DNA of 64,000 nucleotides from Candidatus Wildermuthbacteria bacterium RIFOXYD1_FULL_50_12. GTDB lineage: Bacteria; Patescibacteriota; Minisyncoccia; Minisyncoccales; UBA10102. Positions 1 to 64,000 of this stretch are shown piece after piece. The notes under the pieces were generated by a model, which saw only the letters and a list, made by a program, of their open reading frames with translations, ran no database searches and was not told the DNA's origin. The DNA lies in the NCBI GenBank assembly GCA_001825035.1, contig MHUO01000004.1, positions 155,476 through 219,475 on the forward strand. Reading direction: 5' to 3'. The translations under genes were made by a program, and so were the position numbers. Positions within the stretch are counted from its first letter, which is position 1, and the number at the start of each line of letters is the position of its first letter.

Positions 1-81
1 GGATGGGAGCCCAAGATTTCATTGGATGAAGGGATCGAGAAAACTATGGCTTGGTATAAAGAGCATTATGATTATCAGTAA
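1..81 (+). CDS. 3' end of an NAD-dependent sugar epimerase/dehydratase (partial, runs off window start)
   Basis: Frame 1 reads ...WEPKISLDEGIEKTMAWYKEHYDYQ*, a typical C-terminus of GDP/dTDP-sugar 4,6-dehydratase/epimerase family proteins. The stop overlaps the next gene start (ATGA). Not in the ORF track because it is partial. Confidence 0.4.
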   Translation, partial: GWEPKISLDEGIEKTMAWYKEHYDYQ

Positions 82-1060
82 AACCCCATTTCGCATATCT
101 TTTTTTGGCGGAGGGACCGACTATCCGGTTTGGTTCAGAGAGCATGGCGGCCAAGTATTGTCTACCACGATAGACAAGTATTGCTATTTGAGCGTTCGGT
201 ATTTCCCGCCGTTTTTCCCTTATAAGCACCGTATTGTGTACTCGAAGATTGAAACGGTCAATGACATTGGTGAGATTCTGCATCCGGCAGTAAAAGCAAC
301 GTTGGAATTTTTCAAAATCGAGAAGGGGCTGTCAATCCATCATGACGGCGATTTGCCCGCCCGCACCGGCTTAGGATCGAGTTCCTCCTTTACTGTTGGT
401 CTGTTGCACGCCTTACACGGTTTGCAGGGGCAGAACATTTCAAAGGAGGAATTAGCGAGAGAAGCAATTCACTTGGAAAGAGACATGCTCAAAGAAAATG
501 TTGGATCCCAAGATCAGGTTGCGGTTGCGTATGGGGGATTGAATAAGCTTGTGTTTTCCGGAGCGAACGACGTGAGTGTTCAGCCGATTGCCGTGAGTGA
601 AGCAAGGAGAAAAGAATTGGAATCGCATCTCGCCCTTTACTTTACAGGATTTTCCAGATACGCATCGGAAGTGGCGAAAGAACAAATTGAAAAGACGCCG
701 CAAAAGCAAAAAGAGCTGCAGGCAATAAGTGATATGGTAGATCAGGGAATAGATATTTTACAAAACGAAAAAGTAAGTATTTTGGGATTTGGGAAACTCT
801 TAGGGGAATCGTGGCAACTGAAAAGAAGTTTAACGGATAAGATATCCACTGTCCAAATCGACGCGCTCTATGAGAGGGCAGTAAGGGCTGGAGCGGTCGG
901 CGGGAAGCTCTTGGGAGCAGGCGGTGGAGGGTTTATGCTTTTATTTATTCCTCCTGACAAACAGCAGAACGTGAGAGAGGCATTGAAAGACCTGCTGGAG
1001 GCTCCATTCCATTTCGAAAGAGGAGGGAGCCAGATTATCTATCGTAATTCAACGGTATGA
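68..1060 (+). CDS. hddA: GHMP-family sugar kinase, D-glycero-D-manno-heptose 7-phosphate kinase (HddA-like)
   Basis: N-terminus MIISKTPFRISFFGGGTDYP is the GHMP/HddA signature, and there is a GLGSSSS ATP loop. The track ORF starts at 26, but ATG 68 overlaps the upstream stop and matches HddA N-termini. Confidence 0.7.
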   Translation: MIISKTPFRISFFGGGTDYPVWFREHGGQVLSTTIDKYCYLSVRYFPPFFPYKHRIVYSKIETVNDIGEILHPAVKATLEFFKIEKGLSIHHDGDLPARTGLGSSSSFTVGLLHALHGLQGQNISKEELAREAIHLERDMLKENVGSQDQVAVAYGGLNKLVFSGANDVSVQPIAVSEARRKELESHLALYFTGFSRYASEVAKEQIEKTPQKQKELQAISDMVDQGIDILQNEKVSILGFGKLLGESWQLKRSLTDKISTVQIDALYERAVRAGAVGGKLLGAGGGGFMLLFIPPDKQQNVREALKDLLEAPFHFERGGSQIIYRNSTV

Positions 1061-1575
1061 TTGAAGTTTCGAAAACAAATTTAAGAGGAGTGCTTCGGAT
1101 CGTTCCAGAAGTATTCCGTGACCATCGGGGGCAATTCGTGGAGACATACAGCAGGGAGCTTTATAAGAAAAGCGGAATTGGCTTTGATTTTGTGCAGGAC
1201 GATATTTCTCGTTCAAAAAAAGATGTTTTGCGCGGAATCCACGGCGACAAGGAAACTTCCAAATTGGTTTCCTGCACATACGGGAAATTGTTTTTTGTGG
1301 TGGTAAATTGCAACGAGGAATCCTCAGAGTTTGGGAAATGGCAATCGTTTGAGCTCTCTGACGAAAACAGAATGCAAATTTTTGTGCCGCCCACTTATGG
1401 CATTGCGTATTTGGTATTGAGCGATGAGGCCGTGTTTACCTATAAGCAATCTACGTACTTTGTGCACGGAAAGCAGTTCAGCTACCGATGGGATGATCCG
1501 CGATTTGGAATCAATTGGCCGATTACCAATCCTATTTTGTCGGAAAGAGACAAAGCGGGGCATTATGTCAGATAG
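1057..1575 (+). CDS. RmlC-like cupin sugar 3,5-epimerase (dTDP-4-dehydrorhamnose 3,5-epimerase family; could act on GDP-heptose)
   Basis: Motifs VLRGIHGD and FRDHRGQFVETY, at RmlC-like length (172 aa). Confidence 0.7.
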   Translation: MIEVSKTNLRGVLRIVPEVFRDHRGQFVETYSRELYKKSGIGFDFVQDDISRSKKDVLRGIHGDKETSKLVSCTYGKLFFVVVNCNEESSEFGKWQSFELSDENRMQIFVPPTYGIAYLVLSDEAVFTYKQSTYFVHGKQFSYRWDDPRFGINWPITNPILSERDKAGHYVR

Positions 1576-2884
1576 CATTACAAAAGCAGTTATCGTAGCT
1601 GGAGGGAAAGGAACGCGTTTGGCGACTTTTACCAACAATACGGCCAAAGCCCTGGTGGAAATTGGGGGGAAGCCGATTATCCAGCATCAAATTGAGCTTT
1701 TACGAGGACAGGGGGTCAAAGAGATTTGGCTGCTGTTAGGGCATTTAGGAGAGCAAATACAGCATTTTGCCGAGCAAAAAGATTGGGGAGTTGTTTTGCA
1801 TTTTCTGCATGAGAAGCAGCCGTTGGGTACTGCAGGCGCGCTCAAGCAGCTCGAAGGGGAAATACAAGAAGATTTTTTTGCTTTGTCGGGGGATGTCATG
1901 ATAAACATTGACCTCCAGAGATTCGTAGATTGGCACACACAAAAAGAGGGAATCGCATCTCTCATGGTTCATCCGAATGACCATCCGTTTGACTCAGATC
2001 TGGTGGAAGCAGACGGGAAAGGAAGGGTATTGTCGCTCTTGCGAAGGCCACACGCAGAGGACCTCGTGTTTCGCACTTTAAGCATCGCCTCTCTGTATAT
2101 TTTTTCGCCAAGAATTTTTCCTTATATACCCAAAGGAGAAAAATCCGACATGGAGAAAGATGTTTTGCCAAAGCTTTTGCAGGCAAATGAAAACATTTAT
2201 GCCTACAATACCCCAGAATACATTAAGGATATGGGTACGCCCAATAGGTTAGAAGAAGTACGAAAAGATTATGAATCGGGAAAAATATTCAGAATGAGTC
2301 TGAAAAATGAAAGGCGAGCAATTTTTCTTGATCGGGACGGCGTACTCAATGAAGAAGTTGATCAGCTTGCAAAGATTGAGGATTTCAGATTGTACGATTT
2401 TACTCCAGAGGCCGTGAAGAAAATTAATGAGAGTGATTTTATGGCAATCGTAGTCTCCAACCAACCCATGGTTGCCAAAGGATTTATGACAGAGAAAGAT
2501 GTGCAAGAGATGCAGAAAGAACTGGAAACAGAGTTAGGTAAGAAAGGCGCCAAGATAGACGCAGCGTATTATTGTTTCCACCATCCGGAGAAGGGGTTTG
2601 AGGGCGAGAGGCCCGAATTAAAAATCGAATGCGCCTGCAGGAAGCCAAAGCCCGGCCTTCTGTTGGAGGCACAAAAAGATTTTCATATAGATCTCAAGAG
2701 ATCCTATATGATTGGCGACCAGACGGTGGATATCTTGGCCGGCAGGAACGCGGGATGCAAAACAGTATTGGTGCAAACCGGCTATGCAGGGAAAGATGCA
2801 AGGTGCGAGGCAGAACCAGATGGAAGAGCGCAAGACGTTTTGGATGCGGTAAATAACATAATGCTTGCTCAAGCTGCTGTATGA
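1565..2884 (+). CDS. Bifunctional sugar-1-phosphate nucleotidyltransferase (HddC-like) fused to HAD-type D,D-heptose 1,7-bisphosphate phosphatase (GmhB-like)
   Basis: N-terminal half has AVIVAGGKGTRLATFTNNTAKALVEIGGKPII (NTP-transferase G-loop). C-terminal half has IFLDRDGVLNEE, CxC..RKPKPGLL and IGDQTVDILAGRNAGC (GmhB-like HAD motifs). Start taken at internal ATG 1565; the track ORF starts at 1424. Confidence 0.7.
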   Translation: MSDSITKAVIVAGGKGTRLATFTNNTAKALVEIGGKPIIQHQIELLRGQGVKEIWLLLGHLGEQIQHFAEQKDWGVVLHFLHEKQPLGTAGALKQLEGEIQEDFFALSGDVMINIDLQRFVDWHTQKEGIASLMVHPNDHPFDSDLVEADGKGRVLSLLRRPHAEDLVFRTLSIASLYIFSPRIFPYIPKGEKSDMEKDVLPKLLQANENIYAYNTPEYIKDMGTPNRLEEVRKDYESGKIFRMSLKNERRAIFLDRDGVLNEEVDQLAKIEDFRLYDFTPEAVKKINESDFMAIVVSNQPMVAKGFMTEKDVQEMQKELETELGKKGAKIDAAYYCFHHPEKGFEGERPELKIECACRKPKPGLLLEAQKDFHIDLKRSYMIGDQTVDILAGRNAGCKTVLVQTGYAGKDARCEAEPDGRAQDVLDAVNNIMLAQAAV

Positions 2885-4353
2885 ATTACGGGATCGAAAT
2901 AAAAAATCTTCTGTTCACGAACGGAACAGTCAAGCAAACGATTTTTAAGAATGTTGTTTGGGGGTCGGCAGGTAGTATGGTTAACAAGCTGCTTTCTTTT
3001 GTTTTACTGATTTATGCCGCCCGCATTTTGGGGGCAGAGGGGTACGGTCAAATCACCTTTGCGTTGGCTTTTGCATCTCTCTTTATCATACTTTCCCATT
3101 TTGGATTGCCTTCTATCATTACGCGTGAGTTTGCAAGAAAAGAGGGAGGGGAAGACGAATTCTATGCAATTCTTTGTTTGAAAATTATATTGGTTCTGTT
3201 AACCTTCGTTTTGATTGCAGCAGTAAGTTTTTTGACAATTTCATCGTCGGAAGTACGCATACTCACTGTAATCATAGGATCTTTCCTTTTAATGAATAGT
3301 CTCATCGGCACTGCATACTCTTTTTTCCACGCACGACAGAAAATGGAGTACGAGGCTTGGCTGGAGGGCGTCCAGATGCTGCTTATGTTAAGTTTGGGAT
3401 TATTTGTTTTGTTTCGTTTTCCTTCACCTCAAAACTTAAGCTACGTATATCTTGCATCTGCTTTTTTGGCTCTCCTGGCGACATACGTTTTCTTCGAAAG
3501 AAAGATTTTCCGCCTGAAGTTGAAATGCGATATTTCTATCTGGAAAAAGTATTTAAAAATGTCTTTACCGTTAGCGTTAAGTAGCATATTTGCCATGCTG
3601 TATGCATATACCGATTCAGTCATGCTCGGTTATTCGGACATGTTTGCGGAAACAGGGTGGTATAATGCTGCCCAAAGAATTGTATTGTTGGCTTTAATTC
3701 CCATGGGTCTTATTGCCTCGAGTTTTTATCCTGCTCTAAGCAAGCTGTCTAAGGAGTCGGGGCAACTTTTCCAGAAAATGTGGGACTACGAGTTGGAAAT
3801 AATGCTTGCGCTTGCTTTTCCCGTGGTAACGGGGGGAATTGTGTTAGCCTCAACCATTATCTTCTTTTTGTACACCGCAGATTTCACGCCTGCTATTCTG
3901 GCCCTTCAGTTTTCAGTCGTAACCGTGGGGCTTAATTTCTTGTATAGGCCATTTAACGATGTAATGATTATCTCAAATCATGAAGGGAAAATGTTTTGGA
4001 TTACGCTTGTTGGGGCTGGAATAAATGTAGCTCTAAACCTAATTCTTATTCCCCGGTACAGTTTGTATGGAGCAGCAGGAGCAACGGTAGCTACCTATAG
4101 CTTACTTCTGATAGTTATTATGGTTTTTGTAAAAAAGTTTACCACCTTGCGGTTTCCTCTTGCGCGCATTGGGCTTACGGTGTTGACGTCTGGTTTTTCA
4201 GCATTTCTTATGTATATGGCACTGCAATATCTGCTTTTATCCCACATGCATGTTGTGCTGTTGATGCTTGTGGGTGCGGCAGTGTATTTATTTGCTTTTT
4301 TGGGTTTTCGAAAGTTTGTTGTAACTAAATATTTCAAACAGGTATATGCATGA
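2881..4353 (+). CDS. wzx: Wzx-like oligosaccharide flippase (MOP superfamily polysaccharide biosynthesis protein)
   Basis: 490 aa with about 12-14 predicted TM helices. N-terminal region GSAGSMVNKLLSFVLLIYAARILGAEGYG is typical of Wzx/RfbX. Confidence 0.65.
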   Translation: MNYGIEIKNLLFTNGTVKQTIFKNVVWGSAGSMVNKLLSFVLLIYAARILGAEGYGQITFALAFASLFIILSHFGLPSIITREFARKEGGEDEFYAILCLKIILVLLTFVLIAAVSFLTISSSEVRILTVIIGSFLLMNSLIGTAYSFFHARQKMEYEAWLEGVQMLLMLSLGLFVLFRFPSPQNLSYVYLASAFLALLATYVFFERKIFRLKLKCDISIWKKYLKMSLPLALSSIFAMLYAYTDSVMLGYSDMFAETGWYNAAQRIVLLALIPMGLIASSFYPALSKLSKESGQLFQKMWDYELEIMLALAFPVVTGGIVLASTIIFFLYTADFTPAILALQFSVVTVGLNFLYRPFNDVMIISNHEGKMFWITLVGAGINVALNLILIPRYSLYGAAGATVATYSLLLIVIMVFVKKFTTLRFPLARIGLTVLTSGFSAFLMYMALQYLLLSHMHVVLLMLVGAAVYLFAFLGFRKFVVTKYFKQVYA

Positions 4354-5113
4354 AGACAAAAAGATTTTAGCTTTAATACCAGCTCGCGGAGGATCAAAGT
4401 CCATACCCAAGAAAAACATTGTTGATTTGGACGGGTTTCCGTTAATTGCCTATTCTATAGCTGCCGCCAAAATGTCACCACATATCTCAAGAATTGTGGT
4501 AAGCACAGATTCAAAAGAGATAGCCGAAATCGCGAAACAGTACGGCGCAGAAGTTCCTTTTATGAGGCCGGCAGAGTACGCCAGAGACGATTCTCCGGAC
4601 ATTGAGTTTTTTCGCCATGCGTTGGAGTGGCTGCAGGAACAAGAAAGATATATACCAGATCTGGTGGTGCACTTGCGGCCTACCACTCCGCTGCGGGAGC
4701 CGGCACTCGTAGACAAGGCCATCGAGGAGATCATTGCCGACGAAAACGCTACGGCGCTCCGAAGCGCTCACGAATCAGAACATACTGCTTACAAGTTGTT
4801 CCGAAAAGAAGGAGACTACATACATTTCTTCGGGCAGGAAGACTTTGCTCAAAACGAAGAGTATTATAACCGTGGGAGGCAGATTCTTCCGAAAACATAC
4901 AATCCGAATGGGTATGTGGACGTGATACGGCCGGAAGTGCTGCAGCAGACCGGCATGCTTCACGGGCTTCGCATACGCGCGTTTATTACCGAACGTGTAG
5001 CCGATATCGACCGGAAAGAAGACATTGCTTCTGCCGAGCAGCTGCTCAAAGAAGAGAAATTCCGACCCCTTCTACGCTTTTTAGAAAATCAAAAACCAAA
5101 TACTTATGCCTAA
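4346..5113 (+). CDS. neuA: Acylneuraminate (CMP-nonulosonate) cytidylyltransferase, NeuA/PseF/LegF family
   Basis: LALIPARGGSKSIPKKNIVDL matches the CMP-NeuAc synthetase glycine-rich motif. Family-typical length. Confidence 0.75.
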   Translation: MHEDKKILALIPARGGSKSIPKKNIVDLDGFPLIAYSIAAAKMSPHISRIVVSTDSKEIAEIAKQYGAEVPFMRPAEYARDDSPDIEFFRHALEWLQEQERYIPDLVVHLRPTTPLREPALVDKAIEEIIADENATALRSAHESEHTAYKLFRKEGDYIHFFGQEDFAQNEEYYNRGRQILPKTYNPNGYVDVIRPEVLQQTGMLHGLRIRAFITERVADIDRKEDIASAEQLLKEEKFRPLLRFLENQKPNTYA

Positions 5114-5810
5114 TTATTTGGAAACAGTATATTTTAGAGAAGAGTACGGAGCAGAAGAGTACCCGCAAAGGCTCTGTGATTATCTCTATGAACGATTTTT
5201 CAAATCGTATATGGACTCTCATCCCGACGGCAAGAAAAAGTTTTTGGATATTGGAAGCGGCAAGGGGAATCATTTGGTTGCTTTTTCAAGGCATGGGGTT
5301 GAGGCTTTTGGCATCGACAAAAGAGAAGAGTGCGTAGAGATTTTAGATTACTTTGATATTCGGGAGTGTGACATTGAAAAGGACCGATTCCCTTTTGAGG
5401 ATAATTCTTTCGATTTCATCTTCTCGAAATCCGTTATCGAACATGTGTACAACACGGATAATTTCCTCGACGAATCTTTTCGCGTATTAAAGCCCGGCGG
5501 AATTGTGGTGTTAATGACTCCTGACTGGCAGTCGCAAATGAAGTTTTTCTGGGACGATTATACCCATGTGCGGCCCTTTTCCAGAAAAGGTCTTCAGAAC
5601 GTGTTGAAACTCAAGAACTTCCAGGAAGTGGAGTGTTTCCGGTTCTTTCAGTTGCCGTTCGTGTGGAAATATCCGTTTTTGCGCTTTGTTCCCCGCATTA
5701 TTGCGTTGCTTCCCGATTTTTTGCGATTTCGCGACGCAGATGAGATGAGGTCGCGTGTTTTCGTTCGGTTTTCCAAAGAGCAAATGCTTATCGCAAAAGG
5801 AGTAAAATAA
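5106..5810 (+). CDS. Class I SAM-dependent methyltransferase
   Basis: LDIGSGKGNH (motif I) and LKPGGIVVLMTPD (motif post-II). Confidence 0.65.
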   Translation: MPNYLETVYFREEYGAEEYPQRLCDYLYERFFKSYMDSHPDGKKKFLDIGSGKGNHLVAFSRHGVEAFGIDKREECVEILDYFDIRECDIEKDRFPFEDNSFDFIFSKSVIEHVYNTDNFLDESFRVLKPGGIVVLMTPDWQSQMKFFWDDYTHVRPFSRKGLQNVLKLKNFQEVECFRFFQLPFVWKYPFLRFVPRIIALLPDFLRFRDADEMRSRVFVRFSKEQMLIAKGVK

Positions 5811-5827
5811 CCTTTAATATTTGTTCT

Positions 5828-6487
5828 ATGATACCACTACCAGATTTTAGTAAAGCATTCGACTACGAAAACGGCTTCTACCTTTCGTGCGATACTTCGC
5901 GCATGGCAAAAATGGCAGCGCATTACGAGCTGTACAAAATGTCGCTCAGCATTCCGGGTGACATCGCAGAATGCGGAGTATTCAAGGGTGTGGCACTGGT
6001 GCGTTTTGCTATGCTTCAAAAGCTGTTTGGCGAGATGCCTAAAAAAGTTGTTGGTTTTGATACTTTCGGCGTGTTCCCGGAAACCAACTTTGAAGGCGAT
6101 AAGGCTCCCCGCAAAAAATTTATTGATGACGCAGGGCAAGAAAGTATTACAGTTGAGCAATTGCAGGCTGTGTTGCGGCACAAAGCTTTGGAGCAAGATG
6201 TTGAGCTGGTACCGGGAGATATTACCGAAACAGTGCCTGCGTACGCCGCCTCGCATCCCGACATGAAGTTTTCGCTTATTAATCTGGATGTTGATATTTA
6301 TGAGCCAAGCGTCACGGTGTTGCAGTATTTGTATCCAAAATTAGAGAAAGGGGGCGTGCTTATTCTGGACGATTATGGCAGATTCCCAGGGGAAACCAAA
6401 GCAGTGGATGATTACTTTCAGGGCCAGGGCGTGGAAATCCACAAGTTTCCGTTTTGCAAAACACCGCAATATATTATTAAGGCGTAA
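5828..6487 (+). CDS. TylF/MycF-family (macrocin O-methyltransferase-like) sugar O-methyltransferase
   Basis: GDIAECGVFKGV, NLDVDIYEPS and GGVLILDDY are typical of the TylF/MycF family. Confidence 0.6.
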   Translation: MIPLPDFSKAFDYENGFYLSCDTSRMAKMAAHYELYKMSLSIPGDIAECGVFKGVALVRFAMLQKLFGEMPKKVVGFDTFGVFPETNFEGDKAPRKKFIDDAGQESITVEQLQAVLRHKALEQDVELVPGDITETVPAYAASHPDMKFSLINLDVDIYEPSVTVLQYLYPKLEKGGVLILDDYGRFPGETKAVDDYFQGQGVEIHKFPFCKTPQYIIKA

Positions 6488-6490
6488 TCC

Positions 6491-7312
6491 ATGACAGACG
6501 AGATGCAAAACAGTATCGGTATAATGCAGGGAAGGGTGGTGCCCCAAACTTTGGAGCGACTGCAAATTTTCCCCGAGCGTTGGGAGGAAGAGTTTCGCAC
6601 GGCAAGAGAGCTGGGCTTTGACCACATTGAGCTACTGGATGATAAAGAAAATCGCTTGCGCGATTTGCTCAAAACCCAAAAACAAGAAGTTTTTGCCAGT
6701 GTTTTGAACGCTGGCCTCCAGTGTACTTCTTTATGTGCTGACCAACTGTGCAGGTATTCGTTGCTGGGCAACCCTGTCGAGTTTAAGGAGCGTATAAAAG
6801 ATTTGCTGCAGCTGATAGAAGGGCAAGATGGATTTGTTGTGGTGGTGCCGTTTTTCGACGAAAATCAGCTCCGCTCGGCGGAAGAATTCAAGCAAGCGCT
6901 TGCGGCGTTGGCCCCGTTTGATAGGCTACTACAGCAAAAGGGTCTGCGTTTTGCCCTGGAAGTACTGCTGTCCGCAAAAGATATTATGGGGTCGTTTGAA
7001 GGATTTTCGTTTGGCGCCATCGGAATGTGCTATGACATTGGGAATAGTATTGGAAACGGCTTTCCGGTGCGCGAAGAAATTAGGAGTTTGGGAACTCTGA
7101 TAACTCATGTTCACGTAAAAGATAAAGAAAACGGGAAAAACGTGCGGATTGGAGCGCATCCAAAAGAACTGGGCGATGCCTTCGGAGCATTGAAAGAAAT
7201 AGGATACGGAGGGTTGCTTACCTTAGAAACATGCATTACGCCGGTTCCCGCGGAAGAAGCAAAGACGAATTTGGAGACAGTAAAAAAGCTAACGCGCGGG
7301 ATACCGCTATGA
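6491..7312 (+). CDS. Sugar phosphate isomerase/epimerase (xylose isomerase-like TIM barrel)
   Basis: HIELLDDKEN and MCYDIGN...HVHVKD...LTLE resemble AP-endonuclease-2/xylose isomerase-like TIM barrel proteins. Confidence 0.55.
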   Translation: MTDEMQNSIGIMQGRVVPQTLERLQIFPERWEEEFRTARELGFDHIELLDDKENRLRDLLKTQKQEVFASVLNAGLQCTSLCADQLCRYSLLGNPVEFKERIKDLLQLIEGQDGFVVVVPFFDENQLRSAEEFKQALAALAPFDRLLQQKGLRFALEVLLSAKDIMGSFEGFSFGAIGMCYDIGNSIGNGFPVREEIRSLGTLITHVHVKDKENGKNVRIGAHPKELGDAFGALKEIGYGGLLTLETCITPVPAEEAKTNLETVKKLTRGIPL

Positions 7313-8340
7313 AAATACTGTTTTTGGGTTTGGGTTCCATGGGTCAGCGCCACCTTCAGAATATCCAGAAGCTTCAGAAAGAGAAAAAACTTCCAGACAA
7401 CCTTGAGTTTTTTGGTTTGGTGCGGCCAGAAGACAGGCACCGCGTGATACGAGAAGGGCAGGAAAAGAAAGTGGCAGATATCAGCGAATATTACGGCATG
7501 ACTCCCGTAGTTTCCTGGACAGAAGCAAAAAAGGTGCGGCCAGATGCGGTGTTTGTTACCAACCCAAGCTCGCTGCATATCCCAAGTGCGCTCGAATTTG
7601 CCCGTTTGGGAAGTGACTTGTTTATTGAAAAGCCGCTGGGCCACACCACAAGGGGATTGAGTGAGCTAGAGCGTATTGTAAAGAGCAAAAAGCTGATTAC
7701 GATGGTAGGATTTCAAACCAGGTTCAACCCGCTGGTTACCAAAATAAAGGATCTTGTAGGGAGCAAAAGAGGAAGGATTATAAGTGCAGCCTTTACTTGG
7801 AACACGTTTTTGCCTGCGCACCATATATATGAAGATTATTCCAAAGGATACGCAGCAAGAAAAGATTTGGGCGGCGGGGTGGTACTTGGTTTAATTCATG
7901 AGATTGATTTGGTGTGTTATTTGCTTGGCTTACCCAAAAAGGTTATTGCTGTAGGAGGGAAGTTGAGCAATTTGCATATGAATGTGGAAGATACAGTAGC
8001 AGCCCTTCTTTTGTACGCGAAAAAAGGGAAAACATTTCCCGTGACACTTCGGCTTTCCTATGCACAAACAAAAGAAGTGCGCAAATTTGAGTTTCAATTC
8101 GAAGACAGTACATTATTTGTGGATAGTGTGGGAAACAGGTATGCTTTGTACGGGAAAGAAGGGGAATTGGTGGAAGAAAAAACCGACTCGACAATCAGAA
8201 ACGAATTGTTTGAAGCAGAGGTTTTACACCTTTTTGAGTGTGTTAACGTGCGCAAAGAGTCCAACGTCAATATCGTTGAAGCAAGAAAAAGTCTGCAAGT
8301 GGCGTTCGCAATAAAAAGGCAAATTGCAAAAAAGGTATGA
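7309..8340 (+). CDS. Gfo/Idh/MocA-family NAD(P)-dependent oxidoreductase
   Basis: MKILFLGLGSMGQRHLQN Rossmann N-terminus and EKPLGHT motif. Internal ATG 7309 overlaps the upstream stop (ATGA). Confidence 0.7.
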   Translation: MKILFLGLGSMGQRHLQNIQKLQKEKKLPDNLEFFGLVRPEDRHRVIREGQEKKVADISEYYGMTPVVSWTEAKKVRPDAVFVTNPSSLHIPSALEFARLGSDLFIEKPLGHTTRGLSELERIVKSKKLITMVGFQTRFNPLVTKIKDLVGSKRGRIISAAFTWNTFLPAHHIYEDYSKGYAARKDLGGGVVLGLIHEIDLVCYLLGLPKKVIAVGGKLSNLHMNVEDTVAALLLYAKKGKTFPVTLRLSYAQTKEVRKFEFQFEDSTLFVDSVGNRYALYGKEGELVEEKTDSTIRNELFEAEVLHLFECVNVRKESNVNIVEARKSLQVAFAIKRQIAKKV

Positions 8341-9125
8341 AACAAACAGAAACAATGAACAAATTTGATCTTTCGGGGCGTGTGTGCCTCATCACTGGAG
8401 GAATTGGTCTTTTAGGGCAAAGGCATAGAGGGGCAATTCGGGATGCGGGCGGCATACCCGTTACCTTGGATATCGTCGGAGAACCGGATTTTCTCGTCGA
8501 CATTACAGATAAGAAAGCTTTAGAGGAAACGCGAGAAAAGATTCTTGAGAAATATGGTCGTATTGATACTCTTATCAACAATGCAGCAAACAACCCCAAG
8601 ATGGAAAGTACGCAAGCCGGAAAGAATTGGACTAGGTTTGAAAATTTCCCAGAAAAAGTTTGGCAGGAGGATTTGGATGTCGGGCTTAAGGGAGCATTTC
8701 TATGCAGTCAGGTTTTCGGTTCATATATGGCTTCTCAAGGTAGAGGTGTTATTCTAAACATCTCTTCAGATCTTGGTTTGATCGCGCCGGACCAGCGCAT
8801 ATATCGAAAAGAGGGGCTTTCAGAAGAGCAGCAAATGGTAAAACCGGTTACGTATTCGCTCGTAAAGCACGGACTTATTGGGTTAACTCGCTACTTGGCA
8901 ACTTATTGGGCAGAAAAAGGTGTTAGAGTGAACGCGCTGTGCCCCGGTGGGATATTGAATGGGCAAGATGAAGATTTTGTAAAGCGGCTTTCAAATCTTA
9001 TTCCCATGGAAAGGATGGCAAATAAAGATGAGTATCAGGCCGTGGTTATCTTCTTGCTATCAGATGCTTCTTCGTATATGACCGGATCAGTTCTTGCAAT
9101 AGATGGGGGTCGAACGTGTTGGTAA
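8337..9125 (+). CDS. SDR-family short-chain dehydrogenase/reductase
   Basis: ITGGIGLLG glycine motif, NNAA motif, YxxxK (YSLVKHG). Confidence 0.7.
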   Translation: MKQTETMNKFDLSGRVCLITGGIGLLGQRHRGAIRDAGGIPVTLDIVGEPDFLVDITDKKALEETREKILEKYGRIDTLINNAANNPKMESTQAGKNWTRFENFPEKVWQEDLDVGLKGAFLCSQVFGSYMASQGRGVILNISSDLGLIAPDQRIYRKEGLSEEQQMVKPVTYSLVKHGLIGLTRYLATYWAEKGVRVNALCPGGILNGQDEDFVKRLSNLIPMERMANKDEYQAVVIFLLSDASSYMTGSVLAIDGGRTCW

Positions 9126-9149
9126 CAAATAATAAGGAGTAATAAAACT

Positions 9150-10022
9150 ATGGAAAGAAAAAAAGTGACAATCGGAGGAAAAACGATAGGAGAGGGCGAG
9201 CCGACGTTCATCATCGCCGAGATAGGGATTAACCATAACGGCAGTTTGGAAAACGCCCAAAAACTTATTGACGTTGCGGTGGACGCGGGATGCGACGCAG
9301 TAAAGTTCCAAAAGCGGACGATAGACGTTGTGTACACTCCAGAAGAATTAGTTCGGCCGAGAGAAAGCGTGTTTGGGAATACGAATGGAGATTTAAAGCG
9401 CGGACTCGAGTTTGGCGAGAAAGAATATGCGGAAATTGACCGATACTGCAAAGAAAAAGGCATTATGTGGTTCGCTTCCCCGTGGGATGAGGGGAGCGTC
9501 GATTTCCTTGCAAAGTTCGATATTCCGTGTTATAAAATAGCTTCACCCTCCCTTACGGATGACAACCTTTTAAGGCATGTTCGATCCAAGGGAAAGTCGA
9601 TTATTCTTTCAACGGGAATGAGTACGGTGGAGCAAATTCGTCATGCCGTGGAGGTTTTGAGTGAAGATGATCTGGTTCTTCTCCATTGCACTTCCACATA
9701 TCCAGGAGCAGACGAGGAACTGAATTTAAAGGTAATTCCATGGTTAAAAGAGCAGTTTTCCTGCCCTATCGGGTACAGCGGTCATGAGGTTGGAGTGTAT
9801 TCTTCGTTGGTGGCAGCTGTGCTGGGTGCTTGTGTAGTGGAGCGGCATATTACGTTGGATCGTGCAATGTGGGGGTCAGATCAAGCAGCCTCTCTGGAGC
9901 CACAGGGAATTGAACGACTGGTTGGCAGTATCAGATCTATCCCTATATGGTTGGGAGACGGCAAAAAAAGAGTATTCGAAAGTGAACTTCCCATTCTGCA
10001 GAAACTCCGGAGGGTAAAATAA
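9150..10022 (+). CDS. neuB: NeuB-family nonulosonic acid synthase (N-acetylneuraminate/pseudaminate/legionaminate synthase-like), apparently lacking most of the C-terminal SAF domain
   Basis: IIAEIGINHNGSLENAQKLIDVAVDAGCDAVKFQKRT is the NeuB TIM-barrel signature. At 290 aa it is shorter than typical ~340 aa NeuB proteins. Confidence 0.75.
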   Translation: MERKKVTIGGKTIGEGEPTFIIAEIGINHNGSLENAQKLIDVAVDAGCDAVKFQKRTIDVVYTPEELVRPRESVFGNTNGDLKRGLEFGEKEYAEIDRYCKEKGIMWFASPWDEGSVDFLAKFDIPCYKIASPSLTDDNLLRHVRSKGKSIILSTGMSTVEQIRHAVEVLSEDDLVLLHCTSTYPGADEELNLKVIPWLKEQFSCPIGYSGHEVGVYSSLVAAVLGACVVERHITLDRAMWGSDQAASLEPQGIERLVGSIRSIPIWLGDGKKRVFESELPILQKLRRVK

Positions 10023-10025
10023 ATC

Positions 10026-10592
10026 ATGAAAGAAATAATCAAAAGCCACATAGAGGCCCATATTGATACGGTACGTAAGTTTGTAAATGAGATGCCCGAC
10101 ATTGAAGGCGTGGCTGTGCTTTGCGTGGAAGCTTTACGATCGGGAAACAAGGTTTTGGTGGTGGGCAATGGCGGCTCCGTGGCAGATGCCCACCACTTTG
10201 CAGCAGAACTTGTGGGAAGATTCAGAAAGGAACGAAGAGCTCTGCCAGTTATTGCGCTGGACATAAATCCTTCGGCGATAACTGCCATTTCAAACGATTA
10301 TGCATTTAAGCATGTGTTCGCGAGGCAGGTAGAAGCATTGGCCAGACCAGGCGATGTGTTCTTCGGAATAAGCACTTCTGGCAATTCAGAGAATGTGTTG
10401 GAGGCAATAAAGGCCGCAAGGCAGGCTGGCTGCAAGGTAGTAGGCTTAACAGGGAGGGGAGGGGGAAACATGAAAGAGATATGCGATTTTCTGATTAATA
10501 TCCCCGCAGAAGATACCCCGCGCATTCAGGAAATGCACGCGCTTGTTATTCATATGCTATCGGATTTGATCGAAAGTACGCTGTTTGAATAA
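10026..10592 (+). CDS. gmhA: Phosphoheptose isomerase (SIS domain, GmhA)
   Basis: VLVVGNGGSVADAHHFAAELVGRF matches the GmhA signature. 188 aa, SIS domain only. Confidence 0.75.
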   Translation: MKEIIKSHIEAHIDTVRKFVNEMPDIEGVAVLCVEALRSGNKVLVVGNGGSVADAHHFAAELVGRFRKERRALPVIALDINPSAITAISNDYAFKHVFARQVEALARPGDVFFGISTSGNSENVLEAIKAARQAGCKVVGLTGRGGGNMKEICDFLINIPAEDTPRIQEMHALVIHMLSDLIESTLFE

Positions 10593-10595
10593 GAT

Positions 10596-11900
10596 ATGGC
10601 GAAAGTTCTTTTTCAATCCACAAATCCGCGTCTTCTTCGATCTACCCTTGTTGGATACTTATATGAAATCGCCCAGGAACATCAAGTAGTGCTGCTGGCT
10701 GATGGAATGGACGATTATACGAAGAGTCTGCTTCAGGACAAAGGTTTGTTTCCCGGATTGGCGAATATCATATTTTTCGAATCGCCGTTCGGAAAAAATG
10801 TGGTTCGGAAAAACAGCCGACTGCACGCTATCCTTGCAAAAGCAGTCAACGGGTATAAGCCAGATGTTGTTATCGTCCCAAGTGATTTATGGCCTGCCGA
10901 AATGTATTTGCTTCGACTGGCGAAAAGAGCGCGTGCAGTTACGCTCGCCATGCAGCCTGGGTTTAAAATGGCAGAGCAAAAGCGGCTTCTTTGGTGGGCG
11001 TACCAAAACTCCTGCGCGAGAATGCCGAGCTTTTTGCCGCTTTCGGTAAAGATGCCTATAGCAAAAACAAAAAAATTTCTTGGGTATGCGTTGTATCACT
11101 GGATATTGCCGCTTGCAGCAGGGGAAATGCCATTTGCTGGTAAAGCGAGCTTTATATTCTGGGACGAGAGTTCAGGAAAGCGTGATGCAGATTTTACAGC
11201 AGTTTTCTCAAAAAGAGACCGCGAGCTCTGCATAAAAGATGGAGTGCTGGCAGAAAAGATTTTTGTACTTGGGCATCCTTTAGAGCATACAGGGACAAGG
11301 AAATTTTTTGAAAAAGCCTATTCTGCTCACGGAAAAACACGAGAAGATTCAAAGACCTTAACAATCATGTGGCCAGGCGAGAAGGTCGGGTTTCGAGAAC
11401 AAGACCATTCCCTTATTTCAGAACAGGATATTTGGGGAAGAAGGGTTTCTACTGTAAAGCGTATTGCGGCCCATCTTGGAGACTGGAAAATTTTTATTAA
11501 ACCTCATCCTACGGAAAAAGAAGCTGCGCAAATTAAAGAATCGCTTGAGAGAATTTCGCCGAGTGTTGCAGTTGTGAATTCCTTAGAGCCAGCCGAGAAA
11601 TATATTGAGATGAGCCAATGTATCGTGGGCATTTCGCTGCCAAGCACAACTCTTTTTACCGCGCAGAAACAGTACCCTGGAAAAATCATCCTGTCGCTCA
11701 ACTTAGATAATGAATTTCTAGGGGATAGCTATAAAGATTTTGAGGGTATTGAATATATCGATACGGAAGAGAAGCTCGATGAGACAGTACATGCCATTGG
11801 GAATGAAACATATCGCAAAGAAGGAGAGGGTACCGAAACATTCGATTTTGGGAGCGCTGCAGAATTAGTTAATTATGTGTATGCAAAACGTATATCTTGA
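10596..11900 (+). CDS. Putative GT-B-like glycosyltransferase of the capsule/teichoic HP-motif class (KpsS/TagF-like); function uncertain
   Basis: 434 aa, soluble. IFIKPHP motif recalls the HP motif of beta-Kdo/CDP-glycerol-type transferases. No confident family match from sequence alone. Confidence 0.3.
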   Translation: MAKVLFQSTNPRLLRSTLVGYLYEIAQEHQVVLLADGMDDYTKSLLQDKGLFPGLANIIFFESPFGKNVVRKNSRLHAILAKAVNGYKPDVVIVPSDLWPAEMYLLRLAKRARAVTLAMQPGFKMAEQKRLLWWAYQNSCARMPSFLPLSVKMPIAKTKKFLGYALYHWILPLAAGEMPFAGKASFIFWDESSGKRDADFTAVFSKRDRELCIKDGVLAEKIFVLGHPLEHTGTRKFFEKAYSAHGKTREDSKTLTIMWPGEKVGFREQDHSLISEQDIWGRRVSTVKRIAAHLGDWKIFIKPHPTEKEAAQIKESLERISPSVAVVNSLEPAEKYIEMSQCIVGISLPSTTLFTAQKQYPGKIILSLNLDNEFLGDSYKDFEGIEYIDTEEKLDETVHAIGNETYRKEGEGTETFDFGSAAELVNYVYAKRIS

Positions 11901-12900
11901 TCCAAATTCATACGTGCATCTGCAGAATGTGTTGTTTGAAAGAAGTGATAGATATAATACAAACAACTGCCGCGAGCCAGTTATCTTTTTGAGCGAATAC
12001 TGCTCAAAGCGGGGAATTAATCTGCAGACAATTGATTTCTGGGATCGCGAAAAGGCAAGTGCGCAAGACATATATGTTTCTTTCGATCACAAGTTTTTCT
12101 TGCGAAAATGGTACTGGCGCAAAAGAAATCCTCAATACCCTCGAGTAGATCTCGCGAAATTCAAAAAGCGAATACTGTTTCATTTTGAGCCGCCCACTGT
12201 AATGGCCGAGATTCGCTATATTGCAAAGAGCGCCATGCGCGCATACGACAAAGCTTTCTTTACATGGAAAATCCCAGGCACAAACGCCCAATATTTTCAT
12301 ACTCCACAAGCACACGAGGGTTTGTTCTTTGAATATTGGCAAAATGAAAACCGCGCGTTTCTTACTCTTATCAATTCAAACCGGAGCTCCTTGTCACGCT
12401 ACAAAGAACTGCTTACAGAGCGAGTTCGGGCGATTCTGTTTTTTGGCAAAACGCATGACATAGATTTGTACGGCTTTGGATGGGATGCCCGCCCCCTTTT
12501 CCCGTATTGGTTTTCCGGAGATGCAATACGAAAAACCTATAAGGGTTCGGTGGAGGATAAGTACAAAACATTAAGCCAATATACATTTGCGTTTGCTGTC
12601 GAAAACTGCGAGCTTCCAGGATATATCACCGACAAAGTATTTGACTGCTTCTACGCAGGGACAATCCCTCTGTATTTAGGGGCGCCCGATATTGAAGAAT
12701 ATATCCCGAAAGATTGTTTTATTGATATGCGAGATTTCAGAAACTACGAAGAGCTGCGGAAGTTTTTAAAACAGCTATCGCAGGAAGAGATAAAAACATA
12801 TAAAGAAAACGGTCGTCGTTTCTTGGAGTCAGAGCACTATAAGCCTTTTACCAAAGAACATTTTGCGCGGCTGTTCGTGGAAGCTTGCCAAGACGCATAA
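11875..12900 (+). CDS. Glycosyltransferase family 10 (alpha-1,3-fucosyltransferase-like) protein
   Basis: C-terminal FAFAVENCELPGYITDKVFDCFYAGTIPLYLGAPDIEEYIPKDCFIDMRDF aligns closely with the FutA motif FCFENS..GYVTEKILDAY...IPIYWGSP...FNPKSFVNVHDF. Confidence 0.6.
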   Translation: MCMQNVYLDPNSYVHLQNVLFERSDRYNTNNCREPVIFLSEYCSKRGINLQTIDFWDREKASAQDIYVSFDHKFFLRKWYWRKRNPQYPRVDLAKFKKRILFHFEPPTVMAEIRYIAKSAMRAYDKAFFTWKIPGTNAQYFHTPQAHEGLFFEYWQNENRAFLTLINSNRSSLSRYKELLTERVRAILFFGKTHDIDLYGFGWDARPLFPYWFSGDAIRKTYKGSVEDKYKTLSQYTFAFAVENCELPGYITDKVFDCFYAGTIPLYLGAPDIEEYIPKDCFIDMRDFRNYEELRKFLKQLSQEEIKTYKENGRRFLESEHYKPFTKEHFARLFVEACQDA

Positions 12901-12913
12901 GCTGGCGCCATTT

Positions 12914-13714
12914 ATGGAAACATCTCAAAAAAATACTATTCCGGTCGTTATCCTCTGCGGAGGTATGGGTACGCGCCTCAAGGAAGAAACTGAGTTTAAG
13001 CCAAAGCCAATGGTGGAAATAGGAGGGAGGCCCATTCTGTGGCATATTATGAAAATATATGCTCATTATGGATTTTACGATTTTGTGTTGGCGCTTGGGT
13101 ATAAAGGGGATTCCATTCGCGATTACTTTTTGAAACATCGGTATTACGAATCGGATTTTGCGGTTGAAACTGGCGGGCTAAGGAAGATTGAGTTTTTAAG
13201 CAACGGTAAGCTAGAGCAAGACAATTTTCGTATTATCTTTGCCGAAACCGGCTTGGAAACGCCGCATGGAGAGCGCGTATTGATACTGCAAAAATATCTC
13301 AAAGACAGCGACTTGTTTATGGTAACCTACGGGGATGGTGTGGCAGATATTAATATTGAAAAACTGGTTGCCTTCCATAAGGCGCATGGGAAGATCGCAA
13401 CCATTACGGGCGTACACCCTATCTCGCGGTGGGGGCTCGTAAATGCCAATGAAGACGGTACAGTAACAACATTGGATCAAAAGCCAATGCTCTATGATTA
13501 CGTGAATGGCGGTTTTATGGTGTTCGACAAACGATTCTTCGAATTTTTGAAGCCAGGCGACATGATTGAAGACTCTTTGGCGCGGCTTATTCCGCAGCAG
13601 CAATTGGCCCTCTTTAAACACGAAGGGTTTTGGTATGGCATGGACACGTATCGCGATTTTTTGGTGTTGAACGAGCTTTGGGCAAAAGATCCAAAATGGA
13701 AAGTATGGAAATAA
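12914..13714 (+). CDS. rfbF: Glucose-1-phosphate cytidylyltransferase (RfbF/DdhA)
   Basis: IPVVILCGGMGTRLKEETEFKPKPMVEIGGRPILWHIMKIYAHYGFYDFVLALGYKGDSI is nearly diagnostic of RfbF. Internal ATG 12914; the track ORF starts at 12863. Confidence 0.8.
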   Translation: METSQKNTIPVVILCGGMGTRLKEETEFKPKPMVEIGGRPILWHIMKIYAHYGFYDFVLALGYKGDSIRDYFLKHRYYESDFAVETGGLRKIEFLSNGKLEQDNFRIIFAETGLETPHGERVLILQKYLKDSDLFMVTYGDGVADINIEKLVAFHKAHGKIATITGVHPISRWGLVNANEDGTVTTLDQKPMLYDYVNGGFMVFDKRFFEFLKPGDMIEDSLARLIPQQQLALFKHEGFWYGMDTYRDFLVLNELWAKDPKWKVWK

Positions 13715-13763
13715 ATCCCGTTAGAAATGCGATTGTCATACGCTATAAACGGGACACAAAAAC

Positions 13764-14747
13764 ATGATGCAAGGGAATATTTCTAACGGGATAAATCTCA
13801 AAGGCAAAACAGTTTTGGTCACTGGAGGCGCGGGGTTTATCGGCAGCCATGTGGTGGATCGGCTTGTTGAAGAAGGCGCCCGCGTTGTTGTGTTGGACAA
13901 TTTGTCTTCCGGAAGCAAGGAAAACCTGAATTCCAAAGCCGTGTTCTATCAGGCAGATGTGAAAGACATGCAGGAGGTGCGAGGTATAATCCAAAAGGAA
14001 GCGCCCTCGGCAGTTTTCCATTTGGCTGCCCAACCTCTTGTGGAGACCGCGTACGAAAACCCTTTAGAGACGCTCGAGGTGAATTTTATGGGTACTGTGC
14101 ATGTGCTGGAAGCTTGCAGACTAAATGGAAATCTCGAAGCAATTGTTGTGGTTTCTTCAGATAAGGCATACGGCAAATCGAAAACATTGCCTTACGCAGA
14201 AGATATGCCGGTCGGGGGAGACCACCCGTACGAAGTTTCAAAGGCGGCCGGCGATCTGACGGCCCAGAGTTATTTTAAAACTTATGGAATGCCAGTGGCT
14301 ATTGCGAGATTCGGCAATACCTTTGGGCCGCGCGACCGGAATTGGGGGAGAATTATTCCAGATTGTTTCCAGGCCATTTTGAAGAATAAAGAGCTGGTTA
14401 TACGGAGCGACGGGAAAATGGTGCGGGAGTATGTGTATGCAAAAGACGTGGCAGAAGCATGCTTCAGGCTTGCTCAGCACATTGAGAGTAGTAAGGGAGG
14501 GGCGTTCAATTTTGGAAGCGACAATATCTTAAACGTGCTTGAGGTTGTGCAGGAGATAGAAAAGATATTGGAAGTAAAAATTCCTTATAAAATATTGAAC
14601 ACCGCCAAGAACGAAATCCCCAAGCAGTATTTGGATTGGAGCAAAGCAAAACGCATGCTCGCCTGGCAGCCAAAGTATACCTTCGCCCAAGGCATCCGCG
14701 AATCCTTTGAGTGGTATAAAGAGAATATGATGCACTTTGAAAAATAA
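13764..14747 (+). CDS. rfbG: CDP-glucose 4,6-dehydratase (RfbG/DdhB)-like NAD-dependent dehydratase
   Basis: FHLAAQPLVETAYENPLETLEVNFMGTVHVLE, VVVSSDKAYG and GGDHPYEVSKAAGD align with Salmonella RfbG motifs (FHMAAQPLVRLSYEQPIETY..., ITSDKCY, YSNSKGCAEL). GxxGxxG N-terminus. Confidence 0.7.
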   Translation: MMQGNISNGINLKGKTVLVTGGAGFIGSHVVDRLVEEGARVVVLDNLSSGSKENLNSKAVFYQADVKDMQEVRGIIQKEAPSAVFHLAAQPLVETAYENPLETLEVNFMGTVHVLEACRLNGNLEAIVVVSSDKAYGKSKTLPYAEDMPVGGDHPYEVSKAAGDLTAQSYFKTYGMPVAIARFGNTFGPRDRNWGRIIPDCFQAILKNKELVIRSDGKMVREYVYAKDVAEACFRLAQHIESSKGGAFNFGSDNILNVLEVVQEIEKILEVKIPYKILNTAKNEIPKQYLDWSKAKRMLAWQPKYTFAQGIRESFEWYKENMMHFEK

Positions 14748-14854
14748 AAGAACCCACCTGAAGCTTTGGAAAGCTAAAGGTGGGCTTGGGAGGCGAGGCG
14801 GCATAGAGAAAATGTCAAGTAGAAAAGATGGGTATTGTATGATATAAAGTTCCT

Positions 14855-15550
14855 ATGGACAAGTCCTTGATGACAAATGAAAATACAGAATTTCGCAGCA
14901 AGGTTTTGTCGACGTTGAGAGCTCTTAAGTTTGACAGGGGCAGCAAGCTGATGATTCCGATTTATAACAAAGAGGAAGTGGTAGCTCATTTGGTGCCATT
15001 GACCGCGGATTTTACCAACGAAGAGGTGAAGCTTCTTGCCGAATGGCGGGAAGCAAACGCCCAATGGTTCCCTTCGCAATTTAAAGTTACAGAAGAAGGA
15101 ACAAAAAAGTGGGTGCAAGCCCAAGTGATTGAAGCTGAAGACCGGATCTTGTTTTGGATTCAAGCTTTAGACGGTTCTTTGCTCGGTCACATAGGTCTTT
15201 ACCGATTCGATTTTGAAGACCGTTCATGCGAGATTGACAACGTCATGAGAGGAAAGCAAGATGCAATGCCGGGGATTATGACCATGGCGCTTAAGAGTTT
15301 ATTGCACTGGTCATTCACTACCTTAGAGCTTCAAGCTCTTACGTTGCGGGTATTTTCTGATAACGAAAGAGCAATAGTTTTGTATCAACGGTGCGGGTTT
15401 GAAAAGGTAAGAGATATACCACTCAAGAAAGTGGTGAGCGAAACCATGACCCAGTGGGTGGAGAGCGAAAACGGCTCTGAAGAAAAAGTCGAACGATATT
15501 TTAGACAGTTTCGCATAACAAAACTAAAGTACGATACGCAGAACAAATAA
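14855..15550 (+). CDS. GNAT-family N-acetyltransferase (possible sugar N-acetyltransferase, PseH-like role)
   Basis: LGHIGLYRFDFEDRSCEIDNVMRG...RAIVLYQRCGFEKV has the GNAT fold signature. Confidence 0.5.
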   Translation: MDKSLMTNENTEFRSKVLSTLRALKFDRGSKLMIPIYNKEEVVAHLVPLTADFTNEEVKLLAEWREANAQWFPSQFKVTEEGTKKWVQAQVIEAEDRILFWIQALDGSLLGHIGLYRFDFEDRSCEIDNVMRGKQDAMPGIMTMALKSLLHWSFTTLELQALTLRVFSDNERAIVLYQRCGFEKVRDIPLKKVVSETMTQWVESENGSEEKVERYFRQFRITKLKYDTQNK

Positions 15551-15560
15551 AAATAAATAT

Positions 15561-16682
15561 ATGAACGAGAAACACATCATAGACAAAATGATACTTACTG
15601 CTGGGCCATCTATAACCCAGAAAGAAATTGATTATGTTATGGACGCCGTGAAAAACGGCTGGTATGAGAATTGGAACGGCTACCTCAAAAAGTTTGAGCA
15701 AAAATTTGCTGAATACGTGGGAACAAAATATGCCATAGCCACGTCTTCTTGCACGGGAGCTATGCATATAGCGTTGGCAGCCTTGCGCGTAGGAAGGGGC
15801 GATGAAATTATTGTTCCTGAAACAACCTGGGGGGGGACGGCTGCTGTCGTAACGTATGTGGGCGCCACGCCTGTTTTTGTGGATATTGAAAGAGATACGT
15901 GGACCATGGATCCTGAAAGCTTAAAAAAGGCGATAACTCCGAAAACAAAAGGGATCCTTTCTGTGCATTTATATGGCCATCCCGCCAATATGGACGAAAT
16001 CACACGCATCGCGAAAGAGCATGGCCTCTTTATCTTGGAAGACGCGGCTCCCTCTATTGGTTCAGAATACAAGGGCAGGAAGACAGGAAGCTTGGGAGAC
16101 GCGGCGGCCTTTAGTTTTCAAGGAGCAAAATTATTGGTTACGGGAGAAGGAGGAATGCTGGTAACAAGCGATGAGAATATATATGAACGAGCATGTTTCT
16201 TGGCTGATCAGGGCAGAGATTCTCATAGGCAATTTTACATAAATGAAATCTCGTATAAATACAAGATGTCTAACATTCAAGCTGCTCTCGGTTTGGCGCA
16301 GCTGGAAAGGATAAACGAGCTGCTGGAGAAGAAAAGGCGTATTTATGAATGGTATACATCCAGTCTTGGAGGGAAGAAAGGCATTACCTTAAGTGCGGAG
16401 AAAGACTGGGCCAAAACCAATCACTGGATGTCTTCTATACTTTTAGAAGATACCGTTCAAATCGACAGGGAAGAATTGAGGGCAAAATTGAAAGAGAGAA
16501 ATATAGATACACGGCCTATTTTCCCTCCGATAAGCAACTTTCCTATGTTTACAAAGGGTAAGAACCCGGTTGCTGAATTTGTGGGGCAGAGAGGGATTAA
16601 TCTTCCGAGCCCAATGACCTTAACCAAAGAACAGGCAGATTATGTCGCAGAGAATGTGCTGGATTTAACTGGAGTTTCGTAA
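15561..16682 (+). CDS. DegT/DnrJ/EryC1/StrS-family PLP-dependent sugar aminotransferase
   Basis: Family-typical N-terminus with ATSSCTGAMHIALAAL. Active-site Lys region FSFQGAKLLVTGEGG. Confidence 0.8.
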   Translation: MNEKHIIDKMILTAGPSITQKEIDYVMDAVKNGWYENWNGYLKKFEQKFAEYVGTKYAIATSSCTGAMHIALAALRVGRGDEIIVPETTWGGTAAVVTYVGATPVFVDIERDTWTMDPESLKKAITPKTKGILSVHLYGHPANMDEITRIAKEHGLFILEDAAPSIGSEYKGRKTGSLGDAAAFSFQGAKLLVTGEGGMLVTSDENIYERACFLADQGRDSHRQFYINEISYKYKMSNIQAALGLAQLERINELLEKKRRIYEWYTSSLGGKKGITLSAEKDWAKTNHWMSSILLEDTVQIDREELRAKLKERNIDTRPIFPPISNFPMFTKGKNPVAEFVGQRGINLPSPMTLTKEQADYVAENVLDLTGVS

Positions 16683-17486
16683 ATGGATTATAGCAGTTTG
16701 GCAAAACAGATCCGGCAGAATATCGTGCGTATGGCTTTTTTGGCCAAAAATTCTCATGTGGCTTGTGCCTTGTCGTGCGCCGATATTCTTACGGTCTTGT
16801 ATTTCGGCATCTTATCAATAGATCCGAAAAATCCTCAGGGGCCGCGCGACCGGTCTATTCTAAGCAAAGGGCACGCGGCATCGGCTTTGTACGCTACGCT
16901 CGCCCAGCGAGGATTTTTCCCTGCGGAGGTTCTTGATTCCTATTGTAAAGATGGAGGAATGCTGCCGGGACATTGCACAAAGGACTGTGTGCCTGGCGTT
17001 GAAGTTTCCACAGGATCTCTTGGCCACGGCTTGTCTATTGGAGCCGGCATGGCGCTTGCTGAAAAGAGGGGCAATGGAAAGGAGCGAGTATTTGTGCTTT
17101 TGAGCGATGGAGAATGTGACGAAGGTGCCTTGTGGGAAGCGGCACTCTTTGCCAGCCATCATGAGCTGGACAATCTTGTTGCTATTGTAGACTACAATAA
17201 GTTTCAGGGCTTTGGAAAAACAAGCGATATTTTGAACTTGGAACCTTTCCAGGAAAAGTGGGAAGGCTTTGGCTGGGCTGTAGTAAGCGTAGACGGGCAT
17301 AACTATGAGGAACTCGAGCGAGCGCTGAAAGCTATTCCGCAAGAGCAGAGGAAACCCACAGTGCTTGTGGCGCATACCATAAACGGGAAGGGAGTATCGT
17401 ATATGGAAAATAAGTTAGAGTGGCACTATAAATCGCCAAACGAAGAACAATATCAGCAGGCGCTAGAAGAAATTCGATCTCTATGA
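16683..17486 (+). CDS. Transketolase, N-terminal (ThDP-binding PP domain) subunit
   Basis: SKGHAASALYATLAQRGFF and GSLGHGLSIGAGMALA...LLSDGECDEGALWEAALFASHHELDNLVAIVDYNK are split-Tkt N-subunit motifs. Confidence 0.8.
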   Translation: MDYSSLAKQIRQNIVRMAFLAKNSHVACALSCADILTVLYFGILSIDPKNPQGPRDRSILSKGHAASALYATLAQRGFFPAEVLDSYCKDGGMLPGHCTKDCVPGVEVSTGSLGHGLSIGAGMALAEKRGNGKERVFVLLSDGECDEGALWEAALFASHHELDNLVAIVDYNKFQGFGKTSDILNLEPFQEKWEGFGWAVVSVDGHNYEELERALKAIPQEQRKPTVLVAHTINGKGVSYMENKLEWHYKSPNEEQYQQALEEIRSL

Positions 17487-18412
17487 GAAAAGCGTTTTGC
17501 GACAGTTTACTTGAAACGGCAGAAAAAGACGAAAGTGTTATTCTTATTACCAACGATTTGGGGTTTTCTGTGTTGGAGCCGTTTGAACAAAAATTTGCCA
17601 AACGCTTTTTGAACGTGGGAGTCGCAGAACAGAATATGATTGGTGTCGCGGCAGGGCTTGCGCTTTCAGCGAAAAAAGTTTTCGTGTATTCCATTGTGCC
17701 TTTTGTTACCATGCGCTGTTTTGAGCAGATTCGAAATGATATATGTTCTGCAAATTTGCCCGTTGTATTGGTTGGAGTGGGAGGCGGCTTATCATACGGC
17801 ACCGCAGGTCTTACCCACCATTCTTTAAACGACATTGCGATTATGAGAAGTCTGCCAAATATGGAGGTTTTTTGTCCGGGAGATCCTGCAGAAACGCGGG
17901 CAGTTATGGCGTATCTTGCTATATCGCAAAACCCTGCATATCTGCGTATTGGGAAAGGAAATGATCCTATGGTGTATGAGAAGACACCTGATTTTACGCC
18001 TGGAAAGGCAATTCTTCTGCAGGATGGGAGCGATATTAGCATTTTCGCAACGGGGAATATTTTATGGAATGCGAGAGAAGCTGCAAAGATTCTCGGCCAA
18101 ACTGGGTTGAGTGTGCGTTTGCTCAGCATGCCAAGCGTGAAACCCATTGATGAAGAGGCAATACACAAAGCGTCGCGAGAGACGAAGGCCATTTTCTCTA
18201 TTGAAGAACACAGTATTATCGGCGGGTTAGGAGGGGCAGTTGCCGAAACGGTGGCAGAGTATAAAGATGCAAAGCCGTTTTTTGCGCGTATTGGATTTCC
18301 GGACAGCTTTTGCAAAGAGGTTGGGAGCCAGGAATATCTGCGGCAAGCATACGGATTATCAGCGCAAGCGATAGCAGAACGCGTCCAGAACCTTATAAAG
18401 GGTATTCTATGA
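17483..18412 (+). CDS. Transketolase, C-terminal (Pyr + C-terminal domain) subunit
   Basis: FLNVGVAEQNMIGVAAGLALSAKKVFVYSIVPF and LPVVLVGVGGGLSYGTAGLTHHSLNDIAIMRSLPNM. Full length, 309 aa. Confidence 0.8.
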   Translation: MRKAFCDSLLETAEKDESVILITNDLGFSVLEPFEQKFAKRFLNVGVAEQNMIGVAAGLALSAKKVFVYSIVPFVTMRCFEQIRNDICSANLPVVLVGVGGGLSYGTAGLTHHSLNDIAIMRSLPNMEVFCPGDPAETRAVMAYLAISQNPAYLRIGKGNDPMVYEKTPDFTPGKAILLQDGSDISIFATGNILWNAREAAKILGQTGLSVRLLSMPSVKPIDEEAIHKASRETKAIFSIEEHSIIGGLGGAVAETVAEYKDAKPFFARIGFPDSFCKEVGSQEYLRQAYGLSAQAIAERVQNLIKGIL

Positions 18413-19710
18413 AAACAGAGAAACAATTGCGAAAAGAAATTTTAAATCTGACAAAAGAATTTTATCGGGCGCGAAAACAGCAAGAGCCGTTTATCCCCGG
18501 GGAAACGCAGATTAGCTATGGTGGTCGCGTGTACAACGAAAAAGAAATGATGAATTTGGTAGATGCTGCTTTGGATTTTTGGCTTTCCATGGGCAGATTT
18601 GCAGAGCAATTCGAAAAAGAATTTGCCTCGTTCCTCGGAGTAAAGTATTGTTTACTCACAAATTCTGGGTCTTCTGCAAACCTGCTTGCTGTTTCGGCGC
18701 TCACTTCTCCAAAACTGGGGGAAAGGCGGCTGAAGCCGGGTGATGAAGTTATCACCACTGCGTGCGGATTTCCTACCACACTCAATCCCATTGTGCAGAA
18801 TAATCTTGTTCCTGTTTTTCTCGATGTTGAGCTCGACACGTATAATATTAAGGTTGGAGATATTGAAAAGGCGCTTTCTCCAAAAACAAAGGCAATTTTT
18901 GTGGCTCACGGTCTTGGCAATCCCGCGAACCTTCGGGAGCTTGGGCGTATCGCAAAGAAATATAATCTATGGCTTATTGAAGACAATTGCGATGCCGTAG
19001 GATCGAAGTATCAGGGAAAGTACACGGGAACCTTTGGCGATATTGCTACCTGCAGTTTTTACGCAAGCCACCATATGACTATGGGGGAAGGAGGCGCGGT
19101 GCTCACGAGCAACGGAACACTCAAGAAGATTATTGCTTCTTTTCGAGATTGGGGCAGGGAGTTCGACGAACCTGGAATGCAAACCGACCGGTTTTCCTCG
19201 AAAGTGGGAGAATTGCCTTTCGGATACGATCGCAGGTACATCTTTTCCCATATCGGATACAATCTAAAGATTACTGATCTACAGCCTGCTATTGGTTTGG
19301 CGCAGCTCGAAAAGCTGCCCTCGTTTATAGAAGCACGGAAAAAGAATTTTGCCGCGCTTAAAAAAGCTCTTGAGCCCTATAGCGGGTTTCTTGCTTTTCC
19401 CCGGCAAGAAAAAGAGGCAGATCCCTGCTGGTTTGGCTTTCCGATGCTTGTAAAGCAGACTGCTCCTTTCACCAGAAAAGAAATGGTGGAGTTTTTGGAA
19501 GAGCGGAAAGTCATGACGCGTATGTTCTTGGGCGGCAATCTTTTAAAGCAGCCCGCGTACAAAGACATACAATATCGGGTTTTCGATTCTCTAAGCAACA
19601 CCGATTCGATTATGGAGCATTTGCTGTGGATTGGCGTCTATCCTGGCATCACGAAAGAAAAAATGCGCTATATGACTGGCGTACTGCTGGGGTTTTTTGG
19701 AGCCGTATAG
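18409..19710 (+). CDS. rfbH: CDP-6-deoxy-D-xylo-4-hexulose 3-dehydrase (E1, RfbH/DdhC), PMP-dependent
   Basis: FEKEFASFLGVKYCLLTNSGSSANLLAV is the RfbH signature. Internal ATG 18409 overlaps the tktC stop (ATGA). Confidence 0.75.
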   Translation: MKTEKQLRKEILNLTKEFYRARKQQEPFIPGETQISYGGRVYNEKEMMNLVDAALDFWLSMGRFAEQFEKEFASFLGVKYCLLTNSGSSANLLAVSALTSPKLGERRLKPGDEVITTACGFPTTLNPIVQNNLVPVFLDVELDTYNIKVGDIEKALSPKTKAIFVAHGLGNPANLRELGRIAKKYNLWLIEDNCDAVGSKYQGKYTGTFGDIATCSFYASHHMTMGEGGAVLTSNGTLKKIIASFRDWGREFDEPGMQTDRFSSKVGELPFGYDRRYIFSHIGYNLKITDLQPAIGLAQLEKLPSFIEARKKNFAALKKALEPYSGFLAFPRQEKEADPCWFGFPMLVKQTAPFTRKEMVEFLEERKVMTRMFLGGNLLKQPAYKDIQYRVFDSLSNTDSIMEHLLWIGVYPGITKEKMRYMTGVLLGFFGAV

Positions 19711-19721
19711 AGATAAGATGC

Positions 19722-20699
19722 ATGAAGAATAAAGTAGCTGTTGCTATCCCAACATATAACAGACTTGCGTATCTCAAAGAATGTATCGAAAGTATCCTGA
19801 ACCAGATGTTTCAGGATTTCTCTCTTTTTGTATTTGATAACGCTTCAGACGAGCCGGTCGAACAGGAACTGCAAAAGTACCAAGACGAGAGGTTGCATTT
19901 TATCGGCAGCACTCAAAATACAGGACCTGTCGGAAATATTAACCGTATTTTGGAGTATCCCTTCGATTCAGAATACGTAGCCATATTTCATGATGATGAT
20001 GCGATGCATCCAAAAAAACTTGAGCTGCAGAGTTCTTTTTTGGACGCCCATCAGGATGTGCTATTTGTAGCTTCAGATTTCAATGAGGTTTCAGACAAAA
20101 CTATTCACGCTTTTGCAGGTTTTGACGAGAACAACGTAAAGAGCGCTATGTATAAAAATCCCTATGAGTTTGTGCGAGCGGAGATGTCGTGGTTGCGGTG
20201 TGCGTTTGGTTCAGTTATGTATAGAAAAAACGCTTTTCTTGCTGGTCGAATGCAGGCGGACAAGTTTTCAGAGTTTGCCGATTTGGTGTTCCTTATGGGA
20301 ATTTCCAAAAAAGGGCCTTGTGCTTTCTTGAAAGCTCCCTTGATGAATTATCGCATTCACCCCGGGCAAAACAGAGTGCTTGGTCAAGAATACGAACAAG
20401 GCGCTATGGAAATGCTTTCTTTTTGCAGAGAAAGCCTGCCTGCTGCGTTAGATAAGAAGGATGAAATGCTGCTTCGCAGATATTCTGTCAATTTCTTGCT
20501 TAGGGCTTGCGCCCATATCAACAAAGGATTTTTTTATTCACTGCGATTTCTACAAAAGTGCCATCAGCAACAGTTTATCCGATACAGAGATTTTCGATAT
20601 ATTGATGCGCACGGATTGGTTTCTGCAGTAAGCATAGTATTAAAAAGCAAAAAAATAATTAGCGCAGCACGATGGGCGAGAAGTTTGTTTCGATTATAG
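19722..20699 (+). CDS. Glycosyltransferase family 2
   Basis: VAVAIPTYNRLAYLKECIESILNQ...FVFDNASDE (GT2 DxD context). Start at ATG 19722, because the upstream ATG 19718 runs into a stop. Confidence 0.7.
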   Translation: MKNKVAVAIPTYNRLAYLKECIESILNQMFQDFSLFVFDNASDEPVEQELQKYQDERLHFIGSTQNTGPVGNINRILEYPFDSEYVAIFHDDDAMHPKKLELQSSFLDAHQDVLFVASDFNEVSDKTIHAFAGFDENNVKSAMYKNPYEFVRAEMSWLRCAFGSVMYRKNAFLAGRMQADKFSEFADLVFLMGISKKGPCAFLKAPLMNYRIHPGQNRVLGQEYEQGAMEMLSFCRESLPAALDKKDEMLLRRYSVNFLLRACAHINKGFFYSLRFLQKCHQQQFIRYRDFRYIDAHGLVSAVSIVLKSKKIISAARWARSLFRL

Positions 20700-21619
20700 T
20701 CCCTTGCTTCAACGAGGAGCGGCATATTGCAGAGTGTTTGGATTCGATACTTGCAAATAACTATCCTGCAGGGAAGGCGGAGATTTTAGTAGTGGATGGA
20801 ATGAGCAAGGATCGCACGCGAGAAATCATACAAAGGTACTCTATACCCAATACTCAATACTCTATACGTCTCCTAGATAATCCAAAAGTTATCACACCCG
20901 CGGCAATGAATATTGGGATTCAGGCAGCGAAGGGAGACGTGATTATCAAGATGGACGCACACTGCGTATATGCGAAAGATTACATCTCAAAGTGTGTCCG
21001 GCACCTGCGGGAATCCAACGCTGATAATGTGGGTGGGGTTCTAAAAGCCGTTCCCCCTAAAAATACTCTTATGGCGAAAGCCATAGCCCTTTCTCTTTCG
21101 CATGTATTTGGGGTAGGGGGTTCCTATTTCAGGACGGGCGCGGACCAGCCAAGAGAAGTAGACACCGTTGCCTTTGGTTGCTATCGCAGAGAAGTCTTTG
21201 AGAAGATCGGCCCGTATGATGAACGGATGGAAAAAACCGAGGATCTAGAGTTGAATTATCGGTTAGGAAAGGCAGGAGGGAGAATAATGTTGTTCCCCGA
21301 TATTAAGGCCGTATATTATCCTTCATCTGACACGCTGGGTTCATTTTTCCGTCACAACTTTACCGATGGCATCTGGGCGACTTATCCTCTGAAATATGGC
21401 TTCAAAGTTTCCTTGCGACATCTTATTCCCTTAATTTTTGTTCTAACCCTCCCAGTAAGTATCTGGCTCTACATTCCGGTCTCCTTGTTTTTCTCCTTAA
21501 AAATTGCGATAGTAGAGAACAACGTTGCATTATTTCTTGTTCTGCCGTTCGTTTTCGCAGCTCGTCATATCGGGTACGGCTTGGGATCTTTAGTTGGTCT
21601 CGCAAAAATAATTCTATGA
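20672..21619 (+). CDS. Membrane-anchored GT2 polyprenyl-phosphate glycosyltransferase (DPM1/GtrB/ArnC-like)
   Basis: VSIIVPCFNEERHIAECLDSIL...VVDGMSKDRT, plus C-terminal TM helices. Confidence 0.65.
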   Translation: MGEKFVSIIVPCFNEERHIAECLDSILANNYPAGKAEILVVDGMSKDRTREIIQRYSIPNTQYSIRLLDNPKVITPAAMNIGIQAAKGDVIIKMDAHCVYAKDYISKCVRHLRESNADNVGGVLKAVPPKNTLMAKAIALSLSHVFGVGGSYFRTGADQPREVDTVAFGCYRREVFEKIGPYDERMEKTEDLELNYRLGKAGGRIMLFPDIKAVYYPSSDTLGSFFRHNFTDGIWATYPLKYGFKVSLRHLIPLIFVLTLPVSIWLYIPVSLFFSLKIAIVENNVALFLVLPFVFAARHIGYGLGSLVGLAKIIL

Positions 21620-22446
21620 CTACACAAGAACTCCTGCAACGGTTAGAAGCTCTCAATGAGAAGGCAAGCTCAGAATGGCTCGCGTCTTTGGAAGAGAGAA
21701 AGCGCAAAGAAATTGAGTTTCACAACGTTGATAAGGCGGGTAAAGAAAACGTCTCTCAAGATATCTATGAGAAAATTCATGAAAACGCAAAGTTTTACAA
21801 AACAACCCAGTTGAGCGGCGAGTATATAAACGACTGGATTGCGCGTCATTCTAGGGGCAAGATATTTCTTGACTATGCGTGCGGCAATGGGACCAATGCC
21901 ATAAAGGCGGCAAAAGCAGGGGCCGAGCTTGCTATTGGTTTGGATATCAGCGATGTTTCCATAGCGAACGCCCGGGCGCTTGCGCAAAAGGAAGGAGTTT
22001 CAAGAAATACGTATTTTGTCCAAGGCGATTGCGAAAATACCGGTCTCCCGGACAACTGCATTGATGTAGTTCTTTGCGCCGGCATGCTGCACCATTTGGA
22101 TTTAAGTTACGCTTTTCCCGAATTGAGAAGGATTATAAAAAAAGGTGGAGTGATACTGGCGGTTGAAGCGCTGGACTGCAATCCCGCTATTAAGGCCTAT
22201 CGCATGCTTACCCCTCATTTGCGCACCGATTGGGAAAAACGCCACATTCTTTCCTACAAAGAGATTGCCTTTGCAAGAAGGTTCTTTGAGGTCAAAGAGA
22301 TTAAGCATTGGCATTTGTTTAGCATTTTGGGTGCGTATGTGCCTTCCGGTCTGGCTTTTCTCAATACCTTGGACAAATTCGTACTCAACCTCCCCCTAAT
22401 TAAGTTGATGTCGTGGATGTTCACCTTTGAGCTGCACAAAGAGTAG
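21616..22446 (+). CDS. Class I SAM-dependent methyltransferase (paralog of 22622..23386)
   Basis: LDYACGNGTNAIKAAKAGAELAIGLDIS. Shares an EERKRKEIEFHN-like N-terminus with the next methyltransferase. Confidence 0.6.
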   Translation: MTTQELLQRLEALNEKASSEWLASLEERKRKEIEFHNVDKAGKENVSQDIYEKIHENAKFYKTTQLSGEYINDWIARHSRGKIFLDYACGNGTNAIKAAKAGAELAIGLDISDVSIANARALAQKEGVSRNTYFVQGDCENTGLPDNCIDVVLCAGMLHHLDLSYAFPELRRIIKKGGVILAVEALDCNPAIKAYRMLTPHLRTDWEKRHILSYKEIAFARRFFEVKEIKHWHLFSILGAYVPSGLAFLNTLDKFVLNLPLIKLMSWMFTFELHKE

Positions 22447-22450
22447 AAAT

Positions 22451-22482
22451 TTGACATTCTCACTCTTTTGTGCTTCTATAAG
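22451..22482 (+). promoter_or_regulatory. Candidate sigma70 promoter (TTGACA ... TATAAG) at the head of a structured intergenic element
   Basis: TTGACA at 22451-22456, with a TATAAGAT / TTCTAT -10-like element 17-20 nt downstream. Confidence 0.35.
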
Positions 22483-22621
22483 ATGCAGAGGATTGAGTAA
22501 CCTCTAATCTGCTGCAGGAGGCAGACAGTGGGTAGTGAAGGGGTTCACGTGTGCAACGTGGACCCCTTATCTTATAAGAATTGTTTTTGCGAGAGAAAAT
22601 GGGTAAGATTGAACATATTGT

Positions 22622-23386
22622 ATGGAAGAAAGGAAGCGAAGGGAAATTGAATATTATGACGCTGAAGCGGTCCGCCAAAGAGTAAGCAGTTTTGTGCCTT
22701 CGGCTTTGGGAAGTTATCAATTTTTGTACAAAGTTGCGACACCCTGGATAAAGGGCAAAAAAGTGCTGGACTACGGATGTGGCGATGGCCGGCATACGCA
22801 GTTTCTCGCCGAACATGCGAAAGAAGTGATAGGAATTGATTTGTCAGAGAGATCTTTGGAAATAGCAAAGAAGATTGCGGTGCGAGAAGGTGTAGAGGAG
22901 AAAGTGAAGTTTTTGAAAATGGACTGCGAGGCAATGGAGTTTCCTGACAATTCGTTTGACGTAGTATTTGACGGCGGCACGTTTTCTTCTCTGGATTTTG
23001 AAAAGGCGATAGGAGAAATTATGCGCGTGCTGCAGCCGGACGGAGCGCTCGTGGGCATCGAAACGTTTGGGCACAATCCTTTGACAAATGCAAAGCGGGT
23101 GCTGAACCGCCTTACGGGCAAGAGAACGGCATGGGCCGCCTCGCACATCGTGCAGCAAAAAGAACTTGAGCGTTTAAGGCAGAATTTTGAGCAAATTGAG
23201 GTTTTCTATTTCCATCTTATTTCTTTGTCCGCGTTTCCGTTGCTCGATTTACCAGGAGGGCGCCTTGTGCTACGATTGCTTGAAGGAATTGATAACTTAC
23301 TCCTGCACATTCCTTTTCTGCAAAAGTACTCGTTCAAAGTAGTATTCTTGTGCAAAGACCCACGATATGGTAAAAAGATTACTTGA
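22622..23386 (+). CDS. Class I SAM-dependent methyltransferase (paralog of 21616..22446)
   Basis: VLDYGCGDGRHTQFLAEHAKEVIGIDLS and DVVFDGG. Confidence 0.6.
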   Translation: MEERKRREIEYYDAEAVRQRVSSFVPSALGSYQFLYKVATPWIKGKKVLDYGCGDGRHTQFLAEHAKEVIGIDLSERSLEIAKKIAVREGVEEKVKFLKMDCEAMEFPDNSFDVVFDGGTFSSLDFEKAIGEIMRVLQPDGALVGIETFGHNPLTNAKRVLNRLTGKRTAWAASHIVQQKELERLRQNFEQIEVFYFHLISLSAFPLLDLPGGRLVLRLLEGIDNLLLHIPFLQKYSFKVVFLCKDPRYGKKIT

Positions 23387-23960
23387 TCTCGTACTCTCTT
23401 CTATCGGACTGTTTCTCGCCTCGCCTTTTCTTCTTATCATTGCGCTTGCAATAAAGCTGGATTTGCCGGGGCCTGTATTTTACAGAGGCGTGCGGGTAGG
23501 GAAGCATGGAAAACAGTTTCGCATGTTTAAGTTTCGCAGCATGGTAGCAAACGCAGACAAAATCGGAGGGCCATCAACAGCAGGAGATGATCCTCGGCTT
23601 ACTCCTGTAGGGAAGCTTTTGAAGAAATATCAGTTGGACGAACTTCCCCAGCTTTTCAATGTGCTGAGAGGCGAGATGAGTATTGTGGGGCCGAGGCCTG
23701 AGGTTCCTTTGTATGTGGATATGATGACAGAAGAGGAGAAACGTGTTATTCTCTCTGTGCGGCCGGGGATGACGGACTGGGCTTCTTTGTGGAATTTTCA
23801 CGAAGGGGAAATTTTGCGGGGAAGCAAGGATCCGGAAAAAACATATCAGGAGAAAATTCGGCCCGAAAAAATCCGCCTGCAGATGAAGTACGTGAAAGAA
23901 CGAAATCTTTGGGTGGACTTAAAAATTATTGTCAAGACGGTTCTGGAGATATTTCAATGA
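23367..23960 (+). CDS. Small monotopic polyprenyl-phosphate sugar-1-phosphate transferase (PglC/WbaP C-terminal-domain-like initiating transferase)
   Basis: KRLLDLVLSSIGLFLASPFLL...DLPGPVFYRGVRVGKHGKQFRMFKFRSM...LDELPQLFNVLRGEMSIVGPRPE is the bacterial sugar transferase family signature. Confidence 0.8.
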   Translation: MVKRLLDLVLSSIGLFLASPFLLIIALAIKLDLPGPVFYRGVRVGKHGKQFRMFKFRSMVANADKIGGPSTAGDDPRLTPVGKLLKKYQLDELPQLFNVLRGEMSIVGPRPEVPLYVDMMTEEEKRVILSVRPGMTDWASLWNFHEGEILRGSKDPEKTYQEKIRPEKIRLQMKYVKERNLWVDLKIIVKTVLEIFQ

Positions 23961-24748
23961 CAGCCAATGAATACAACAACATAGCGAACGACGCTCGGAA
24001 AAAAGTGCTTGAGATGATTTATCGGGCTCAATCGAGTCATCTTGGAAGCAATTTTAGTTGCATTGATATCTTGAGCGTTCTTTTTGAACGGATGGATTTA
24101 AAGAAAGATAAGTTTATTGCAAGTAAGGGTTGGGTTGCAGCTTCCGTGTATTATTTTCTTTCCCAAAAGGGTGTTATACCCGAGGCGGATTTGGAACGAT
24201 ATTGTCAGCCGGGCGAAGAGAAGTACATCGGTCTCGTTGAGCCAAGAGGAGTATTCGGTATGGAATTTGCGGGAGGGAGTATGGGGTATGGCTTGCCTGC
24301 TGGCGTTGGTTTTGCGCTCGCAAAAAGATTAAACAGAGAGGAGGGGAATATTCACGTACTTATGTCAGACGGAGAGATGCAAACAGGAACGACATGGGAA
24401 TCGGTGCTTATTGCTAAACACCACAATCTTTCCAATGTGGTGGTTTGGGTGGACAACAATCGCCTGCAGGCGATGGGAGAAACAAAAGCTATCCTCAACG
24501 TGGAGCCTATAGATGAGCGCGTGCGATTGTTCGGGTGGGACGTCCAGCGAATAGACGGTCATGATTTTCTCGCTACTGAGTCTGTCTTCCAGAAACTTGG
24601 AGGATCTTCACCGCATATGATTGTATGCGACACGGTGAAAGGGAAAGGGTGGAAGCGAGCGGAACATAACAATCTTTATCATTATAAGAACATTTCCGAG
24701 GAAGAATTTACCGAAGCAATGCAAGAATTATCAGCTTCCCATGGGTGA
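23957..24748 (+). CDS. Transketolase N-terminal subunit, second copy
   Basis: HLGSNFSCIDILSVLF and GSMGYGLPAGVGFALAKRLNREEGNIHVLMSDGEMQTGTTWESVLIAKHHNLSNVVVWVDNNRLQ. Internal ATG 23957 overlaps the upstream stop. Confidence 0.7.
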   Translation: MTANEYNNIANDARKKVLEMIYRAQSSHLGSNFSCIDILSVLFERMDLKKDKFIASKGWVAASVYYFLSQKGVIPEADLERYCQPGEEKYIGLVEPRGVFGMEFAGGSMGYGLPAGVGFALAKRLNREEGNIHVLMSDGEMQTGTTWESVLIAKHHNLSNVVVWVDNNRLQAMGETKAILNVEPIDERVRLFGWDVQRIDGHDFLATESVFQKLGGSSPHMIVCDTVKGKGWKRAEHNNLYHYKNISEEEFTEAMQELSASHG

Positions 24749-25247
24749 AATAATCCAACAACAGGATAATCGGCGAGCGTTTATTGACACGCTCTGCGAA
24801 CTGGCTGAAAAAGACAAGAACATCGTTTTTATTATCCCGGATGTCGGGTTTAACTATGCAGAGAAATTCCAGAAATTGTATCCGGAGCGTTTTTTCAATT
24901 TCGGCGTGACAGAAGCAAGCTCAACCATTATTGCAGCCGCCCTGGCTTTGGACGGAAAGAAACCCTATCTTTATTCCATGATCAATTTTGTTACGTTCCG
25001 CGTGCACGAAATGTTACGCAACGCCGTGTGTATGCACCAGGCAAATGTCAAAATACTCGGAGTAAAGGGATCTGAAAAATACAAACTTTTGGGCTTTAGC
25101 CATAATCTTCTTGCCGAAGACGAGGAGATAGATTTTTTGAATAAGTTGCCTGGCATGAAAACGTATATTCCCCAAACCCCAGAAGAAACAAGGAATATTA
25201 TTTTGGAAACGTACCAGTCGCCAACTCCTGCTTACATTAGATTGTAA
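24741..25247 (+). CDS. Transketolase C-terminal subunit, second copy, truncated (Pyr domain only, 168 aa)
   Basis: FNFGVTEASSTIIAAALALDGKKPYLYSMINF. It lacks the ~130-aa C-terminal domain present in the 309-aa first copy. Confidence 0.6.
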   Translation: MGEIIQQQDNRRAFIDTLCELAEKDKNIVFIIPDVGFNYAEKFQKLYPERFFNFGVTEASSTIIAAALALDGKKPYLYSMINFVTFRVHEMLRNAVCMHQANVKILGVKGSEKYKLLGFSHNLLAEDEEIDFLNKLPGMKTYIPQTPEETRNIILETYQSPTPAYIRL

Positions 25248-25273
25248 AAGCGCGAGGACAAGAATTTGTCAAA

Positions 25274-25302
25274 TTGCGGAGGGGAGGTGTGTGAGGTATA
25301 AT
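25274..25302 (+). promoter_or_regulatory. Candidate promoter TTGCGG-17-TATAAT within the conserved leader element R1
   Basis: TTGCGG at 25274-25279, TATAAT at 25297-25302. ATG 25311 lies 9 nt downstream, giving a leaderless or short leader. Confidence 0.45.
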
Positions 25303-25310
25303 TTTGCTAT

Positions 25311-26525
25311 ATGGCAAGATCTGCTTTTGGAGCTTTGGGCCGCGAGGTTCGAACAAGGAATATTTCCAAACGTATCCAAAAAACAGTCCTCTCGCCGATT
25401 AAAGAGATGTCGCTTTTGGCTGACGAGGCTGGAGGGGATATTATCTCTTTTGGTCAAGGCATCCCATACTTTGATACGCCAGAGTATATTAAAGACGGCA
25501 TCCGCGCCGCCCTGCAAGAAAAAGATACGGCGCGCTATACGTTAGAGCCCGGCATTACCGAACTGCGAGAGCTTATCGCAAAAGATTTAATGACGCGCAA
25601 GGGGATTCAAGGCGTCAATTTCAGGCGCGAAGTTATGGTAAACAGCGGCTGCCAAGAGGCGATTATGTGCGCTCTGGCCACGCTTATTGATGAGGGCGAC
25701 GAGGTGCTTTTGCTTTCGCCTTCCTTCGCTTCCTATTCAGAACAGATTCTCCAACTTGGCGGCACACCCGTGTTTGTGCCGCTGGAGGAGGAGCGTGGCT
25801 GGCGCTTGAATACGCAAGCGGTACGCGACGCGATAAGCAAGAAAACGAAAGCGATTTTGTTTTCCCATCCGTCAAACCCCACAGGCACTGTTTTTACCAA
25901 AGAAGAGCTGAGGAGTTTAACTGATATTGCCAAAGAAAACGATTTAGTGGTGATTGTTGACGAAACATACGATTTTCTTACCTACGAAGGCATTGAGCAT
26001 GTTTCGCCAGCTTCTTTTCCCGACATTCGAGACCGCGTGATTCTGTGCGGGAGTTTTTCCAAAAAGTACGCGCTTACCGGTTACCGAGTGGGGTATGCGT
26101 TTGCCGAGCAGGGGATTATGGATCATATGCTCAAAGTGCACGACGCCCTGCAGATTTGCGCGCCCGCCATTTCTCAAAAGGCCGCCATTGCCGCGTTGCG
26201 CGGAGATCAGAAAAGCGTTGCAGAATTCAGGGAGAAGCTTGGAGAGAATCGCGAACGTATGTGTCAGAAATTGGACGAACTCTCCGATTTTTTTGAATAC
26301 CAAAAACCAGATGGTGCTTATTATATCCTTGCCAAGGTGGAAAAACCGCAGATGCCTTCGGTTGAGCTCGCGATAAAAATTCTCCGAGAGGCCAAAGTGA
26401 TTACCATCCCCGGAATTGCGTTTGGGCCCGCGGGCGAAGGCCACTTGCGGTTCTCTTTTGCCTGCAGTCCCGAGGAGATTGAAGAGGGTTTCCGCCGTCT
26501 TGCAAACTGGTTCAAGGCCCTTTAG
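25311..26525 (+). CDS. Class I/II PLP-dependent aminotransferase (AspC-like)
   Basis: NISKRIQKTVLSPIKEM...GDIISFGQGIPYFDTP aligns with the AspC N-terminus (LSKRVQSIKPS...GEPDFDTP). Lys region SFSKKYALTGYRVGY. Confidence 0.7.
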   Translation: MARSAFGALGREVRTRNISKRIQKTVLSPIKEMSLLADEAGGDIISFGQGIPYFDTPEYIKDGIRAALQEKDTARYTLEPGITELRELIAKDLMTRKGIQGVNFRREVMVNSGCQEAIMCALATLIDEGDEVLLLSPSFASYSEQILQLGGTPVFVPLEEERGWRLNTQAVRDAISKKTKAILFSHPSNPTGTVFTKEELRSLTDIAKENDLVVIVDETYDFLTYEGIEHVSPASFPDIRDRVILCGSFSKKYALTGYRVGYAFAEQGIMDHMLKVHDALQICAPAISQKAAIAALRGDQKSVAEFREKLGENRERMCQKLDELSDFFEYQKPDGAYYILAKVEKPQMPSVELAIKILREAKVITIPGIAFGPAGEGHLRFSFACSPEEIEEGFRRLANWFKAL

Positions 26526-27340
26526 GAGATGAGGATGGATAAGACCGTGCGATCCGAACCGAATGTTTCCGGGTTCTCTTTCGCCTTTTGGGCGGAAAAT
26601 GCATCCAACGTCGATGTATTTCCTTTCCGAAGTAGGTTTACGAATTCGGGGAATTGGAAATACGGCTCAAAACCATCGGAGTATAACACGATAAGATCTT
26701 CAGAATGGACGCGTACGGTGCCTATTCTGTAATACAACGCGGCCTCTTGCTCTCCGGTAAAAGCGCCGTATCCTGATCCGTTAGAATTATTGCGCAGTTC
26801 TTTTTTTATCAATTCTCGTCTCTCTCTTACGTCTTCCATCTGCATGTAAGGAGCAATTATTGGTTTGAGTGTGTTTTCCGTTTGAAACAAGAGCTCGTTA
26901 TTTTTATTGAACAAAGCGAGGCCGCAATCGCTGAGATACCCATAGAGAAGAGCGGAGCGAGAGATTGTCGCGGCAACGCCTACGCAGTCAAAAAAGTCCC
27001 GCTCCCGATAATTGATGGCGCTCTTGGTCATCCCCTCGTTTTCGTTCATCTCGCGGATTCTGTCGTTTGCGAAGTTGAGTGCTTCGCGGATTGTTTCTTC
27101 CTGCGGATTCGCGCCTTTCTCAAATTCTTTTTCGAGATACTCAAGGATACTCTGACAGAAAATTTGAGCCGCGGCTCTCGCGCCCGCAGGATAAGAATAG
27201 CGCAGATCTTCAGCTACATATCGTGTGACGCCGTCTGCAACTGAAAAAATGGGGTACTTTTCTGAAGCCAAAAAATAATCCTCGTTGGGCTTTCGATTGA
27301 ATTTAACGGCATCCGTGTAGGTGGCGGAAAATGTGCGCAT
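26522..27340 (-). CDS. PP2C/PPM-family protein phosphatase domain protein (paralog 1)
   Basis: KPNEDYFL...FSVADGVT (motif 1-2 like), LYSDGF (motif 8), SDRTVLSI (motif 11). Similar architecture to the upstream paralog. Confidence 0.5.
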   Translation of the reverse strand: MRTFSATYTDAVKFNRKPNEDYFLASEKYPIFSVADGVTRYVAEDLRYSYPAGARAAAQIFCQSILEYLEKEFEKGANPQEETIREALNFANDRIREMNENEGMTKSAINYRERDFFDCVGVAATISRSALLYGYLSDCGLALFNKNNELLFQTENTLKPIIAPYMQMEDVRERRELIKKELRNNSNGSGYGAFTGEQEAALYYRIGTVRVHSEDLIVLYSDGFEPYFQFPEFVNLLRKGNTSTLDAFSAQKAKENPETFGSDRTVLSILIS

Positions 27341-27370
27341 ACGAGCTGATTATACCTGCGGCGTAGCTCG

Positions 27371-27410
27371 AATGAAAGAGCCCCCGACACGGTCGTGCGG
27401 TGTCGGGGGC
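27371..27410 (-). terminator. Candidate intrinsic terminator between the two PP2C-like genes
   Basis: 11-bp stem GCCCCCGACAC/GTGTCGGGGGC (27380-27390 / 27400-27410), followed on the minus strand by UCUUUCAUU. Confidence 0.45.
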
Positions 27411-27438
27411 TTTGCAGTTGCGAGACGGTGGCGTTCGT

Positions 27439-28335
27439 TTAGAACACGAGCGCTATCGCTGTTGCTTCAGCCTGCTTTATATAGTTGGTTGCTGCGATTT
27501 GTTTCTCTGCGGCGCGCGCCGAGAGCAGAAGGCCTGCGAGTCCGCCGAGTTTAAACTCAGCAAGAAGTGTGCGGCAGGCTTCCTCACCGCTCGAGGTCTC
27601 CACGGATTTCGGCATCATACCGTCCGTGACGAGTAAGAGAGTGCTTACCTCTTCGAGGGGGAGAGCCCATTCTTGAAGCAGGTGGACGAGCGCGTCTTGC
27701 CCGTTGAGGATACCGTATCCTTGCGGACTTGCAGGATTGTTGGCATCTCGGCGTCTCGCATTGCGGAGCGGCTGGTAGAAGCGATTCCACATCTCACTCC
27801 GCACGGTGTCGCGATGTTCTTCTGGTACTTTTTCGAGGGTGAGTCCGAATAGTTCTCGCGCGACTTCGCGCTGGAGTCGTTTGATCTGAGCACGCATCTC
27901 TTCTTCATGGCGTTTGGCCTGGTTTGGCGTCACGAGAATTGTGTCACCTTTTAGCTCCACAATCGCCAGGCAGTTGCCTGCCTGTACTATGTTTACGCTT
28001 TTGTCATCAACCCATGCGAAGGCGAGAACGGCACCGGCAAGCTCTCCCGCGTCATCCAGCACGCCGGCATCTCGCTGTACCTTGCCAACCACCTTGTTTA
28101 TATCCAGAACAAGGTTGCGAAGGTCGGGCGACGTTGTGTGGATATGAGCAAACCTCTCGCACGTTCGCGCTACCATTTCACCGCCCGACATCCCGTCAAA
28201 CATCCGAGGAGGGGACTTTGGTGCGTATGGCGCGCTTGTGCCGTCGAGAACTCCGAAAACCCGGCTTCCCACCACGATGAGTCCGTCCTCGCGGTGTGGG
28301 GCGGAACCTTGATCATAGATTGTGCTGACCTTCAA
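27439..28335 (-). CDS. PP2C/PPM-family protein phosphatase domain protein (paralog 2)
   Basis: HREDGLIV...FGVLDGTS, LLLVTDGM and AIALVF. Same motif order as 26522..27340. Confidence 0.5.
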   Translation of the reverse strand: MKVSTIYDQGSAPHREDGLIVVGSRVFGVLDGTSAPYAPKSPPRMFDGMSGGEMVARTCERFAHIHTTSPDLRNLVLDINKVVGKVQRDAGVLDDAGELAGAVLAFAWVDDKSVNIVQAGNCLAIVELKGDTILVTPNQAKRHEEEMRAQIKRLQREVARELFGLTLEKVPEEHRDTVRSEMWNRFYQPLRNARRRDANNPASPQGYGILNGQDALVHLLQEWALPLEEVSTLLLVTDGMMPKSVETSSGEEACRTLLAEFKLGGLAGLLLSARAAEKQIAATNYIKQAEATAIALVF

Positions 28336-28437
28336 TTCCTTGCCTCCTTTGGTAACGAGCGGTTGATTGTAGCGAGAAAAGTGTATTATAAATTTTAACT
28401 TCTGTCAACCTTGCGGAGGGGGGGGGTTTGAGGTAGG

Positions 28438-29568
28438 ATGAGGCATATCATGGAATACAAAGTGCGGTTTGCGAACCCGGCAAAACAGTATGCCGAGCAT
28501 CGGGAAGAATTCATCAAGGCGTTTGACGACACGCTTTCTCGGGGCGCCATTGTCAACAAAGAAGAGCTTTGGCGATTTGAAGAGGAGTTTGCCAAATTCG
28601 TTGGTGTCAAATACGCGGTGGGCGTGAATTCAGGCACATCTGCGCTGGATGTGGCATTTCAGGCAGCCGGTATTGGTCCGGGAGACGAAGTAATCACCGT
28701 AGCTCACACTTTTATTGCAAGTATCTCAGTCATCTATTTGACTGGCGCCAAGCCCGTGCTCATTGACGTGGGGGAGGATTTTAATATGGATGTCAGTCAG
28801 ATTGAGAAAGCGCTTACACCAAAAACTAAAGCGATTGAGCCCGTGCATTTGAACGGACGTCTGTGTGATATGGAGGTGATTATGGAAATTGCAAAGCGGA
28901 AGGGGTTGATAGTAATTGAAGATGCGGCGCAGTCGCTCGGAGCAACCTTAAAGATGGGGGACGGAAACGTGAAGTCGGCTGGGTCCTTTGGGCTCGTCGG
29001 ATGTTTTAGTTTGTATTGGGCAAAAACGCTTGGCGGATTTGGAAATAACGGTATGGCAGTTACTGACGACCCCGAGATTGCGCAGAAAATGCGGCTGATG
29101 CGCTACAACGGAGAAAACCGAGAAGACCGAAAGTTTTATTATCACGCCCATAATTTTTTGATGGACAATGTGCACGCGGCGCTTCTGCAGGTAAAAATGA
29201 AATACCTCGCGCAATGGCTGGCACGCCGCAAAGAGATAGCCGAGCTTTATCGCAAAGAGCTTTCTACCGTGTCGCAGATCCGGCTTCCACACTTTAAGGA
29301 TTCGCGTTTCTCTGACGTCTATACCAACTATGTGATTCGGGCGGAGCGCCGCGACGAGTTAAAGCAATATCTTCAAGAACAAGGCGTGGAAACGCTCGTT
29401 TCGTGGGATACCCCTATGTACCGTCAACCATTGATGCAGCCAAACGATATTTTTCTCCCCGCAACCGAGAATGTCTGCAAGGAGGTGCTTTCCTTGCCCA
29501 TGTACCCAGAGCTCACGGATGAGGAAGTAAAGTATGCGGCCGATCAAGTTCGGAAGTTTTACTCGTAG
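28438..29568 (+). CDS. DegT/DnrJ/EryC1/StrS-family PLP-dependent sugar aminotransferase/dehydratase
   Basis: VGVNSGTSALDVAFQAAGIGPGDEVIT and SFGLVGCFSLYWAKTLGG. The start could be ATG 28450, which is the ATG aligned between the two repeated leader elements. Confidence 0.8.
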   Translation: MRHIMEYKVRFANPAKQYAEHREEFIKAFDDTLSRGAIVNKEELWRFEEEFAKFVGVKYAVGVNSGTSALDVAFQAAGIGPGDEVITVAHTFIASISVIYLTGAKPVLIDVGEDFNMDVSQIEKALTPKTKAIEPVHLNGRLCDMEVIMEIAKRKGLIVIEDAAQSLGATLKMGDGNVKSAGSFGLVGCFSLYWAKTLGGFGNNGMAVTDDPEIAQKMRLMRYNGENREDRKFYYHAHNFLMDNVHAALLQVKMKYLAQWLARRKEIAELYRKELSTVSQIRLPHFKDSRFSDVYTNYVIRAERRDELKQYLQEQGVETLVSWDTPMYRQPLMQPNDIFLPATENVCKEVLSLPMYPELTDEEVKYAADQVRKFYS

Positions 29569-29583
29569 TGAGCTCGTCGAACT

Positions 29584-31458
29584 ATGAATCTTGGAAAATT
29601 CCAGAGGAAATTGCTTGAGCGCACGCGGAGAAGGCGTCTTGCGTTTTTTTTGACTATAGATATTGGTTCAATAATTGTGGCGGTAGTGCTGGCATTTCTC
29701 TTACGTTTTGAGGGCACAATCCCTTCACAGTATTTTCAAGGAGGATTGCAGGCGGCAATTGTTTTGGTGCTTATCTCTGTTGTCCCAGTGTTGCTTCTAT
29801 CTCGGCTGTATTCTTTTACATGGGCTTACGTGAGCTTGGAGGATTTGCTGCTTTTGGGGCGAGCTTTGGCTTTAAGCGCCCTCATTACGGGAGCTCTCTT
29901 TGTGCTTCTGCGTAGCCAGGAATTTTTCCTCGGATTTCCGCGATCCGTACTGCTCATCACTTACGTGCTTTTGTTTTTGTTTATGGCTGGATTGCGTTTA
30001 TCCAAACGCGCGTATCTCCAATGGAGCGCCGCCAGAAAGCAGGGGATAGGCAAGGAGCGAACGCTTATTGTGGGTGCGCGCGACGAAGGTGAGGAGATTC
30101 TGCGCAGTATGCTGCAGTCGCAAAAAAGTGCGTACGTTCCCCTTGGGTTTGTGGACACGCATCTCTCGCGGGTGGGAGCTACCATACACGGCGTGCGAAT
30201 ATTGGGAACTGTGGACGACCTTGTCAGAATCATTCCCGAGTACGGCGTGCAAACGCTCGTTATCGCGCTCCCCGAGCATGCCTCAGCTGATATACGCAAA
30301 GCGGTGGAATTGGGCAGGAAGGCAGGCCTGCAGAACATTCAGATTGTGCCCCCGCTTTCAGAATTGATAGGAGGTCAAATTTCCATACGAGAACTTCGTG
30401 GGGTGCAGGTGGAAGACCTTATGGGCAGAGAACAAGTTTCTTTGGATGCGCAGACGATTAAGCAATTTGTTGCAGATAAAAAAATACTGGTAACCGGAGC
30501 CGCGGGCTCCATTGGAGCCGAGCTCTGCCGCCAGATAGCAAGATTCTCGCCCGCCTCTTTGATTCTAGTAGATCAAGATGAAACCGGCATGTTTTGGATT
30601 GCGCGGGAACTGCGCGCCAGGTTTCCCCAGGCGCCTTTGGAGTCCTTTGTCGCAGATATTACAGACGAACAAAAAATGCGCTCCATACTTTCTCGGTATA
30701 AGCCAGAGATTATTTTTCATGCGGCAGCGTATAAGCACGTGCCCTTGATGGAAGAACAGGTAGACGAAGCCGTAAAGAACAACGTGTTTGGCGCGTTTGC
30801 GATAGCTTCTCTCGCCGTGGAACAAGGAACAGAAAAGTTTGTGTTCATTTCAACAGATAAAGCAGTGAATCCAAAGTCGGTAATGGGAGCTACGAAGCGC
30901 TTGGGCGAGATGATTTGCCAGATGCTGAACGGGAAAGACCATACCAAGTTCGTGTCGGTGAGATTCGGAAACGTGTTAGATAGTAGGGGAAGCGTTATCC
31001 CGATTTTCCGCGAGCAGATTAGGCGCGGAGGTCCTGTAACCGTAACGCATCCCGACATGCGGAGGTATTTTATGAGTACGCCTGAAGCATGCTTGTTGGT
31101 GCTCCAAGCCGCTGCCATAGGAGAGGGGGGGGAAGTGTTTGTGCTGGATATGGGTAAACCCGTGAAGATTCTTGACCTGGCAAAAGAAATGATACGACTC
31201 TCAGGATACGAGCCCGATAAAGACATTCCCATTGTGTTCACCGGCCCAAGGCCGGGAGAGAAATTTTTTGAAGATGTGCTTTCAGCAGAAGAGGGTACCG
31301 AAGCCACGAAACACGAGAAAATTTTTGTTGCAAAACTCTCGTCCGTAGAGGAACAGAAACTCCGTGAAGGATTGGAGCTGTTGCGAGAAAAAGTGTCTGT
31401 TGACGACAGGGAGGCGATTCTGCTTGCTCTCAAATCCATCGTGCCGAATTACGATTGA
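29584..31458 (+). CDS. pglF: Membrane-anchored UDP-GlcNAc 4,6-dehydratase (PglF/CapD/WbpM family)
   Basis: Four N-terminal TM helices, then KKILVTGAAGSIGAELCRQI, IIFHAAAYKHVPLME and FVFISTDKAVNPKSVMGATKRLGE. Confidence 0.85.
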   Translation: MNLGKFQRKLLERTRRRRLAFFLTIDIGSIIVAVVLAFLLRFEGTIPSQYFQGGLQAAIVLVLISVVPVLLLSRLYSFTWAYVSLEDLLLLGRALALSALITGALFVLLRSQEFFLGFPRSVLLITYVLLFLFMAGLRLSKRAYLQWSAARKQGIGKERTLIVGARDEGEEILRSMLQSQKSAYVPLGFVDTHLSRVGATIHGVRILGTVDDLVRIIPEYGVQTLVIALPEHASADIRKAVELGRKAGLQNIQIVPPLSELIGGQISIRELRGVQVEDLMGREQVSLDAQTIKQFVADKKILVTGAAGSIGAELCRQIARFSPASLILVDQDETGMFWIARELRARFPQAPLESFVADITDEQKMRSILSRYKPEIIFHAAAYKHVPLMEEQVDEAVKNNVFGAFAIASLAVEQGTEKFVFISTDKAVNPKSVMGATKRLGEMICQMLNGKDHTKFVSVRFGNVLDSRGSVIPIFREQIRRGGPVTVTHPDMRRYFMSTPEACLLVLQAAAIGEGGEVFVLDMGKPVKILDLAKEMIRLSGYEPDKDIPIVFTGPRPGEKFFEDVLSAEEGTEATKHEKIFVAKLSSVEEQKLREGLELLREKVSVDDREAILLALKSIVPNYD

Positions 31459-31483
31459 CATAAACCTTGTTTTGTGATAGAAT
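31455..31483 (+). promoter_or_regulatory. Consensus sigma70 promoter TTGACA-17-TGnTAGAAT driving the FN3 secreted protein
   Basis: TTGACA at 31455-31460, 17-nt spacer, extended -10 TGATAGAAT ending at 31483. ATG 31491 follows 8 nt later. Confidence 0.6.
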
Positions 31484-31490
31484 ATTTATC

Positions 31491-32741
31491 ATGAAACGCG
31501 TTGTTTTTGGATTTACATTTCTTTTGATTTTAACGCTTGCCATTGGAGCTGCGCCTGTTTTTGCGCAGGGTCAAGAGGCGAGTGAACAGGAGCGTATTCA
31601 AGAGCTCCAAGCCGTTGTGCTTCAACTGTTTAAACTTGTGGCAGAGTTGCAGCAGCAGATTTTCAATATACAAGCAGCGCGTATATCTGGCGTCCCCGCA
31701 GTAGCTACATCTATTTTGAGTTGCGGGCAGGCAGAAGTAACATGGGAAAAGGTTTCGGGGGCGACCGGATATGTGCTATATCGCAATGATAGCGAAGTGT
31801 ACGACGGAAAAGATCTCAAGTTTTTGGATACAGGACTGATGCCAGGCGCTATGTATGCCTATACCGTACGCGCGAGAAACGCGGGCGGCCTCAGTGCGGC
31901 CTCTCCGGTACAAACAATTACCGTTCCTTCAGAGTGCCCGCCTTCCCCGCCCATTGTGTGGGCGCAGGCAGGAGTGTGCGGCGGAACCGTGCAGGTTTCG
32001 TGGAGCAGGCCAGTGGGAGCTGTGTTCTACGAGGTGTATCGGGGGAGCAAGCTGGTATTTAGCGGAAGCACGTTTTCTTTCCTCGATGGGGGATTGAGCG
32101 TTGGCAAAACCTACACCTACAAAGTGCGCGCCGGGAACGCGGGCGGATGGGGAGCGTTTTCAAAAGAGGTAAGCGCCACCTCTTCTGTCGTGTGCCCGCC
32201 TTTGGCTCCCGAAGCCCCAGAAGTGGGAAGCCCGCTTTTGCAGGATACTGCAAGCGAAGGAATTCTGAAGCTTACCATTCAAGGCAGTCCGTCGGGTGCC
32301 ACAGCAAAGTCAGGAGAAGCTGGCGTAAACGTGTTGAGTTTCCGGGTAAGCTCCGTGCTTTCTTCCATGGTGGTGGAGCGCGTGGATGTTGAGTTTACGG
32401 ACCGACCGTGGCTCTTTCTCTCTGACGTGGAACTTCGCGACGGCTCCAAGACCATTGCGCGCATGCAAGTCTCCGAGAATTCGTTTGCGCGTACGGATAC
32501 AGACAGGTATCGTTTGAGCTTTACCGGATTATCGGTGCAGGTTTCAAAAGGAGGAAGCAAAACATTAACGGTGCGCGTTGTGGCAAAAGAAGATTTGCTT
32601 TTGGCAGAGCCACGGGCGCTTACCGTTGCAATACCCGAAAACAGTGTGCGAACAAGAGATCAAATTGGCGTGGTTCACACCGGCCCCGTTGCAGAGCAGG
32701 CAAACTCCTTTGCAAAGACCTTTTTCGTGAAGAAAAAGTAG
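31491..32741 (+). CDS. Secreted protein with signal peptide, coiled-coil segment, two fibronectin type III-like repeats and a C-terminal beta-rich domain
   Basis: MKRVVFGFTFLLILTLAIGAAPVFAQG is a signal peptide. Repeats TWEKVSGATGYVLYRND...YAYTVRARNAGGLSAAS and VSWSRPVGAVFYEVYRG...YTYKVRAGNAGGWGAFS. The track ORF starts at 31467. Confidence 0.55.
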   Translation: MKRVVFGFTFLLILTLAIGAAPVFAQGQEASEQERIQELQAVVLQLFKLVAELQQQIFNIQAARISGVPAVATSILSCGQAEVTWEKVSGATGYVLYRNDSEVYDGKDLKFLDTGLMPGAMYAYTVRARNAGGLSAASPVQTITVPSECPPSPPIVWAQAGVCGGTVQVSWSRPVGAVFYEVYRGSKLVFSGSTFSFLDGGLSVGKTYTYKVRAGNAGGWGAFSKEVSATSSVVCPPLAPEAPEVGSPLLQDTASEGILKLTIQGSPSGATAKSGEAGVNVLSFRVSSVLSSMVVERVDVEFTDRPWLFLSDVELRDGSKTIARMQVSENSFARTDTDRYRLSFTGLSVQVSKGGSKTLTVRVVAKEDLLLAEPRALTVAIPENSVRTRDQIGVVHTGPVAEQANSFAKTFFVKKK

Positions 32742-32759
32742 GGCTGAGAGTCGTGGGGG

Positions 32760-32787
32760 TTGACAATTTCTTTGGTAGGAGTATAAT
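32760..32787 (+). promoter_or_regulatory. Perfect-consensus sigma70 promoter TTGACA-(16/17)-TATAAT upstream of the murB leader
   Basis: TTGACA at 32760-32765, TATAAT at 32782-32787. Confidence 0.6.
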
Positions 32788-32833
32788 GTTGAAATGAGTT
32801 CAGCGCAGTTTTACTGCCTGATCCCGTGAAACG

Positions 32834-32870
32834 GCAAAAGACCTCCCCTAGGCGAGGCCTTTTGCTTTTT
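32834..32870 (+). terminator. Intrinsic terminator inside the murB leader (~45-70 nt after the predicted TSS)
   Basis: GCAAAAGACCUC / GAGGCCUUUUGC hairpin (11 of 12 bp), followed by UUUUU at 32866-32870. Confidence 0.6.
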
Positions 32871-32975
32871 ATAAAGATATTGCTATGATGAAACTGAAAC
32901 CGGGGGCTGAACTCATTAAGTTTCACAACAGGGGTTACCGCCCCGGTTTCATTTTGAGTATAATAGAGCAATGAC

Positions 32976-33926
32976 ATGGGAGAATTTGAGACATTAAAAC
33001 AGCAGTTTCCGCGAGTGCGGCGAGGTGTGCCGCTCAAAAAGCATACGACGTTTCGCATTGGGGGGGCTGCCAAATATTTTTTTGCTGCGCGTACGAGCGA
33101 CGAGCTCGAAAGCGCGGTACGGACCGCAAAGGAGTTGGAACTGCCTTTTTTCCTGTTGTCTGGAGGCAGCAATGTTTTAGTTTCTGACAATGGTTTTCCT
33201 GGCCTCGTGATACAAATTAAAAATTCAAAATTCAAAATTGAAAATTCTGCTGTGCGGGCTGAGGCAGGAGTGCAGATGGCGACGCTCGTGAAAGAAACAG
33301 GAAAGCGGGGATTGCAGGGATTGGAATGGGCGGGCGGATTGCCTGGCACTTTGGGAGGAGCTGTGCGGGGGAACGCGGGTGCTTTTGGAGGCGAGATAAA
33401 GGACTCTGTTTTGCGAGTGGAAGCGATTGATCAGAAAGGGAAACGCAGAATGTTTTCAAAAAAGCAGTGCAAATTTTCGTATCGTTCCTCCATTTTTAAA
33501 GAAAGGGGATATATTGTATTGTCAGCGACCTTGCAGTTAAAGAAGGGCGACAAGAAAAACATTCAGACAATTGCGAAAAAGCATATCCAGTACCGAAAGG
33601 AGAAGCATCCCTTAGAATATCCGAGCGCGGGAAGCATTTTTAAGAATTGCGATCTCGCGAAAACTCCAAAAAAAATGCAGGAGCACTTCAAAGACGTAAT
33701 TAAGATGGATCCTTTCCCCGTAATTCCCACTGCAGTAATAATCGCGCGCGCGAATTTGCCCGGATTGCGCTGCGGCGGTGCGCAAGTTTCAGAAAAACAT
33801 CCAAATTACATTGTGAATCGCGGAGACGCGCGCGCAAAAGACGTGTTGGAACTCATTGCGAAGGTAAAGCGCGAGATAAAAAACAAATTTGGAGTTGATT
33901 TGGAAGAAGAAATCACGATTTTATAG
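32976..33926 (+). CDS. murB: UDP-N-acetylenolpyruvoylglucosamine reductase (MurB)
   Basis: FRIGGAAKYFF (FAD-binding) and SAGSIFKN. Length and domain order fit MurB. Confidence 0.8.
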   Translation: MGEFETLKQQFPRVRRGVPLKKHTTFRIGGAAKYFFAARTSDELESAVRTAKELELPFFLLSGGSNVLVSDNGFPGLVIQIKNSKFKIENSAVRAEAGVQMATLVKETGKRGLQGLEWAGGLPGTLGGAVRGNAGAFGGEIKDSVLRVEAIDQKGKRRMFSKKQCKFSYRSSIFKERGYIVLSATLQLKKGDKKNIQTIAKKHIQYRKEKHPLEYPSAGSIFKNCDLAKTPKKMQEHFKDVIKMDPFPVIPTAVIIARANLPGLRCGGAQVSEKHPNYIVNRGDARAKDVLELIAKVKREIKNKFGVDLEEEITIL

Positions 33927-33981
33927 TTTTCCCCATTGACACGGGTTTTTGCAAATGAAAAAATAAAGGAAGAGAAGGTCG

Positions 33982-34110
33982 ATGCGATACAAACGTTGCA
34001 TATTGCAAAAACCAATGCCAGCAAGAAAAAGAAAGAGAGCTTCTGCGAAAGGAAAGAGTCGTAAGAGAACGACGAAGAAGAAGACGACCCGACGCAGAAG
34101 GAGAAGATAA
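33982..34110 (+). CDS. 42-aa polybasic mini-ORF (MRYKRCILQKPMPARKRKRASAKGKSRKRTTKKKTTRRRRRR) with SD and its own terminator
   Basis: AAGGAAGAGAAGG precedes ATG 33982. A strong terminator follows at 34125-34160. Not in the ORF track because it is under 60 aa. Confidence 0.3.
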   Translation: MRYKRCILQKPMPARKRKRASAKGKSRKRTTKKKTTRRRRRR

Positions 34111-34124
34111 TTCTCTTTCCGAAT

Positions 34125-34160
34125 CCCGCCCCGACGTTATGTCGGGGCGGATTTGTTTTT
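34125..34160 (+). terminator. Intrinsic terminator (10-bp GC stem CCGCCCCGAC/GUCGGGGCGG plus U-tract)
   Basis: Perfect stem at 34126-34135 / 34141-34150, loop GUUAU, then AUUUGUUUUU. Confidence 0.65.
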
Positions 34161-34191
34161 GCGCGAAAACGTGGTATACTCAAACCTTACA

Positions 34192-36729
34192 ATGGCGCTC
34201 TTGGGCAACATCTTTAAAAAATCGCAGGATTCCTTTCTGAAGGAAGCACAGGAAATTGTTTTGCGTATAAACGTGCTGGAGTCGGAATTTGAGAAACTCA
34301 GTTCAGAAGCGCTCAAAGCAAAAACGCAAGAACTCAAAGAAAAACTTGAAGCAGGGGCTTCTCTTGCTGACTTGCTTCCCGTTGCATTTGCACTCATTCG
34401 CGAATCCTCAAAACGCACGCTCGGCCAGCGGCATTTTGACGTGCAGCTGGTGGGAGGCATAGTGCTCCACGCAGGCAAGATCGCGGAAATGAAAACGGGC
34501 GAAGGGAAAACGCTCGTTGCCACCTTGCCTGCGTACCTCAACGCGCTGGAAGAGAAAGGAGTACACGTGGTTACGGTAAACGATTATTTGGCAAAGCGTG
34601 ACGCCGTGTGGATGGGACAGATTTATTATACGCTCGGAATGAGCGTGGGGTGCATTGTGCACGACGCTTCCTATATATACGATCCCGCATTCGCGCAAGA
34701 AAACGCAGAGAGAGATGAGGCGCGCGACACTCTCGGTAGTTTTCGAGTTGAAGACACATATCTGCGGCCCGTGTCGCGCAAGGAAGCATACGCGGCAGAC
34801 ATTACCTATGGCACGAACAATGAGTTCGGATTTGATTTTCTGCGCGACAACATGGTGTACGATTTGAGTCAGCAGACGCAGCCCCGCCTGCGCGGGCAGG
34901 GAGGACATCACTTTGCCATTATCGACGAGGTAGATTCCATTTTGATTGACGAGGCAAGAACTCCCTTGATTATTTCAGCTCCCGACGAAGAGAGTTCTTC
35001 TTGGTACAGGGATTTTGCGAAAATAACGCCCCAGCTCAAAAAGGATACGGACTACGAAGTAGATGAAAAGCTGAAAGCCGTAACTATTACGGACGCTGGC
35101 ATCAATAAAGTGGAAGGGCTTTTGGGTGTGCAGAATATTTATGAAGAACGGGGAATGAAATATGTTCGCCATTTGGAGAACGCCCTGCGCGCGCAAGCAT
35201 TGTTTCAGAGAGATCGAGATTATGTGGTGCGCCAAGGCCAGGTGGTAATTATTGATGAATTCACGGGCCGCTTGCTTCCCGGGCGCCGGTATTCAGCTGG
35301 ATTGCATCAGGCACTGGAAGCGAAAGAAGGAGTTCAGGTACAGCCAGAGTCGCTCACGTTGGCCTCTGTGACGTTTCAGAATTATTTTAGAATGTACAAA
35401 AAACTTGCGGGGATGACCGGAACTGCTTTTACGTCAGAAGAAGAGTTTTATAGTGTGTATGGTTTGGAAGTGAAGGTGGTTCCCACGAATAAACCCATGA
35501 TCAGGCAGGATTTGTCAGATCGCATTTACCGGACAGAACAGGGAAAATTTCGCGCCGTGGTCCGGGAAATTAAAGCGCGGCACGAAAAGGGCCAGCCCCT
35601 GCTTGTGGGCACCGTGTCTATACAGAAAAACGAGTATCTCGGCAAATTGCTCCAAACAGAAGGAATTCCCCATAACATTCTCAACGCAAAACACCATGAA
35701 CAGGAAGCGCAGATTATTGCGCAAGCCGGGCGTTTGGGAGCTGTAACCGTGGCAACCAATATGGCTGGTCGCGGTGTGGATATTGTCTTGGGCGGGAATC
35801 CGCCAAGCGAGGAGGAGGCGACAAAAGTGAAAGAAATGGGTGGCCTGCATGTAATTGGCACCGAACGCCACGAAGCTCGGAGAATAGACAACCAGCTGAG
35901 GGGGCGGGCAGGCAGACAAGGGGATCCTGGCTCCACGCAATTCTTTGTTTCCATGGAAGACGATTTGATGCGTATTTTCGGGGGAGAGCGCATCAAAGGG
36001 TTGATGGAAAAACTCCGTATGCCAGAAGACGAGTCTATTGAGAATAGAATACTTTCGAACGCGCTTGAGTCGGCGCAGTCCAAAATTGAGGGTTTTCATT
36101 TTGACGCGAGAAAGCACGTATTGCAGTATGATGATGTGTTAAACAAGCACCGAGACGCTTTGTATCGCCAACGCCGCGAAATTTTAGAGAAAGCAGAAAA
36201 GGGAGAGCTGAGAGAATATATAATACATATGGCAGGGGAGCACGGTGTCTCTAAAGACGATTACGAGAAGAAAGAGCGGGAGTTGGGCGAGGAAAATATG
36301 CGGCAAGCGGAAAAAATTGTCGCCTTGCGCGCCATTGACTCTTTGTGGGTGGGGCATTTGGAAGAAATGGAACATTTGCGAGATTCTGTGCGTTTACGCG
36401 CCTATGGTCAGCGCGATCCCTTGGTGGAATATAAGACCGAAGGACATCGTATGTTCCAGCAGTTGTTGAGCGCCGTGGAGGAAACCATTGCAAAAACTCT
36501 TATGCAGGTGCAGCTTGCGCCCCAAGCAACCCCTCCCATTCAGCAAAATGTGAGTTATTCCAGCCCGGCGAATATGTCTGCTTCAGCTGTGGGTGCGGCC
36601 GCCTCCGTCCGCCCCGGGCGGACTTCGGCGGCTCAAAAGGTGGGGCGTAACAACCCCTGCCCCTGCGGAGCGACCCATCCCGATGGTCGTCCAATGAAGT
36701 ACAAGCATTGCCATGGGAAGAATCCTTGA
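34192..36729 (+). CDS. secA: Preprotein translocase ATPase SecA with C-terminal SEC-C zinc motif
   Basis: DEAD-like motor motifs (MKTGEGKT, DEVDSILIDEARTPLIIS) and C-terminal CPCGATHPDGRPMKYKHCHG. Start at internal ATG 34192 (MALLGNIFKK...). Confidence 0.9.
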   Translation: MALLGNIFKKSQDSFLKEAQEIVLRINVLESEFEKLSSEALKAKTQELKEKLEAGASLADLLPVAFALIRESSKRTLGQRHFDVQLVGGIVLHAGKIAEMKTGEGKTLVATLPAYLNALEEKGVHVVTVNDYLAKRDAVWMGQIYYTLGMSVGCIVHDASYIYDPAFAQENAERDEARDTLGSFRVEDTYLRPVSRKEAYAADITYGTNNEFGFDFLRDNMVYDLSQQTQPRLRGQGGHHFAIIDEVDSILIDEARTPLIISAPDEESSSWYRDFAKITPQLKKDTDYEVDEKLKAVTITDAGINKVEGLLGVQNIYEERGMKYVRHLENALRAQALFQRDRDYVVRQGQVVIIDEFTGRLLPGRRYSAGLHQALEAKEGVQVQPESLTLASVTFQNYFRMYKKLAGMTGTAFTSEEEFYSVYGLEVKVVPTNKPMIRQDLSDRIYRTEQGKFRAVVREIKARHEKGQPLLVGTVSIQKNEYLGKLLQTEGIPHNILNAKHHEQEAQIIAQAGRLGAVTVATNMAGRGVDIVLGGNPPSEEEATKVKEMGGLHVIGTERHEARRIDNQLRGRAGRQGDPGSTQFFVSMEDDLMRIFGGERIKGLMEKLRMPEDESIENRILSNALESAQSKIEGFHFDARKHVLQYDDVLNKHRDALYRQRREILEKAEKGELREYIIHMAGEHGVSKDDYEKKERELGEENMRQAEKIVALRAIDSLWVGHLEEMEHLRDSVRLRAYGQRDPLVEYKTEGHRMFQQLLSAVEETIAKTLMQVQLAPQATPPIQQNVSYSSPANMSASAVGAAASVRPGRTSAAQKVGRNNPCPCGATHPDGRPMKYKHCHGKNP

Positions 36730-36806
36730 GAATCTTCCAAACGAAGCGGAGTCCGCCGTAGCCTTGGCGAAGGCGGGCGGCTCTGGCAAAAAATATAAAA
36801 GATGTC

Positions 36807-37334
36807 ATGGGGCGTAAGAGAATGAATATTATTGAAGAATTCAAAAAAGTAAGAGATATCCCGTACCGAATTCCGTTGTCTCCGCAAGAACCCGATAATT
36901 GTTGCTCTGGAAAATCGGAGCGATTGTTTAAGATATTCGAGGAAGTCGGTTATGAGGTGCGGTATATAGTTTGCACTTTTCACTGGAGCGATATGAGGTT
37001 ACCAGCAAAGGTGCAAGAAATTGCCCACGAAGATAAATGTACGCACAGCTATCTTGAAGTAAAGATAGGAGATGAATGGATAAAAGTTGACGCGACGTGG
37101 GACAAAGAGTTAAAAAGCGTGTTTAATGTTAATGATTGGAATGGCAAATCGCACACAAAAGTGGCAGTTCCAGTAAAAGAATGCTTCTCGTCGGAAGAAA
37201 GCGCGGAGATTATGCAGAAAGGCACAACAGAAGAAGCCACAAAGGAAGACCGGCAGAAAAATGGAGAATTCTATAAAGCATTCAACGATTGGTTAGCAGA
37301 AATTAGAATAAAATCCCTGCGGGGTAGTGAATAA
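36807..37334 (+). CDS. Transglutaminase-like cysteine peptidase superfamily protein
   Basis: Cys...His...Asp spacing (NCCSGKSERLF ... THSYLEVKIG ... KVDATWD) as in transglutaminase-like cores. Begins MGRK, with the ATG inside the upstream CHG codons. Confidence 0.45.
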   Translation: MGRKRMNIIEEFKKVRDIPYRIPLSPQEPDNCCSGKSERLFKIFEEVGYEVRYIVCTFHWSDMRLPAKVQEIAHEDKCTHSYLEVKIGDEWIKVDATWDKELKSVFNVNDWNGKSHTKVAVPVKECFSSEESAEIMQKGTTEEATKEDRQKNGEFYKAFNDWLAEIRIKSLRGSE

Positions 37335-37398
37335 AGCGTAAAAGTGCCATGGGGCGTGAATGTGCCAACCGGCTGGCGCATTTGGAAAAGGATAAGAA

Positions 37399-38118
37399 GT
37401 GCCGTGGGAAGTAAGTATGGTAGTTGAACCAAAATTTTATCAAAACTGGGAGGATGACAGTCACTGCCTTCAATCGTCCGTGATGATAGTTTTGAATACA
37501 TTAAACAGAAAGGTAACATGGGATGAGGTAAATAAAATGACAGATTATGAAGACGGCTTATACTCTTGGGTGCCGCGCGCTGTTGTTGCGCTTGCAGAAC
37601 GAATTCCTGGGACGAGGCATATTAGTGTAATGGACTATGGAAAATTCGCGGAAAAAGGTGAGGAATATCTAAAAGAGTTTATGCCTGGAGAGTGGTTTGA
37701 GGATCAAAAAAGAAATGCTTCTGTTGGATTCCAGAAAGAGCAGAAGGCAGCACAAGACCTCATTCAGAAGAACCTTCTTGAGCAAAAAGTAAGATTTACA
37801 AAAGAGGACTTCGAGAGTTTACTTGATAAACATTTGTTGATAGCGCTTGTTAATGGGAAAAAATTAGCTCAACTTGAGGGTAACGTGGGACATTTTGTTG
37901 TAGTTTATGGGCAAGATGAGGAAAACTTTATTATTCATGATCCTGGATTGCCAGCACGAGAAGCCTGGAAAGCCCAAAAGGATTTATTTTTACACGCATT
38001 TCAGGGAGAATTGATTCTCGTACCTAAAGGTGATGTACCGATTGGAGTAGAAGTCAGCCGCAACGATCCCTGCCTCTGCGGAAGCGGCAAAAAATATAAG
38101 AAGTGTCATGGGAAATAA
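37399..38118 (+). CDS. Papain-like (C39-like) cysteine peptidase domain protein carrying a C-terminal SecA-type SEC-C zinc motif
   Basis: YQNWEDDSHCLQSSVMIVL (Gln/Cys), GHFVVVYG..IHDP (His/Asp), and C-terminal NDPCLCGSGKKYKKCHGK*. Confidence 0.45.
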   Translation: MPWEVSMVVEPKFYQNWEDDSHCLQSSVMIVLNTLNRKVTWDEVNKMTDYEDGLYSWVPRAVVALAERIPGTRHISVMDYGKFAEKGEEYLKEFMPGEWFEDQKRNASVGFQKEQKAAQDLIQKNLLEQKVRFTKEDFESLLDKHLLIALVNGKKLAQLEGNVGHFVVVYGQDEENFIIHDPGLPAREAWKAQKDLFLHAFQGELILVPKGDVPIGVEVSRNDPCLCGSGKKYKKCHGK

Positions 38119-38470
38119 AACCATGGAAGGAGCATCTTTACAAGCAATTGAGGATTATTATTACCGACACGGTTTGAGAGGTAGTAAACTTAGAAAAGCG
38201 ACCGAAAACGATCAGGAGTATATGACGATTCTTAAAGATCGCTGGGCAAAACTGACTAAAAAATTTCCAGTTAAATCACGGGACAGAAAAAGGTATATTT
38301 TATCTACCGATCAAGATTATCAAATTTTAGATAAGATATATAAGCTTGAACGTAAGAAACTGTCAGACAAAGATAAGGCCCTGGTAAAGTTAGTAAGAAC
38401 TCAGCTTGAGCATCACTGGAGAGCACCGATTATAAAATTTCTAAATCAACTACTTAAGAAATACCGTTAA
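38108..38470 (+). CDS. Hypothetical Lys-rich 120-aa protein
   Basis: Complete ORF. Start MGNK is embedded in the CHGK codons of the upstream gene. Confidence 0.35.
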   Translation: MGNKTMEGASLQAIEDYYYRHGLRGSKLRKATENDQEYMTILKDRWAKLTKKFPVKSRDRKRYILSTDQDYQILDKIYKLERKKLSDKDKALVKLVRTQLEHHWRAPIIKFLNQLLKKYR

Positions 38471-38504
38471 TCCCTGTGGATGTAGAGATAAGATCAAGTA
38501 GATC

Positions 38505-39044
38505 ATGATTTATTTCATTACCGGCAACAAGAATAAACTCGAAGAGGTGAAAGCGGTATTGCCCGAAGTAGAACAATTAGATATTGACTTGCTTGAAATT
38601 CAAGAGATTGATTCAAAGGAAATCATAAAGAAGAAGTTGTCAGAAGCGTTCAATCGCGCCGAAGGAGAGTTTATTGTAGAGGATACATCTTTGCACCTGA
38701 ATTGTTTAAAAGGATTGCCAGGACCATTGGTAAAATGGTTTTTGAAAACGATCGGAAATGATGGTTTGGCTGGAATTGCTGAAAAATTAGGAAGCAGCAG
38801 GGCCGAAGCAAAAACGATTATTGGGTACGCGAAAAATCATGAAGAAATCTATTTTTTCGAGGGTGTAATAAAAGGGCAAATAGTAAAACCGCGGGGAGAA
38901 TCAGATTTCGGCTGGGATCCGATATTTTTACCAGATGGTCATGAAAAGACATTTGCTGAAATGGGCAGAGAAGAAAAGAATAAAATCAGCATGAGGAGGG
39001 AGGCACTAAATAAGCTAAGTGAATTCTTGCGGGCGCAGGAATAA
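38505..39044 (+). CDS. rdgB: Non-canonical purine NTP pyrophosphatase (Ham1/RdgB, ITPase)
   Basis: TGNKNKLEE and FGWDPIF motifs. Confidence 0.8.
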
Positions 39045-39057
39045 AAACAAAAAGGCC

Positions 39058-39474
39058 ATGGGAGATAACGGTAATCAATTTGTAGGGGTTCGGAAGAGCG
39101 AAAAGCACGGGAGGGGATTGTTTGCATTAAGAAATTTTGTAAAGGGAGAAATGATATATTCTTTTCCTTTGGAAAGAGTAGTAAGTCCACGTCAAATCCA
39201 GGGACTTTCGGAAGAAGAGCGAGATCATCTTGATAAGATAGGTGAAGATGAATATGAAATTATCCAGCCCCCTCTCTGTTATGTGAATCATTCTTGCGAT
39301 CCGGATATTTAGGAGGCGCTAGAAGGGAGGGCAAGAGTAGGATATGCTTTGCGAGATATAATGAGCGGAGAAGAGTTGACGGTGGATTATGATAAGACGG
39401 CGTATCTTGAGATGCCATTCGAATGCCACTGCGGCTCAAAAAACTGCAGAGGACTCGTGCGAGGTAAGAGGTAA
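39058..39474 (+). pseudogene. SET-domain protein gene interrupted by an in-frame TAG (nonsense or sequencing error)
   Basis: GRGLFA...NHSCDPDI, then TAG at 39313-39315, then in the same frame EALEGRARVGYALRDIMSGEELTVDYDK...CHCGSKNCRG (post-SET Cys cluster). TAG is a normal stop elsewhere in the window. Confidence 0.55.
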
Positions 39475-39487
39475 AAACAGAGAAAAT

Positions 39488-39916
39488 ATGGAAGGTAAAA
39501 AAGAGCAACAAAAAGTAGTGGTGGCGGCGTGCATTCGTGATGAAAAGGGAAAAATTCTTTTGGCAAAAAGAGTTGACTTTTTGAATCTTAAAGCAAATGG
39601 GAAGTGGGAGTTTCCGGGCGGGGAAGTAGAGTTTGGCGAATCGCCCGAAGCCGCACTTATGCGTGAATGTCGAGAGGAAATTGGGTGTACAATAGAAATT
39701 GTACGCTTGCTGCCATATCTTCATCAAAATGTGGGGCACCGGACAACGGGCGAGGTGGTGCAGGCGTTTGTGTCGTGTTTTGAGGCGAAAATTACGGAAG
39801 GGGAGCCAAAGCCCGCAGAACGGGAGATTTCCGAACTGCAATGGTATAAAAAAGAAGAGATACCTGCGCTGGACTCCCTCCCCGGCACCAACGAATTTAT
39901 AAATTTGCTTGAATAA
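39488..39916 (+). CDS. NUDIX hydrolase (MutT-like)
   Basis: NUDIX box GGEVEFGESPEAALMRECREEIG. Start at internal ATG (MEGKKEQ). Confidence 0.75.
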   Translation: MEGKKEQQKVVVAACIRDEKGKILLAKRVDFLNLKANGKWEFPGGEVEFGESPEAALMRECREEIGCTIEIVRLLPYLHQNVGHRTTGEVVQAFVSCFEAKITEGEPKPAEREISELQWYKKEEIPALDSLPGTNEFINLLE

Positions 39917-39921
39917 AAAAT

Positions 39922-40128
39922 ATGAGACAGAAAGGATTCGGATTAATTATGCTAATGATTGCTATGGCTATTATTGCCTTTCTCGTAGTGGGAGGGGTAT
40001 ATGTTTCTGGCGTCAGGAGGGAACGATCAGTCATCGAGACGGGGATTGATGCCACGCAGCAGATTGAAGATATCCAGAACATGCTTAACGCGCACGGCGA
40101 ACAGATAAAAACTGAATCACAGGAATAA
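39922..40128 (+). CDS. Small membrane protein with prepilin-like N-terminal hydrophobic helix
   Basis: QKGFGLIMLMIAMAIIAFLVV resembles a type IV pilin/pseudopilin N-terminus but lacks the canonical Glu5. Confidence 0.3.
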   Translation: MRQKGFGLIMLMIAMAIIAFLVVGGVYVSGVRRERSVIETGIDATQQIEDIQNMLNAHGEQIKTESQE

Positions 40129-40130
40129 TT

Positions 40131-40904
40131 ATGGACTACCAAAAAATTGTGTTCCCCGTATTGAGAGAGGCGGGGGAGGAGCTGAGGAAAGGTTTTGGGA
40201 AGGCCGAAATTATACAGGAGAAAGGCGATCTTGCGGTGGATGTGGTAACTGCGCTTGATAGGAAGACAGAAGAGTTTCTTGCAACAAAACTTCGCGCAGC
40301 AGATCCTTCCGCAGATTTTTATGGGGAAGAAAACGGTGGGCACGAGGATGGCGAGCGATTTTGGGTATGCGACCCCATAGACGGGACTGCGCATTTTATA
40401 CGAGGACTGCCTTTTTGTACCACCATGCTGTGCCTGATTGAAAATGGTCAGGTCGTATTTTCTGCGATTTATGATTTTGTGAAAGACGACATCTATTGGG
40501 CAGAAAAAGGGAAAGGCGCTTGGAGGAACGATGATCCAATTCACGTGAGCAAGCGCACCTTGCAACAGGCATATCTTTCGTTTGAAACGCATGAGGATAA
40601 TCCGCAGGATGCAGAAAAACTTCACGCATTGCGCAAACGATGTATTCTTGTGAATACGATAAGCGCCGGCTTTGAATACGCGATGGTAGCTTGTGGCAAA
40701 CTGGAAGGCAGGATTACGTTTGATCCGTATGGCAAAGTTTGGGATTATGCGTCCGGCCCTCTTTTGGTGGAAGAAGCGGGCGGGGTTGCGGTGAACATCG
40801 GGAAGGAAAGTTATGACTATCGCAATTTTGACGTTATCGCTACGAACCCCGTTATTTACAAAGAGCTCACCGAAGGAGAACACGCAATCTTTCCTATTCG
40901 ATAA
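40131..40904 (+). CDS. Inositol monophosphatase-family phosphatase (SuhB/CysQ-like)
   Basis: WVCDPIDGT and FYGEE motifs. Confidence 0.8.
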   Translation: MDYQKIVFPVLREAGEELRKGFGKAEIIQEKGDLAVDVVTALDRKTEEFLATKLRAADPSADFYGEENGGHEDGERFWVCDPIDGTAHFIRGLPFCTTMLCLIENGQVVFSAIYDFVKDDIYWAEKGKGAWRNDDPIHVSKRTLQQAYLSFETHEDNPQDAEKLHALRKRCILVNTISAGFEYAMVACGKLEGRITFDPYGKVWDYASGPLLVEEAGGVAVNIGKESYDYRNFDVIATNPVIYKELTEGEHAIFPIR

Positions 40905-40906
40905 AT

Positions 40907-41356
40907 ATGCCAAGCAATAAAGAACGACATCGAATTATTCCAGCCGCATATGTGATTTTCCGTGATGGGGATAAGATTTTATTGCAGAGGAGAATGAATA
41001 CGGGATATGAAGATGGAAATTACGGACTTGTCTCTGGACATGTGGAGCAGGGAGAATCGTACAAGGCAGCAATAGTTCGTGAGGCGAGAGAAGAAACAGG
41101 GATAGAGTTGCGGCAAGAAGATTTGAGATTTGTGCACTTCATGCATCGGAGCCAAAAAGATGTGTATAACGAAAGGGCAGATGTATTTTTTGTTGCAGAA
41201 CGCTGGGAGGGGGAGATTACGAACGCGGAACCTGAAAAGTGCGACGATTTGAGCTGGTTTGATAAAAACAATCTTCCAGAGAACCTCATTCCATATATTC
41301 GCGAAGCTTTGCGGTATATAGAGGAAGGTATAATGTACAGCGAATATGGCTGGTAA
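40907..41356 (+). CDS. NUDIX hydrolase
   Basis: NUDIX box SGHVEQGESYKAAIVREAREETGIE. Confidence 0.8.
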   Translation: MPSNKERHRIIPAAYVIFRDGDKILLQRRMNTGYEDGNYGLVSGHVEQGESYKAAIVREAREETGIELRQEDLRFVHFMHRSQKDVYNERADVFFVAERWEGEITNAEPEKCDDLSWFDKNNLPENLIPYIREALRYIEEGIMYSEYGW

Positions 41357-41362
41357 TTAGCA

Positions 41363-42361
41363 ATGATTTTTTCCATCACAAAACCAGATCCATTCAATAT
41401 TCTTGCTTCAACAAAGGGGGTCTTGGAGGAAGCAAAGTTTGTTGCCATTAACCAAAAGGCAGTTGAGAGCAATGTCACGCGCATTGGCGGGTATCTCAAG
41501 CAACATGCTGATTTCCCCGATTTTGGGCACCGACTTACGGGAAACTTTGAAGCCGATCTCCAATTGATTTTCTTTGAATCGATGATGGGTTTTTGCTTTT
41601 GGACGATTCCCGGAAAGCCCAAGTGGGGCATTGAAATGTCGGATGGCGAAAGGGTTGATGGATGGTACGGGGTGTGTGCGTCGTTTAAGCGCGCGTACGA
41701 TGAAGGCACACCCGTAGGCGATGCGAATTTTTTTGCGAAGGCAGATAGAAAAGATGTACAGAATATATTTCGTTCTGCAACTGGTGCTGAGATTCCATTG
41801 CTCGACGAGCGAGTCGCGATCCTCAATGAGAACGCGCGTGTTCTCAATGAGCATTTTGGCGGCAAGACGCTAAATCTTCTTGAGGCCGCCGATCGGGACG
41901 TAATAAAACTTCTTCATCTCTTGCTTCAATGTTTTCCATCGTATCGAGATGTTGCGACATACAATGCCCGTGAGGTTGTATTTCTTAAAATTGCCCATTT
42001 GCTTGCACTTGATTTGGAGTATCGATTGACTCCGCAGTCGCAACGACCGTTCTTGAAGAATTTTGATCAGTTGTGCGTGTTCGCCGACTATAAATTGCCG
42101 CAGCTATTGCGAGCTTTTGGCGTGTTAGAGTATAAGCAGTCGCTTGCCGATACGGTTGATTCTTATACAATCATTCCAAAAGGATCGGAACAGGAGGTTG
42201 AGATTCGATCTGGCGCGATATGGGGCGTGGAGCTTTTGCGGCAACAGCTTCCCGAGTATTCTTCTGTTCAGGTCGGCCACGTCATCTGGCTGTTGAGCCA
42301 GGATCAGGAATTGCAGTCCAAGATCAAACCTTATCATCGTACGCATACAACATTTTATTAA
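41363..42361 (+). CDS. Queuosine-salvage-like protein (DUF2419/Qng1-like); tentative
   Basis: 332 aa, soluble. FLKIAHLLALDL resembles the FxKRAQI region of DUF2419. Weak, composition-based call. Confidence 0.3.
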   Translation: MIFSITKPDPFNILASTKGVLEEAKFVAINQKAVESNVTRIGGYLKQHADFPDFGHRLTGNFEADLQLIFFESMMGFCFWTIPGKPKWGIEMSDGERVDGWYGVCASFKRAYDEGTPVGDANFFAKADRKDVQNIFRSATGAEIPLLDERVAILNENARVLNEHFGGKTLNLLEAADRDVIKLLHLLLQCFPSYRDVATYNAREVVFLKIAHLLALDLEYRLTPQSQRPFLKNFDQLCVFADYKLPQLLRAFGVLEYKQSLADTVDSYTIIPKGSEQEVEIRSGAIWGVELLRQQLPEYSSVQVGHVIWLLSQDQELQSKIKPYHRTHTTFY

Positions 42362-42384
42362 ATGGAAAACCAAAGTGCCTAAAT

Positions 42385-42918
42385 ATGCCAAAGAGATTGG
42401 GAGAGAAAGAAATCTTTAAATCGAGAATCTTTACCATTAAAGAAGCCGAGCTTGAGTTTGCATCGGGGAGAAAAGTAAAACATGAATTCCTTGATCTAGG
42501 AGATTCGGTGATGGTGGTTCCGATTGCGGAAGACGGAACATTGCTTCTCATAAATGAGTATCATACTGCAATCAACGAGTTTCAGCTTGGGCTTTGTAAG
42601 GGGGCCTTACACAAGGGGGAAGATCCAAGGGAACGAGCCAATACTGAATTGCAAGAAGAGGTTGGCCATAAGGCACAAAAGTTAGACGAGCTGATCGTGT
42701 TGAATGCATTCCCTGGTTATCAGACCAACAAAACGTTTGTGTATCTCGCAAGAGATTTGGTGAAAAGCAAGCTGGCGGGGGATGTAGATGAGGAAGAGCT
42801 TGAAGTTTTTCCATACCCATTTTTGGATTTCGAAAAACTTATTGAGGATGGAAGATTGAAAGAAGCAAGGGCGATTGCGGCGCTATATCTTGCAAAAAAA
42901 TTTCTCAATAATTCTTAA
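42385..42918 (+). CDS. NUDIX hydrolase, ADP-ribose pyrophosphatase-like
   Basis: IFKSRIFTIKEAELEFASGRKVKHEFLDLGDSVMVVPI is a NudF-like N-terminus. NUDIX box GLCKGALHKGEDPRERANTELQEEVG. Confidence 0.7.
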   Translation: MPKRLGEKEIFKSRIFTIKEAELEFASGRKVKHEFLDLGDSVMVVPIAEDGTLLLINEYHTAINEFQLGLCKGALHKGEDPRERANTELQEEVGHKAQKLDELIVLNAFPGYQTNKTFVYLARDLVKSKLAGDVDEEELEVFPYPFLDFEKLIEDGRLKEARAIAALYLAKKFLNNS

Positions 42919-42921
42919 TGT

Positions 42922-43394
42922 ATGTCACACATTCACGAACTTATCGATTGGACCGTAGTAGCTTATGTGGTGCATGGGGAGAAGGTTCTTATGGTATACC
43001 ATAGAGAACTTCAAAAGTGGTTGCCGTTGGGCGGGCACATTGAGTTAAATGAAGATCCCGACGAAGCGTTGATGCGTGAAGTGCAAGAGGAGAGCGGCAT
43101 TGAGGAGATAGAAGTGCTTGCCGCAAAACCTACAGTTGAAGGTGATACGAGCGAGCGCAAATTTCTATATACCCCTGCATATATGGATATCATAAGATCA
43201 ACGATCGACATAGGCACATTGGACTGGTATATTTTCTCCGCACGAGAACCGATGCGATTCGGCTCGCAGAGAGTGAGCATGAGGGAATCCGCTGGTTTAC
43301 TATAAAAGATTTAGAGAGACCCGAATTTCACATTGAACCTTCCATCAAATTTTACGCAAAAGAAGCCTTAACAAGGGCATATGACGACGATTGA
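42922..43394 (+). pseudogene. NUDIX hydrolase gene with an apparent frameshift near 43280-43300
   Basis: N-terminal frame carries the NUDIX box GGHIELNEDPDEALMREVQEESG and stops at 43305. A second frame continues as ...EHEGIRWFTIKDLERPEFHIEPSIKFYAKEALTRAYDDD* to about 43394. Confidence 0.5.
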
Positions 43395-43716
43395 AGATTT
43401 TGAAAAAGTGGATATACGGGTGGGGAATATAATTGAGGTGGAGGATTTCCCGGAAGCAAGGAAGCCGGCGTATAAACTCAAGATTGATTTTGGGCAGGAA
43501 GTTGGCGTGAAACAATCTTCTGCGCGGCTGGTAGATTTATACACAAAAGAAGAACTTAATGGAAAGTTAGTGTTGGGAGTGGTGAATTTTCCTCCGAGAC
43601 AAATCGGTCCATTTGTTTCTGAAGTTTTGACGCTCGGCGTTCCTGATGAAAACGGAAACGTAATTTTAGTGGTGCCAGACAAAGAAAATTCTCCGCTTGG
43701 GGGCAAACTATTTTGA
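43381..43716 (+). CDS. tRNA-binding domain protein (CsaA/Trbp111-like)
   Basis: VDIRVGNIIEVEDFPEARKPAYKLKIDFG...LNGKLVLGVVNFPPRQIG. Confidence 0.7.
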   Translation: MTTIEDFEKVDIRVGNIIEVEDFPEARKPAYKLKIDFGQEVGVKQSSARLVDLYTKEELNGKLVLGVVNFPPRQIGPFVSEVLTLGVPDENGNVILVVPDKENSPLGGKLF

Positions 43717-44288
43717 CTATGAAAATTATATTGGGGTCGAGGTCGGAGGGAAGACAAGAGATGCTGAGGGAGATGGGGTATGAGTTTGAGGTGATGCCGG
43801 CGGATATTGATGAAAAGGCGATTCGGCATGAGAATCCGAGAGAGTTGGTTTTGATGTTGGCGAACGCGAAAGCAGATGCATTATTGCCAAAGATCAAGGA
43901 GCCCGCGATTTTGATTACGGCAGATCAGGTAGTGGCATGGAATGGCCAGATCCGAGAAAAGCCGGAGAATGAGGAAGAGGCAAAAGAGTTTTTGCGAACA
44001 TATTATCAGGCCCCAGCAGAAGTCATAAATGGAATCGTGGTAGTGAATACGGGAACGGGGAAAAGGGCGTCTGCGGTGGATTCAAGCAGGGTATACTTTA
44101 AGGAAATTCCGACAGATGCACTTGAGCAGTTTGCAAAGCTCGAACACATTTATCGGAGAGCAGGCGGTTTTGCGATTAGAGATCCCTTGCTTCAGCCATA
44201 CATTGAGAAAGTGGAAGGAACAGACGATAGCGTAATGGGCCTGCCAAAGGAACTTACCAAGCAATTAATTCGTGAGGTCATAGCGTAA
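43713..44288 (+). CDS. maf: Maf-family nucleoside triphosphate pyrophosphatase
   Basis: IILGSRSEGRQEML N-terminus. Length ~190 aa. Confidence 0.75.
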   Translation: MTMKIILGSRSEGRQEMLREMGYEFEVMPADIDEKAIRHENPRELVLMLANAKADALLPKIKEPAILITADQVVAWNGQIREKPENEEEAKEFLRTYYQAPAEVINGIVVVNTGTGKRASAVDSSRVYFKEIPTDALEQFAKLEHIYRRAGGFAIRDPLLQPYIEKVEGTDDSVMGLPKELTKQLIREVIA

Positions 44289-44929
44289 TGGCACTGGTGT
44301 TTATTCTCATAGCGTTTGTTGTTGCGATTCCGTTTTTGGTGCTGTTTGGATTGTTTCATGTTGCGACATCTGGTTTTGAAAAATTAGGATTGCCTCCAGA
44401 AGCAGTGTTTGGAGTGCTATTCTTTATGCTTGTGGGCTCGTTAATCAATATTCCCATCGGAAGGCGGCGGCTGGTGGAAGTAGAGGAATCCCGCTTTTTT
44501 GGATTGGTACGCCGGCGGGGATTTCAGCAGCAAGGGCTTTCCCTGAACGTGGGCGGAGTAATTATCCCTCTGCTTTTAGTTTTGTATCTTTTGCCGAGGG
44601 TGCCGCTTCGCGAGACCTTGCTTGCCTCTTTACTTATGATTGTGCTCTGTTTTCTGCTCGCCAGATTCGTGCCGGGCAAGGGAATAGCGATTCCCATATT
44701 GTTTCCTGCCCTGTTTGCAACCATATTCGGCTTGGTGCTTGCGTTTGAGGCGGCGGCGGCCGTGGCTTTTGTTTCAGGGGTGCTGGGCGTGATTATCGGA
44801 GGCGATTTGCTCCACTTGCCGCGAGTGATGCGAGAGAATCAGGGCATAATGTCCATCGGGGGAGCCGGCGTGTTTGATGGTATCTTTCTCATTGCCATTA
44901 TTGCGACTTTCCTTGCCGGACTGCTCTAA
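44288..44929 (+). CDS. Integral membrane protein (DUF1614-like)
   Basis: Multiple TM helices. No catalytic motifs recognised. Confidence 0.35.
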   Translation: MALVFILIAFVVAIPFLVLFGLFHVATSGFEKLGLPPEAVFGVLFFMLVGSLINIPIGRRRLVEVEESRFFGLVRRRGFQQQGLSLNVGGVIIPLLLVLYLLPRVPLRETLLASLLMIVLCFLLARFVPGKGIAIPILFPALFATIFGLVLAFEAAAAVAFVSGVLGVIIGGDLLHLPRVMRENQGIMSIGGAGVFDGIFLIAIIATFLAGLL

Positions 44930-44948
44930 ATGTGGTAACGTAGTGCGT

Positions 44949-46301
44949 ATGCAAAGATGGAGGGTAGTTAGTATTGTTGCTCTCGCGCTTCTGGCAGGGG
45001 TGGCTGCCGGATTTTTTGTTTTCCCAGAGCAGGTTAATCTCCGGCTCGCAAAGCTTCCAGGCAGCCCACAAGTTCCCGTGATACCGTTTCGTTTGGGACT
45101 GGATTTGCAGGGAGGCGTGCACTTGGTATACGAGGCGGATCTGTCTCGGGTGGATTCTGCTGATTATGACTCTGCTACGGAAGGACTGCGCGATATCATT
45201 GAGCGGCGCGTGAATATTTTTGGCGCCAAAGAATCCGTAGTGCAGATTGAGGGCGGGGGAGACGACCGGCGCCTCATCGTGGAAATTGCCGGAGCAGTTG
45301 ACGCTGGAGAAGCCATCGAAATGATTGGGCGAGCACCGTTTCTTGAGTTTCGGGAGCTGAAGAGGGATTACGAAGAAATCGTTCAAAGAAATCAACAAGT
45401 ACTTGAAAGCGGAGAGGATCCGCCAGCTGGCGGATTTGAGAATATCTATGTTTCTACCCAACTCAACGGAAGTTTTCTCCAGCGCGCCGAGGTGGGGTTT
45501 GAGCAAGTAACGCAAAGTCCCAATATTCTTTTGACGTTCAATGACGAGGGAGCGCGCCTTTTTCAAGAAATAACCGGCCGCAACGTGGGTAAACCTCTCG
45601 CGATTTTTTTGGACAACGAATTGCTTGAGGAGCCGGTTGTGCGGGGGGAAATTTCAGGTGGCAAGGCGCAGATTACGGGACAATTTACTTTGGAAGAGGC
45701 GCGTCAGTTCGTGCGCGATCTCAACGCGGGCGCCGTGCCGGTTTCTATCTCTCTACTTTCTCAGCAGACAGTTGGGCCTACACTCGGCAAGGTGTCGTTA
45801 GCGCAGAGTCTAAAGGCAGGGATTATCGGATTTTTCCTCGTGGTGGCTTTTATGATCGCGTTCTATAGAGTTCCGGGCGCTCTGGCGATTTTGACGCTTT
45901 CCTTGTATGGAGTGTTTTTGCTGTTTTTGTTAAAGATCTTCGGGCTTACCTTTACCTTGGCAGGAATTGCAGGTATCATTCTTTCCATAGGCATGGCGGT
46001 GGATGCTAATATTCTTATTTTTTCAAGATTTCGCGAAGAGATGGACGAAGGCAAATCATTTTCCGTGAGCATGGAAGAAGGTTTTCGCAGGGCATGGCCT
46101 TCCATTCGCGATGGAAACGTTACCACCCTGCTTGCGGCATTCATTCTTTTCTGGTTCGGTACCTCTTTCGTACAGGGGTTTGCGCTTACCTTGGCTGTCG
46201 GCATTTTTGTGAGCATGTTTTCCGCGATTTTCGTGACCAAGAACTTTATGCGCTTGTTCATAAACACGCGACTTGAGAAAATTGCGTGGCTGTGGAAATA
46301 G
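44949..46301 (+). CDS. secD: Protein translocase subunit SecD
   Basis: LGLDLQGGVHLVYEAD and a C-terminal RND-like 6-TM domain. Start at internal ATG 44949. Confidence 0.85.
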   Translation: MQRWRVVSIVALALLAGVAAGFFVFPEQVNLRLAKLPGSPQVPVIPFRLGLDLQGGVHLVYEADLSRVDSADYDSATEGLRDIIERRVNIFGAKESVVQIEGGGDDRRLIVEIAGAVDAGEAIEMIGRAPFLEFRELKRDYEEIVQRNQQVLESGEDPPAGGFENIYVSTQLNGSFLQRAEVGFEQVTQSPNILLTFNDEGARLFQEITGRNVGKPLAIFLDNELLEEPVVRGEISGGKAQITGQFTLEEARQFVRDLNAGAVPVSISLLSQQTVGPTLGKVSLAQSLKAGIIGFFLVVAFMIAFYRVPGALAILTLSLYGVFLLFLLKIFGLTFTLAGIAGIILSIGMAVDANILIFSRFREEMDEGKSFSVSMEEGFRRAWPSIRDGNVTTLLAAFILFWFGTSFVQGFALTLAVGIFVSMFSAIFVTKNFMRLFINTRLEKIAWLWK

Positions 46302-46302
46302 T

Positions 46303-47181
46303 ATGAAGATTTTAGATTATTCCAAATATTGTCTCTTTCTTTCCGTTGTTTTGGTTGTCGCGAGCATATTCGCCATTGCGGTTTTTGGATTGAAACCCGG
46401 CATTGAGTTCACGGGAGGGAGCATATTGGGGGTGGAATATGCAAAAGAGCGTCCTTCTCTGGAGTTCGTGCGCGGCCGACTTGCCGGCATGGACGTGGGT
46501 TTGGTTTCTGCTCAGGAGGCGGGTGAGCAGGGGATTATTCTTCGTATGAGAGATCTTTCGGAAAAACAGCATCAAGCGGTATTGACTGTTCTCGGGTCAG
46601 ATGCGCGGGAGGTGCGTTTTGAATCCATTGGGCCGGTTATCGGCAAAGAGTTGAGAGGGAAATCACTCATTCTTTTGATGCTCGTCCTCGGAGCCATTAC
46701 TCTCTACGTTATGTTCGCCTTCAGAAAAATGAGACAGCCCGTGCATCCTTTTCGCTGGAGCTTGGCAGCTCTTGTGGCATTGCTGCACGATATCTTGATT
46801 CCTCTTGGCGCACTTGCCGTTTTGGGCGCAATGTACGGCGAACAGATTACGATTCCCGTGGTTGTTGCGCTTTTGACCGTGGCGGGTTATTCCGTAAACG
46901 ACACGGTGGTGATATTTGACCGCATACGAGAGAATTTCCTTAAAAAAACGGGGACTGATTTTGCAGACACGGTTCGTAAGGGCTTGGAGCAGACGCTCGT
47001 CCGCTCCGTGAATACTTCCCTTACCACGTTGCTTGTGGTGCTTGCCATTGTATTCTTCGGAGGAGAAACGCTCCGGCTTTTCGCGCTTACTTTGGCAATA
47101 GGCATGGGAGCAGGGGTATGGTCTTCTTTGTTTGTTGCTCCCTTTGTCTTGACGAGAAAAGGAAAGTTTGGTTTAATCTAG
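46303..47181 (+). CDS. secF: Protein translocase subunit SecF
   Basis: GIEFTGGS and HDILIPLG. Start at internal ATG 46303. Confidence 0.85.
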   Translation: MKILDYSKYCLFLSVVLVVASIFAIAVFGLKPGIEFTGGSILGVEYAKERPSLEFVRGRLAGMDVGLVSAQEAGEQGIILRMRDLSEKQHQAVLTVLGSDAREVRFESIGPVIGKELRGKSLILLMLVLGAITLYVMFAFRKMRQPVHPFRWSLAALVALLHDILIPLGALAVLGAMYGEQITIPVVVALLTVAGYSVNDTVVIFDRIRENFLKKTGTDFADTVRKGLEQTLVRSVNTSLTTLLVVLAIVFFGGETLRLFALTLAIGMGAGVWSSLFVAPFVLTRKGKFGLI

Positions 47182-47183
47182 GA

Positions 47184-48239
47184 ATGGCTATTCCATACGA
47201 AAGATTAACTGCCGCCCTTGTCGCCGATTTGCATCCTCGGACGCAAGATGTGCTAATGAGGAGATTTGGGTTGCAAGCTGAGGAATCGGAAACGCTGGAG
47301 GCAATCGGTCAGAGCCACGGCATAACGAGAGAGCGGGTGCGCCAAATCGTGGAAGACGGTTTGGCTCAGGTGAAAGAGGCGGCTGCCCGCAGGAGGGAGC
47401 GAGAGAAGTTGGAGGAAATTTATGAGCAACTTGGCGCGATCCTTGGGAAGTCAGGTTATGTGAAACGGCAGGATCTTCTCGTGCGGGAAGCGGGAGCTCC
47501 GGAAGCCGCAAACTCCATCATTTTCCTTTTGCATTTGGGAGACAGGTTTTATAGGCACAAAGAAACCGAATACGCGCATCCGTTTTGGGCAAGCAAAAAA
47601 GAGCTCGTGGAAATCAGTCCTCGGCTTTTGGAAGCAATCTGCGCATATTTGCGAGAGCGGGGAGAGGTGCTTGAATTTGAGCATTTGGTGCAAGCGCATA
47701 GTTCCCATGATGGCGAGAAGCTTTCTCCGCGCACGTTAGCTTCCTTGCTTGAGATCTCCAAGTTCATCGGCAGGACGCACAACGGAAAATGGGGACTGCT
47801 GGAGTGGCCCGAAGTATACCCGAGGGGGATGCGCGATAAGGCCTATGTCGCGCTTTGCGACGCGGGCAAGCCCCTGCATTTTATTGAAGTGGCAAAACAC
47901 ATAGAGCAGTTGCAAGAATCGCTTGATGAGCAATTGGGCAATTGGAGGAAAAGGGCGGTGCTCCCCCAGACCGTTCACAACGAGCTCATCAAGGATCCCC
48001 GCTTTGTGCTTGTGGGAAGGGGAACATACGCGCTCCAGGATTGGGGATACAGGCCGGGAACCGTGAAAGATGTGATTATGAGCATTTTGCGGGAAAGCGG
48101 ACAGGCACTGCCCAAGGAAGAAATCATAGAGAAAACACTGAGCCAGCGCCAAGTAAAGGAGAGTACCATTCTCTTGGCTCTCCAGGACAAGACCTGCTTT
48201 GTCCGCGAAGGCGGCGGCTATATCTGCATTGGGGAATAG
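47184..48239 (+). CDS. Sigma-70 region 4 (HTH) domain-containing protein with C-terminal uncharacterised domain
   Basis: TLEAIGQSHGITRERVRQIVEDGLAQV matches sigma-70 region 4.2. Confidence 0.55.
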   Translation: MAIPYERLTAALVADLHPRTQDVLMRRFGLQAEESETLEAIGQSHGITRERVRQIVEDGLAQVKEAAARRREREKLEEIYEQLGAILGKSGYVKRQDLLVREAGAPEAANSIIFLLHLGDRFYRHKETEYAHPFWASKKELVEISPRLLEAICAYLRERGEVLEFEHLVQAHSSHDGEKLSPRTLASLLEISKFIGRTHNGKWGLLEWPEVYPRGMRDKAYVALCDAGKPLHFIEVAKHIEQLQESLDEQLGNWRKRAVLPQTVHNELIKDPRFVLVGRGTYALQDWGYRPGTVKDVIMSILRESGQALPKEEIIEKTLSQRQVKESTILLALQDKTCFVREGGGYICIGE

Positions 48240-48300
48240 GAAGCCCTGCGAAGAACAGGGCTTTATTTTTATAAGCGAGAAAGTGTAGTATAATAGGGAA

Positions 48301-49617
48301 ATGGAGACGATTTGGCAAATTTTCCTGCCAATTTTCCAATTTTTTTGGCAGTTTTTAAAAACGTGGTGGTGGGTGTTTGCTCCCTTTGTGCTTTTGTCTC
48401 AAGCCAAGTACTTTTGGCGTTGGTGGCGCACGTATCGGTTTGAACTGACTTTGAGAAGGATTGTGCTGGAGATTAAATTGCCTCCTGACGTGGAAAAGCC
48501 CATCAAAGCAATGGAGAGCGTGTTTGCGGGCTGGTGGCAGATACACGATCCCCCCAACTTCCGGGAAATATGGCTGGACGGAGAGTATCAGCTTGGATTC
48601 AGCTTGGAAGTCGTTTCCACCGAGGGCGCCGTGCATTTTTACATGCGCATACCCGACGAGTCGCGCAGGATTATGGAAGCCGCGCTCTACGCCCAGTTTC
48701 CGGACGCCGAGCTCATAGAGGTAGACGATTACACAAAAGCGGTTCCCCAGAACGTGCCCAATAAGGATTGGCGCATGTGGGGGGCAACTATTAAGCTTGC
48801 AAAGTCGGACGTTTATCCGCTTCGCACGTATAAACACTTTTTTGAAGAGCGGGAAGATATACGGCCGGAACAGCGGGTGGATCCGGTGGCTCAATTGGTG
48901 GAAGGAATGGCAAAGCTCGGCGAAGGAGAGCATTTGTGGCTGCAGTTTCTGCTGACTCCCCGCGCCCCCAACGAGACGGATTTTGTGGAGCGGGGCAAGG
49001 CAGAAGTTGATAAGCTCGTGCATCGCGTGGCCGAAACCGGAAAGAAACCCACCATCCCTATTTCCGAGGACATTCGCGCCGTGGGTCATATGCTCGCGAC
49101 CGGCGAGGATACCGAGCGGCAGATGGTCGGAGGAATAGAAGAGGAGCGGGGGTTAATGGCCCCCGAACTCCGCTTAACGACAGGGGAGCGGGAAGTGGTG
49201 TCTGCTATTGAAGAAAAAACCAGCAAACAAACTTTCAGGACGACCCTGCGATATATTTACCTTGCGAGAACCGAGAAATATCAAGGCGTTACTAAGGTAC
49301 TTCCGTTTCAGTACTTCCAGCAGTTCAACACGGCAAACCTCAATTTTATCCGAGCTCTGCAAACCACCAAGGTGTACACGGTAAGAACGTTTTTCTGGGA
49401 CGAACGGAGACGATACATCAGGCGGAGGCGTCTGTTTCGGCTGTACTGCTCGCGCGATAACTTCTACTGGCCCAGAGGAGGGGGGATGTTTATGATGACT
49501 ATAGACGAGCTGGCGACTATGTTGCATTTCCCGAGCAGGGGTGCGGTTCCTTCAGAAGCCGTGCCGCGCGTGGAGACCAAAAAAGGAGAGGCGCCTTCCG
49601 GATTGCCCTTTGAGTAA
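48301..49617 (+). CDS. Membrane protein (2 N-terminal TM helices plus large soluble domain), partner of the downstream ATPase
   Basis: IFLPIFQFFWQFLKTWWWVFAPFVLL hydrophobic N-terminus. No known catalytic motif. Confidence 0.4.
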   Translation: METIWQIFLPIFQFFWQFLKTWWWVFAPFVLLSQAKYFWRWWRTYRFELTLRRIVLEIKLPPDVEKPIKAMESVFAGWWQIHDPPNFREIWLDGEYQLGFSLEVVSTEGAVHFYMRIPDESRRIMEAALYAQFPDAELIEVDDYTKAVPQNVPNKDWRMWGATIKLAKSDVYPLRTYKHFFEEREDIRPEQRVDPVAQLVEGMAKLGEGEHLWLQFLLTPRAPNETDFVERGKAEVDKLVHRVAETGKKPTIPISEDIRAVGHMLATGEDTERQMVGGIEEERGLMAPELRLTTGEREVVSAIEEKTSKQTFRTTLRYIYLARTEKYQGVTKVLPFQYFQQFNTANLNFIRALQTTKVYTVRTFFWDERRRYIRRRRLFRLYCSRDNFYWPRGGGMFMMTIDELATMLHFPSRGAVPSEAVPRVETKKGEAPSGLPFE

Positions 49618-49623
49618 TGCGAT

Positions 49624-51261
49624 ATGGAAGAAATCAATTTTTTCGGAGAAACAAATTTTCGGAATATGCGGCGGAAATTCGGCATTAAGGTTGACGACCG
49701 GCGCCGCCATTTTTACGTGATTGGGAAAACCGGCATGGGCAAAACTGAAATGCTGAAAAACATGGCCGTACAGGATATAAAGTTGGGCCACGGAATCGGT
49801 TTTGTGGATCCGCACGGAGAAGCGGTGGAAGAACTTCTGGATTTCGTTCCCGAAGCGCGCGTGAAAGACGTTGTCTATTTTAATCCTGCGGATACCGAGC
49901 ATCCGATCGCTTTTAACGTCATGGAACAGGTGGATCCAGACAAGCGGCACATGGTGGCTTCAGGATTGATGTCGGTGTTCAAGAAAATTTGGCCCGACGT
50001 GTGGTCCGCCCGCATGGAGTATATTTTGAATAATGTGGTGCTTGCGCTCCTGGAGTATCCGGACTCCACGCTTTTGGGCATCAATCGAATGCTGGCCGAC
50101 CCCGAATACCGCCAGAAAGTGGTGGACTATGTGAAAGACCCCGTGGTAAAGACGTTTTGGTTGCAGGAATATGCGAGATACACCCAGCGTTACGAAGTGG
50201 AAGCAACGGCCGCCGTGCAGAATAAGGTTGGGCAGCTCACGTCCAACCCCTTAATCAGAAATATCGTAGGGCAGACGCGATCCTCCATTGATATGCGCAA
50301 GGTAATGGATGAAAAGAAAATTCTTCTCGTGAATATTTCAAAGGGACGCATCGGCGAAGATACCTCCCGACTTATCGGTGGGCTTTTGATTACCAAACTT
50401 CAGTTAGCCGCAATGTCTCGCGTGGATATTCCAGAAGAGGAACGAGAGGATTTCTTTCTGTACATTGACGAGTTTCAGCATTTTGCCACGGAGAGTTTCG
50501 TAAACATTCTCTCTGAAGCAAGGAAATACCGCCTTTCCTTAATTTTGAGCCATCAGTATATTGCCCAGCTTGGAGTAGGAACGGAGGCAAAGGTGAGAGA
50601 TGCGGTGTTTGGGAACGTGGGAACCATTGTGTCCTTTCGCATCGGAGCAGAGGATGCCGAGGCCTTAGAGAAAGAATTCTTCCCCGAGTTCACGGCAATT
50701 GACTTTATGAACCTCGGTAAATATACCATATATGTAAAACTGATGATTGAGGGGGTGGCATCTCGGCCCTTTTCCGCAAACACTCTTCCGCCACCTTCGC
50801 CGCTCGAACGTTCCTGGCGTCAAGAAGTCATTCAGTTTTCGCGGGAACAGTATGCGAGCGCGGCTTCCAAAGTAGAGCAAGGTATTATGGAATGGACTGG
50901 CGTGGGGGCGATGGGGGCGATGCCCGTTGCTCTTGCTTCAGTCCAGCCGCAGGTGCTGTACGATGCAAGATGCTCAAAGTGCGGTAAGGATACCAAGGTG
51001 GTATTTCCTCCCGACGGCAAGAGGCCGGTGTACTGCAAGTCCTGCCGGAAAAAATTGAAGCGGAAAGGAGAAAGCGATCGTCCGCGCACGCCCGAGGAAC
51101 AAGGAGTCAAGAAAAAGAGGGATACGCAAGGATTAAAGCAAGTGCTGCAGGAGGCCTTGCGCAAGGTCAATCAGGGCTCTCCAGCTTTGAATCTGAAAGA
51201 AGAACTCGGCGGCAAAGAAGGAGTATTAAAACCCGGGGAAACCGTGCGTTTTGACCAATGA
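49624..51261 (+). CDS. TraD/TrwB/VirD4-like (FtsK-HerA superfamily) P-loop ATPase with C-terminal zinc ribbon
   Basis: Walker A FYVIGKTGMGKT, Walker B LYIDEFQHFA, SHQYIAQL (TrwB/TraD-like), and C-terminal CSKCG...CKSC. Confidence 0.55.
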   Translation: MEEINFFGETNFRNMRRKFGIKVDDRRRHFYVIGKTGMGKTEMLKNMAVQDIKLGHGIGFVDPHGEAVEELLDFVPEARVKDVVYFNPADTEHPIAFNVMEQVDPDKRHMVASGLMSVFKKIWPDVWSARMEYILNNVVLALLEYPDSTLLGINRMLADPEYRQKVVDYVKDPVVKTFWLQEYARYTQRYEVEATAAVQNKVGQLTSNPLIRNIVGQTRSSIDMRKVMDEKKILLVNISKGRIGEDTSRLIGGLLITKLQLAAMSRVDIPEEEREDFFLYIDEFQHFATESFVNILSEARKYRLSLILSHQYIAQLGVGTEAKVRDAVFGNVGTIVSFRIGAEDAEALEKEFFPEFTAIDFMNLGKYTIYVKLMIEGVASRPFSANTLPPPSPLERSWRQEVIQFSREQYASAASKVEQGIMEWTGVGAMGAMPVALASVQPQVLYDARCSKCGKDTKVVFPPDGKRPVYCKSCRKKLKRKGESDRPRTPEEQGVKKKRDTQGLKQVLQEALRKVNQGSPALNLKEELGGKEGVLKPGETVRFDQ

Positions 51262-52373
51262 TCCCTACGCTTAAAGATGTTGAAATTCAAGGGAGGCGAG
51301 TTCTGGTTCGCGCAAGCTTGAATGTCCCCGTGGAGAATGGAGTAATCCAAGATGATTTTCGCCTGCGGGAAAGTACGGCAACCATCCGTTTCCTTACGGA
51401 ACGCAACGCCAAATGCGTGGTGTTTGGGCATTTGGGGAGACCAGCACCAATCTGGGAAATCCACCCCGTCATCCGACAGGGTGCCCCGTCGCATGACGGG
51501 GCAGATCCAAAAGAACTCAGCCTCTCGCCGATTGCAAAGCGGATGGAGGAGCTTTTAGGGAAAGAGGTAAAGTTTCTTGCAGATCCCATCGGAGAAGGGG
51601 TGCGAAAACGCATTGAGGCGGTGCAATTCGGAGATGTTGCGCTGCTCGAGAATATTCGCTTTTACTACGGAGAGAAGGAGAATGATCCTGTTTTTGCCAA
51701 GCACCTTGCGGCATTGGGAGATTTGTATGTCAATGACGCGTTTGCCGTTTGCCATCGGGCGCATGCTTCTGTTGTGGGGCTCCCTCCTTTGCTTCCTTCT
51801 GCCATGGGTCTGCTTTTGGAAAAAGAGGTGAGCGTGTTGGGGAAAATTCGAGAGAGGCCCGAAAAACCGATGGTTGTTGTGGTGGGTGGAGCGAAAGTGG
51901 AAACAAAAGCCGCTTTTTTGACAGCAATATCAAAGCATGCCGATGTGATTCTCCTGGGCAACCTCATTTCAGAAGAAATCAAAGAAAAAGGCCTGCCTGC
52001 CGGTAGGCAGGGACTGCAGGTTGTCGAGGATGCGGAGCTGGTATATGCGACAGACGGGGTGGATGGCGGCTTTGATCTCGGTCCGGACACCGTTCAGCGC
52101 TTCATCGGAAAAATGAAAGGGGCAAGAACGATTTTTTGGGCGGGACCTTTGGGTAAGATAGAAGAGGAGAAGTATGAAAAAGGATCGCTTGCAGTCGCAG
52201 AGGCCATTCTCAAAAGCGGCGCGTTTGCAGTGGCAGGAGGAGGAGATTTAGGAGCATTCTTGAATAAACACAATCTTCGGGAGAAATTCGACCATGTGTC
52301 TACGGGCGGGGGAGCCATGCTCGCCTTTTTAGCCGGCGAAAAACTTCCGGGTTTGGAGGCATTGGAACAATGA
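51258..52373 (+). CDS. pgk: Phosphoglycerate kinase
   Basis: RVLVRASLNVPVENGVIQDDFRL N-terminus and C-terminal GGGA motif. Confidence 0.85.
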   Translation: MIPTLKDVEIQGRRVLVRASLNVPVENGVIQDDFRLRESTATIRFLTERNAKCVVFGHLGRPAPIWEIHPVIRQGAPSHDGADPKELSLSPIAKRMEELLGKEVKFLADPIGEGVRKRIEAVQFGDVALLENIRFYYGEKENDPVFAKHLAALGDLYVNDAFAVCHRAHASVVGLPPLLPSAMGLLLEKEVSVLGKIRERPEKPMVVVVGGAKVETKAAFLTAISKHADVILLGNLISEEIKEKGLPAGRQGLQVVEDAELVYATDGVDGGFDLGPDTVQRFIGKMKGARTIFWAGPLGKIEEEKYEKGSLAVAEAILKSGAFAVAGGGDLGAFLNKHNLREKFDHVSTGGGAMLAFLAGEKLPGLEALEQ

Positions 52374-53524
52374 AAATCAAAAACTTAACAAAGGCCGCCA
52401 ATAGGGTTCAAAAGGCGATCGCTCAAGAAGAGCGCATTATTTTATATGGCGACGCGGACTTGGACGGCGTTACTGCCGTGCTCATAGCAGACGAAGCTAT
52501 CAAGAGCTTGGGGGGAAAGGTGGCGGCATACTATTTTCCAGAGCGTGAAAAAGAAGGGTATGGAGTAACACGAAAAGCGCTGAAACATCTCAAGCAGTAT
52601 GCCCCCGGCCTGCTGATTACTTTTGACTTGGGAATTTCCAATTTTGAGGAAATTCCTTTGGCAAAAAAACTCGGCTTTAGCGTGATTGTGATGGATCATC
52701 ACAAGGCCCTGGGAAAGTTGCCCAAAGCAGATATTATTGTAGACCCCAAGCAACCTGGCGAAAAGTATCCGTTTAAGGAATTCGCGGCGTGCGGCTTATC
52801 TTTGCAGCTCGCAAAAGCGCTCCTCGGCAAAAAAATGTCAGACACCTTATACCAAAGCATGGTAGAATTAGCGGCAGTGGGCACGATAGCGGACATGATG
52901 GCGCGCGAACAGGACAACTCGCAGATTATTCAGGATGGCCTGGACGCGCTTCCGTATTCTTGGCGGCCCGGCATCCGGGCATTTTTGGAGTCCGATATCT
53001 TCGGGGACGACGCGTCCTTGGAGCAAAAAGTTCAGCATATGATTGCCATACTCAACGTGCGCGACACCAAAAACCGGCGGCCCGGTGCATTCCGCTTGCT
53101 TTCCTGCCCTTCTCTGCCCAAAGCAAAGCGGACGATTGACGATTTTGTGGAAAAGCACAAACTTCGGAGAGAGCGGGTTGATCGCGCCGCAGATGAGATT
53201 CGTATGCGCATATTCCACAAAAAAGCGGATCCCTGGGTGTTTGAAGGGGACGCGGCGTTTGAATATGTGCTGCTGGGTGCGCTGGCTTCCATCATATCGC
53301 AAGAAACCCAAAAGCCGGCCTTCATTTACACAAAAAGCAAAACGACTCTCCTGGGCAGCGTTCGCGCGCCCTCAGGGCATGACACGGTAAAAGCGATGCA
53401 GTCATGCCGCGAATTTTTGGATACGTACGGCGGTCATCCCCAAGCATCCGGATTCCAGACAACTGCGGACAAGGAAAAAGATTTGCGAGCTTGCCTCACT
53501 CAATATTTCCAAAAGAATAAGTGA
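52370..53524 (+). CDS. DHH-family phosphoesterase (NrnA/RecJ-like)
   Basis: DADLDGVTA and MDHHK (DHH motif). Confidence 0.7.
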   Translation: MKIKNLTKAANRVQKAIAQEERIILYGDADLDGVTAVLIADEAIKSLGGKVAAYYFPEREKEGYGVTRKALKHLKQYAPGLLITFDLGISNFEEIPLAKKLGFSVIVMDHHKALGKLPKADIIVDPKQPGEKYPFKEFAACGLSLQLAKALLGKKMSDTLYQSMVELAAVGTIADMMAREQDNSQIIQDGLDALPYSWRPGIRAFLESDIFGDDASLEQKVQHMIAILNVRDTKNRRPGAFRLLSCPSLPKAKRTIDDFVEKHKLRRERVDRAADEIRMRIFHKKADPWVFEGDAAFEYVLLGALASIISQETQKPAFIYTKSKTTLLGSVRAPSGHDTVKAMQSCREFLDTYGGHPQASGFQTTADKEKDLRACLTQYFQKNK

Positions 53525-53525
53525 T

Positions 53526-53966
53526 ATGAGGATATTTGTCATTCATGCAGACGGCGGAGCGAGAGGAAATCCCGGCCCTGCGGCCATCGGCGCCGTCATC
53601 GAAGACGAAAAGGGAAAAGTTCTAAAAGAGATTTCAGAGTACATTGGCGAGACCACGAATAACGAAGCAGAATATCGGGCCGTTATTACAGCTCTCAAAA
53701 AGCTCAAGGCACTCATTGGAAAAGCAGAAGCAAAGAAAGCGCACGTGTGGATATATGCAGATTCTGAATTGCTTGTTCAGCAAATGAACGGCCATTATAA
53801 AATTGATAACGCGAATATCCAGAAGTTTTTCTTGGAGCTTTGGAATTTGAAAATAGATTTTGGTAAGGCAACATTTGAGGCGGTACCCCGGGCGCAAAAC
53901 AGAGAGGCCGATCGATTGGTGAACGCCGCGCTTGACGAGAAAATCCGACCCCAAAAACTTTTCTAA
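53526..53966 (+). CDS. rnhA: Ribonuclease HI
   Basis: IHADGGARGNPGPAA and TNNEAEY. Confidence 0.85.
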   Translation: MRIFVIHADGGARGNPGPAAIGAVIEDEKGKVLKEISEYIGETTNNEAEYRAVITALKKLKALIGKAEAKKAHVWIYADSELLVQQMNGHYKIDNANIQKFFLELWNLKIDFGKATFEAVPRAQNREADRLVNAALDEKIRPQKLF

Positions 53967-54002
53967 CGAAAAACCGCCCTGAGCGTAGTCGAATGGACGG
54001 CT

Positions 54003-54338
54003 TTTCGTGTCGGAGGAAACCTATAAGCCGAATTCTGTCCTCCCGCTTTCGCGGAATGGGCAATCATCTATCTGTCTCGTACATTACTGCACGGATCAAG
54101 CGAGTTGTTTTTCACAGAAGCTCCGCATGAAAGCAGCTCTTCTGATCCACTCTTGCACTCTACACGGATTTAGCCGTTTCACCCCCGAAGTTGCCTTCGG
54201 GGCTCGTCTCTGTTCGCACCGCTCGCCTTACGGCGGCCGGGTGTTACCCGGAGTAGTTGATCCGCCAACTGGCGGAGAGTGTTCGGACTTTCCTCCCCGC
54301 CAACTGGCGGGGCAATTGCCCAGCTTCCTCCGACGCCG
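54003..54338 (-). ncRNA. rnpB: RNase P RNA (rnpB), bacterial type A-like
   Basis: The minus strand reads ...GGCGUCGGAGGAAGCUGGGCAAUUGCCCCGCCAGUUGGCGGGGAGGAAAGUCCGAAC... (P1, P2, P3 hairpin, CR-I GGAAAGUCCG) and ...GACAGAAUUCGGCUUAUAGGUUUCCUCCGAC (CR-V ACAGAAnnCGGCUUA, then the P1 3' strand). Ends are approximate. Confidence 0.75.
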
Positions 54339-54340
54339 TT

Positions 54341-54369
54341 ATTCTACCAACGTGCTTTGGATTTGTCAA
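54341..54369 (-). promoter_or_regulatory. Consensus promoter TTGACA-17-TAGAAT for rnpB (minus strand)
   Basis: Minus-strand TTGACA is the complement of 54364-54369, and TAGAAT the complement of 54341-54346. The predicted TSS falls at the start of the P1 5' strand. Confidence 0.6.
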
Positions 54370-54390
54370 GATGAGAAATTTGCGTATAAT
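54363..54390 (+). promoter_or_regulatory. Promoter TTGTCA-16-TATAAT for murJ (plus strand), sharing its -35 hexamer region with the rnpB promoter
   Basis: TTGTCA at 54363-54368, TATAAT at 54385-54390. ATG 54397 sits 7 nt downstream, so the mRNA would be leaderless. Confidence 0.55.
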
Positions 54391-54396
54391 AGACAG

Positions 54397-56040
54397 ATGA
54401 CTGTTTCTGCATTGCTCAACGGCAAAACCGGCACCATAGGGGCGGCGGCAGGTATTCTTTTTGTCTCTTCGCTCGTGAGCGGACTTTTGGGCTTTGCAAG
54501 GAACGGCTTGCTCTCATGGCGCTTCGGAGCCGGAGAAGCAACCGATATGTATTTCGCCGCTTTTCGCATTCCAGATTTCCTCTACGGAATACTCATTATG
54601 GGAGGCATTTCAGCGGTCTTTCTTCCGCTGTTTTCTGAGCGCATGGCGCAGGGCAGAGAGGAGGCGTGGAAGTTTGCGAGCAATCTTCTTAATATTATTA
54701 TTGGCTCATTGGCCGTGTTCGCCGCTTTGGTGTTTCTATTCGCGCCCCAACTCATCCCTCTTGTGGCTCCCGGATTCTCAGCCGCGCAAATTGAGACGAG
54801 CGCGAATCTTACGCGCCTTATGCTCTTGAGTCCCATTCTATTCGGAATATCTGCCGTGCTCTCCGGAGTCCTCCATTATTACCAGAGATTTTTCGCGTAT
54901 GCCTTGGCTCCGGTGCTGTACAACCTCGGCATCATTTTGGGCATTTTGTTTCTTGCTCCCTTATGGGGCATTTGGGGAGTCGCTGTCGGCGTGATTCTGG
55001 GGGCTCTGCTTCACGTGCTCATTCAGGCGCCGGTTGCCTGCAAGGAAGGGTTTTCGTGGCAGCCCCTGTGGAATCTCAAAGACGCCTCGGTGAGAAAAGC
55101 CGCCGTTCTTGCCTTTCCCCGCACTATTGCGACGGCCGCCTTCTACGTTAACATCATAGTGATGACGGCGCTTGCTTCCCTTATTGCAGAAGGAAGCATT
55201 ACCATATTTGAATACGCAAATCATATTCAGCAGCTGCCCGTGGGTTTGATTGGGGTGTCTTTTGCGCTCGCGGCCTTTCCCGCGCTCTCACGCTTTGCCG
55301 TAGAGCAGAATTCCGCGAAAATGCGCCAGGCATTTTCGCGGACGGCTTCTAACGTTTTGTTCTTTGTTTTGCCGTTATCTGCTCTCATATTTCTTTTGCG
55401 CGCACAAATAGTGCGCCTTATTTACGGAGCGGGACCGCACTTTGGCTGGGATGAAACGCGCCTTACCGCGGCGGCGCTCGGCATATTTGCTTTTGGCATT
55501 GTTTTTTACGCGCTCATTCCCTTGTTCACGCGCTTATTCTTTGCTTTGCAAGACACCAAAACCCCAACCTTTGCGAGCGTGTCTGCGGTTGTGTTAAACA
55601 TTGTCTCTGCTGTCTTCTTTATTGGCGCATTCGCTGCCCCGAACACGTTTTCGCAGTTCTTTGTTTCTGCTCTGCGGTTGGAAGGCATTGAAGATATACG
55701 CATTCTCGCTCTGCCCTTGGCTTTTGTGTTAGCCGGCATATTTCAGGCAAGCTTGCTTTTGTTGCTCCTTGCGCGCAAAACAAAAGGGGTAGGTAAAAAG
55801 GATTTTCTTTCCTCTGCGGCCAAAACGGCAATTGCAACCTTGGCTTCTGGCGTCGTGACCTACGGAATGTTGCAGTTGTACGGAAGGCCTTTTCCGTTGG
55901 AAACATACGCACGCGTGCTCACGCAATTTTTGCTCGCGGGAGCCATCGGCGCTCTTGCGTTTGTAGCTACCGCCTTTCTGCTCCGTTCCTCTGAAATACT
56001 TTCTCTTTTCGTTCGCTTCCGGTCCTTTCTTAAAAAGTAA
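54397..56040 (+). CDS. murJ: Lipid II flippase MurJ (MviN)
   Basis: About 14 TM helices. N-terminal GLLGFARNGLLSWRFGAGEATDMYFAAFRIPDFLYG is typical of MurJ. Start at internal ATG 54397; the track ORF starts at 54007 and overlaps rnpB. Confidence 0.8.
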   Translation: MTVSALLNGKTGTIGAAAGILFVSSLVSGLLGFARNGLLSWRFGAGEATDMYFAAFRIPDFLYGILIMGGISAVFLPLFSERMAQGREEAWKFASNLLNIIIGSLAVFAALVFLFAPQLIPLVAPGFSAAQIETSANLTRLMLLSPILFGISAVLSGVLHYYQRFFAYALAPVLYNLGIILGILFLAPLWGIWGVAVGVILGALLHVLIQAPVACKEGFSWQPLWNLKDASVRKAAVLAFPRTIATAAFYVNIIVMTALASLIAEGSITIFEYANHIQQLPVGLIGVSFALAAFPALSRFAVEQNSAKMRQAFSRTASNVLFFVLPLSALIFLLRAQIVRLIYGAGPHFGWDETRLTAAALGIFAFGIVFYALIPLFTRLFFALQDTKTPTFASVSAVVLNIVSAVFFIGAFAAPNTFSQFFVSALRLEGIEDIRILALPLAFVLAGIFQASLLLLLLARKTKGVGKKDFLSSAAKTAIATLASGVVTYGMLQLYGRPFPLETYARVLTQFLLAGAIGALAFVATAFLLRSSEILSLFVRFRSFLKK

Positions 56041-56093
56041 AGGAGCGTGCTTTGAAAGTCGCCCCGAGGGCGGCTTTTTGGTATGATGGAGTA

Positions 56094-58826
56094 ATGTTTA
56101 CGCCAAACCATTGGTACGCAAAAGACGTTTTTGAGGTGCTTGGAGAACTGCGTGGAACTGAGCAGGGCTTGAGCGAGCAGGAAGCAAAGAAGCGCTTGGA
56201 GAGCGAGGGGCAGAACATCCTGCCAGAACCCAAGACAGACAGCGTATTGATTATTTTTCTCCGTCAATTCAAAAGCCCGCTTATTTACATCCTCTTGGGG
56301 GCCGCTGTCCTTGTGTTTGCGATGGGAGATTACGTGGACGCCTTGATCATTGCGACGGTGCTCGCGCTCAACGCCACCATCGGGACGTATCAGGAGGGAA
56401 GGGCGCAGAACACCTTGCTCGCTCTTAAGAAATTCGCGGAAACCAAATCAACGGTGGTGCGTGGCGGGAAGGAATATATCGTGCGAGATAGAGAATTGGT
56501 GCCGGGGGATGTTATTATTTTGCAGGAAGGGGAGAAAGTGCCTGCCGACGGTCGGGTTTTCGTTTCCAATAACCTTCGTGCGGACGAGTCCGGCTTTACG
56601 GGAGAATCCACTCCCGTGCACAAGATGGTAGAGATGCCGTCTGAAGTGTTGGAGTTGGGAGAGGGCATTCCGGTTTCAGAACAGCGCACTATGGTATTCA
56701 AGGGGACTATGATTGTGGCCGGCAACGGAAAAGCAATTGTCACGGCAACGGGCGTGCGCACCATCATAGGGAAAATTTCCCAGGAGATTGGAGCAATCAG
56801 CACGGATGTTCCCTTGAAGGCGAACATACAGTTGCTCTCTCGGTTTATCGTCGGGGCGACTTTCAGCATCTCCGCCTTCTTGTTTCTGACGGGCGTGTTC
56901 GTTTTCGGAAAAGATCTGCTGGAAATGTTTAAGCTCATTGTGGCTCTCGCAGTTTCCTTTATCCCCGAAGGGTTGCCGGTCGCATTAACGCTTGTGCTGG
57001 TTGCCGGCGTGTGGCGCATGGCAAAGCGGAACGCATTGGTGAAGCGCCTGCAGGCGGTAGAAGCCCTCGGGCAGGCACAGGTGATAGCGGTGGACAAAAC
57101 CGGCACCGTTACCACAAACGAACTGGTAACACGGAAAGCGTATATCGCAGGCAGGGTGTTTCATGCGACGGGGGACGGATATAATCCCGAGGGCAATTTC
57201 TTTCTCTACGAGGAACTCGTGCATCCGCAAGATTTTCCCGAACTTCAGTTTGCCGGGAAGGCGGCGGCGTTTTCCGCCAGCGCGAATGTGTCGTTCGACG
57301 AAAAAGCAAAACGCTGGAACGTAACCGGAGATCCCACGGAAGCCGCCATCCTCGTGTTTGGGCAAAAGCTCGGATACCAAGGAGAGAAGTGGGAGGAACA
57401 ATTCCCGCTTGTGTATGAACTGCCATTTGATTTTACGCATAAAGTGCGCCTCGTGGTGCGGGAAGACGGGAATGAATACCGAGTGTTTGTTACGGGCGCG
57501 CCGGAGCACGTGATGGCATTATGCGGCATGATCTGGATGCCCTCTGGTCGGCAGTCCCGCATGACAGAAAAGGAGCGGACACAGCTTGAGGCGGTATTTC
57601 ACGGGATGACGCGGGAGGGTCTGCGCGTGGTTGCGTTTGCGACGGCAGTGGTGAAGCCGAGGCGCAGAACAGAAGCCGCAAACCCGTTTGACTGGATTCA
57701 GTTAAACTCCATGCCAAAACTTGCCTTTTGCGGATTTTGGGGTATGCAAGACACCGTGCGCCCCGAGGCAAGGGCGGCTTTGACGCGCGCGAGGGAAGCC
57801 GGCATGCGCGTGGTGATGGTGACGGGAGATCACAAGCTTACGGCGCAGGCCATTGCCCGGGAAGTAGGCATTTGGCAGGAGGGGGACGATGTCCTCACGG
57901 GATATGACATCGGCACCTTGAGCGATGAGGAGCTGGACGCGCGTCTTGGAAAGGTAAGCGTGTTTGCCCGCGTTGCGCCCGAGCATAAGCTCCGCATTAT
58001 TCAAGGATTTCGTCGCCGAGGAGAGATTATTGCAATGACGGGGGACGGCGTAAACGACGCTCCGTCTTTGGTTGCCGCAGATTTGGGGGTGAGCATGGGA
58101 CGCGTTGGCACGGAGGTGGCAAAAGAAGCATCGGATATCGTGCTTCTCGACGATGATTTTGGGAGCATCGTTTCTGCGGCAGAAGAAGGGAGGAGTATCT
58201 ATCGCACCATCCGGAAGATATTGCAGTATGTGCTCTCCACGAATACGGGGGAGGTGTTGACGATTGCTGCGGTGCTCTTTTTGTTTCCCGAACACCCTCT
58301 GCCTTTAATAGCAGTCCAGATTTTGTGGATGAATTTCGTGACCGATGGGTTTCTGATGACGGCGCTTGCCATGGAGCCCAAGGAAAAGAATTTGTTGAAC
58401 GGATTTCAGAAAAAGCCGGGGAAGTATCTGGTGGACGCACCTCTCCTCGGAGTTAGCTTGTTCATTGGATTGACCATCGCGGTGGGAAGCGTACTCGTAT
58501 TTTCCCATTATCTGCAGGAAGGAGTGGTCGTTATGCAAACTATGGTGTTGACTACTATGGCTTGCTATCAATGGTTCCGCGCGTGGAGCGCGAGGGCGGG
58601 GGATTCTTCGCTGTTTCGAATCAGCCCGTTTTCCAACCGTTGGCTGCTCCTCGCTACCGTGCTCGTTGTGAGCTTGCAGATGATGGCGGTGTACGCGCCC
58701 TTTATGAATAAGATTCTGCGCACAGCCCCTCTTGAGTGGTCCGACTGGTTGTTGGCGTTTGGCATGGGGTCAACGGTGCTTGTCGCAGAAGAACTGCGCA
58801 AACTTCTCAAGAAGATTCGGCCCTAA
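56094..58826 (+). CDS. P-type cation-transporting ATPase (P2-type, Ca2+/Mg2+-ATPase-like)
   Basis: DKTGTVT phosphorylation site, MTGDGVNDAPSL, TGES. Start at ATG 56094. Confidence 0.85.
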   Translation: MFTPNHWYAKDVFEVLGELRGTEQGLSEQEAKKRLESEGQNILPEPKTDSVLIIFLRQFKSPLIYILLGAAVLVFAMGDYVDALIIATVLALNATIGTYQEGRAQNTLLALKKFAETKSTVVRGGKEYIVRDRELVPGDVIILQEGEKVPADGRVFVSNNLRADESGFTGESTPVHKMVEMPSEVLELGEGIPVSEQRTMVFKGTMIVAGNGKAIVTATGVRTIIGKISQEIGAISTDVPLKANIQLLSRFIVGATFSISAFLFLTGVFVFGKDLLEMFKLIVALAVSFIPEGLPVALTLVLVAGVWRMAKRNALVKRLQAVEALGQAQVIAVDKTGTVTTNELVTRKAYIAGRVFHATGDGYNPEGNFFLYEELVHPQDFPELQFAGKAAAFSASANVSFDEKAKRWNVTGDPTEAAILVFGQKLGYQGEKWEEQFPLVYELPFDFTHKVRLVVREDGNEYRVFVTGAPEHVMALCGMIWMPSGRQSRMTEKERTQLEAVFHGMTREGLRVVAFATAVVKPRRRTEAANPFDWIQLNSMPKLAFCGFWGMQDTVRPEARAALTRAREAGMRVVMVTGDHKLTAQAIAREVGIWQEGDDVLTGYDIGTLSDEELDARLGKVSVFARVAPEHKLRIIQGFRRRGEIIAMTGDGVNDAPSLVAADLGVSMGRVGTEVAKEASDIVLLDDDFGSIVSAAEEGRSIYRTIRKILQYVLSTNTGEVLTIAAVLFLFPEHPLPLIAVQILWMNFVTDGFLMTALAMEPKEKNLLNGFQKKPGKYLVDAPLLGVSLFIGLTIAVGSVLVFSHYLQEGVVVMQTMVLTTMACYQWFRAWSARAGDSSLFRISPFSNRWLLLATVLVVSLQMMAVYAPFMNKILRTAPLEWSDWLLAFGMGSTVLVAEELRKLLKKIRP

Positions 58827-58860
58827 CATTGCGGGGGATTTTAGGATAAGATGGGAGGGT

Positions 58861-60636
58861 ATGGAGGGGAAAATTCGGAATTTTGTCATCATTGCGCATA
58901 TTGACCATGGAAAGTCCACGTTGGCGGACCGGTTTTTGGAATTGACCGGAGCCGTGGAAAAGCGGCACATGAAAGAGCAATTTTTGGATCAAATGGAGCT
59001 GGAGCGGGAGAAAGGAATCACCATTAAACTTCAGCCCGTTCGCTTAAAGTATAAAGATTACATTCTCAATCTGATCGATACTCCCGGGCATGCGGATTTC
59101 AGCTATGAGGTATCGCGCTCGCTTGCCGCGGTGGAAGGAGCAATTCTGCTGGTGGATGCCACCAAGGGCGTGCAGGCGCAGACTTTGGCGAATCTGAAAC
59201 TTGCAAGAGAGGAAGGACTTACTATTGTGCCCGCCATAAACAAAATTGATTTGCCCTCAGCGCGAGTGGAGGAAGTGTCGAGATCCATTGCGGATTTGCT
59301 TACCATTGAGGAACGCGACATTCTGCGCATTTCAGCAAAGACGGGGGAGGGCGTGAAAGAACTTTTGGAAGCGGTGGTGGCACGGGTGCCCTCGGCCAGG
59401 GAAGAAACAGAGAAGCCACTCCGCGCGCTCGTATTTGATTCGCATTTCGACGCTTTCAAAGGAGTGGTGGCGTACGTGCGCGTGGTGGAGGGTATGGTGA
59501 AGACAAACGACGCGCTTTTTCTTATGGCATCGCGCGCCGAGAGTACGGCAAAAGAGGTAGGGCATTTTACGCCCGAGGAGGCGCCAGACCCGGAAGTGCG
59601 CGCAGGGCACATTGGCTATATTGCAACCGGACTCAAGGAATCGGAACTCGTGCGTATCGGAGACACCATCACGCTTAGTCAGAGCGCTCAGATTGCGCCC
59701 TTGGAAGGATATAAAAGGCCAAAACCCGTGGTGTTTGTGAGTTTTTATCCGCAAGATCCCCAGGATTTTGACGTGCTCAAAGACGCGCTTTCTAAACTTA
59801 GGTTGAACGATCCTTCCTTTGAATATGAGCCAGAGTCGCACGAGGCGCTCGGCAGGGGATTCAGGTGTGGATTTTTGGGCGTGCTTCATTCTGAAATTAT
59901 TTCAGAGCGCCTGCAGAGAGAATATGGAATTCAGCTGGTTATTTCGCGGCCGTCGGTTGAGTTCAAAGTTACGGATCTGAAAGGTAAGGAATTTTCCATA
60001 AAGACCGCGGCAGAGTGGCCAGAGGAGCATCAGATTCAGTCGGCAAAAGAGCCCTGGGTGTGGCTGGAAATTGTCACGCCATCCTCCTACTATTCACAAA
60101 TGGTACAACTGCTCTCCCAGCTCGAAGGGCAGCTGCTGGAAACCAATACTATTTCACAGCACGCACTCTCGGTTATTTTTGAAACACCCCTGCGAGAAAT
60201 TGTGATTGACTTTTACGACAAACTCAAAAGCGCCACGCAGGGCATGGCCTCCATGGATTATCAAATTGCGGACTGGAGGCCGGCAAACTTGGTGAAGCTT
60301 GAAATTCACATTGCAGGGCAAGTGGAGGAGGCGTTTTCGCAGGTCGTTTCCCGCGGCAAGGCGTATCGGGAAGGAAAGGCGGTCGCGGAAAAACTGAAAG
60401 AACTGCTGCCGCCGCAATTATTCGCGATGCCCATTCAAGCCGTGTCAGAAGGCAAGGTCATTGCGCGAGAAACCATAAAGGCACGCCGCCGCGACGTGAC
60501 CGCTCCTTTGTACGGCGGAGATGTAACGCGCAAGCGGAAATTGCTTGAGAAACAGAAAAAAGGCAAAAAAGAACTCGCCGCAAAAACCCGCGTGCACATT
60601 CCCTCCAAAGTGTTTCTTGATGTGTTCCGGAGTTGA
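58861..60636 (+). CDS. lepA: Translation elongation factor 4 (LepA)
   Basis: IIAHIDHGKSTLADR and DTPGHADF, with the LepA-specific C-terminal region. SD GGGAGG precedes ATG 58861. Confidence 0.9.
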   Translation: MEGKIRNFVIIAHIDHGKSTLADRFLELTGAVEKRHMKEQFLDQMELEREKGITIKLQPVRLKYKDYILNLIDTPGHADFSYEVSRSLAAVEGAILLVDATKGVQAQTLANLKLAREEGLTIVPAINKIDLPSARVEEVSRSIADLLTIEERDILRISAKTGEGVKELLEAVVARVPSAREETEKPLRALVFDSHFDAFKGVVAYVRVVEGMVKTNDALFLMASRAESTAKEVGHFTPEEAPDPEVRAGHIGYIATGLKESELVRIGDTITLSQSAQIAPLEGYKRPKPVVFVSFYPQDPQDFDVLKDALSKLRLNDPSFEYEPESHEALGRGFRCGFLGVLHSEIISERLQREYGIQLVISRPSVEFKVTDLKGKEFSIKTAAEWPEEHQIQSAKEPWVWLEIVTPSSYYSQMVQLLSQLEGQLLETNTISQHALSVIFETPLREIVIDFYDKLKSATQGMASMDYQIADWRPANLVKLEIHIAGQVEEAFSQVVSRGKAYREGKAVAEKLKELLPPQLFAMPIQAVSEGKVIARETIKARRRDVTAPLYGGDVTRKRKLLEKQKKGKKELAAKTRVHIPSKVFLDVFRS

Positions 60637-60641
60637 AGGTA

Positions 60642-60670
60642 TTGACAAGATTGCTTGCCCTTGCTATACT
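60642..60670 (+). promoter_or_regulatory. Consensus promoter TTGACA-17-TATACT
   Basis: TTGACA at 60642-60647, TATACT at 60665-60670, upstream of the yerC-like gene. Confidence 0.55.
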
Positions 60671-60710
60671 TTAGTCAATTAAAGTGCTTTAGTAGGATAA
60701 AGCAGATGGT

Positions 60711-61031
60711 ATGGCAAGATGGGATAATAGAACAACTGAAGAATTGCTAGAAGCGTTTGTCTCTCTGAAAAATAGATCAGAAGCAAAGAAGTTTTTGCGC
60801 GACTTGCTGACCGAGCAGGAGATTATTGAATTTGGCAAACGATGGAAAACAGCGCGCATGCTTAGCAAAAATGTGCCTTATTCCAAGATCGCGAAAGAAA
60901 CGGGGCTGAGCTCTACCACTATTGCCCGTATTTCCCGCTGGCTGAATAAAGGCATGGGTGGCTACGAACTTATGATTAAGCGCCTTGTAAACGATCATCA
61001 TCGCAATCTGACCCTCGTGAGAAGGGAATGA
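60711..61031 (+). CDS. TrpR-related YerC/YecD-family small DNA-binding protein
   Basis: 106 aa. The HTH region IAKETGLSSTTIARISR matches the YerC/YecD family. Confidence 0.55.
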   Translation: MARWDNRTTEELLEAFVSLKNRSEAKKFLRDLLTEQEIIEFGKRWKTARMLSKNVPYSKIAKETGLSSTTIARISRWLNKGMGGYELMIKRLVNDHHRNLTLVRRE

Positions 61032-61067
61032 TTGTGATTGCTTTATTTTTGATATTTTAATCACACT

Positions 61068-61098
61068 CGCTCCCTTCTTAGAAGGGAGTTTTCTTTTC
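61068..61098 (+). terminator. Intrinsic terminator (GCUCCCUUC/GAAGGGAGU stem plus U-tract)
   Basis: Stem 61068-61076 / 61081-61088, loop UUAG, then UUUUCUUUUC. Confidence 0.6.
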
Positions 61099-61319
61099 TG
61101 AGAAGAATAGATCTTTCATAAAAAGGGGGAGAGAAGTGAGTGATAGGAGAGGTTTTATTCTCGTCGTGATCATATGGCTTGTCCTTATAAGCATCGCGCT
61201 TTTCGTTGGGTTTCCGCGTCCACCTCCTATCGGTGAAAGGGAAGAATGCCATATAGTTTTTCCAAGAGTGGGAATAAGCAGCTGCGATATAAGAAGATAG
61301 AAAAGGAGAGAAAAGAACG

Positions 61320-62144
61320 GTGATTAAGATAGCATTCCCGAAGGGGCGTAATTTAGCGCGCGCAGTAGGAGCTGCCGATAATCTTTTAAGGGAGAGCTTC
61401 GGAGCAGACCTTTGGATAAAATACGTAGCAAAGTACGTCTACGAATGGAACGGTGGTGCGGGCAAGGAGCCACTTTTTCGCGGCGTGTTTATGCGAGCTC
61501 GCCATATCCCCGAGCTGGTTGCAAAAAGGAATTACGAACTCGGAATTTGTGGGCGAGATTGGGTAGCTGAGAGCGGCTGGGGGGTCTTGCGCGATCACTA
61601 CGAGGCAAGGCATAGGGGGTTCGGCTACCACGAGATAGAGGTTTGGTCGCAGGAGAAGGAGAACAGCCTTATTGTCACACAGCCTCTCGATCGTTTGGTG
61701 GACATCGTTCTCTTTTGCGCAGAGAACGATCCCGTTGCCGCTGGTCTGGACGATGCGGGGCTGCCTGGGCACTATTCAAGGATAGCCCAAGTACTGAGGA
61801 ATCAAATTCTGAGTGAATACCCCAGGATTACTCAGAAGTACGGCCTGGATTGCTTAACCTACAACTGGCCGTTGGACCTTGAATTGCCCCAATACCCTAA
61901 AGTTGTAGCTTGTTCAGGTTCGGCAGAGTCGCATATTCCCCACGACTACCGCTTTGGCGTTTGTGTGAGAGAGACGGGAAAAACACTTGAGCTGAGTCAT
62001 CAGCGGGTGCTCCACGTGATATTTAAGACAGGCGCTGTGTTAATCGCAAATTACGAATGGGAGGAAAATGAGTCAAGTGGGATTTTCTATCGTATCTACG
62101 AGGCAATGAGGCGAACGAAAGCTTTCGCAGGACGAAGCAAGTAA
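61320..62144 (+). CDS. ATP phosphoribosyltransferase (HisG)-like protein
   Basis: IKIAFPKGRNLARAVGAADNLL resembles the HisG N-terminal motif (KIALPKGRL). GTG start. The remainder is only weakly HisG-like. Confidence 0.4.
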   Translation: MIKIAFPKGRNLARAVGAADNLLRESFGADLWIKYVAKYVYEWNGGAGKEPLFRGVFMRARHIPELVAKRNYELGICGRDWVAESGWGVLRDHYEARHRGFGYHEIEVWSQEKENSLIVTQPLDRLVDIVLFCAENDPVAAGLDDAGLPGHYSRIAQVLRNQILSEYPRITQKYGLDCLTYNWPLDLELPQYPKVVACSGSAESHIPHDYRFGVCVRETGKTLELSHQRVLHVIFKTGAVLIANYEWEENESSGIFYRIYEAMRRTKAFAGRSK

Positions 62145-62162
62145 AAGGGAGACGAGAACGCA

Positions 62163-62197
62163 AGGGCGGTTTCATCTGAAACCGCCCTTCACTTTTT
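62163..62197 (+). terminator. Intrinsic terminator (12-bp stem AGGGCGGUUUCA/UGAAACCGCCCU plus U-tract)
   Basis: Perfect 12-bp stem at 62163-62174 / 62177-62188, then UCACUUUUU. Confidence 0.65.
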
Positions 62198-62340
62198 AGG
62201 CAAAAGCGGGTATAATGCGCGTGCGGAGAGGATTGTTAAAAGAGAGGAGCCAAGAGAAACACAAACATTGAGAGTACGATAAGGAAGACAACAACAATCC
62301 ACACCCCGCGAATTATTTGTTTTGATTTCATGATTGGTTT

Positions 62341-62748
62341 ATGGTAGCAAAAATTTCCAGGTTCGACAAACAAAAAAGGCAGGTGCTTGAGGGCATGGTT
62401 GCGGCTGCGGCATTTGTGATTGTACTTGCGAGCATTATGGGATTTTTCGTGTACCAGAACGTGAGCACCTATCAGAAACGCGCTGGGCTCGAAAACAGAT
62501 TGCAGGAGCTTCAAGCACAGGCGATTGATCTCGCCCTGCAGAAGGAGATGCTGGAGGCAGCCGTTGCAGATACCCAGACCGAAGAATATCAAGAGCGCAT
62601 GCTGCGTGAGCAGGGGCTGTATAAGAAAGAAGGGGAACAGGTGGTAACTGTTTTGCCGCCCGAAATCACTTCCGAAACAATATCCCAGGAAGAAAATATA
62701 AAAGAGCGTGTGTGGTGGAAACCCTGGACGTGGTTTGAACGTGAGTAG
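62341..62748 (+). CDS. ftsB: FtsB/DivIC-like septum formation initiator (TM helix plus coiled coil)
   Basis: One N-terminal TM helix, a coiled coil, and C-terminal EYQERMLREQGLYKKEGEQVV, typical of PF04977. Confidence 0.5.
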   Translation: MVAKISRFDKQKRQVLEGMVAAAAFVIVLASIMGFFVYQNVSTYQKRAGLENRLQELQAQAIDLALQKEMLEAAVADTQTEEYQERMLREQGLYKKEGEQVVTVLPPEITSETISQEENIKERVWWKPWTWFERE

Positions 62749-62751
62749 GCT

Positions 62752-62825
62752 GCGGGATTCGTATAGTGGTAGTACGTAACCTTCCCAAGGTTGAAGCGCC
62801 GGTTCAATTCCGGTATCCCGCTCCA
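62752..62825 (+). tRNA. tRNA-Gly (anticodon CCC), CCA encoded
   Basis: Acceptor GCGGGAU/AUCCCGC, anticodon stem-loop UAACC-UUCCCAA-GGUUG, T-arm CGCCGGUUCAAUUCCGGU, 3' CCA. Confidence 0.8.
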
Positions 62826-62834
62826 GAGGGCGAC

Positions 62835-62906
62835 GCCGATGTAGCTCAGTGGCAGAGCAACTCTTTCGTAAAGAGTAGGCCGTCGGTTCAAATCCGACCA
62901 TCGGCT
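62835..62906 (+). tRNA. tRNA-Thr (anticodon CGU), CCA not encoded
   Basis: Acceptor GCCGAUG/CAUCGGC, D-arm GCUCAGUGGCAGAGC, anticodon loop UUCGUAA, T-arm GUCGGUUCAAAUCCGAC. Confidence 0.8.
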
Positions 62907-62931
62907 CCGTATCATTAGGTGTTCGGATATT

Positions 62932-64000
62932 GTGACGGCTCGCGATTTTTTCAAATTATCAGCAGTTCTGGTTCTTGAGATTTTCATCGCGTATGGGATG
63001 ATTTTCGTTTTGGAAGAAGCTGAAGAAATTGCTGAGATCGCGAATTTTCCTCAAGCGCCAGCGCCCGCACGCGCCTTGTCGGTGATAGGGCCGGTCGTCC
63101 AAGATTTGCCGGAGGAGCCGTCTCAGCCTTTGCTCCAAGACGGGCTGGCAAATCCCCCCGAAATCATCAAGGCGGTGTATCTTACGAGCTGGTCTGCGGG
63201 AACTTCAGCGAGGATTGATTATGTGGCTAATCTTGCCAAGACCACGGAACTCAACGCCGTCGTTATTGACATTAAGGACTTTTCGGGCGAGATCGCGTAT
63301 TTTACCAATGTGCCGGAAGCTTTCACATACGGCGCTCATCGAATAAAGATAGGGGATATTGAAGCCCTGCTGAAGCGGCTGCACGAGGAGGGGTTATACG
63401 TTATTGCGCGCGTTACGGTGTTCCAAGACCCGGTGCTGGCGAGGGCGCGGCCCGATCTTGCGGTGCAGAGCATCGCAAAAGAAGGCGTCTGGGCCGACTA
63501 CAAAGGGTTAGCATGGGTGGATCCCGCGTCTCGCCAAGTTTGGAACTATATTGTGTCCATCACAAGGGATGCGGCAAGCAGGGGGTTTGACGAAATAAAT
63601 TTTGACTACGTGCGTTTTCCTTCGGACGGCAATCTGCAGGACATGCGTTTCCCTGTCTGGGACGGACGGATGCCACAACAGCAGATTATACGGGAATTTT
63701 TCGCTTACTTGCGGGAACATCTGTCAGACGTAACGATTTCCGCGGATTTGTTCGGCCTGTCAACGTCCAGCAGAGACGATCTTGGCATCGGGCAGATAAT
63801 TGAAGATGCTTTTGAGTACTTTGATTATGTGTATCCTATGGTATATCCTTCCCATTACGCTGACGGATACCGAGGATACTGGAACCCCGCAGAATATCCT
63901 TATGAGGTAGTGCATTTTTCTCTCGCGAGCGCGCAGGTGCGTCTGGCGGCGCTGCGCGCCGCCAGACCGGAACGTCAGTTTGCCAAACTCCGCCCTTGGC
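62932..64000 (+). CDS. Partial (5' portion) membrane-anchored TIM-barrel glycoside-hydrolase-like protein (DUF4015-like); runs off window end
   Basis: Open frame from GTG 62932 to the window end: N-terminal TM helix, then IKAVYLTSWSAG...VIDIKDFSGE...INFDYVRFP. Absent from the track because it has no stop codon. Confidence 0.4.
   Translation, partial: MTARDFFKLSAVLVLEIFIAYGMIFVLEEAEEIAEIANFPQAPAPARALSVIGPVVQDLPEEPSQPLLQDGLANPPEIIKAVYLTSWSAGTSARIDYVANLAKTTELNAVVIDIKDFSGEIAYFTNVPEAFTYGAHRIKIGDIEALLKRLHEEGLYVIARVTVFQDPVLARARPDLAVQSIAKEGVWADYKGLAWVDPASRQVWNYIVSITRDAASRGFDEINFDYVRFPSDGNLQDMRFPVWDGRMPQQQIIREFFAYLREHLSDVTISADLFGLSTSSRDDLGIGQIIEDAFEYFDYVYPMVYPSHYADGYRGYWNPAEYPYEVVHFSLASAQVRLAALRAARPERQFAKLRPW

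Follow-up and report, generated by a model that had tools for sequence, protein, structure and literature searches.

The window analysed here, a 64-kb stretch of DNA taken at its full length, carries most of a glycan locus whose gene content is best explained, with reasonable likelihood, as four nucleotide-sugar modules (GDP, CMP, CDP and UDP), and which on balance would make a heavily tailored, Und-P-linked surface oligosaccharide. Its organising feature is that each module with a 4,6-dehydratase has one two-subunit ThDP enzyme beside it, and judging from gene families and context these three ThDP-dependent pairs probably add carbon branches to sugars. New here are the non-canonical transketolase-like pairs, the loss of the cysteine loop from RfbH, and a SAF-less NeuB whose family keeps company with a phosphatase and GmhA. 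The initial annotation rightly recognised that an uncultivated lineage has here a large locus for a surface glycan or glycoconjugate, equipped with Wzx, several glycosyltransferases and an initiating transferase resembling PglC; its three-pathway partition gives way to the four modules, and its inventory had overlooked two split transketolase-like pairs and a TIM barrel, GFO and SDR trio (6491-9125).

Results

Gene families were called by Pfam and NCBIfam profile searches (Table 1), and what we observe directly are these families, the anatomy of the locus, the conservation of its modules in other phyla and sequence signatures. Most families named initially were confirmed, including GT10, two GT2 enzymes, four methyltransferases, PglC, Wzx and the GDP-heptose-type and CDP-3,6-dideoxyhexose-type genes. 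NCBIfam equivalog cut-offs were passed only by RfbH, GmhA and RmlC, most other matches falling below, and as such the nucleotide and sugar specificities given here are guesses.

Table 1. Features of the locus and its immediate surroundings, in window coordinates.
Feature	Position	Strand	Remarks
SDR, C-terminal tail (full protein 323 aa)	1..81	+	best family match GDP-L-fucose synthase-like epimerase/reductase
GHMP kinase, HddA-like, heptose-7-P 1-kinase candidate	68..1060	+	Pfam GHMP_kinases_N/C
RmlC-like NDP-sugar 3,5-epimerase	1057..1575	+	PF00908 E=3.8e-51
Fusion, sugar-1-P nucleotidyltransferase (HddC / ManC-like) and GmhB-like HAD-IIIA phosphatase	1568..2884	+	
Wzx-type flippase	2881..4353	+	PF01943 E=2.3e-36; 11 predicted transmembrane segments (hydropathy)
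CMP-ulosonate synthetase, NeuA / KdsB family	4346..5113	+	PF02348
Class I SAM methyltransferase	5106-5810	+	
TylF-type O-methyltransferase	5828-6487	+	
Xylose-isomerase-like TIM barrel	6491-7312	+	
GFO/IDH/MocA oxidoreductase	7309-8340	+	
PtmA-like SDR	8337-9125	+	
SAF-less NeuB-family PEP-condensing synthase, 290 aa	9150..10022	+	PF03102 E=8e-80
GmhA, sedoheptulose-7-P isomerase	10026..10592	+	3 bp after NeuB
Soluble protein, 434 aa, candidate CMP-ulosonate transferase	10596..11900	+	weak GT38 polysialyltransferase C-terminal match
GT10-family glycosyltransferase	11881..12900	+	PF00852 E=2.3e-17
RfbF-like glucose-1-P cytidylyltransferase	12914-13714	+	TIGR02623 247 bits, cut-off 300
RfbG-like NDP-hexose 4,6-dehydratase	13764-14747	+	TIGR02622 210 bits, cut-off 278
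GNAT N-acyltransferase	14855-15550	+	
DegT1, Lys-type aminotransferase	15561-16682	+	
Pair 1, split transketolase-like ThDP enzyme, non-canonical subfamily	N subunit 16683-17486, C subunit 17483-18412	+	
RfbH / E1-type NDP-4-keto-6-deoxyhexose 3-dehydratase	18409..19710	+	NF011936 648 bits, cut-off 423
Two GT2 glycosyltransferases	19722..21619	+	second with 2 C-terminal transmembrane segments
Two class I SAM methyltransferases	21616-22446, 22622-23386	+	
PglC-type small initiating phosphoglycosyl transferase	23367..23960	+	PF02397 E=3e-61
Pair 2, split transketolase-like	23957..25247	+	subunits of 263 aa (N) and 168 aa (C)
3.2-kb insert, not obviously glycan-related	25311..28335	mixed	higher GC content
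Class I/II aminotransferase of insert	25311-26525	+	
Two PP2C-like genes, divergent	26522-27340, 27439-28335	-	
DegT3, PglE-like, Lys-type aminotransferase	28438-29568	+	
PglF-like UDP-GlcNAc 4,6-dehydratase, membrane-anchored	29584-31458	+	
Secreted or anchored protein, two fn3 domains	31488..32741	+	uncharacterised C-terminal half

Positions 1-25247 hold 28 complete, densely packed, co-directional plus-strand genes and the tail of one upstream gene, with eight ATGA overlaps and a largest intergenic gap of 175 bp; the claim that the locus lies on one strand is true of this run but not of the PP2C-like genes beyond it. Nor is the window's start the left end of the locus. The window edge cuts it, and ~7 kb lie further upstream (HTH_17, a ColD-like DegT, a Gmd-like SDR, PDH-E1 alpha and beta, and three more SDR/epimerases); the whole probably measures ~39 kb, with 1-31458 as its right-hand ~32 kb. 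The truncated gene at the edge, called a dehydratase tail, is indeed a tail, but of an SDR closest to GDP-fucose synthase; with it ends the GDP-sugar block that lies upstream (L007 9043-10014, L007 base 9934 being window base 1).

Near 25.3 kb the GC content rises in a step, from 0.448 over 1-25247 to 0.501 over 25248-36729, unrelated genes split the UDP module, and RfbH, GmhA and RfbF look broken in some public assemblies, all of which could be taken to indicate an assembly chimera, a concern raised initially, or a mosaic of pieces gained by horizontal transfer, now in decay and without a defined glycan as its product. However, at least six Rifle groundwater assemblies (contigs up to 320 kb; host population Parcubacteria / Candidatus Wildermuthbacteria) carry the locus at 100% identity, with both junctions spanned by identical sequence, and where genes look 'broken', the 2015 assemblies, otherwise 100% identical, have gaps of 50-160 bp that were collapsed. 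All ORFs are intact with operon-style overlaps, and the modules are kept in other phyla. An assembly chimera is ruled out for the region, and the explanation as a whole, decay included, is scarcely credible.

The pair 1 N subunit has its nearest relatives in a wide range of phyla, where they are neighbours of RfbF/RfbG/RfbH or PglC/DegT/PglF. The top PDB match is 6yaj, the characterised split transketolase of C. hydrogenoformans; in the C subunits of sugar contexts its 'LDADLSKST' becomes 'xxxDLGFSV' and its 'THAGxxVGEDGxSHQ' becomes 'GGGxxYGxxGxTHH', such that the His, Asp and Ser positions defining canonical (split) transketolases are replaced. Among the best 80 loci per scan, which do not form an unbiased census, NDP-sugar genes adjoin the non-canonical subfamily in 44 of 57 loci and canonical pairs in none of 17 (Fisher p=5e-9). 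The pair 2 C subunit consists of the Pyr domain only, without the C-terminal domain and with a divergent motif, and in the related locus L090 PglC is followed by the same 263+168-aa pair.

The CDP module is likely to consist of RfbF, RfbG and RfbH with GNAT, DegT1 and pair 1. Homologues of GNAT and DegT1 (54-55% identity) form a single ~610-aa ORF in four loci, and this fusion, found in four other phyla, stands immediately upstream of a transketolase pair; judged by gene context, GNAT and DegT1 are part of a conserved CDP module. In L090 and one further locus an SDR of keto-reductase type replaces GNAT, DegT and pair 1, while RfbF/G/H and glycosyltransferases are kept. The RfbH-like protein matches Yersinia E1 (3bcx, E=1.7e-153) and retains the catalytic His; its [2Fe-2S] cysteine loop is gone, being four residues shorter and devoid of cysteines, a loss common to only five of 120 RfbH homologue clusters, the five closest. 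Profile searches found no E3 reductase anywhere in the 64-kb window, in agreement with the initial annotation, and the missing loop fits this absence, as an E3 reductase encoded elsewhere would have nothing to reduce. The UDP module probably comprises PglF, DegT, pair 2 and PglC: a contiguous PglC-TK-TK-DegT-PglF order in one locus, with similar arrangements in four others, groups PglF and DegT3 by context with PglC and pair 2, across the insert that divides them here.

For the GDP module we favour the heptose genes together with the upstream Gmd-like and ColD-like enzymes and the PDH-E1 alpha/beta pair. The HddA-like kinase reaches E=2e-44 and 152 bits on the NCBIfam HddA model (cut-off 600), the RmlC-like epimerase 160.7 bits on TIGR01221 (cut-off 155.75), and the nucleotidyltransferase-HAD fusion 129-149 bits on GmhB models, slightly below cut-off.

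The CMP module plausibly unites GmhA, the SAF-less NeuB and NeuA with TIM, GFO, SDR and methyltransferase tailoring genes. The NeuA-like protein scores 141.6 bits on the PseF model, below cut-off, and its homologues (50-59% identity) lie upstream of NeuB in six loci. The TIM/GFO/SDR trio also adjoins SAF-less NeuB in four loci, and TIM and SDR without a GFO match do so in three others. A Pfam profile search found no SAF domain in the NeuB-like protein, whose top PDB match, 6ncs, is likewise 290 aa. GmhA is, by its scores, authentic (212.2 bits on TIGR00441, cut-off 209.45; E=6e-53 against C. jejuni GmhA, 1tk9). NeuB and SIS are adjacent or fused in the window and six related loci, SIS following NeuB in every close context with one NeuB~SIS fusion; a HAD~SIS fusion also occurs among NeuB-GmhA contexts. 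Within the best 80 loci per scan, 33 related ones could be evaluated; 24 of these carry a KdsC / BT1713-type phosphatase at most 1.3 kb from NeuB, and eight carry GmhA within that distance, in varying gene orders. The constant neighbour of the family is a KdsC / Kdn-9-P-type phosphatase, joined by GmhA in the window's clade; these neighbours indicate a sugar-phosphate route, not one of Pse/Leg type, with a sugar phosphate as the predicted NeuB substrate, and GmhA is as such not assignable to the GDP-heptose route alone, where it had been placed. In this genome, nonetheless, GmhA could be working for the GDP-heptose branch alone. No KdsC-like phosphatase was found in the window, and dephosphorylation must therefore be the task of the GmhB domain or of some gene outside the window. 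The genes appear to describe a sialic-acid-like pathway starting from a seven-carbon sugar phosphate, possibly leading to a 10-carbon ulosonic acid. The 434-aa protein matches PF07388 (29.7 bits, cut-off 23.3) over residues 298-366 only, and its homologues come after NeuB-SIS in three loci; it has no PDB sequence match, and its AF2 model (pLDDT 38) is unusable.

No Wzy, ligase or oligosaccharyltransferase lies anywhere in the 64-kb window, the first two as already remarked, nor was a transferase to the final acceptor found. The secreted fn3 protein does have a promoter-like site of its own (31455-31483, 11 of 12 positions, extended -10 element), but the perfect promoter credited to it (12 of 12) is at 32760-32787, before murB; its membership of the locus is uncertain.

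Discussion

In a model built on the initial annotation, three canonical routes would be merged here, namely GDP-heptose, a Pse/Leg-type CMP-nonulosonate and a CDP-3,6-dideoxyhexose with its E3 encoded elsewhere, the ThDP enzymes being incidental. Every named family is present, LegC and PseH are the top models for DegT1 and GNAT, and the SDR is PtmA-like, PtmA and PtmF oxidoreductases being companions of Leg clusters. However, a complete or near-complete nonulosonate route from PglF, two DegT enzymes and GNAT is not supported: the locus has no NeuC-, LegG- or PseG-type hydrolase/epimerase, NeuB is SAF-less with the neighbours described above, GNAT~DegT is locked to RfbF/G/H and a transketolase pair in other phyla, and PglF and DegT3 go with PglC. 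The DegT assignments themselves hold, three such enzymes being confirmed by the profile searches. With an RfbH lacking Fe-S ligands besides, we regard the merger of canonical routes as unlikely.

It might equally be asked whether the split pairs branch sugars at all. An unusual N-acyl group could arise if they made a C2 unit bound to ThDP, as glycolaldehyde or glycolyl, for GNAT to place on the DegT-made amino sugar. In naphthyridinomycin and quinocarcin biosynthesis the C2 units of glycolyl-ACP are collected by two-component transketolases, and the GNAT~DegT fusions directly precede the pair; yet the module has no lipoyl, ACP or CoA-ligase partner, and many transketolase-containing modules lack GNAT (RfbF-RfbG-SDR-TK in Bradyrhizobium and Planctomycetales, also PglC-TylF-TK-DegT types), so that we consider this unlikely. 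That the pairs are ordinary pentose-phosphate-pathway transketolases supplying sedoheptulose-7-P to GmhA and heptose synthesis is improbable. The locus does consume sedoheptulose-7-P, the split form is normal in many anaerobes, as the match to 6yaj recalls, and pair 1 scores 275 + 196 bits on the NCBIfam transketolase model (cut-off 488). Against this stand the replaced residues, the absence of sugar genes from canonical loci, the ties of the subfamily to RfbF/G/H or PglC/PglF contexts also in Bradyrhizobium, Paenibacillus and Sphingobium, and the relatives with a keto-reductase-type SDR instead; precursor supply would moreover hardly account for two such pairs and a PDH-E1 pair at the same locus. 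ThDP enzymes (YerE, alpha-KADH2 and split-transketolase types) branch, or are proposed to branch, 4-keto sugars (PMC12247030); the literature holds no in vitro demonstration of a split transketolase branching a keto sugar.

The substrates, products and reaction order that we infer for the four-module reading run as follows. GmhA, the HddA-like kinase and GmhB~HddC would make GDP-heptose, to be remodelled by the upstream Gmd-like 4,6-dehydratase, ColD-like 3-dehydratase and PDH-E1 alpha/beta-like ThDP pair, as well as by Fcl-like reductases and the RmlC-like epimerase. GmhA would also supply an aldose phosphate to the SAF-less NeuB-type synthase, and the phosphorylated ulosonic acid would be dephosphorylated, CMP-activated by the NeuA-like enzyme, and tailored by TIM, GFO, SDR and two methyltransferases. 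RfbF and RfbG would yield CDP-4-keto-6-deoxyglucose, whose 3-OH the Fe-S-less RfbH may take off in the manner of ColD, independently of an E3 reductase; the keto sugar would gain a C2 unit from pair 1, and DegT1 and GNAT would aminate and N-acylate the CDP-linked keto sugar. The PglF-like dehydratase, DegT3 and pair 2 would give a modified bacillosamine-type sugar for PglC to move onto Und-P, the unit then being extended by the two GT2 enzymes, GT10 and the GT38-like protein, decorated by four methyltransferases and flipped by Wzx towards a final acceptor presumably encoded elsewhere.

Compared with known systems, the RfbH-like protein departs from Yersinia E1 (3bcx) in the [2Fe-2S] cysteine loop. 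The logic of the proposed CMP module does not match that of the Pse/Leg pathway, and is instead shared with the Kdn-9-P pathway, for which there is precedent (PMC6200933), or with the Kdo pathway.

Architecture and integrity of the glycan locus

ORF listing and translation show that 28 complete plus-strand genes and the tail of one upstream gene fill window 1-25247 almost without gaps, the widest being 175 bp; eight gene junctions are overlaps of the ATGA type and several others overlap further, at a GC content of 0.448 versus 0.501 in the following 11 kb. Inspection of 10 kb of upstream sequence places the start of the locus ~7 kb before window base 1. Nearly all of the families named in the initial annotation were borne out by Pfam and NCBIfam profile searches, which identified a GHMP kinase (HddA-like), an RmlC-like epimerase and an NTP-transferase~HAD fusion (HddC~GmhB-like); Wzx, a CTP_transf_3 protein (NeuA-like), a SAF-less NeuB (290 aa) and GmhA; a GT10, two GT2, four methyltransferases, PglC-like and PglF-like proteins and a secreted fn3 protein; and RfbF-, RfbG- and RfbH-like proteins, a GNAT and three DegT proteins. 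NCBIfam equivalog cut-offs are passed only by RfbH, GmhA and RmlC, and the other locus proteins are divergent. That gene list was sound in its surface-glycan families but incomplete, having overlooked two split transketolase-like gene pairs (pairs 1 and 2) and three further enzymes (Table). The surface-glycan interpretation likewise stands, but its partition into three pathways (GDP-heptose, CMP-nonulosonate and CDP-3,6-dideoxyhexose) fails, and four modules fit better: GDP (heptose and upstream genes), CMP (GmhA, NeuB, NeuA), CDP (RfbF/G/H, pair 1) and UDP (PglF, DegT3, pair 2, PglC). The type of system is known and the variant is unusual, in that it has ThDP carboligase pairs in three modules, an RfbH devoid of Fe-S and a NeuB coupled to GmhA.

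A chimeric assembly of the region is refuted by the 100% identity of both locus ends in at least six assemblies, on contigs of up to 320 kb. The 2015 GW2011 assemblies show apparent frameshifts. The contigs in question, L002/L009 (LCQI01000001), L094 (LCPU01000002) and L097 (LCQA01000007), are 100% identical to the window apart from missing blocks of 50-160 bp, which are most likely collapsed scaffold gaps rather than pseudogenes, and through which the GmhA, 434-aa, RfbF and RfbH genes are truncated or split in the public GW2011 annotation.

A small HTH_17 (excisionase/MerR-like) gene heads the locus, both here (L007, the same locus with its upstream part) and in the related loci L101 and L102, and in L007 and L101 it comes after a PG_binding_1 gene; this arrangement suggests a conserved chromosomal site and a regulator of a hypervariable locus. 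No riboswitch or other RNA was found in the locus, the RNAs of the window (RNase P RNA and two tRNAs) all lying outside it. The "perfect promoter" ascribed to the fn3 gene is an 11/12 match to consensus that includes an extended -10 element, and the 12/12 site precedes murB instead.

Coordinates of features in the window and, where a contig is named, in related loci
Feature	Position	Remarks
Upstream genes, in order	before window base 1	HTH_17; 392-aa DegT0; Gmd-like 4,6-dehydratase; PDH-E1 alpha/beta-like pair; two Fcl-like SDRs; 253-aa epimerase (assigned by NCBIfam or by sequence)
Last upstream SDR, tail	1-81	
HddC~GmhB-like fusion	1568-2884	
Segment sharing the gene set of L141	4346-10592	
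Xylose-isomerase-like TIM barrel, GFO/IDH/MocA oxidoreductase, PtmA-like SDR	6491-9125	overlooked initially; Pfam/NCBIfam
Blocks absent from GW2011 contigs	10083-10196, 10717-10842, 12955-13070, 18907-19066, 19736-19856	
DegT1	15561-16682	
Pair 1	16683-18412	split transketolase-like
Pair 2	23957-25247	split transketolase-like
3.2-kb insert	25311-28335	class I/II aminotransferase; two PP2C-like genes on the minus strand (Pfam)
DegT3	28438-29568	
Perfect sigma-70 consensus	32760-32787	TTGACA, 16-nt spacer, TATAAT; ~190 bp 5' of murB
Strong terminator-like hairpin	34126-34150	just before secA
C39-like peptidase domain protein	37399-38118	239 aa; C-terminal SEC-C zinc motif; just 3' of secA
Nucleotide "house-cleaning" cluster	38505-44288	low-GC patch (0.40-0.46); Ham1, four NUDIX hydrolases, inositol monophosphatase, queuosine-salvage protein, Maf
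NUDIX hydrolases	39389-39916, 40907-41356, 42220-42918, 42922-43305	
438-aa protein, then TrwB/TraD-type coupling-protein ATPase	48301-51261	first without Pfam match; second with treble-clef zinc finger
Bacterial RNase P RNA	54008-54331 (-)	Rfam RF00010, 131 bits
ORF with MurJ match	54007-56040	Pfam match begins only at residue 173
HTH_17 lead gene	L007 2895-3152; L101 1963-2208; L102 1105-1350	
B12-binding radical SAM and SPASM enzymes	L100 10903-14458; L101 11466-20879; L102 7025-8473 and 16624-17892	many; one SIS-fused
Sulfotransferase-domain gene	L168 8922-9800	directly 3' of NeuB

Split transketolase-like pairs in nucleotide-sugar contexts

Pair 1 carries Transketolase_N, Transket_pyr and Transketolase_C domains, and pair 2 is without the C domain (Pfam). 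Homologues of the pair 1 N subunit are abundant at 60-66% identity, and the context of the best 80 loci, with one genome taken per species, was surveyed by mapping neighbours with tblastn and ORF listing. Two contexts recur among these loci, and both are present in the window. The first, RfbF-RfbG-(RfbH)-[GNAT~DegT fusion]-TKN-TKC (TKN and TKC being the transketolase-like N and C subunits), is found in Anaerolineales, Terracidiphilus, Omnitrophota and one gammaproteobacterium; in Bradyrhizobium, Planctomycetales, Sphingobium, Lachnospiraceae and Bacteroidales there are variants with neither RfbH nor the GNAT~DegT fusion. The second, PglC-(TylF)-TKN-TKC-DegT-PglF, is found in Saccharibacteria, Planctomycetota, Acidobacteriota and Verrucomicrobiota, as well as in an uncultured actinomycete, Hoeflea, Brevundimonas and Roseovarius.

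Upon alignment of the C subunits to the characterised split transketolase of C. hydrogenoformans (PDB 6yaj), all those from sugar contexts were seen to carry 'xxxDLGFSV' for 'LDADLSKST' and 'GGGxxYGxxGxTHH' for 'THAGxxVGEDGxSHQ'. The pair 1 C subunit has 'TNDLGFSV' and 'GGGLSYGTAGLTHH' in place of the canonical 'DADLxxST' and 'H[AG]G..GEDGxSHQ', both of which are absent, and the Pyr motifs of pair 2 diverge further from 6yaj than those of pair 1. Across the best 80 loci, NDP-sugar genes lie at 44 of 57 non-canonical loci versus none of 17 canonical loci (p=5e-9). A housekeeping transketolase identity was rejected on the basis of these motifs and gene contexts. It was also considered that the short C subunit of pair 2 (168 aa) might be truncated at an island edge, and this was rejected, a subunit of identical length being present in L090, from a close relative of the window organism.

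In L090 and a second close relative, L092, RfbF/G/H, the glycosyltransferases, the methyltransferases and PglC are all kept; pair 2 is kept in L090, and the L092 contig stops just beyond PglC. In both, one SDR occupies the position of the window's GNAT, DegT1 and pair 1, and on gene order the difference amounts to a natural swap between a keto-reductase and a transketolase-based tailoring block. All three ThDP pairs, the third being the upstream PDH-E1 alpha/beta-like pair, adjoin an NDP-sugar 4,6-dehydratase module, and we infer that each would act on the 4-keto sugar of its own module. Two types of ThDP enzyme are known to branch keto sugars, YerE-like enzymes in the LPS setting and alpha-KADH2 pairs in the metabolites of actinomycetes; split transketolases are so far proposed branching enzymes, for miharamycin and amipurimycin, and the 13 putative ones listed are all from Streptomycetes and none is characterised (2025 review, PMC12247030). 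We found no literature linking a transketolase to CDP-glucose and polysaccharide loci.

A 3-dehydratase without iron-sulfur ligands

The RfbF-like protein of the CDP module matches TIGR02623 over its full length (E=1.9e-73; 247 bits versus a cut-off of 300), and the RfbG-like protein matches TIGR02622 at 210 bits versus a cut-off of 278, with dTDP-glucose dehydratase and GalE scoring nearly alike. The RfbH-like protein exceeds its cut-off (NF011936, 648 bits versus 423) and aligns to Yersinia E1 (3bcx) at E=1.7e-153, and retains the catalytic His at the position of the PLP lysine ('SFYASHH' aligned to E1 His220). The [2Fe-2S] loop of E1, though, aligns to 'RDWGRE-FDEPGMQT---DRF' of the window protein, which contains no Cys. 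Three to four loop cysteines are present in 115 of the 120 best homologue clusters and are missing only in the five closest (at least 78% identity); they are kept in all transketolase-associated RfbH proteins from other phyla. Judged from these alignments, the RfbH-like enzyme seems to have lost its Fe-S cluster secondarily. No Fer2, FAD_binding_6 or NAD_binding_1 protein that could represent the reductase E3 (DdhD/AscD) occurs in the 64-kb window or the 7 kb upstream (Pfam), and the RfbH-like enzyme is most simply read as carrying out 3-deoxygenation in the manner of ColD, for which it would need no reductase. DegT0, encoded upstream (392 aa, 'SFYVGHHMSTIEGG'), has His at the PLP lysine position, a ColD-type 3-dehydratase signature, and looks like a true ColD-type enzyme.

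A NeuB coupled to GmhA

The NeuB of the CMP module has PF03102 alone, without the C-terminal SAF (AFP-like) domain, and scores below the cut-offs of the NeuB_NnaB (262 bits versus 400) and PseI (217 versus 340) models. The SIS gene 3 bp 3' of it is an authentic GmhA by its profile match (TIGR00441, 212.2 bits versus a cut-off of 209.45) and by its alignment to C. jejuni GmhA 1tk9 (E=6e-53), in which conservation is good throughout. A NeuA-like CMP-ulosonate synthetase is present (CTP_transf_3, PF02348, E=2e-22); no Epimerase_2 or PseG-type family that would indicate a NeuC/LegG/PseG-type enzyme was found in the locus, upstream part included (Pfam).

SAF-less NeuB proteins of ~290 aa are conserved at 72-95% identity in many CPR clusters, two of which are NeuB~SIS fusions. 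In every close context inspected (L099-L103, L105) a SIS domain follows NeuB, as a NeuB~SIS fusion in L099, a SIS~radical-SAM fusion in L100 and a separate gene in the other four, and no kinase of the HddA type lies within 10 kb in any of the six. A HAD protein of 164-166 aa, of the KdsC/BT1713 family, comes after SIS in L102 and L103, and that of L102 matches KdsC and BT1713 structures. A metagenome scan with local tblastn provided 33 evaluable SAF-less NeuB loci; 24 of them encode a KdsC-like HAD no more than 1.3 kb from NeuB, while GmhA lies within that distance in eight, and anywhere in the locus in ten. Gene orders vary (GmhA-NeuB-HAD, NeuB-HAD-GmhA), and L141, a compact operon MT-NeuB-TIM-GFO-NeuA-SDR-[HAD~SIS], includes a HAD~SIS fusion; NeuA~HAD fusions occur in other SAF-less NeuB loci. 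No further NeuB~SIS fusion was found among the top 150 representatives in a search with the fusion protein P0277, and given this rarity it is gene adjacency that carries the NeuB-GmhA argument.

Based on the KdsC-like HAD and GmhA neighbours and on the HAD~SIS and NeuA~HAD fusions, the SAF-less NeuB family is best read as using sugar phosphates, a reading that matches the Kdn-9-P pathway of B. thetaiotaomicron (PMC6200933). The aldose phosphate of the GmhA-linked subset would plausibly be D-glycero-D-manno-heptose-7-P, in which case the product would be a C10 ulosonic acid. In such a route, heptose 7-P from the adjacent, sometimes fused, GmhA would be joined with PEP, and the product dephosphorylated and then CMP-activated; as the window has no KdsC-like HAD, removal of the phosphate would fall to the GmhB domain of the HddC~GmhB-like fusion or to the product of a gene elsewhere. 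We hold only tentatively, and consider rather improbable, the full proposal that SAF-less NeuB joins PEP to GmhA-made D-glycero-D-manno-heptose 7-phosphate to give a C10 3-deoxy-2-ulosonic acid and that the non-canonical split transketolases are C2-branching enzymes. Our search of the literature found nothing on NeuB with GmhA or on deculosonic acids, and among the papers listed none covered both CPR and nonulosonic acids.

Related NeuB-GmhA loci (L100-L102) carry Aminotran_3 and glyoxalase-fold genes at the place of the window's TIM and GFO genes, along with radical SAM and SPASM enzymes, and as their tailoring genes differ from those of the window, the ulosonic acid appears to be tailored differently from one lineage to another. 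The sulfotransferase-domain gene of L168, a locus of the NeuA~HAD-fusion type, gives a hint that the ulosonic acids of this lineage may be sulfated.

Assembly, export and neighbouring sequence

An initiating phosphoglycosyl transferase (the PglC-like protein, PF02397) and a Wzx flippase (PF01943) are both present, and the assembly and export set is made up by the two GT2, the GT10, the four methyltransferases and a 434-aa protein with a weak C-terminal GT38 match. For this polyST-like 434-aa protein no PDB sequence match was found, and a single-sequence AF2 model was unusable (pLDDT 38.5). Across the 64-kb window, Pfam searches gave no Wzy polymerase, no regulator of chain length, and no ligase, oligosaccharyltransferase or LCP enzyme, and there is no further polytopic membrane protein; the glycan is most likely one heavily modified unit that is not polymerised, on a protein, lipid or wall acceptor. 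We found no evidence tying the fn3 protein to the glycan, and its gene has its own promoter-like site.

Beyond the locus, secA ends with a Cys-rich tail similar to that of the neighbouring C39-like/SEC-C protein, and the two genes of the coupling-protein segment may be left over from, or belong to, a system for DNA transfer or uptake. The RNase P RNA overlaps the first ~110 codons of the murJ ORF, and given this overlap and the late onset of the MurJ match, murJ itself probably begins farther downstream, past the RNA gene.

Implications

CPR bacteria have small genomes, and the upkeep of ~39 kb for one glycan argues that surface chemistry matters to life attached to other cells. Three predictions of wider reach than this organism follow: that a phylum-spanning split "transketolase" subfamily works on nucleotide-activated keto sugars; that an E1/RfbH 3-dehydratase can do without Fe-S cluster and reductase partner; and that a large SAF-less NeuB family uses sugar phosphates, with a GmhA-linked subset that may make a C10 sialic-acid analogue. 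If true, Parcubacteria and several other uncultivated lineages would possess a class of acids, not named in the literature searched, that is one carbon longer than sialic acids, and C2-branching of the CDP- and UDP-4-keto sugars of surface glycans would be a widespread role of the non-canonical split transketolases, making them a new source of branched-chain sugars and tertiary-alcohol-forming carboligases. The public labels "transketolase" and "N-acetylneuraminate synthase" would mislead reconstructions of pentose phosphate and sialic acid metabolism in CPR genomes.

Comparison with known systems

The C. jejuni capsule GDP-heptose modification set comprises GmhA, HddA, GmhB, HddC, a 4,6-dehydratase, RmlC-like epimerases and reductases. 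The same enzyme set is found here (GHMP kinase, HAD phosphatase, nucleotidyltransferase, GmhA, RmlC-like epimerase, Gmd- and Fcl-like SDRs), at NCBIfam scores of 152 bits versus a cut-off of 600 for HddA, 149 versus 178 for GmhB and 67 versus 300 for HddC, for which a mannose-1-P guanylyltransferase model matches better. What sets the locus apart from C. jejuni is the fusion of GmhB to HddC, the extra upstream genes for a ColD-like 3-dehydratase and the PDH-E1 alpha/beta pair, and a GmhA that adjoins NeuB rather than HddA. Campylobacter pgl loci share the membrane PglF-like dehydratase, PglE-like aminotransferase and small PglC, though not the transketolase-like pair between PglC and the aminotransferase; ptm/leg loci share a PtmA-like SDR and a GFO oxidoreductase adjoining NeuA- and NeuB-like genes (the PtmA of Leg clusters being a "flagella modification protein" of the SDR type, and their PtmF carrying no annotation beyond oxidoreductase). 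The locus differs from both in having no PglD, PglB, LegG, LegH or Maf, and a SAF-less NeuB.

With the CMP-Kdn pathway of B. thetaiotaomicron (BT1714 Kdn-9-P synthase, BT1713 phosphatase, CMP-Kdn synthetase), compared by pathway logic, the CMP module would share the succession of a NeuB-family synthase on a sugar phosphate, a KdsC-type C0 HAD phosphatase and a CTP_transf_3 cytidylyltransferase, although the KdsC-like phosphatase is missing from the window and TIM, GFO, SDR and methyltransferase genes are added. As in the Kdo pathway (KdsD-KdsA-KdsC-KdsB), a SIS isomerase would provide the aldose phosphate; unlike in Kdn and Kdo synthesis this isomerase is GmhA (sedoheptulose-7-P to heptose-7-P), and the aldose may therefore be C7 and the acid C10.

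The likeness to ColD (GDP-4-keto-6-deoxymannose 3-dehydratase, colitose) is that of a PLP/PMP 3-dehydratase with His for Lys, no Fe-S and no reductase partner, but the window RfbH is an E1/RfbH orthologue (648 bits) and not a ColD orthologue (~200 bits to ColD structures). In actinomycetes, deoxysugars as a rule carry dTDP, whereas the sugars here are apparently CDP-, UDP- and GDP-linked. The likeness to actinomycete ThDP branching lies in a two-subunit E1 alpha/beta-type enzyme (alpha-KADH2: aldgarose, kibdelomycin, paulomycose, eurekanate) or a split-gene transketolase (miharamycin, amipurimycin) embedded among NDP-4-keto-6-deoxysugar genes, in antibiotic clusters there and in a surface-glycan locus with Wzx and PglC here. 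The hosts here are CPR, Omnitrophota, Acidobacteriota, Planctomycetota, Chloroflexota, Proteobacteria and Bacillota, versus the Streptomycetes-only list of PMC12247030.

The ddh/yer locus of Yersinia pseudotuberculosis (DdhA-D, YerE, YerF; CDP-3,6-dideoxyhexoses, yersiniose A) has the same RfbF, RfbG, RfbH chemistry order, with a ThDP enzyme adjoining the 3-dehydratase. It differs from the window, which has no E3 (DdhD), an E1 without [2Fe-2S] ligands, an added aminotransferase and GNAT, and a two-subunit transketolase-type ThDP enzyme where YerE is an acetolactate-synthase-type flavoprotein. The host here, moreover, belongs to the CPR, which are not known to make LPS. By analogy, the ThDP enzyme beside RfbH suggests a YerE-like C-branching of CDP-4-keto-3,6-dideoxyglucose.

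Follow-up and report, generated by a model that had tools for sequence, protein, structure and literature searches.

The 64,000-nt stretch of Candidatus Wildermuthbacteria (CPR) DNA analysed here (the window, whose numbering gives all positions) comes from an uncultured, ultra-small bacterium and holds two distinct nucleotide-sugar modules in a cell-surface sugar gene cluster. Each module has a heteromeric ThDP enzyme from the transketolase superfamily, and there is an even chance that these enzymes perform YerE-like C-branching of NDP-4-keto-6-deoxyhexoses. Both widespread enzyme families would most likely place a two-carbon branch on a keto-sugar and not serve central metabolism, and on the best reading neither enzyme is a pentose-phosphate transketolase. 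The earlier note had proposed that a transketolase-type enzyme forms a C-C bond on an NDP-4-keto-deoxyhexose in the manner of YerE, which is upheld by comparative evidence only (contexts, fusions and lost acceptor residues); its interpretation overall is partly supported.

Organization of the two modules

The genes listed in the earlier note were confirmed with strong family matches (Table 1). Start/stop overlaps of the ATGA type link TktN1 to TktC1, TktC1 to RfbH, Bac_transf to TktN2 and TktN2 to the Pyr-only gene, and the genes of both transketolase-like (TK-like) pairs are translationally coupled. There is a 0-nt gap between DegT1 and TktN1. The open reading frame of the RfbF-like protein opens with TTG at 12863 and has its first ATG at 12914.

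The pairs had been described as bracketing rfbH. Their positions agree, but six genes intervene and not rfbH alone: RfbH, two GT2 genes, two methyltransferases and the PglC-like Bac_transf. The GT2 and methyltransferase genes are assembly and tailoring genes between modules A and B, and their order recurs in a related CPR locus (L006). The proposal that both pairs serve one RfbH pathway is not sustained, as pair 2 is part of another conserved module, made up of PglC-like transferase, TK-like pair, DegT and PglF-like dehydratase. Aminotransferases were said to follow the pairs; this is true of the class I gene after pair 2, but DegT1 (and the GNAT gene) precede pair 1. The second DegT and the PglF-like dehydratase also follow pair 2, beyond two PP2C genes that are an insertion outside the pathway.

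Table 1. Genes of modules A and B and of the interval between them
Feature	Position	Strand	Match or remark
RfbF-like cytidylyltransferase, sugar-1-phosphate (probably glucose-1-P)	12914..13714	+	NTP_transferase 3.9e-18; putative first step of module A
RfbG-like NDP-hexose 4,6-dehydratase	13764..14747	+	Epimerase/GDP_Man_Dehyd 1e-58
GNAT N-acetyltransferase	14855..15550	+	Acetyltransf_3 4.5e-14
DegT1, DegT-family sugar aminotransferase	15561..16682	+	DegT_DnrJ_EryC1 3.3e-115
TktN1, PP-domain (ThDP diphosphate-binding) subunit, 267 aa	16683..17486	+	Transketolase_N 2.4e-38
TktC1, Pyr + TKC subunit, 309 aa	17483..18412	+	Transket_pyr 5.3e-33, Transketolase_C 2.6e-23
RfbH, E1-type CDP-4-keto-6-deoxyglucose 3-dehydrase	18409..19710	+	NCBIfam equivalog NF011936
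Two GT2 glycosyltransferases	19722-20699, 20672-21619	+	Pfam
Two SAM methyltransferases	21616-22446, 22622-23386	+	Pfam
PglC-like small phosphoglycosyl transferase (Bac_transf)	23367..23960	+	Bac_transf 3.1e-61; opens module B
TktN2, PP-domain subunit of pair 2, 263 aa	23957..24748	+	Transketolase_N 3.9e-22
Pyr-only subunit of pair 2, 168 aa	24741..25247	+	Transket_pyr 3.2e-18
AspC-like class I aminotransferase	25311..26525	+	Aminotran_1_2 2.9e-62
Two PP2C-like genes, inserted in module B	26522..28335	-	PP2C_2
DegT2, module B sugar aminotransferase (PglE/PseC-like)	28438..29568	+	DegT_DnrJ_EryC1 1.5e-99
PglF/CapD-like membrane-anchored UDP-HexNAc 4,6-dehydratase	29584..31458	+	Polysacc_synt_2 2.8e-113, CoA_binding_3

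Module A is predicted to make a 4-keto-3,6-dideoxyhexose

The RfbF-like, RfbG-like and RfbH proteins of module A (about 12.9-19.7 kb) would together yield an NDP (probably CDP) 4-keto-3,6-dideoxyhexose, the RfbG-like dehydratase supplying the 4-keto-6-deoxy intermediate and RfbH the 3,6-dideoxy-4-keto sugar. RfbH scores 648 bits against NF011936 (cutoff 423). The RfbF-like protein reaches 246.7 bits against TIGR02623 (equivalog cutoff 300) and the RfbG-like protein 210 bits against CDP_4_6_dhtase (equivalog cutoff 278) and 194 bits against the dTDP-glucose dehydratase model. Because both fall below their equivalog cutoffs, a CDP-glucose-derived sugar is likely, not certain. A crude motif scan of the window and 22 A-type loci found no E3 (AscD-type, Fer2/FNR) reductase for RfbH, so the formation of the 3,6-dideoxy-4-keto acceptor is itself a presumption, which counts against the branching reading. 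An E3 reductase could be encoded elsewhere.

DegT1 matches the LegC family with 321 bits, below the cutoff. Locus L005 has a GNAT::DegT fusion directly 3' of TktC (507 bits to DegT1) whose GNAT part is the orthologue of the window GNAT, and locus L046 has a GNAT gene 5' of TktN.

Both pairs keep the ThDP machinery and lack acceptor residues

The best structure and sequence match to the window pairs is the split transketolase of Carboxydothermus hydrogenoformans (6YAK/6YAJ; 268, 220 and 136 bits), an enzyme with the same alpha2beta2 gene split. TktN1 accounts for the 268 bits (6YAK N chain) and TktC1 for the 220 bits (6YAJ). In the alignment, the TktN1 motif columns read SH / SKGH / PGH / SDGE..N / WHY, and the ThDP/Mg motif and all four donor histidines (His26, His66, His100 and His261 equivalents) are kept. 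Pair 1 and pair 2 alike retain the ThDP/Mg motif, the catalytic Glu and the counterparts of Arg358, Arg520 and His473; as judged from these alignments, the catalytic machinery of both pairs is intact.

The acceptor side differs. The Carboxydothermus motifs are 'THAG...GEDGxSHQ' and 'DADLSKST', whereas the window families have 'GVGGG...YGxAGxTHH' with 'TGDLGFSV', or 'GVKGS...FLGFSHN' with 'IPDVGFNY'. Across 120 clusters the TktC1 family has 'GVGGGLSYGxAGxTHH' instead of 'THAGxxxGEDGxSHQ', and 120/120 have Gly at the position of His461 and Ala/Leu/Gln at that of Asp469; in the Pyr-only family these residues are Lys and Leu. In transketolase, His461 and Asp469 bind the sugar-phosphate acceptor, and by alignment these recognition residues are lost from the families of both pairs. 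The retained Arg358 and Arg520 equivalents are also compatible with a sugar-phosphate substrate, which counts against the branching reading.

Relatives of pair 1 occur mainly in two sugar-nucleotide contexts

TktC1 relatives occur in at least 548 species of bacteria and archaea. Among the 40 loci with at least 5 kb of flank on each side, 13 are of the RfbF/G/H type, 24 of the Bac_transf/DegT/PglF type and 3 of neither, placing 37 of the 40 in two contexts. The RfbF/RfbG/RfbH context of pair 1 relatives also includes an SDR, which is the nearest upstream neighbour in 12 of 23 A-type loci; DegT is the nearest downstream neighbour in 15 of 29 B-type loci. An extended SDR::TktN fusion has five representatives, and other fusions are TktC::TktN::SDR, NDP-hexose C-methyltransferase::TktN, FkbM-methyltransferase::TktN and GT2::TktN. 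The cultured Paenibacillus cellulosilyticus has the cluster rfbF-rfbG-MT-SDR::TktN-TktC-TylF MT-GT, in which the 4-keto group is the only available carbonyl.

These distributions bear on two rival explanations. One or both pairs might be ordinary transketolases that supply sedoheptulose-7-phosphate for GDP-heptose, or a housekeeping pentose-phosphate enzyme. The window encodes GmhA (212 bits, cutoff 209), an HddA-like kinase and an HddC::GmhB fusion of a GDP-heptose pathway, which needs sedoheptulose-7-P; pair 1 keeps all the donor histidines and both arginine equivalents, and its nearest match among solved structures is that of an active split transketolase. Against this, the His461 and Asp469 equivalents are lost family-wide, both subunits, with 275 and 196 bits, stay below the transketolase equivalog cutoff of 488, and the fusion partners are NDP-sugar SDRs and C-methyltransferases. 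A GmhA-like gene is nearby in only 2 of the 86 loci examined, compared with the 37/40 above. A pentose-phosphate context, which the earlier note named as grounds for refutation, is missing in that no other pentose-phosphate genes were found in the window; the GDP-heptose pathway is present as a weak rival, and precursor supply is distinctly improbable.

The module A enzyme might alternatively oxidise a 2-oxoacid or ketol and replace E3 (AscD) in the 3-deoxygenation by RfbH, as RfbH adjoins TktC1 and the scan detected no Fer2/FNR-type gene. We consider this very improbable: the TK-like proteins have no recognisable redox-cofactor domain, the family is also present in module B and the Paenibacillus cluster, neither of which has RfbH, and a motif scan of this crudeness may miss an E3 or the gene may lie outside the loci scanned.

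Pair 2 has a complete Pyr domain and an altered donor site

The C-subunit of pair 2 had been read as truncated and the pair as a possible degraded pseudogene; as a rival explanation, pair 2 would be a remnant left by deletion of the C-terminal domain. The Pyr-only protein does lack the TKC domain that is present in other TK-like enzymes named in PMC7661550. The 168-aa form is nevertheless a conserved architecture, shared by almost every one of 120 homologue clusters listed (identity 68-100%); exactly this length occurs in over 100 protein clusters from several CPR lineages and WOR-3. The family alignment has 62 invariant columns, the catalytic Glu is conserved, and the gene keeps both its partner N subunit and its place in the gene order. 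The AlphaFold model (pLDDT 81, pTM 0.80) matches the Pyr domain of 6YAJ with a TM of 0.85 and an rmsd of 2.1 Å, DXS Pyr domains being second-best, and the protein ends in ...PAYIRL, the point at which the Pyr domain of the aligned split transketolase also finishes with this motif. The model indicates that the subunit is a complete pyrimidine-binding domain. In an unbootstrapped NJ tree, the Pyr-only clade lies outside the full-length module-B clade and is not nested in it, which counts against the main reading. The region is a syntenic CPR core adjoining MurB and SecA. Strong conservation, the complete domain model and this synteny identify pair 2 as functional; there is next to no chance of a decaying remnant, which conservation effectively refutes.

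TktN2 keeps the ThDP motif, and alignment to 6YAK shows donor-site changes of His66 to Trp and His100 to Leu. This W/L signature occurs in 14 of the 150 best 50%-identity representatives. All DXPS have Phe at the His100 position, and an engineered H100L transketolase has increased pyruvate use, to a third of that of DXPS (PMC7661550). Because of the two substitutions, and by analogy with this one engineered mutant, TktN2 and the Pyr-only subunit would use a non-hydroxylated 2-oxoacid, most simply pyruvate, and form an acetyl-type branch.

Module B resembles a bacillosamine pathway

Pair 2 is the CPR version of the Bac_transf/DegT/PglF context. Bac_transf lies directly 5' of the TK-like pair in loci L001, L088 and L089 and in 11 of 29 B-type loci, and in the three named loci DegT is directly 3' of the Pyr subunit with no PP2C insertion. 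The class I aminotransferase accompanies module B in L001, L006 and 11 B-type loci but is missing from L088 and L089. As its presence in the module is optional, the amination step that had been assigned to it is not implied.

Like the PglF/PglE/PglD/PglC di-N-acetylbacillosamine pathway, module B clusters a dehydratase, a DegT aminotransferase and a small phosphoglycosyl transferase. It differs in that all three enzymes fall below equivalog cutoffs (DegT2, 214 bits to PseC; the dehydratase, 171 bits to PseB) and in having a TK-like pair in place of the PglD acetyltransferase. The pair might thus generate the acyl group itself, with a phosphoketolase-like acetyl- or glycolyl-ThDP acylating the 4-amino group made by DegT. 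Phosphoketolase, a transketolase-superfamily member, forms acetyl-ThDP without redox chemistry, and no acetyltransferase family was present among the recurrent neighbours of B-type loci. However, we know of no ThDP enzyme that N-acylates an amine, and loss of His100 in pair 2 would disfavour the hydroxylated donors needed for phosphoketolase-type dehydration. Window module A and L005 have a GNAT besides the TK-like pair, and a free-amine sugar (AAT-type) pathway requires no acyltransferase. Acyl-group generation is therefore an unlikely explanation.

Discussion

For the branching reading, we infer the acceptor, the donors, the step order and every product. TktN1/TktC1 would convert a ketol donor (hydroxypyruvate or ketose phosphate) to the dihydroxyethyl-ThDP carbanion, which would attack the C-4 ketone and so create a tertiary alcohol that bears a hydroxyacetyl branch; such an addition would be the YerE chemistry of yersiniose synthesis. 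The new branch ketone would be reduced by the SDR in most relatives, and in the window it may instead undergo amination by DegT1 and then N-acetylation by GNAT. In module B (23.4-31.5 kb), the PglF-like dehydratase would form UDP-4-keto-6-deoxy-HexNAc as the substrate of pair 2, DegT2 would aminate a ketone and the PglC-like transferase would pass the sugar to a lipid carrier. DegT and SDR could act on the C-4 ketone itself, as in bacillosamine/abequose routes; the acceptor proposed for the TK-like enzyme would then not be available, which counts against branching.

In the synthesis of yersiniose A in Yersinia pseudotuberculosis, the ThDP enzyme YerE adds a C2-or-longer unit to the C-4 ketone of CDP-4-keto-3,6-dideoxyglucose and the reductase YerF then processes the branch ketone (PMC12247030, PMC9306805); further modification of acetyl branches by reductases or transaminases is known (PMC9306805). 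Module A shares its upstream RfbF/G/H genes with YerE/YerF and the YerE-like ErwE and JanthE systems, and most relatives also have an SDR that is adjacent or fused. In contrast, no E3 gene was found near pair 1, YerE is a single chain of the decarboxylase (AHAS-like) superfamily whereas the window enzymes are two-subunit members of the transketolase superfamily, and the C2 unit that pair 1 is expected to transfer is a hydroxylated one.

The closest functional analogues of pair 2 are the E1-like alpha-ketoacid dehydrogenase (alphaKADH2) pairs of antibiotic sugar pathways (such as the aldgamycin pair and KbDH-alpha/beta of kibdelomycin), two-subunit PP + Pyr ThDP enzymes that use pyruvate to place an acetyl branch on a deoxy-keto sugar (PMC12247030). 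TktN2, however, matches Transketolase_N (79 bits) far above E1_dh (21 bits), and E1 beta subunits have a C-terminal domain that pair 2 lacks. DXP synthase shares the superfamily, pyruvate use and a hydrophobic residue (Phe) at His100 (PMC7661550), but it has one chain, which includes a TKC domain, and acts in isoprenoid synthesis, the window pairs lie in a glycan-assembly context, and their N subunits score only 30-38 bits against DXP_synthase_N.

The earlier note regarded this chemistry as an undescribed variant, which is not wholly so. Earlier work proposed that split-gene transketolases attach the hydroxyacetyl branch found in miharamycin and amipurimycin, and predicted the same activity for 13 Streptomyces sequences; nowhere has an enzyme of the transketolase type been shown in vitro to branch a sugar (PMC12247030). 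Compared by description, those enzymes belong to Streptomyces antibiotic clusters, whereas the window family, archaeal members included, belongs to glycan loci. The role of split transketolases in sugar branching, until now a proposal only and for Streptomyces antibiotics, would here extend to cell-surface glycan loci.

Two transketolase-like pairs in separate modules

Pfam and NCBIfam scans delineated a very large glycan locus on a single strand, extending from position 26 of the window to ~31.5 kb. GDP-heptose genes, a NeuB/CMP-transferase ulosonic-acid set, Wzx, and polysialyltransferase-like and GT10 transferases come before the region of the first transketolase-like (TK-like) pair. A 100%-identical protein named Candidatus Wildermuthbacteria assigns the source to the CPR/Patescibacteria. 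Pair 1 consists of TktN1 and TktC1, and pair 2 of TktN2 and a Pyr-only protein. Family matches showed that the earlier note had placed these four genes, RfbH and the class I aminotransferase correctly. The E-values lie between 1e-18 and 1e-115, and there are overlaps of start with stop codons. RfbH scored above its equivalog cutoff (NF011936, 648 bits vs 423), and the RfbF-like and RfbG-like genes fall below the NCBIfam equivalog cutoffs.

Positions of the TK-like pairs and other features in the window
Feature	Position (nt)	Strand	Length (aa)
GDP-D-glycero-D-manno-heptose type pathway	26-2884 and 10026-10592		
RmlC-like epimerase (heptose set)	1057-1575		
Nucleotidyltransferase::GmhB phosphatase fusion (heptose set)	1424-2884		
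Ulosonic-acid style set	4346-10022		
Polysialyltransferase-like protein, then GT10 protein	10596-12900		
TktN1	16683-17486		267
TktC1	17483-18412		309
RfbH	18409-19710		433
TktN2	23957-24748		263
Pyr-only protein	24741-25247		168
Class I aminotransferase	25311-26525		404
PP2C-like genes (two)	26522-28335	minus	
SecA, ORF without family match, C39-like/SEC-C ORF	34153-38118		858, 175, 239
TrwB/VirD4-type coupling-protein homologue	49624-51261		

The earlier note had joined both pairs in one RfbH pathway. This was not borne out, and the single-pathway reading was rejected, because the context of each pair recurs independently in other genomes. Pair 1 belongs to module A (RfbF/RfbG/RfbH context) and pair 2 to module B (Bac_transf (PglC-like)/DegT/PglF-like dehydratase context). 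The order of module B in other CPR contigs is Bac_transf, TktN2-type, Pyr-only gene, DegT, PglF-like dehydratase and Wzy_C, followed in some contigs, and in the window, by murB and secA. The window has this order with an inserted class I aminotransferase and two PP2C genes. The aminotransferase is also present in the related loci L001 and L006 and absent from L088 and L089. The two PP2C-like genes break the otherwise conserved junction between the Pyr-only gene and DegT. GC content rises from ~0.45 to ~0.51 near 26 kb and drops again at 36-44 kb.

Other features of the window were recorded. The heptose set includes a HddA-like GHMP kinase, and its GmhA match barely exceeds the cutoff (212 bits vs 209). 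The ulosonic-acid style set comprises a PseF-like CMP-transferase, two methyltransferases, an AP_endonuc_2 TIM barrel, a GFO/IDH/MocA oxidoreductase, an SDR and a NeuB-family synthase, every member scoring below its equivalog cutoff. A matching set with a KdsC-like HAD is found in L006, and no hydrolysing 2-epimerase was seen in the window's set. The polysialyltransferase-like protein (a weak PF07388 match) and the GT10 (fucosyltransferase-family) protein are an odd pairing for a CPR genome that is kept in L006. Normally SecA itself carries the SEC-C zinc motif at its C-terminus; here one ends a separate ORF near SecA that also carries a Peptidase_C39-like segment. The coupling-protein homologue has a treble-clef zinc finger and adjoins phosphoglycerate kinase and a DHH-family protein.

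Pair 2 is conserved and not degraded

Pair 1 has the PP, Pyr and TKC domains distributed over two genes, and pair 2 has only PP and Pyr. The closest solved structure to both is an active split transketolase, that of Carboxydothermus hydrogenoformans (6YAK/6YAJ). The Pyr-only protein has >100 homologue clusters, all 168 aa long and 68-100% identical, in Wildermuth-, Jorgensen-, Colwell- and Uhrbacteria, Paceibacterota and WOR-3, and 62 columns are invariant in an alignment of 28 sequences. It terminates in ...PAYIRL, the motif with which the Pyr domain ends in the aligned split transketolase. The AlphaFold model (pLDDT 81, pTM 0.80) superimposes on the C. hydrogenoformans Pyr domain with a TM score of 0.85 at 2.1 A, and DXS Pyr domains are the second-best structural matches. 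The suggestion that pair 2 is a decayed copy with a truncated C subunit fails on these data: length, sequence and gene context are conserved and the structural model is complete, which effectively excludes a pseudogene.

In one related locus (L003, 9215-12821), the TktN2-type and DegT genes are broken into several short ORFs and the 168-aa gene is whole. The breaks are probably assembly frameshifts and possibly real decay.

A phosphonate route (phosphonopyruvate decarboxylase plus AEP transaminase) was considered for pair 2 and the aminotransferase and rejected, since the PP-then-Pyr order is of the transketolase type. Pfam scans found no PEP mutase among the window genes, which also counts against this route.

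Cofactor, donor and acceptor sites

The ThDP/Mg motif (G/S)DG-X-N (SDGECDEG...DYN and SDGEMQTG...DNN) and the cofactor-activating glutamate (EcTK Glu411; GVAEQN and GVTEAS) are conserved across both families, and the equivalents of Arg358, Arg520 and His473 are retained in both. Donor-site His26, His66, His100, His261 and His473 (EcTK numbering) are all present in pair 1, and the four N-subunit donor histidines are retained throughout the TktN1 family. In pair 2, alignment to 6YAK shows family-wide replacement of His66 by Trp and of His100 by Leu. This signature was carried by 14 of the best 150 50%-identity representatives, and by every one of the nearest full-length representatives, at identities down to 42%.

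In transketolase, His461 and Asp469 bind the aldose-phosphate acceptor by its phosphate and its C2-hydroxyl. Their equivalents are gone from both families because the motif THAGxxxGEDGxSHQ has changed. It reads GVGGGLSYGxAGxTHH in 120/120 TktC1-family clusters, with Gly and Ala/Leu/Gln at the two positions, and GVKGSEKYKFLGFSHN in the Pyr-only family, with Lys and Leu. These sequences suggest that the pocket is larger and takes another acceptor, whose anionic group perhaps still anchors it.

All DXPS have Phe in place of His100, and the engineered H100F and H100L substitutions raise pyruvate use by transketolase (PMC7661550). By this comparison, pair 2 appears to be a naturally occurring variant of the pyruvate type, and pair 1 to use ketol (hydroxyacetyl) donors.

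Distribution, fusions and linked loci

The TktC1 family was detected in at least 548 species of bacteria and archaea when one genome of each was scanned; relatives with 53-60% identity occur in Zixibacteria, Chloroflexi, Nanoarchaeota and others. Eighty fetched loci were annotated on crude stop-to-stop ORFs using the window's own proteins as the sole queries. Forty had at least 5 kb on both flanks: 13 were RfbF/RfbG/RfbH-type (A), 24 Bac_transf/DegT/PglF-type (B) and 3 neither. An SDR lies immediately upstream in 12/23 A-type loci, and a DegT immediately downstream in 15/29 B-type loci. The locus contexts match, so in the CPR the Pyr-only pair fills the module-B slot held by full-length pairs in other phyla. 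An unbootstrapped NJ tree placed the Pyr-only clade on a separate long branch, the module-B pairs in a coherent clade and the module-A pairs basally.

Two pairs per locus were found in the window, L006 and L027. In L027 (Candidatus Levybacteria, 9150-12689), RfbF-RfbG-SDR is followed by two TK-like pairs in direct tandem. In the second N subunit, Trp replaces His66 and Cys replaces His100, and the partner C subunit is full-length. This second pair is an intermediate between the two TK-like families of the window.

Five representatives of the N-subunit relatives are fusions of an extended SDR (NDP-sugar type) to TktN. Further fusions are TktC::TktN::SDR, NDP-hexose C-methyltransferase::TktN, FkbM methyltransferase::TktN and GT2::TktN. 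The first of these (P0370, 996 aa) is a permuted single chain with Pyr and TKC leading, and the C-methyltransferase fusion (P0282) has 675 aa. A plasmid search returned mostly ~42%-identical rhizobial transketolase-family genes; the only informative match was in the cultured Paenibacillus cellulosilyticus KACC 14175, whose plasmid has GT-MT-rfbF-rfbG-MT-SDR::TktN-TktC-TylF MT-GT with the family signature. In this cluster the 4-keto group is the sole available carbonyl. The TK-like pairs might instead supply sedoheptulose-7-P to the heptose pathway, whose genes lie in the window, but this explanation is weakened by the loss of the acceptor residues and by genomic contexts and gene fusions that point elsewhere.

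Another related locus, L005, carries a GNAT::DegT fusion after TktC that is orthologous to the GNAT and DegT1 genes preceding pair 1; an RfbF/G/H operon is nearby and L005 has no NeuB. This gene content indicates that GNAT and DegT1 belong with pair 1 and not with the ulosonic-acid genes.

Comparison with known enzymes

The half-length subunits scored 274.7, 196.2, 174.8 and 49.3 bits against the transketolase (EC 2.2.1.1) model NF004559, which has a cutoff of 488; their half length makes this a lenient test. YerE-like ThDP lyases are single chains ordered Pyr-TH3-PP (TPP_enzyme_N/M/C), whereas here PP precedes Pyr on two chains; a weak TPP_enzyme_C match (28.9 bits) was confined to TktN2. Compared with E1-type alphaKADH2, the alpha subunits score only 31 and 21 bits for E1_dh vs 132 and 79 bits for Transketolase_N, and the beta subunit of that system has a C-terminal domain that pair 2 lacks. 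Other split transketolases, those for aminoshikimate (Rif15A/B) and glycolyl-ACP (NapB/NapD, QncN/L), were considered as analogues; the recurrent neighbours included no AHBA, ACP or lipoyl genes.

Literature on transketolase in connection with rfbH, O-antigen clusters or bacillosamine was mostly unrelated, with two exceptions. A 2025 ThDP review (PMC12247030) states that a transketolase role in hydroxyacetyl transfer, for miharamycin and amipurimycin, is no more than a proposal, and lists 13 further predicted split transketolases, all from Streptomycetes and none characterised. The other describes the wps-2 EPS cluster of Actinoplanes missouriensis, with MT-TktN-TktC-DegT, and proposes no function.

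Proposed role

The model that the comparative evidence suggests, and which we judge about evenly balanced, is YerE-like C-branching of NDP-4-keto sugars by the TK-like pairs, with all substrates and products inferred. If the reaction parallels that of YerE/YerF, the ThDP carbanion would attack C-4 of an NDP-4-keto-6-deoxy (or 3,6-dideoxy) hexose. The resulting branch ketone could be reduced by the SDR, or aminated and acetylated (by DegT1 and GNAT in the window). Acetyl branches are known to undergo further modification by reductases or transaminases (PMC9306805). The class I aminotransferase is similar to amino-acid/2-oxoacid enzymes of broad specificity; as a conjecture, it may provide a 2-oxoacid donor or replenish the glutamate used by DegT.

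No gene near RfbH accounts for the electrons of 3-deoxygenation. Pfam scans found no E3 iron-sulfur flavoprotein reductase among the window genes, and a motif scan for E3 (AscD/RfbI) Fer2/FNR-type ORFs was negative both for the window and, within 10 kb, for 22 A-type loci that contain RfbH or RfbF. A TK-like pair acting as the E3 substitute would agree with this result, but members of the family are also found in loci that lack RfbH.

Module B shares a dehydratase, DegT and Bac_transf with the PglF/PglE/PglD/PglC bacillosamine module at the Pfam level, and no acetyltransferase for the PglD role was found in module B of the window, L001, L088 or L089. The gene position would fit a pair that generates an acyl group in place of the absent PglD, but such chemistry is unprecedented. 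A branching role for pair 2 can be extended only tentatively, to a reading that we consider rather improbable. The Pyr-only pair would be a minimal TKC-less enzyme making a C-branched (acetyl or 1-aminoethyl) bacillosamine-like sugar from the PglF product, and the PglC-like transferase would start the main envelope glycan with it. Taken with the breadth of the full-length family, TK-type C-branched sugars would then be common and overlooked in prokaryotic surface glycans, and many reduced-genome "transketolase" calls would be wrong as pentose-phosphate evidence.

Established ThDP-dependent branching of keto-sugars is by YerE-type and E1-type enzymes only, and transketolase-type branching has so far been a hypothesis confined to a few Streptomyces clusters. 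What appears new here is a transketolase-superfamily enzyme, a candidate for ThDP-dependent sugar branching, in surface-glycan loci, with very wide spread and a minimal CPR form. The families offer a minimal PP plus Pyr architecture and two natural donor-site variants, of which His100 to Leu mirrors an engineered specificity switch, and enzymes of this kind are of interest in biocatalysis for chiral tertiary alcohol synthesis. P. cellulosilyticus KACC 14175 and A. missouriensis (wps-2) are cultured organisms with such clusters. The annotation "transketolase" on these genes could be miscounted as pentose-phosphate evidence in reduced genomes such as those of the CPR. If the model is true, transketolase-type branching would be a major, phylogenetically broad route within cell-surface glycan loci.
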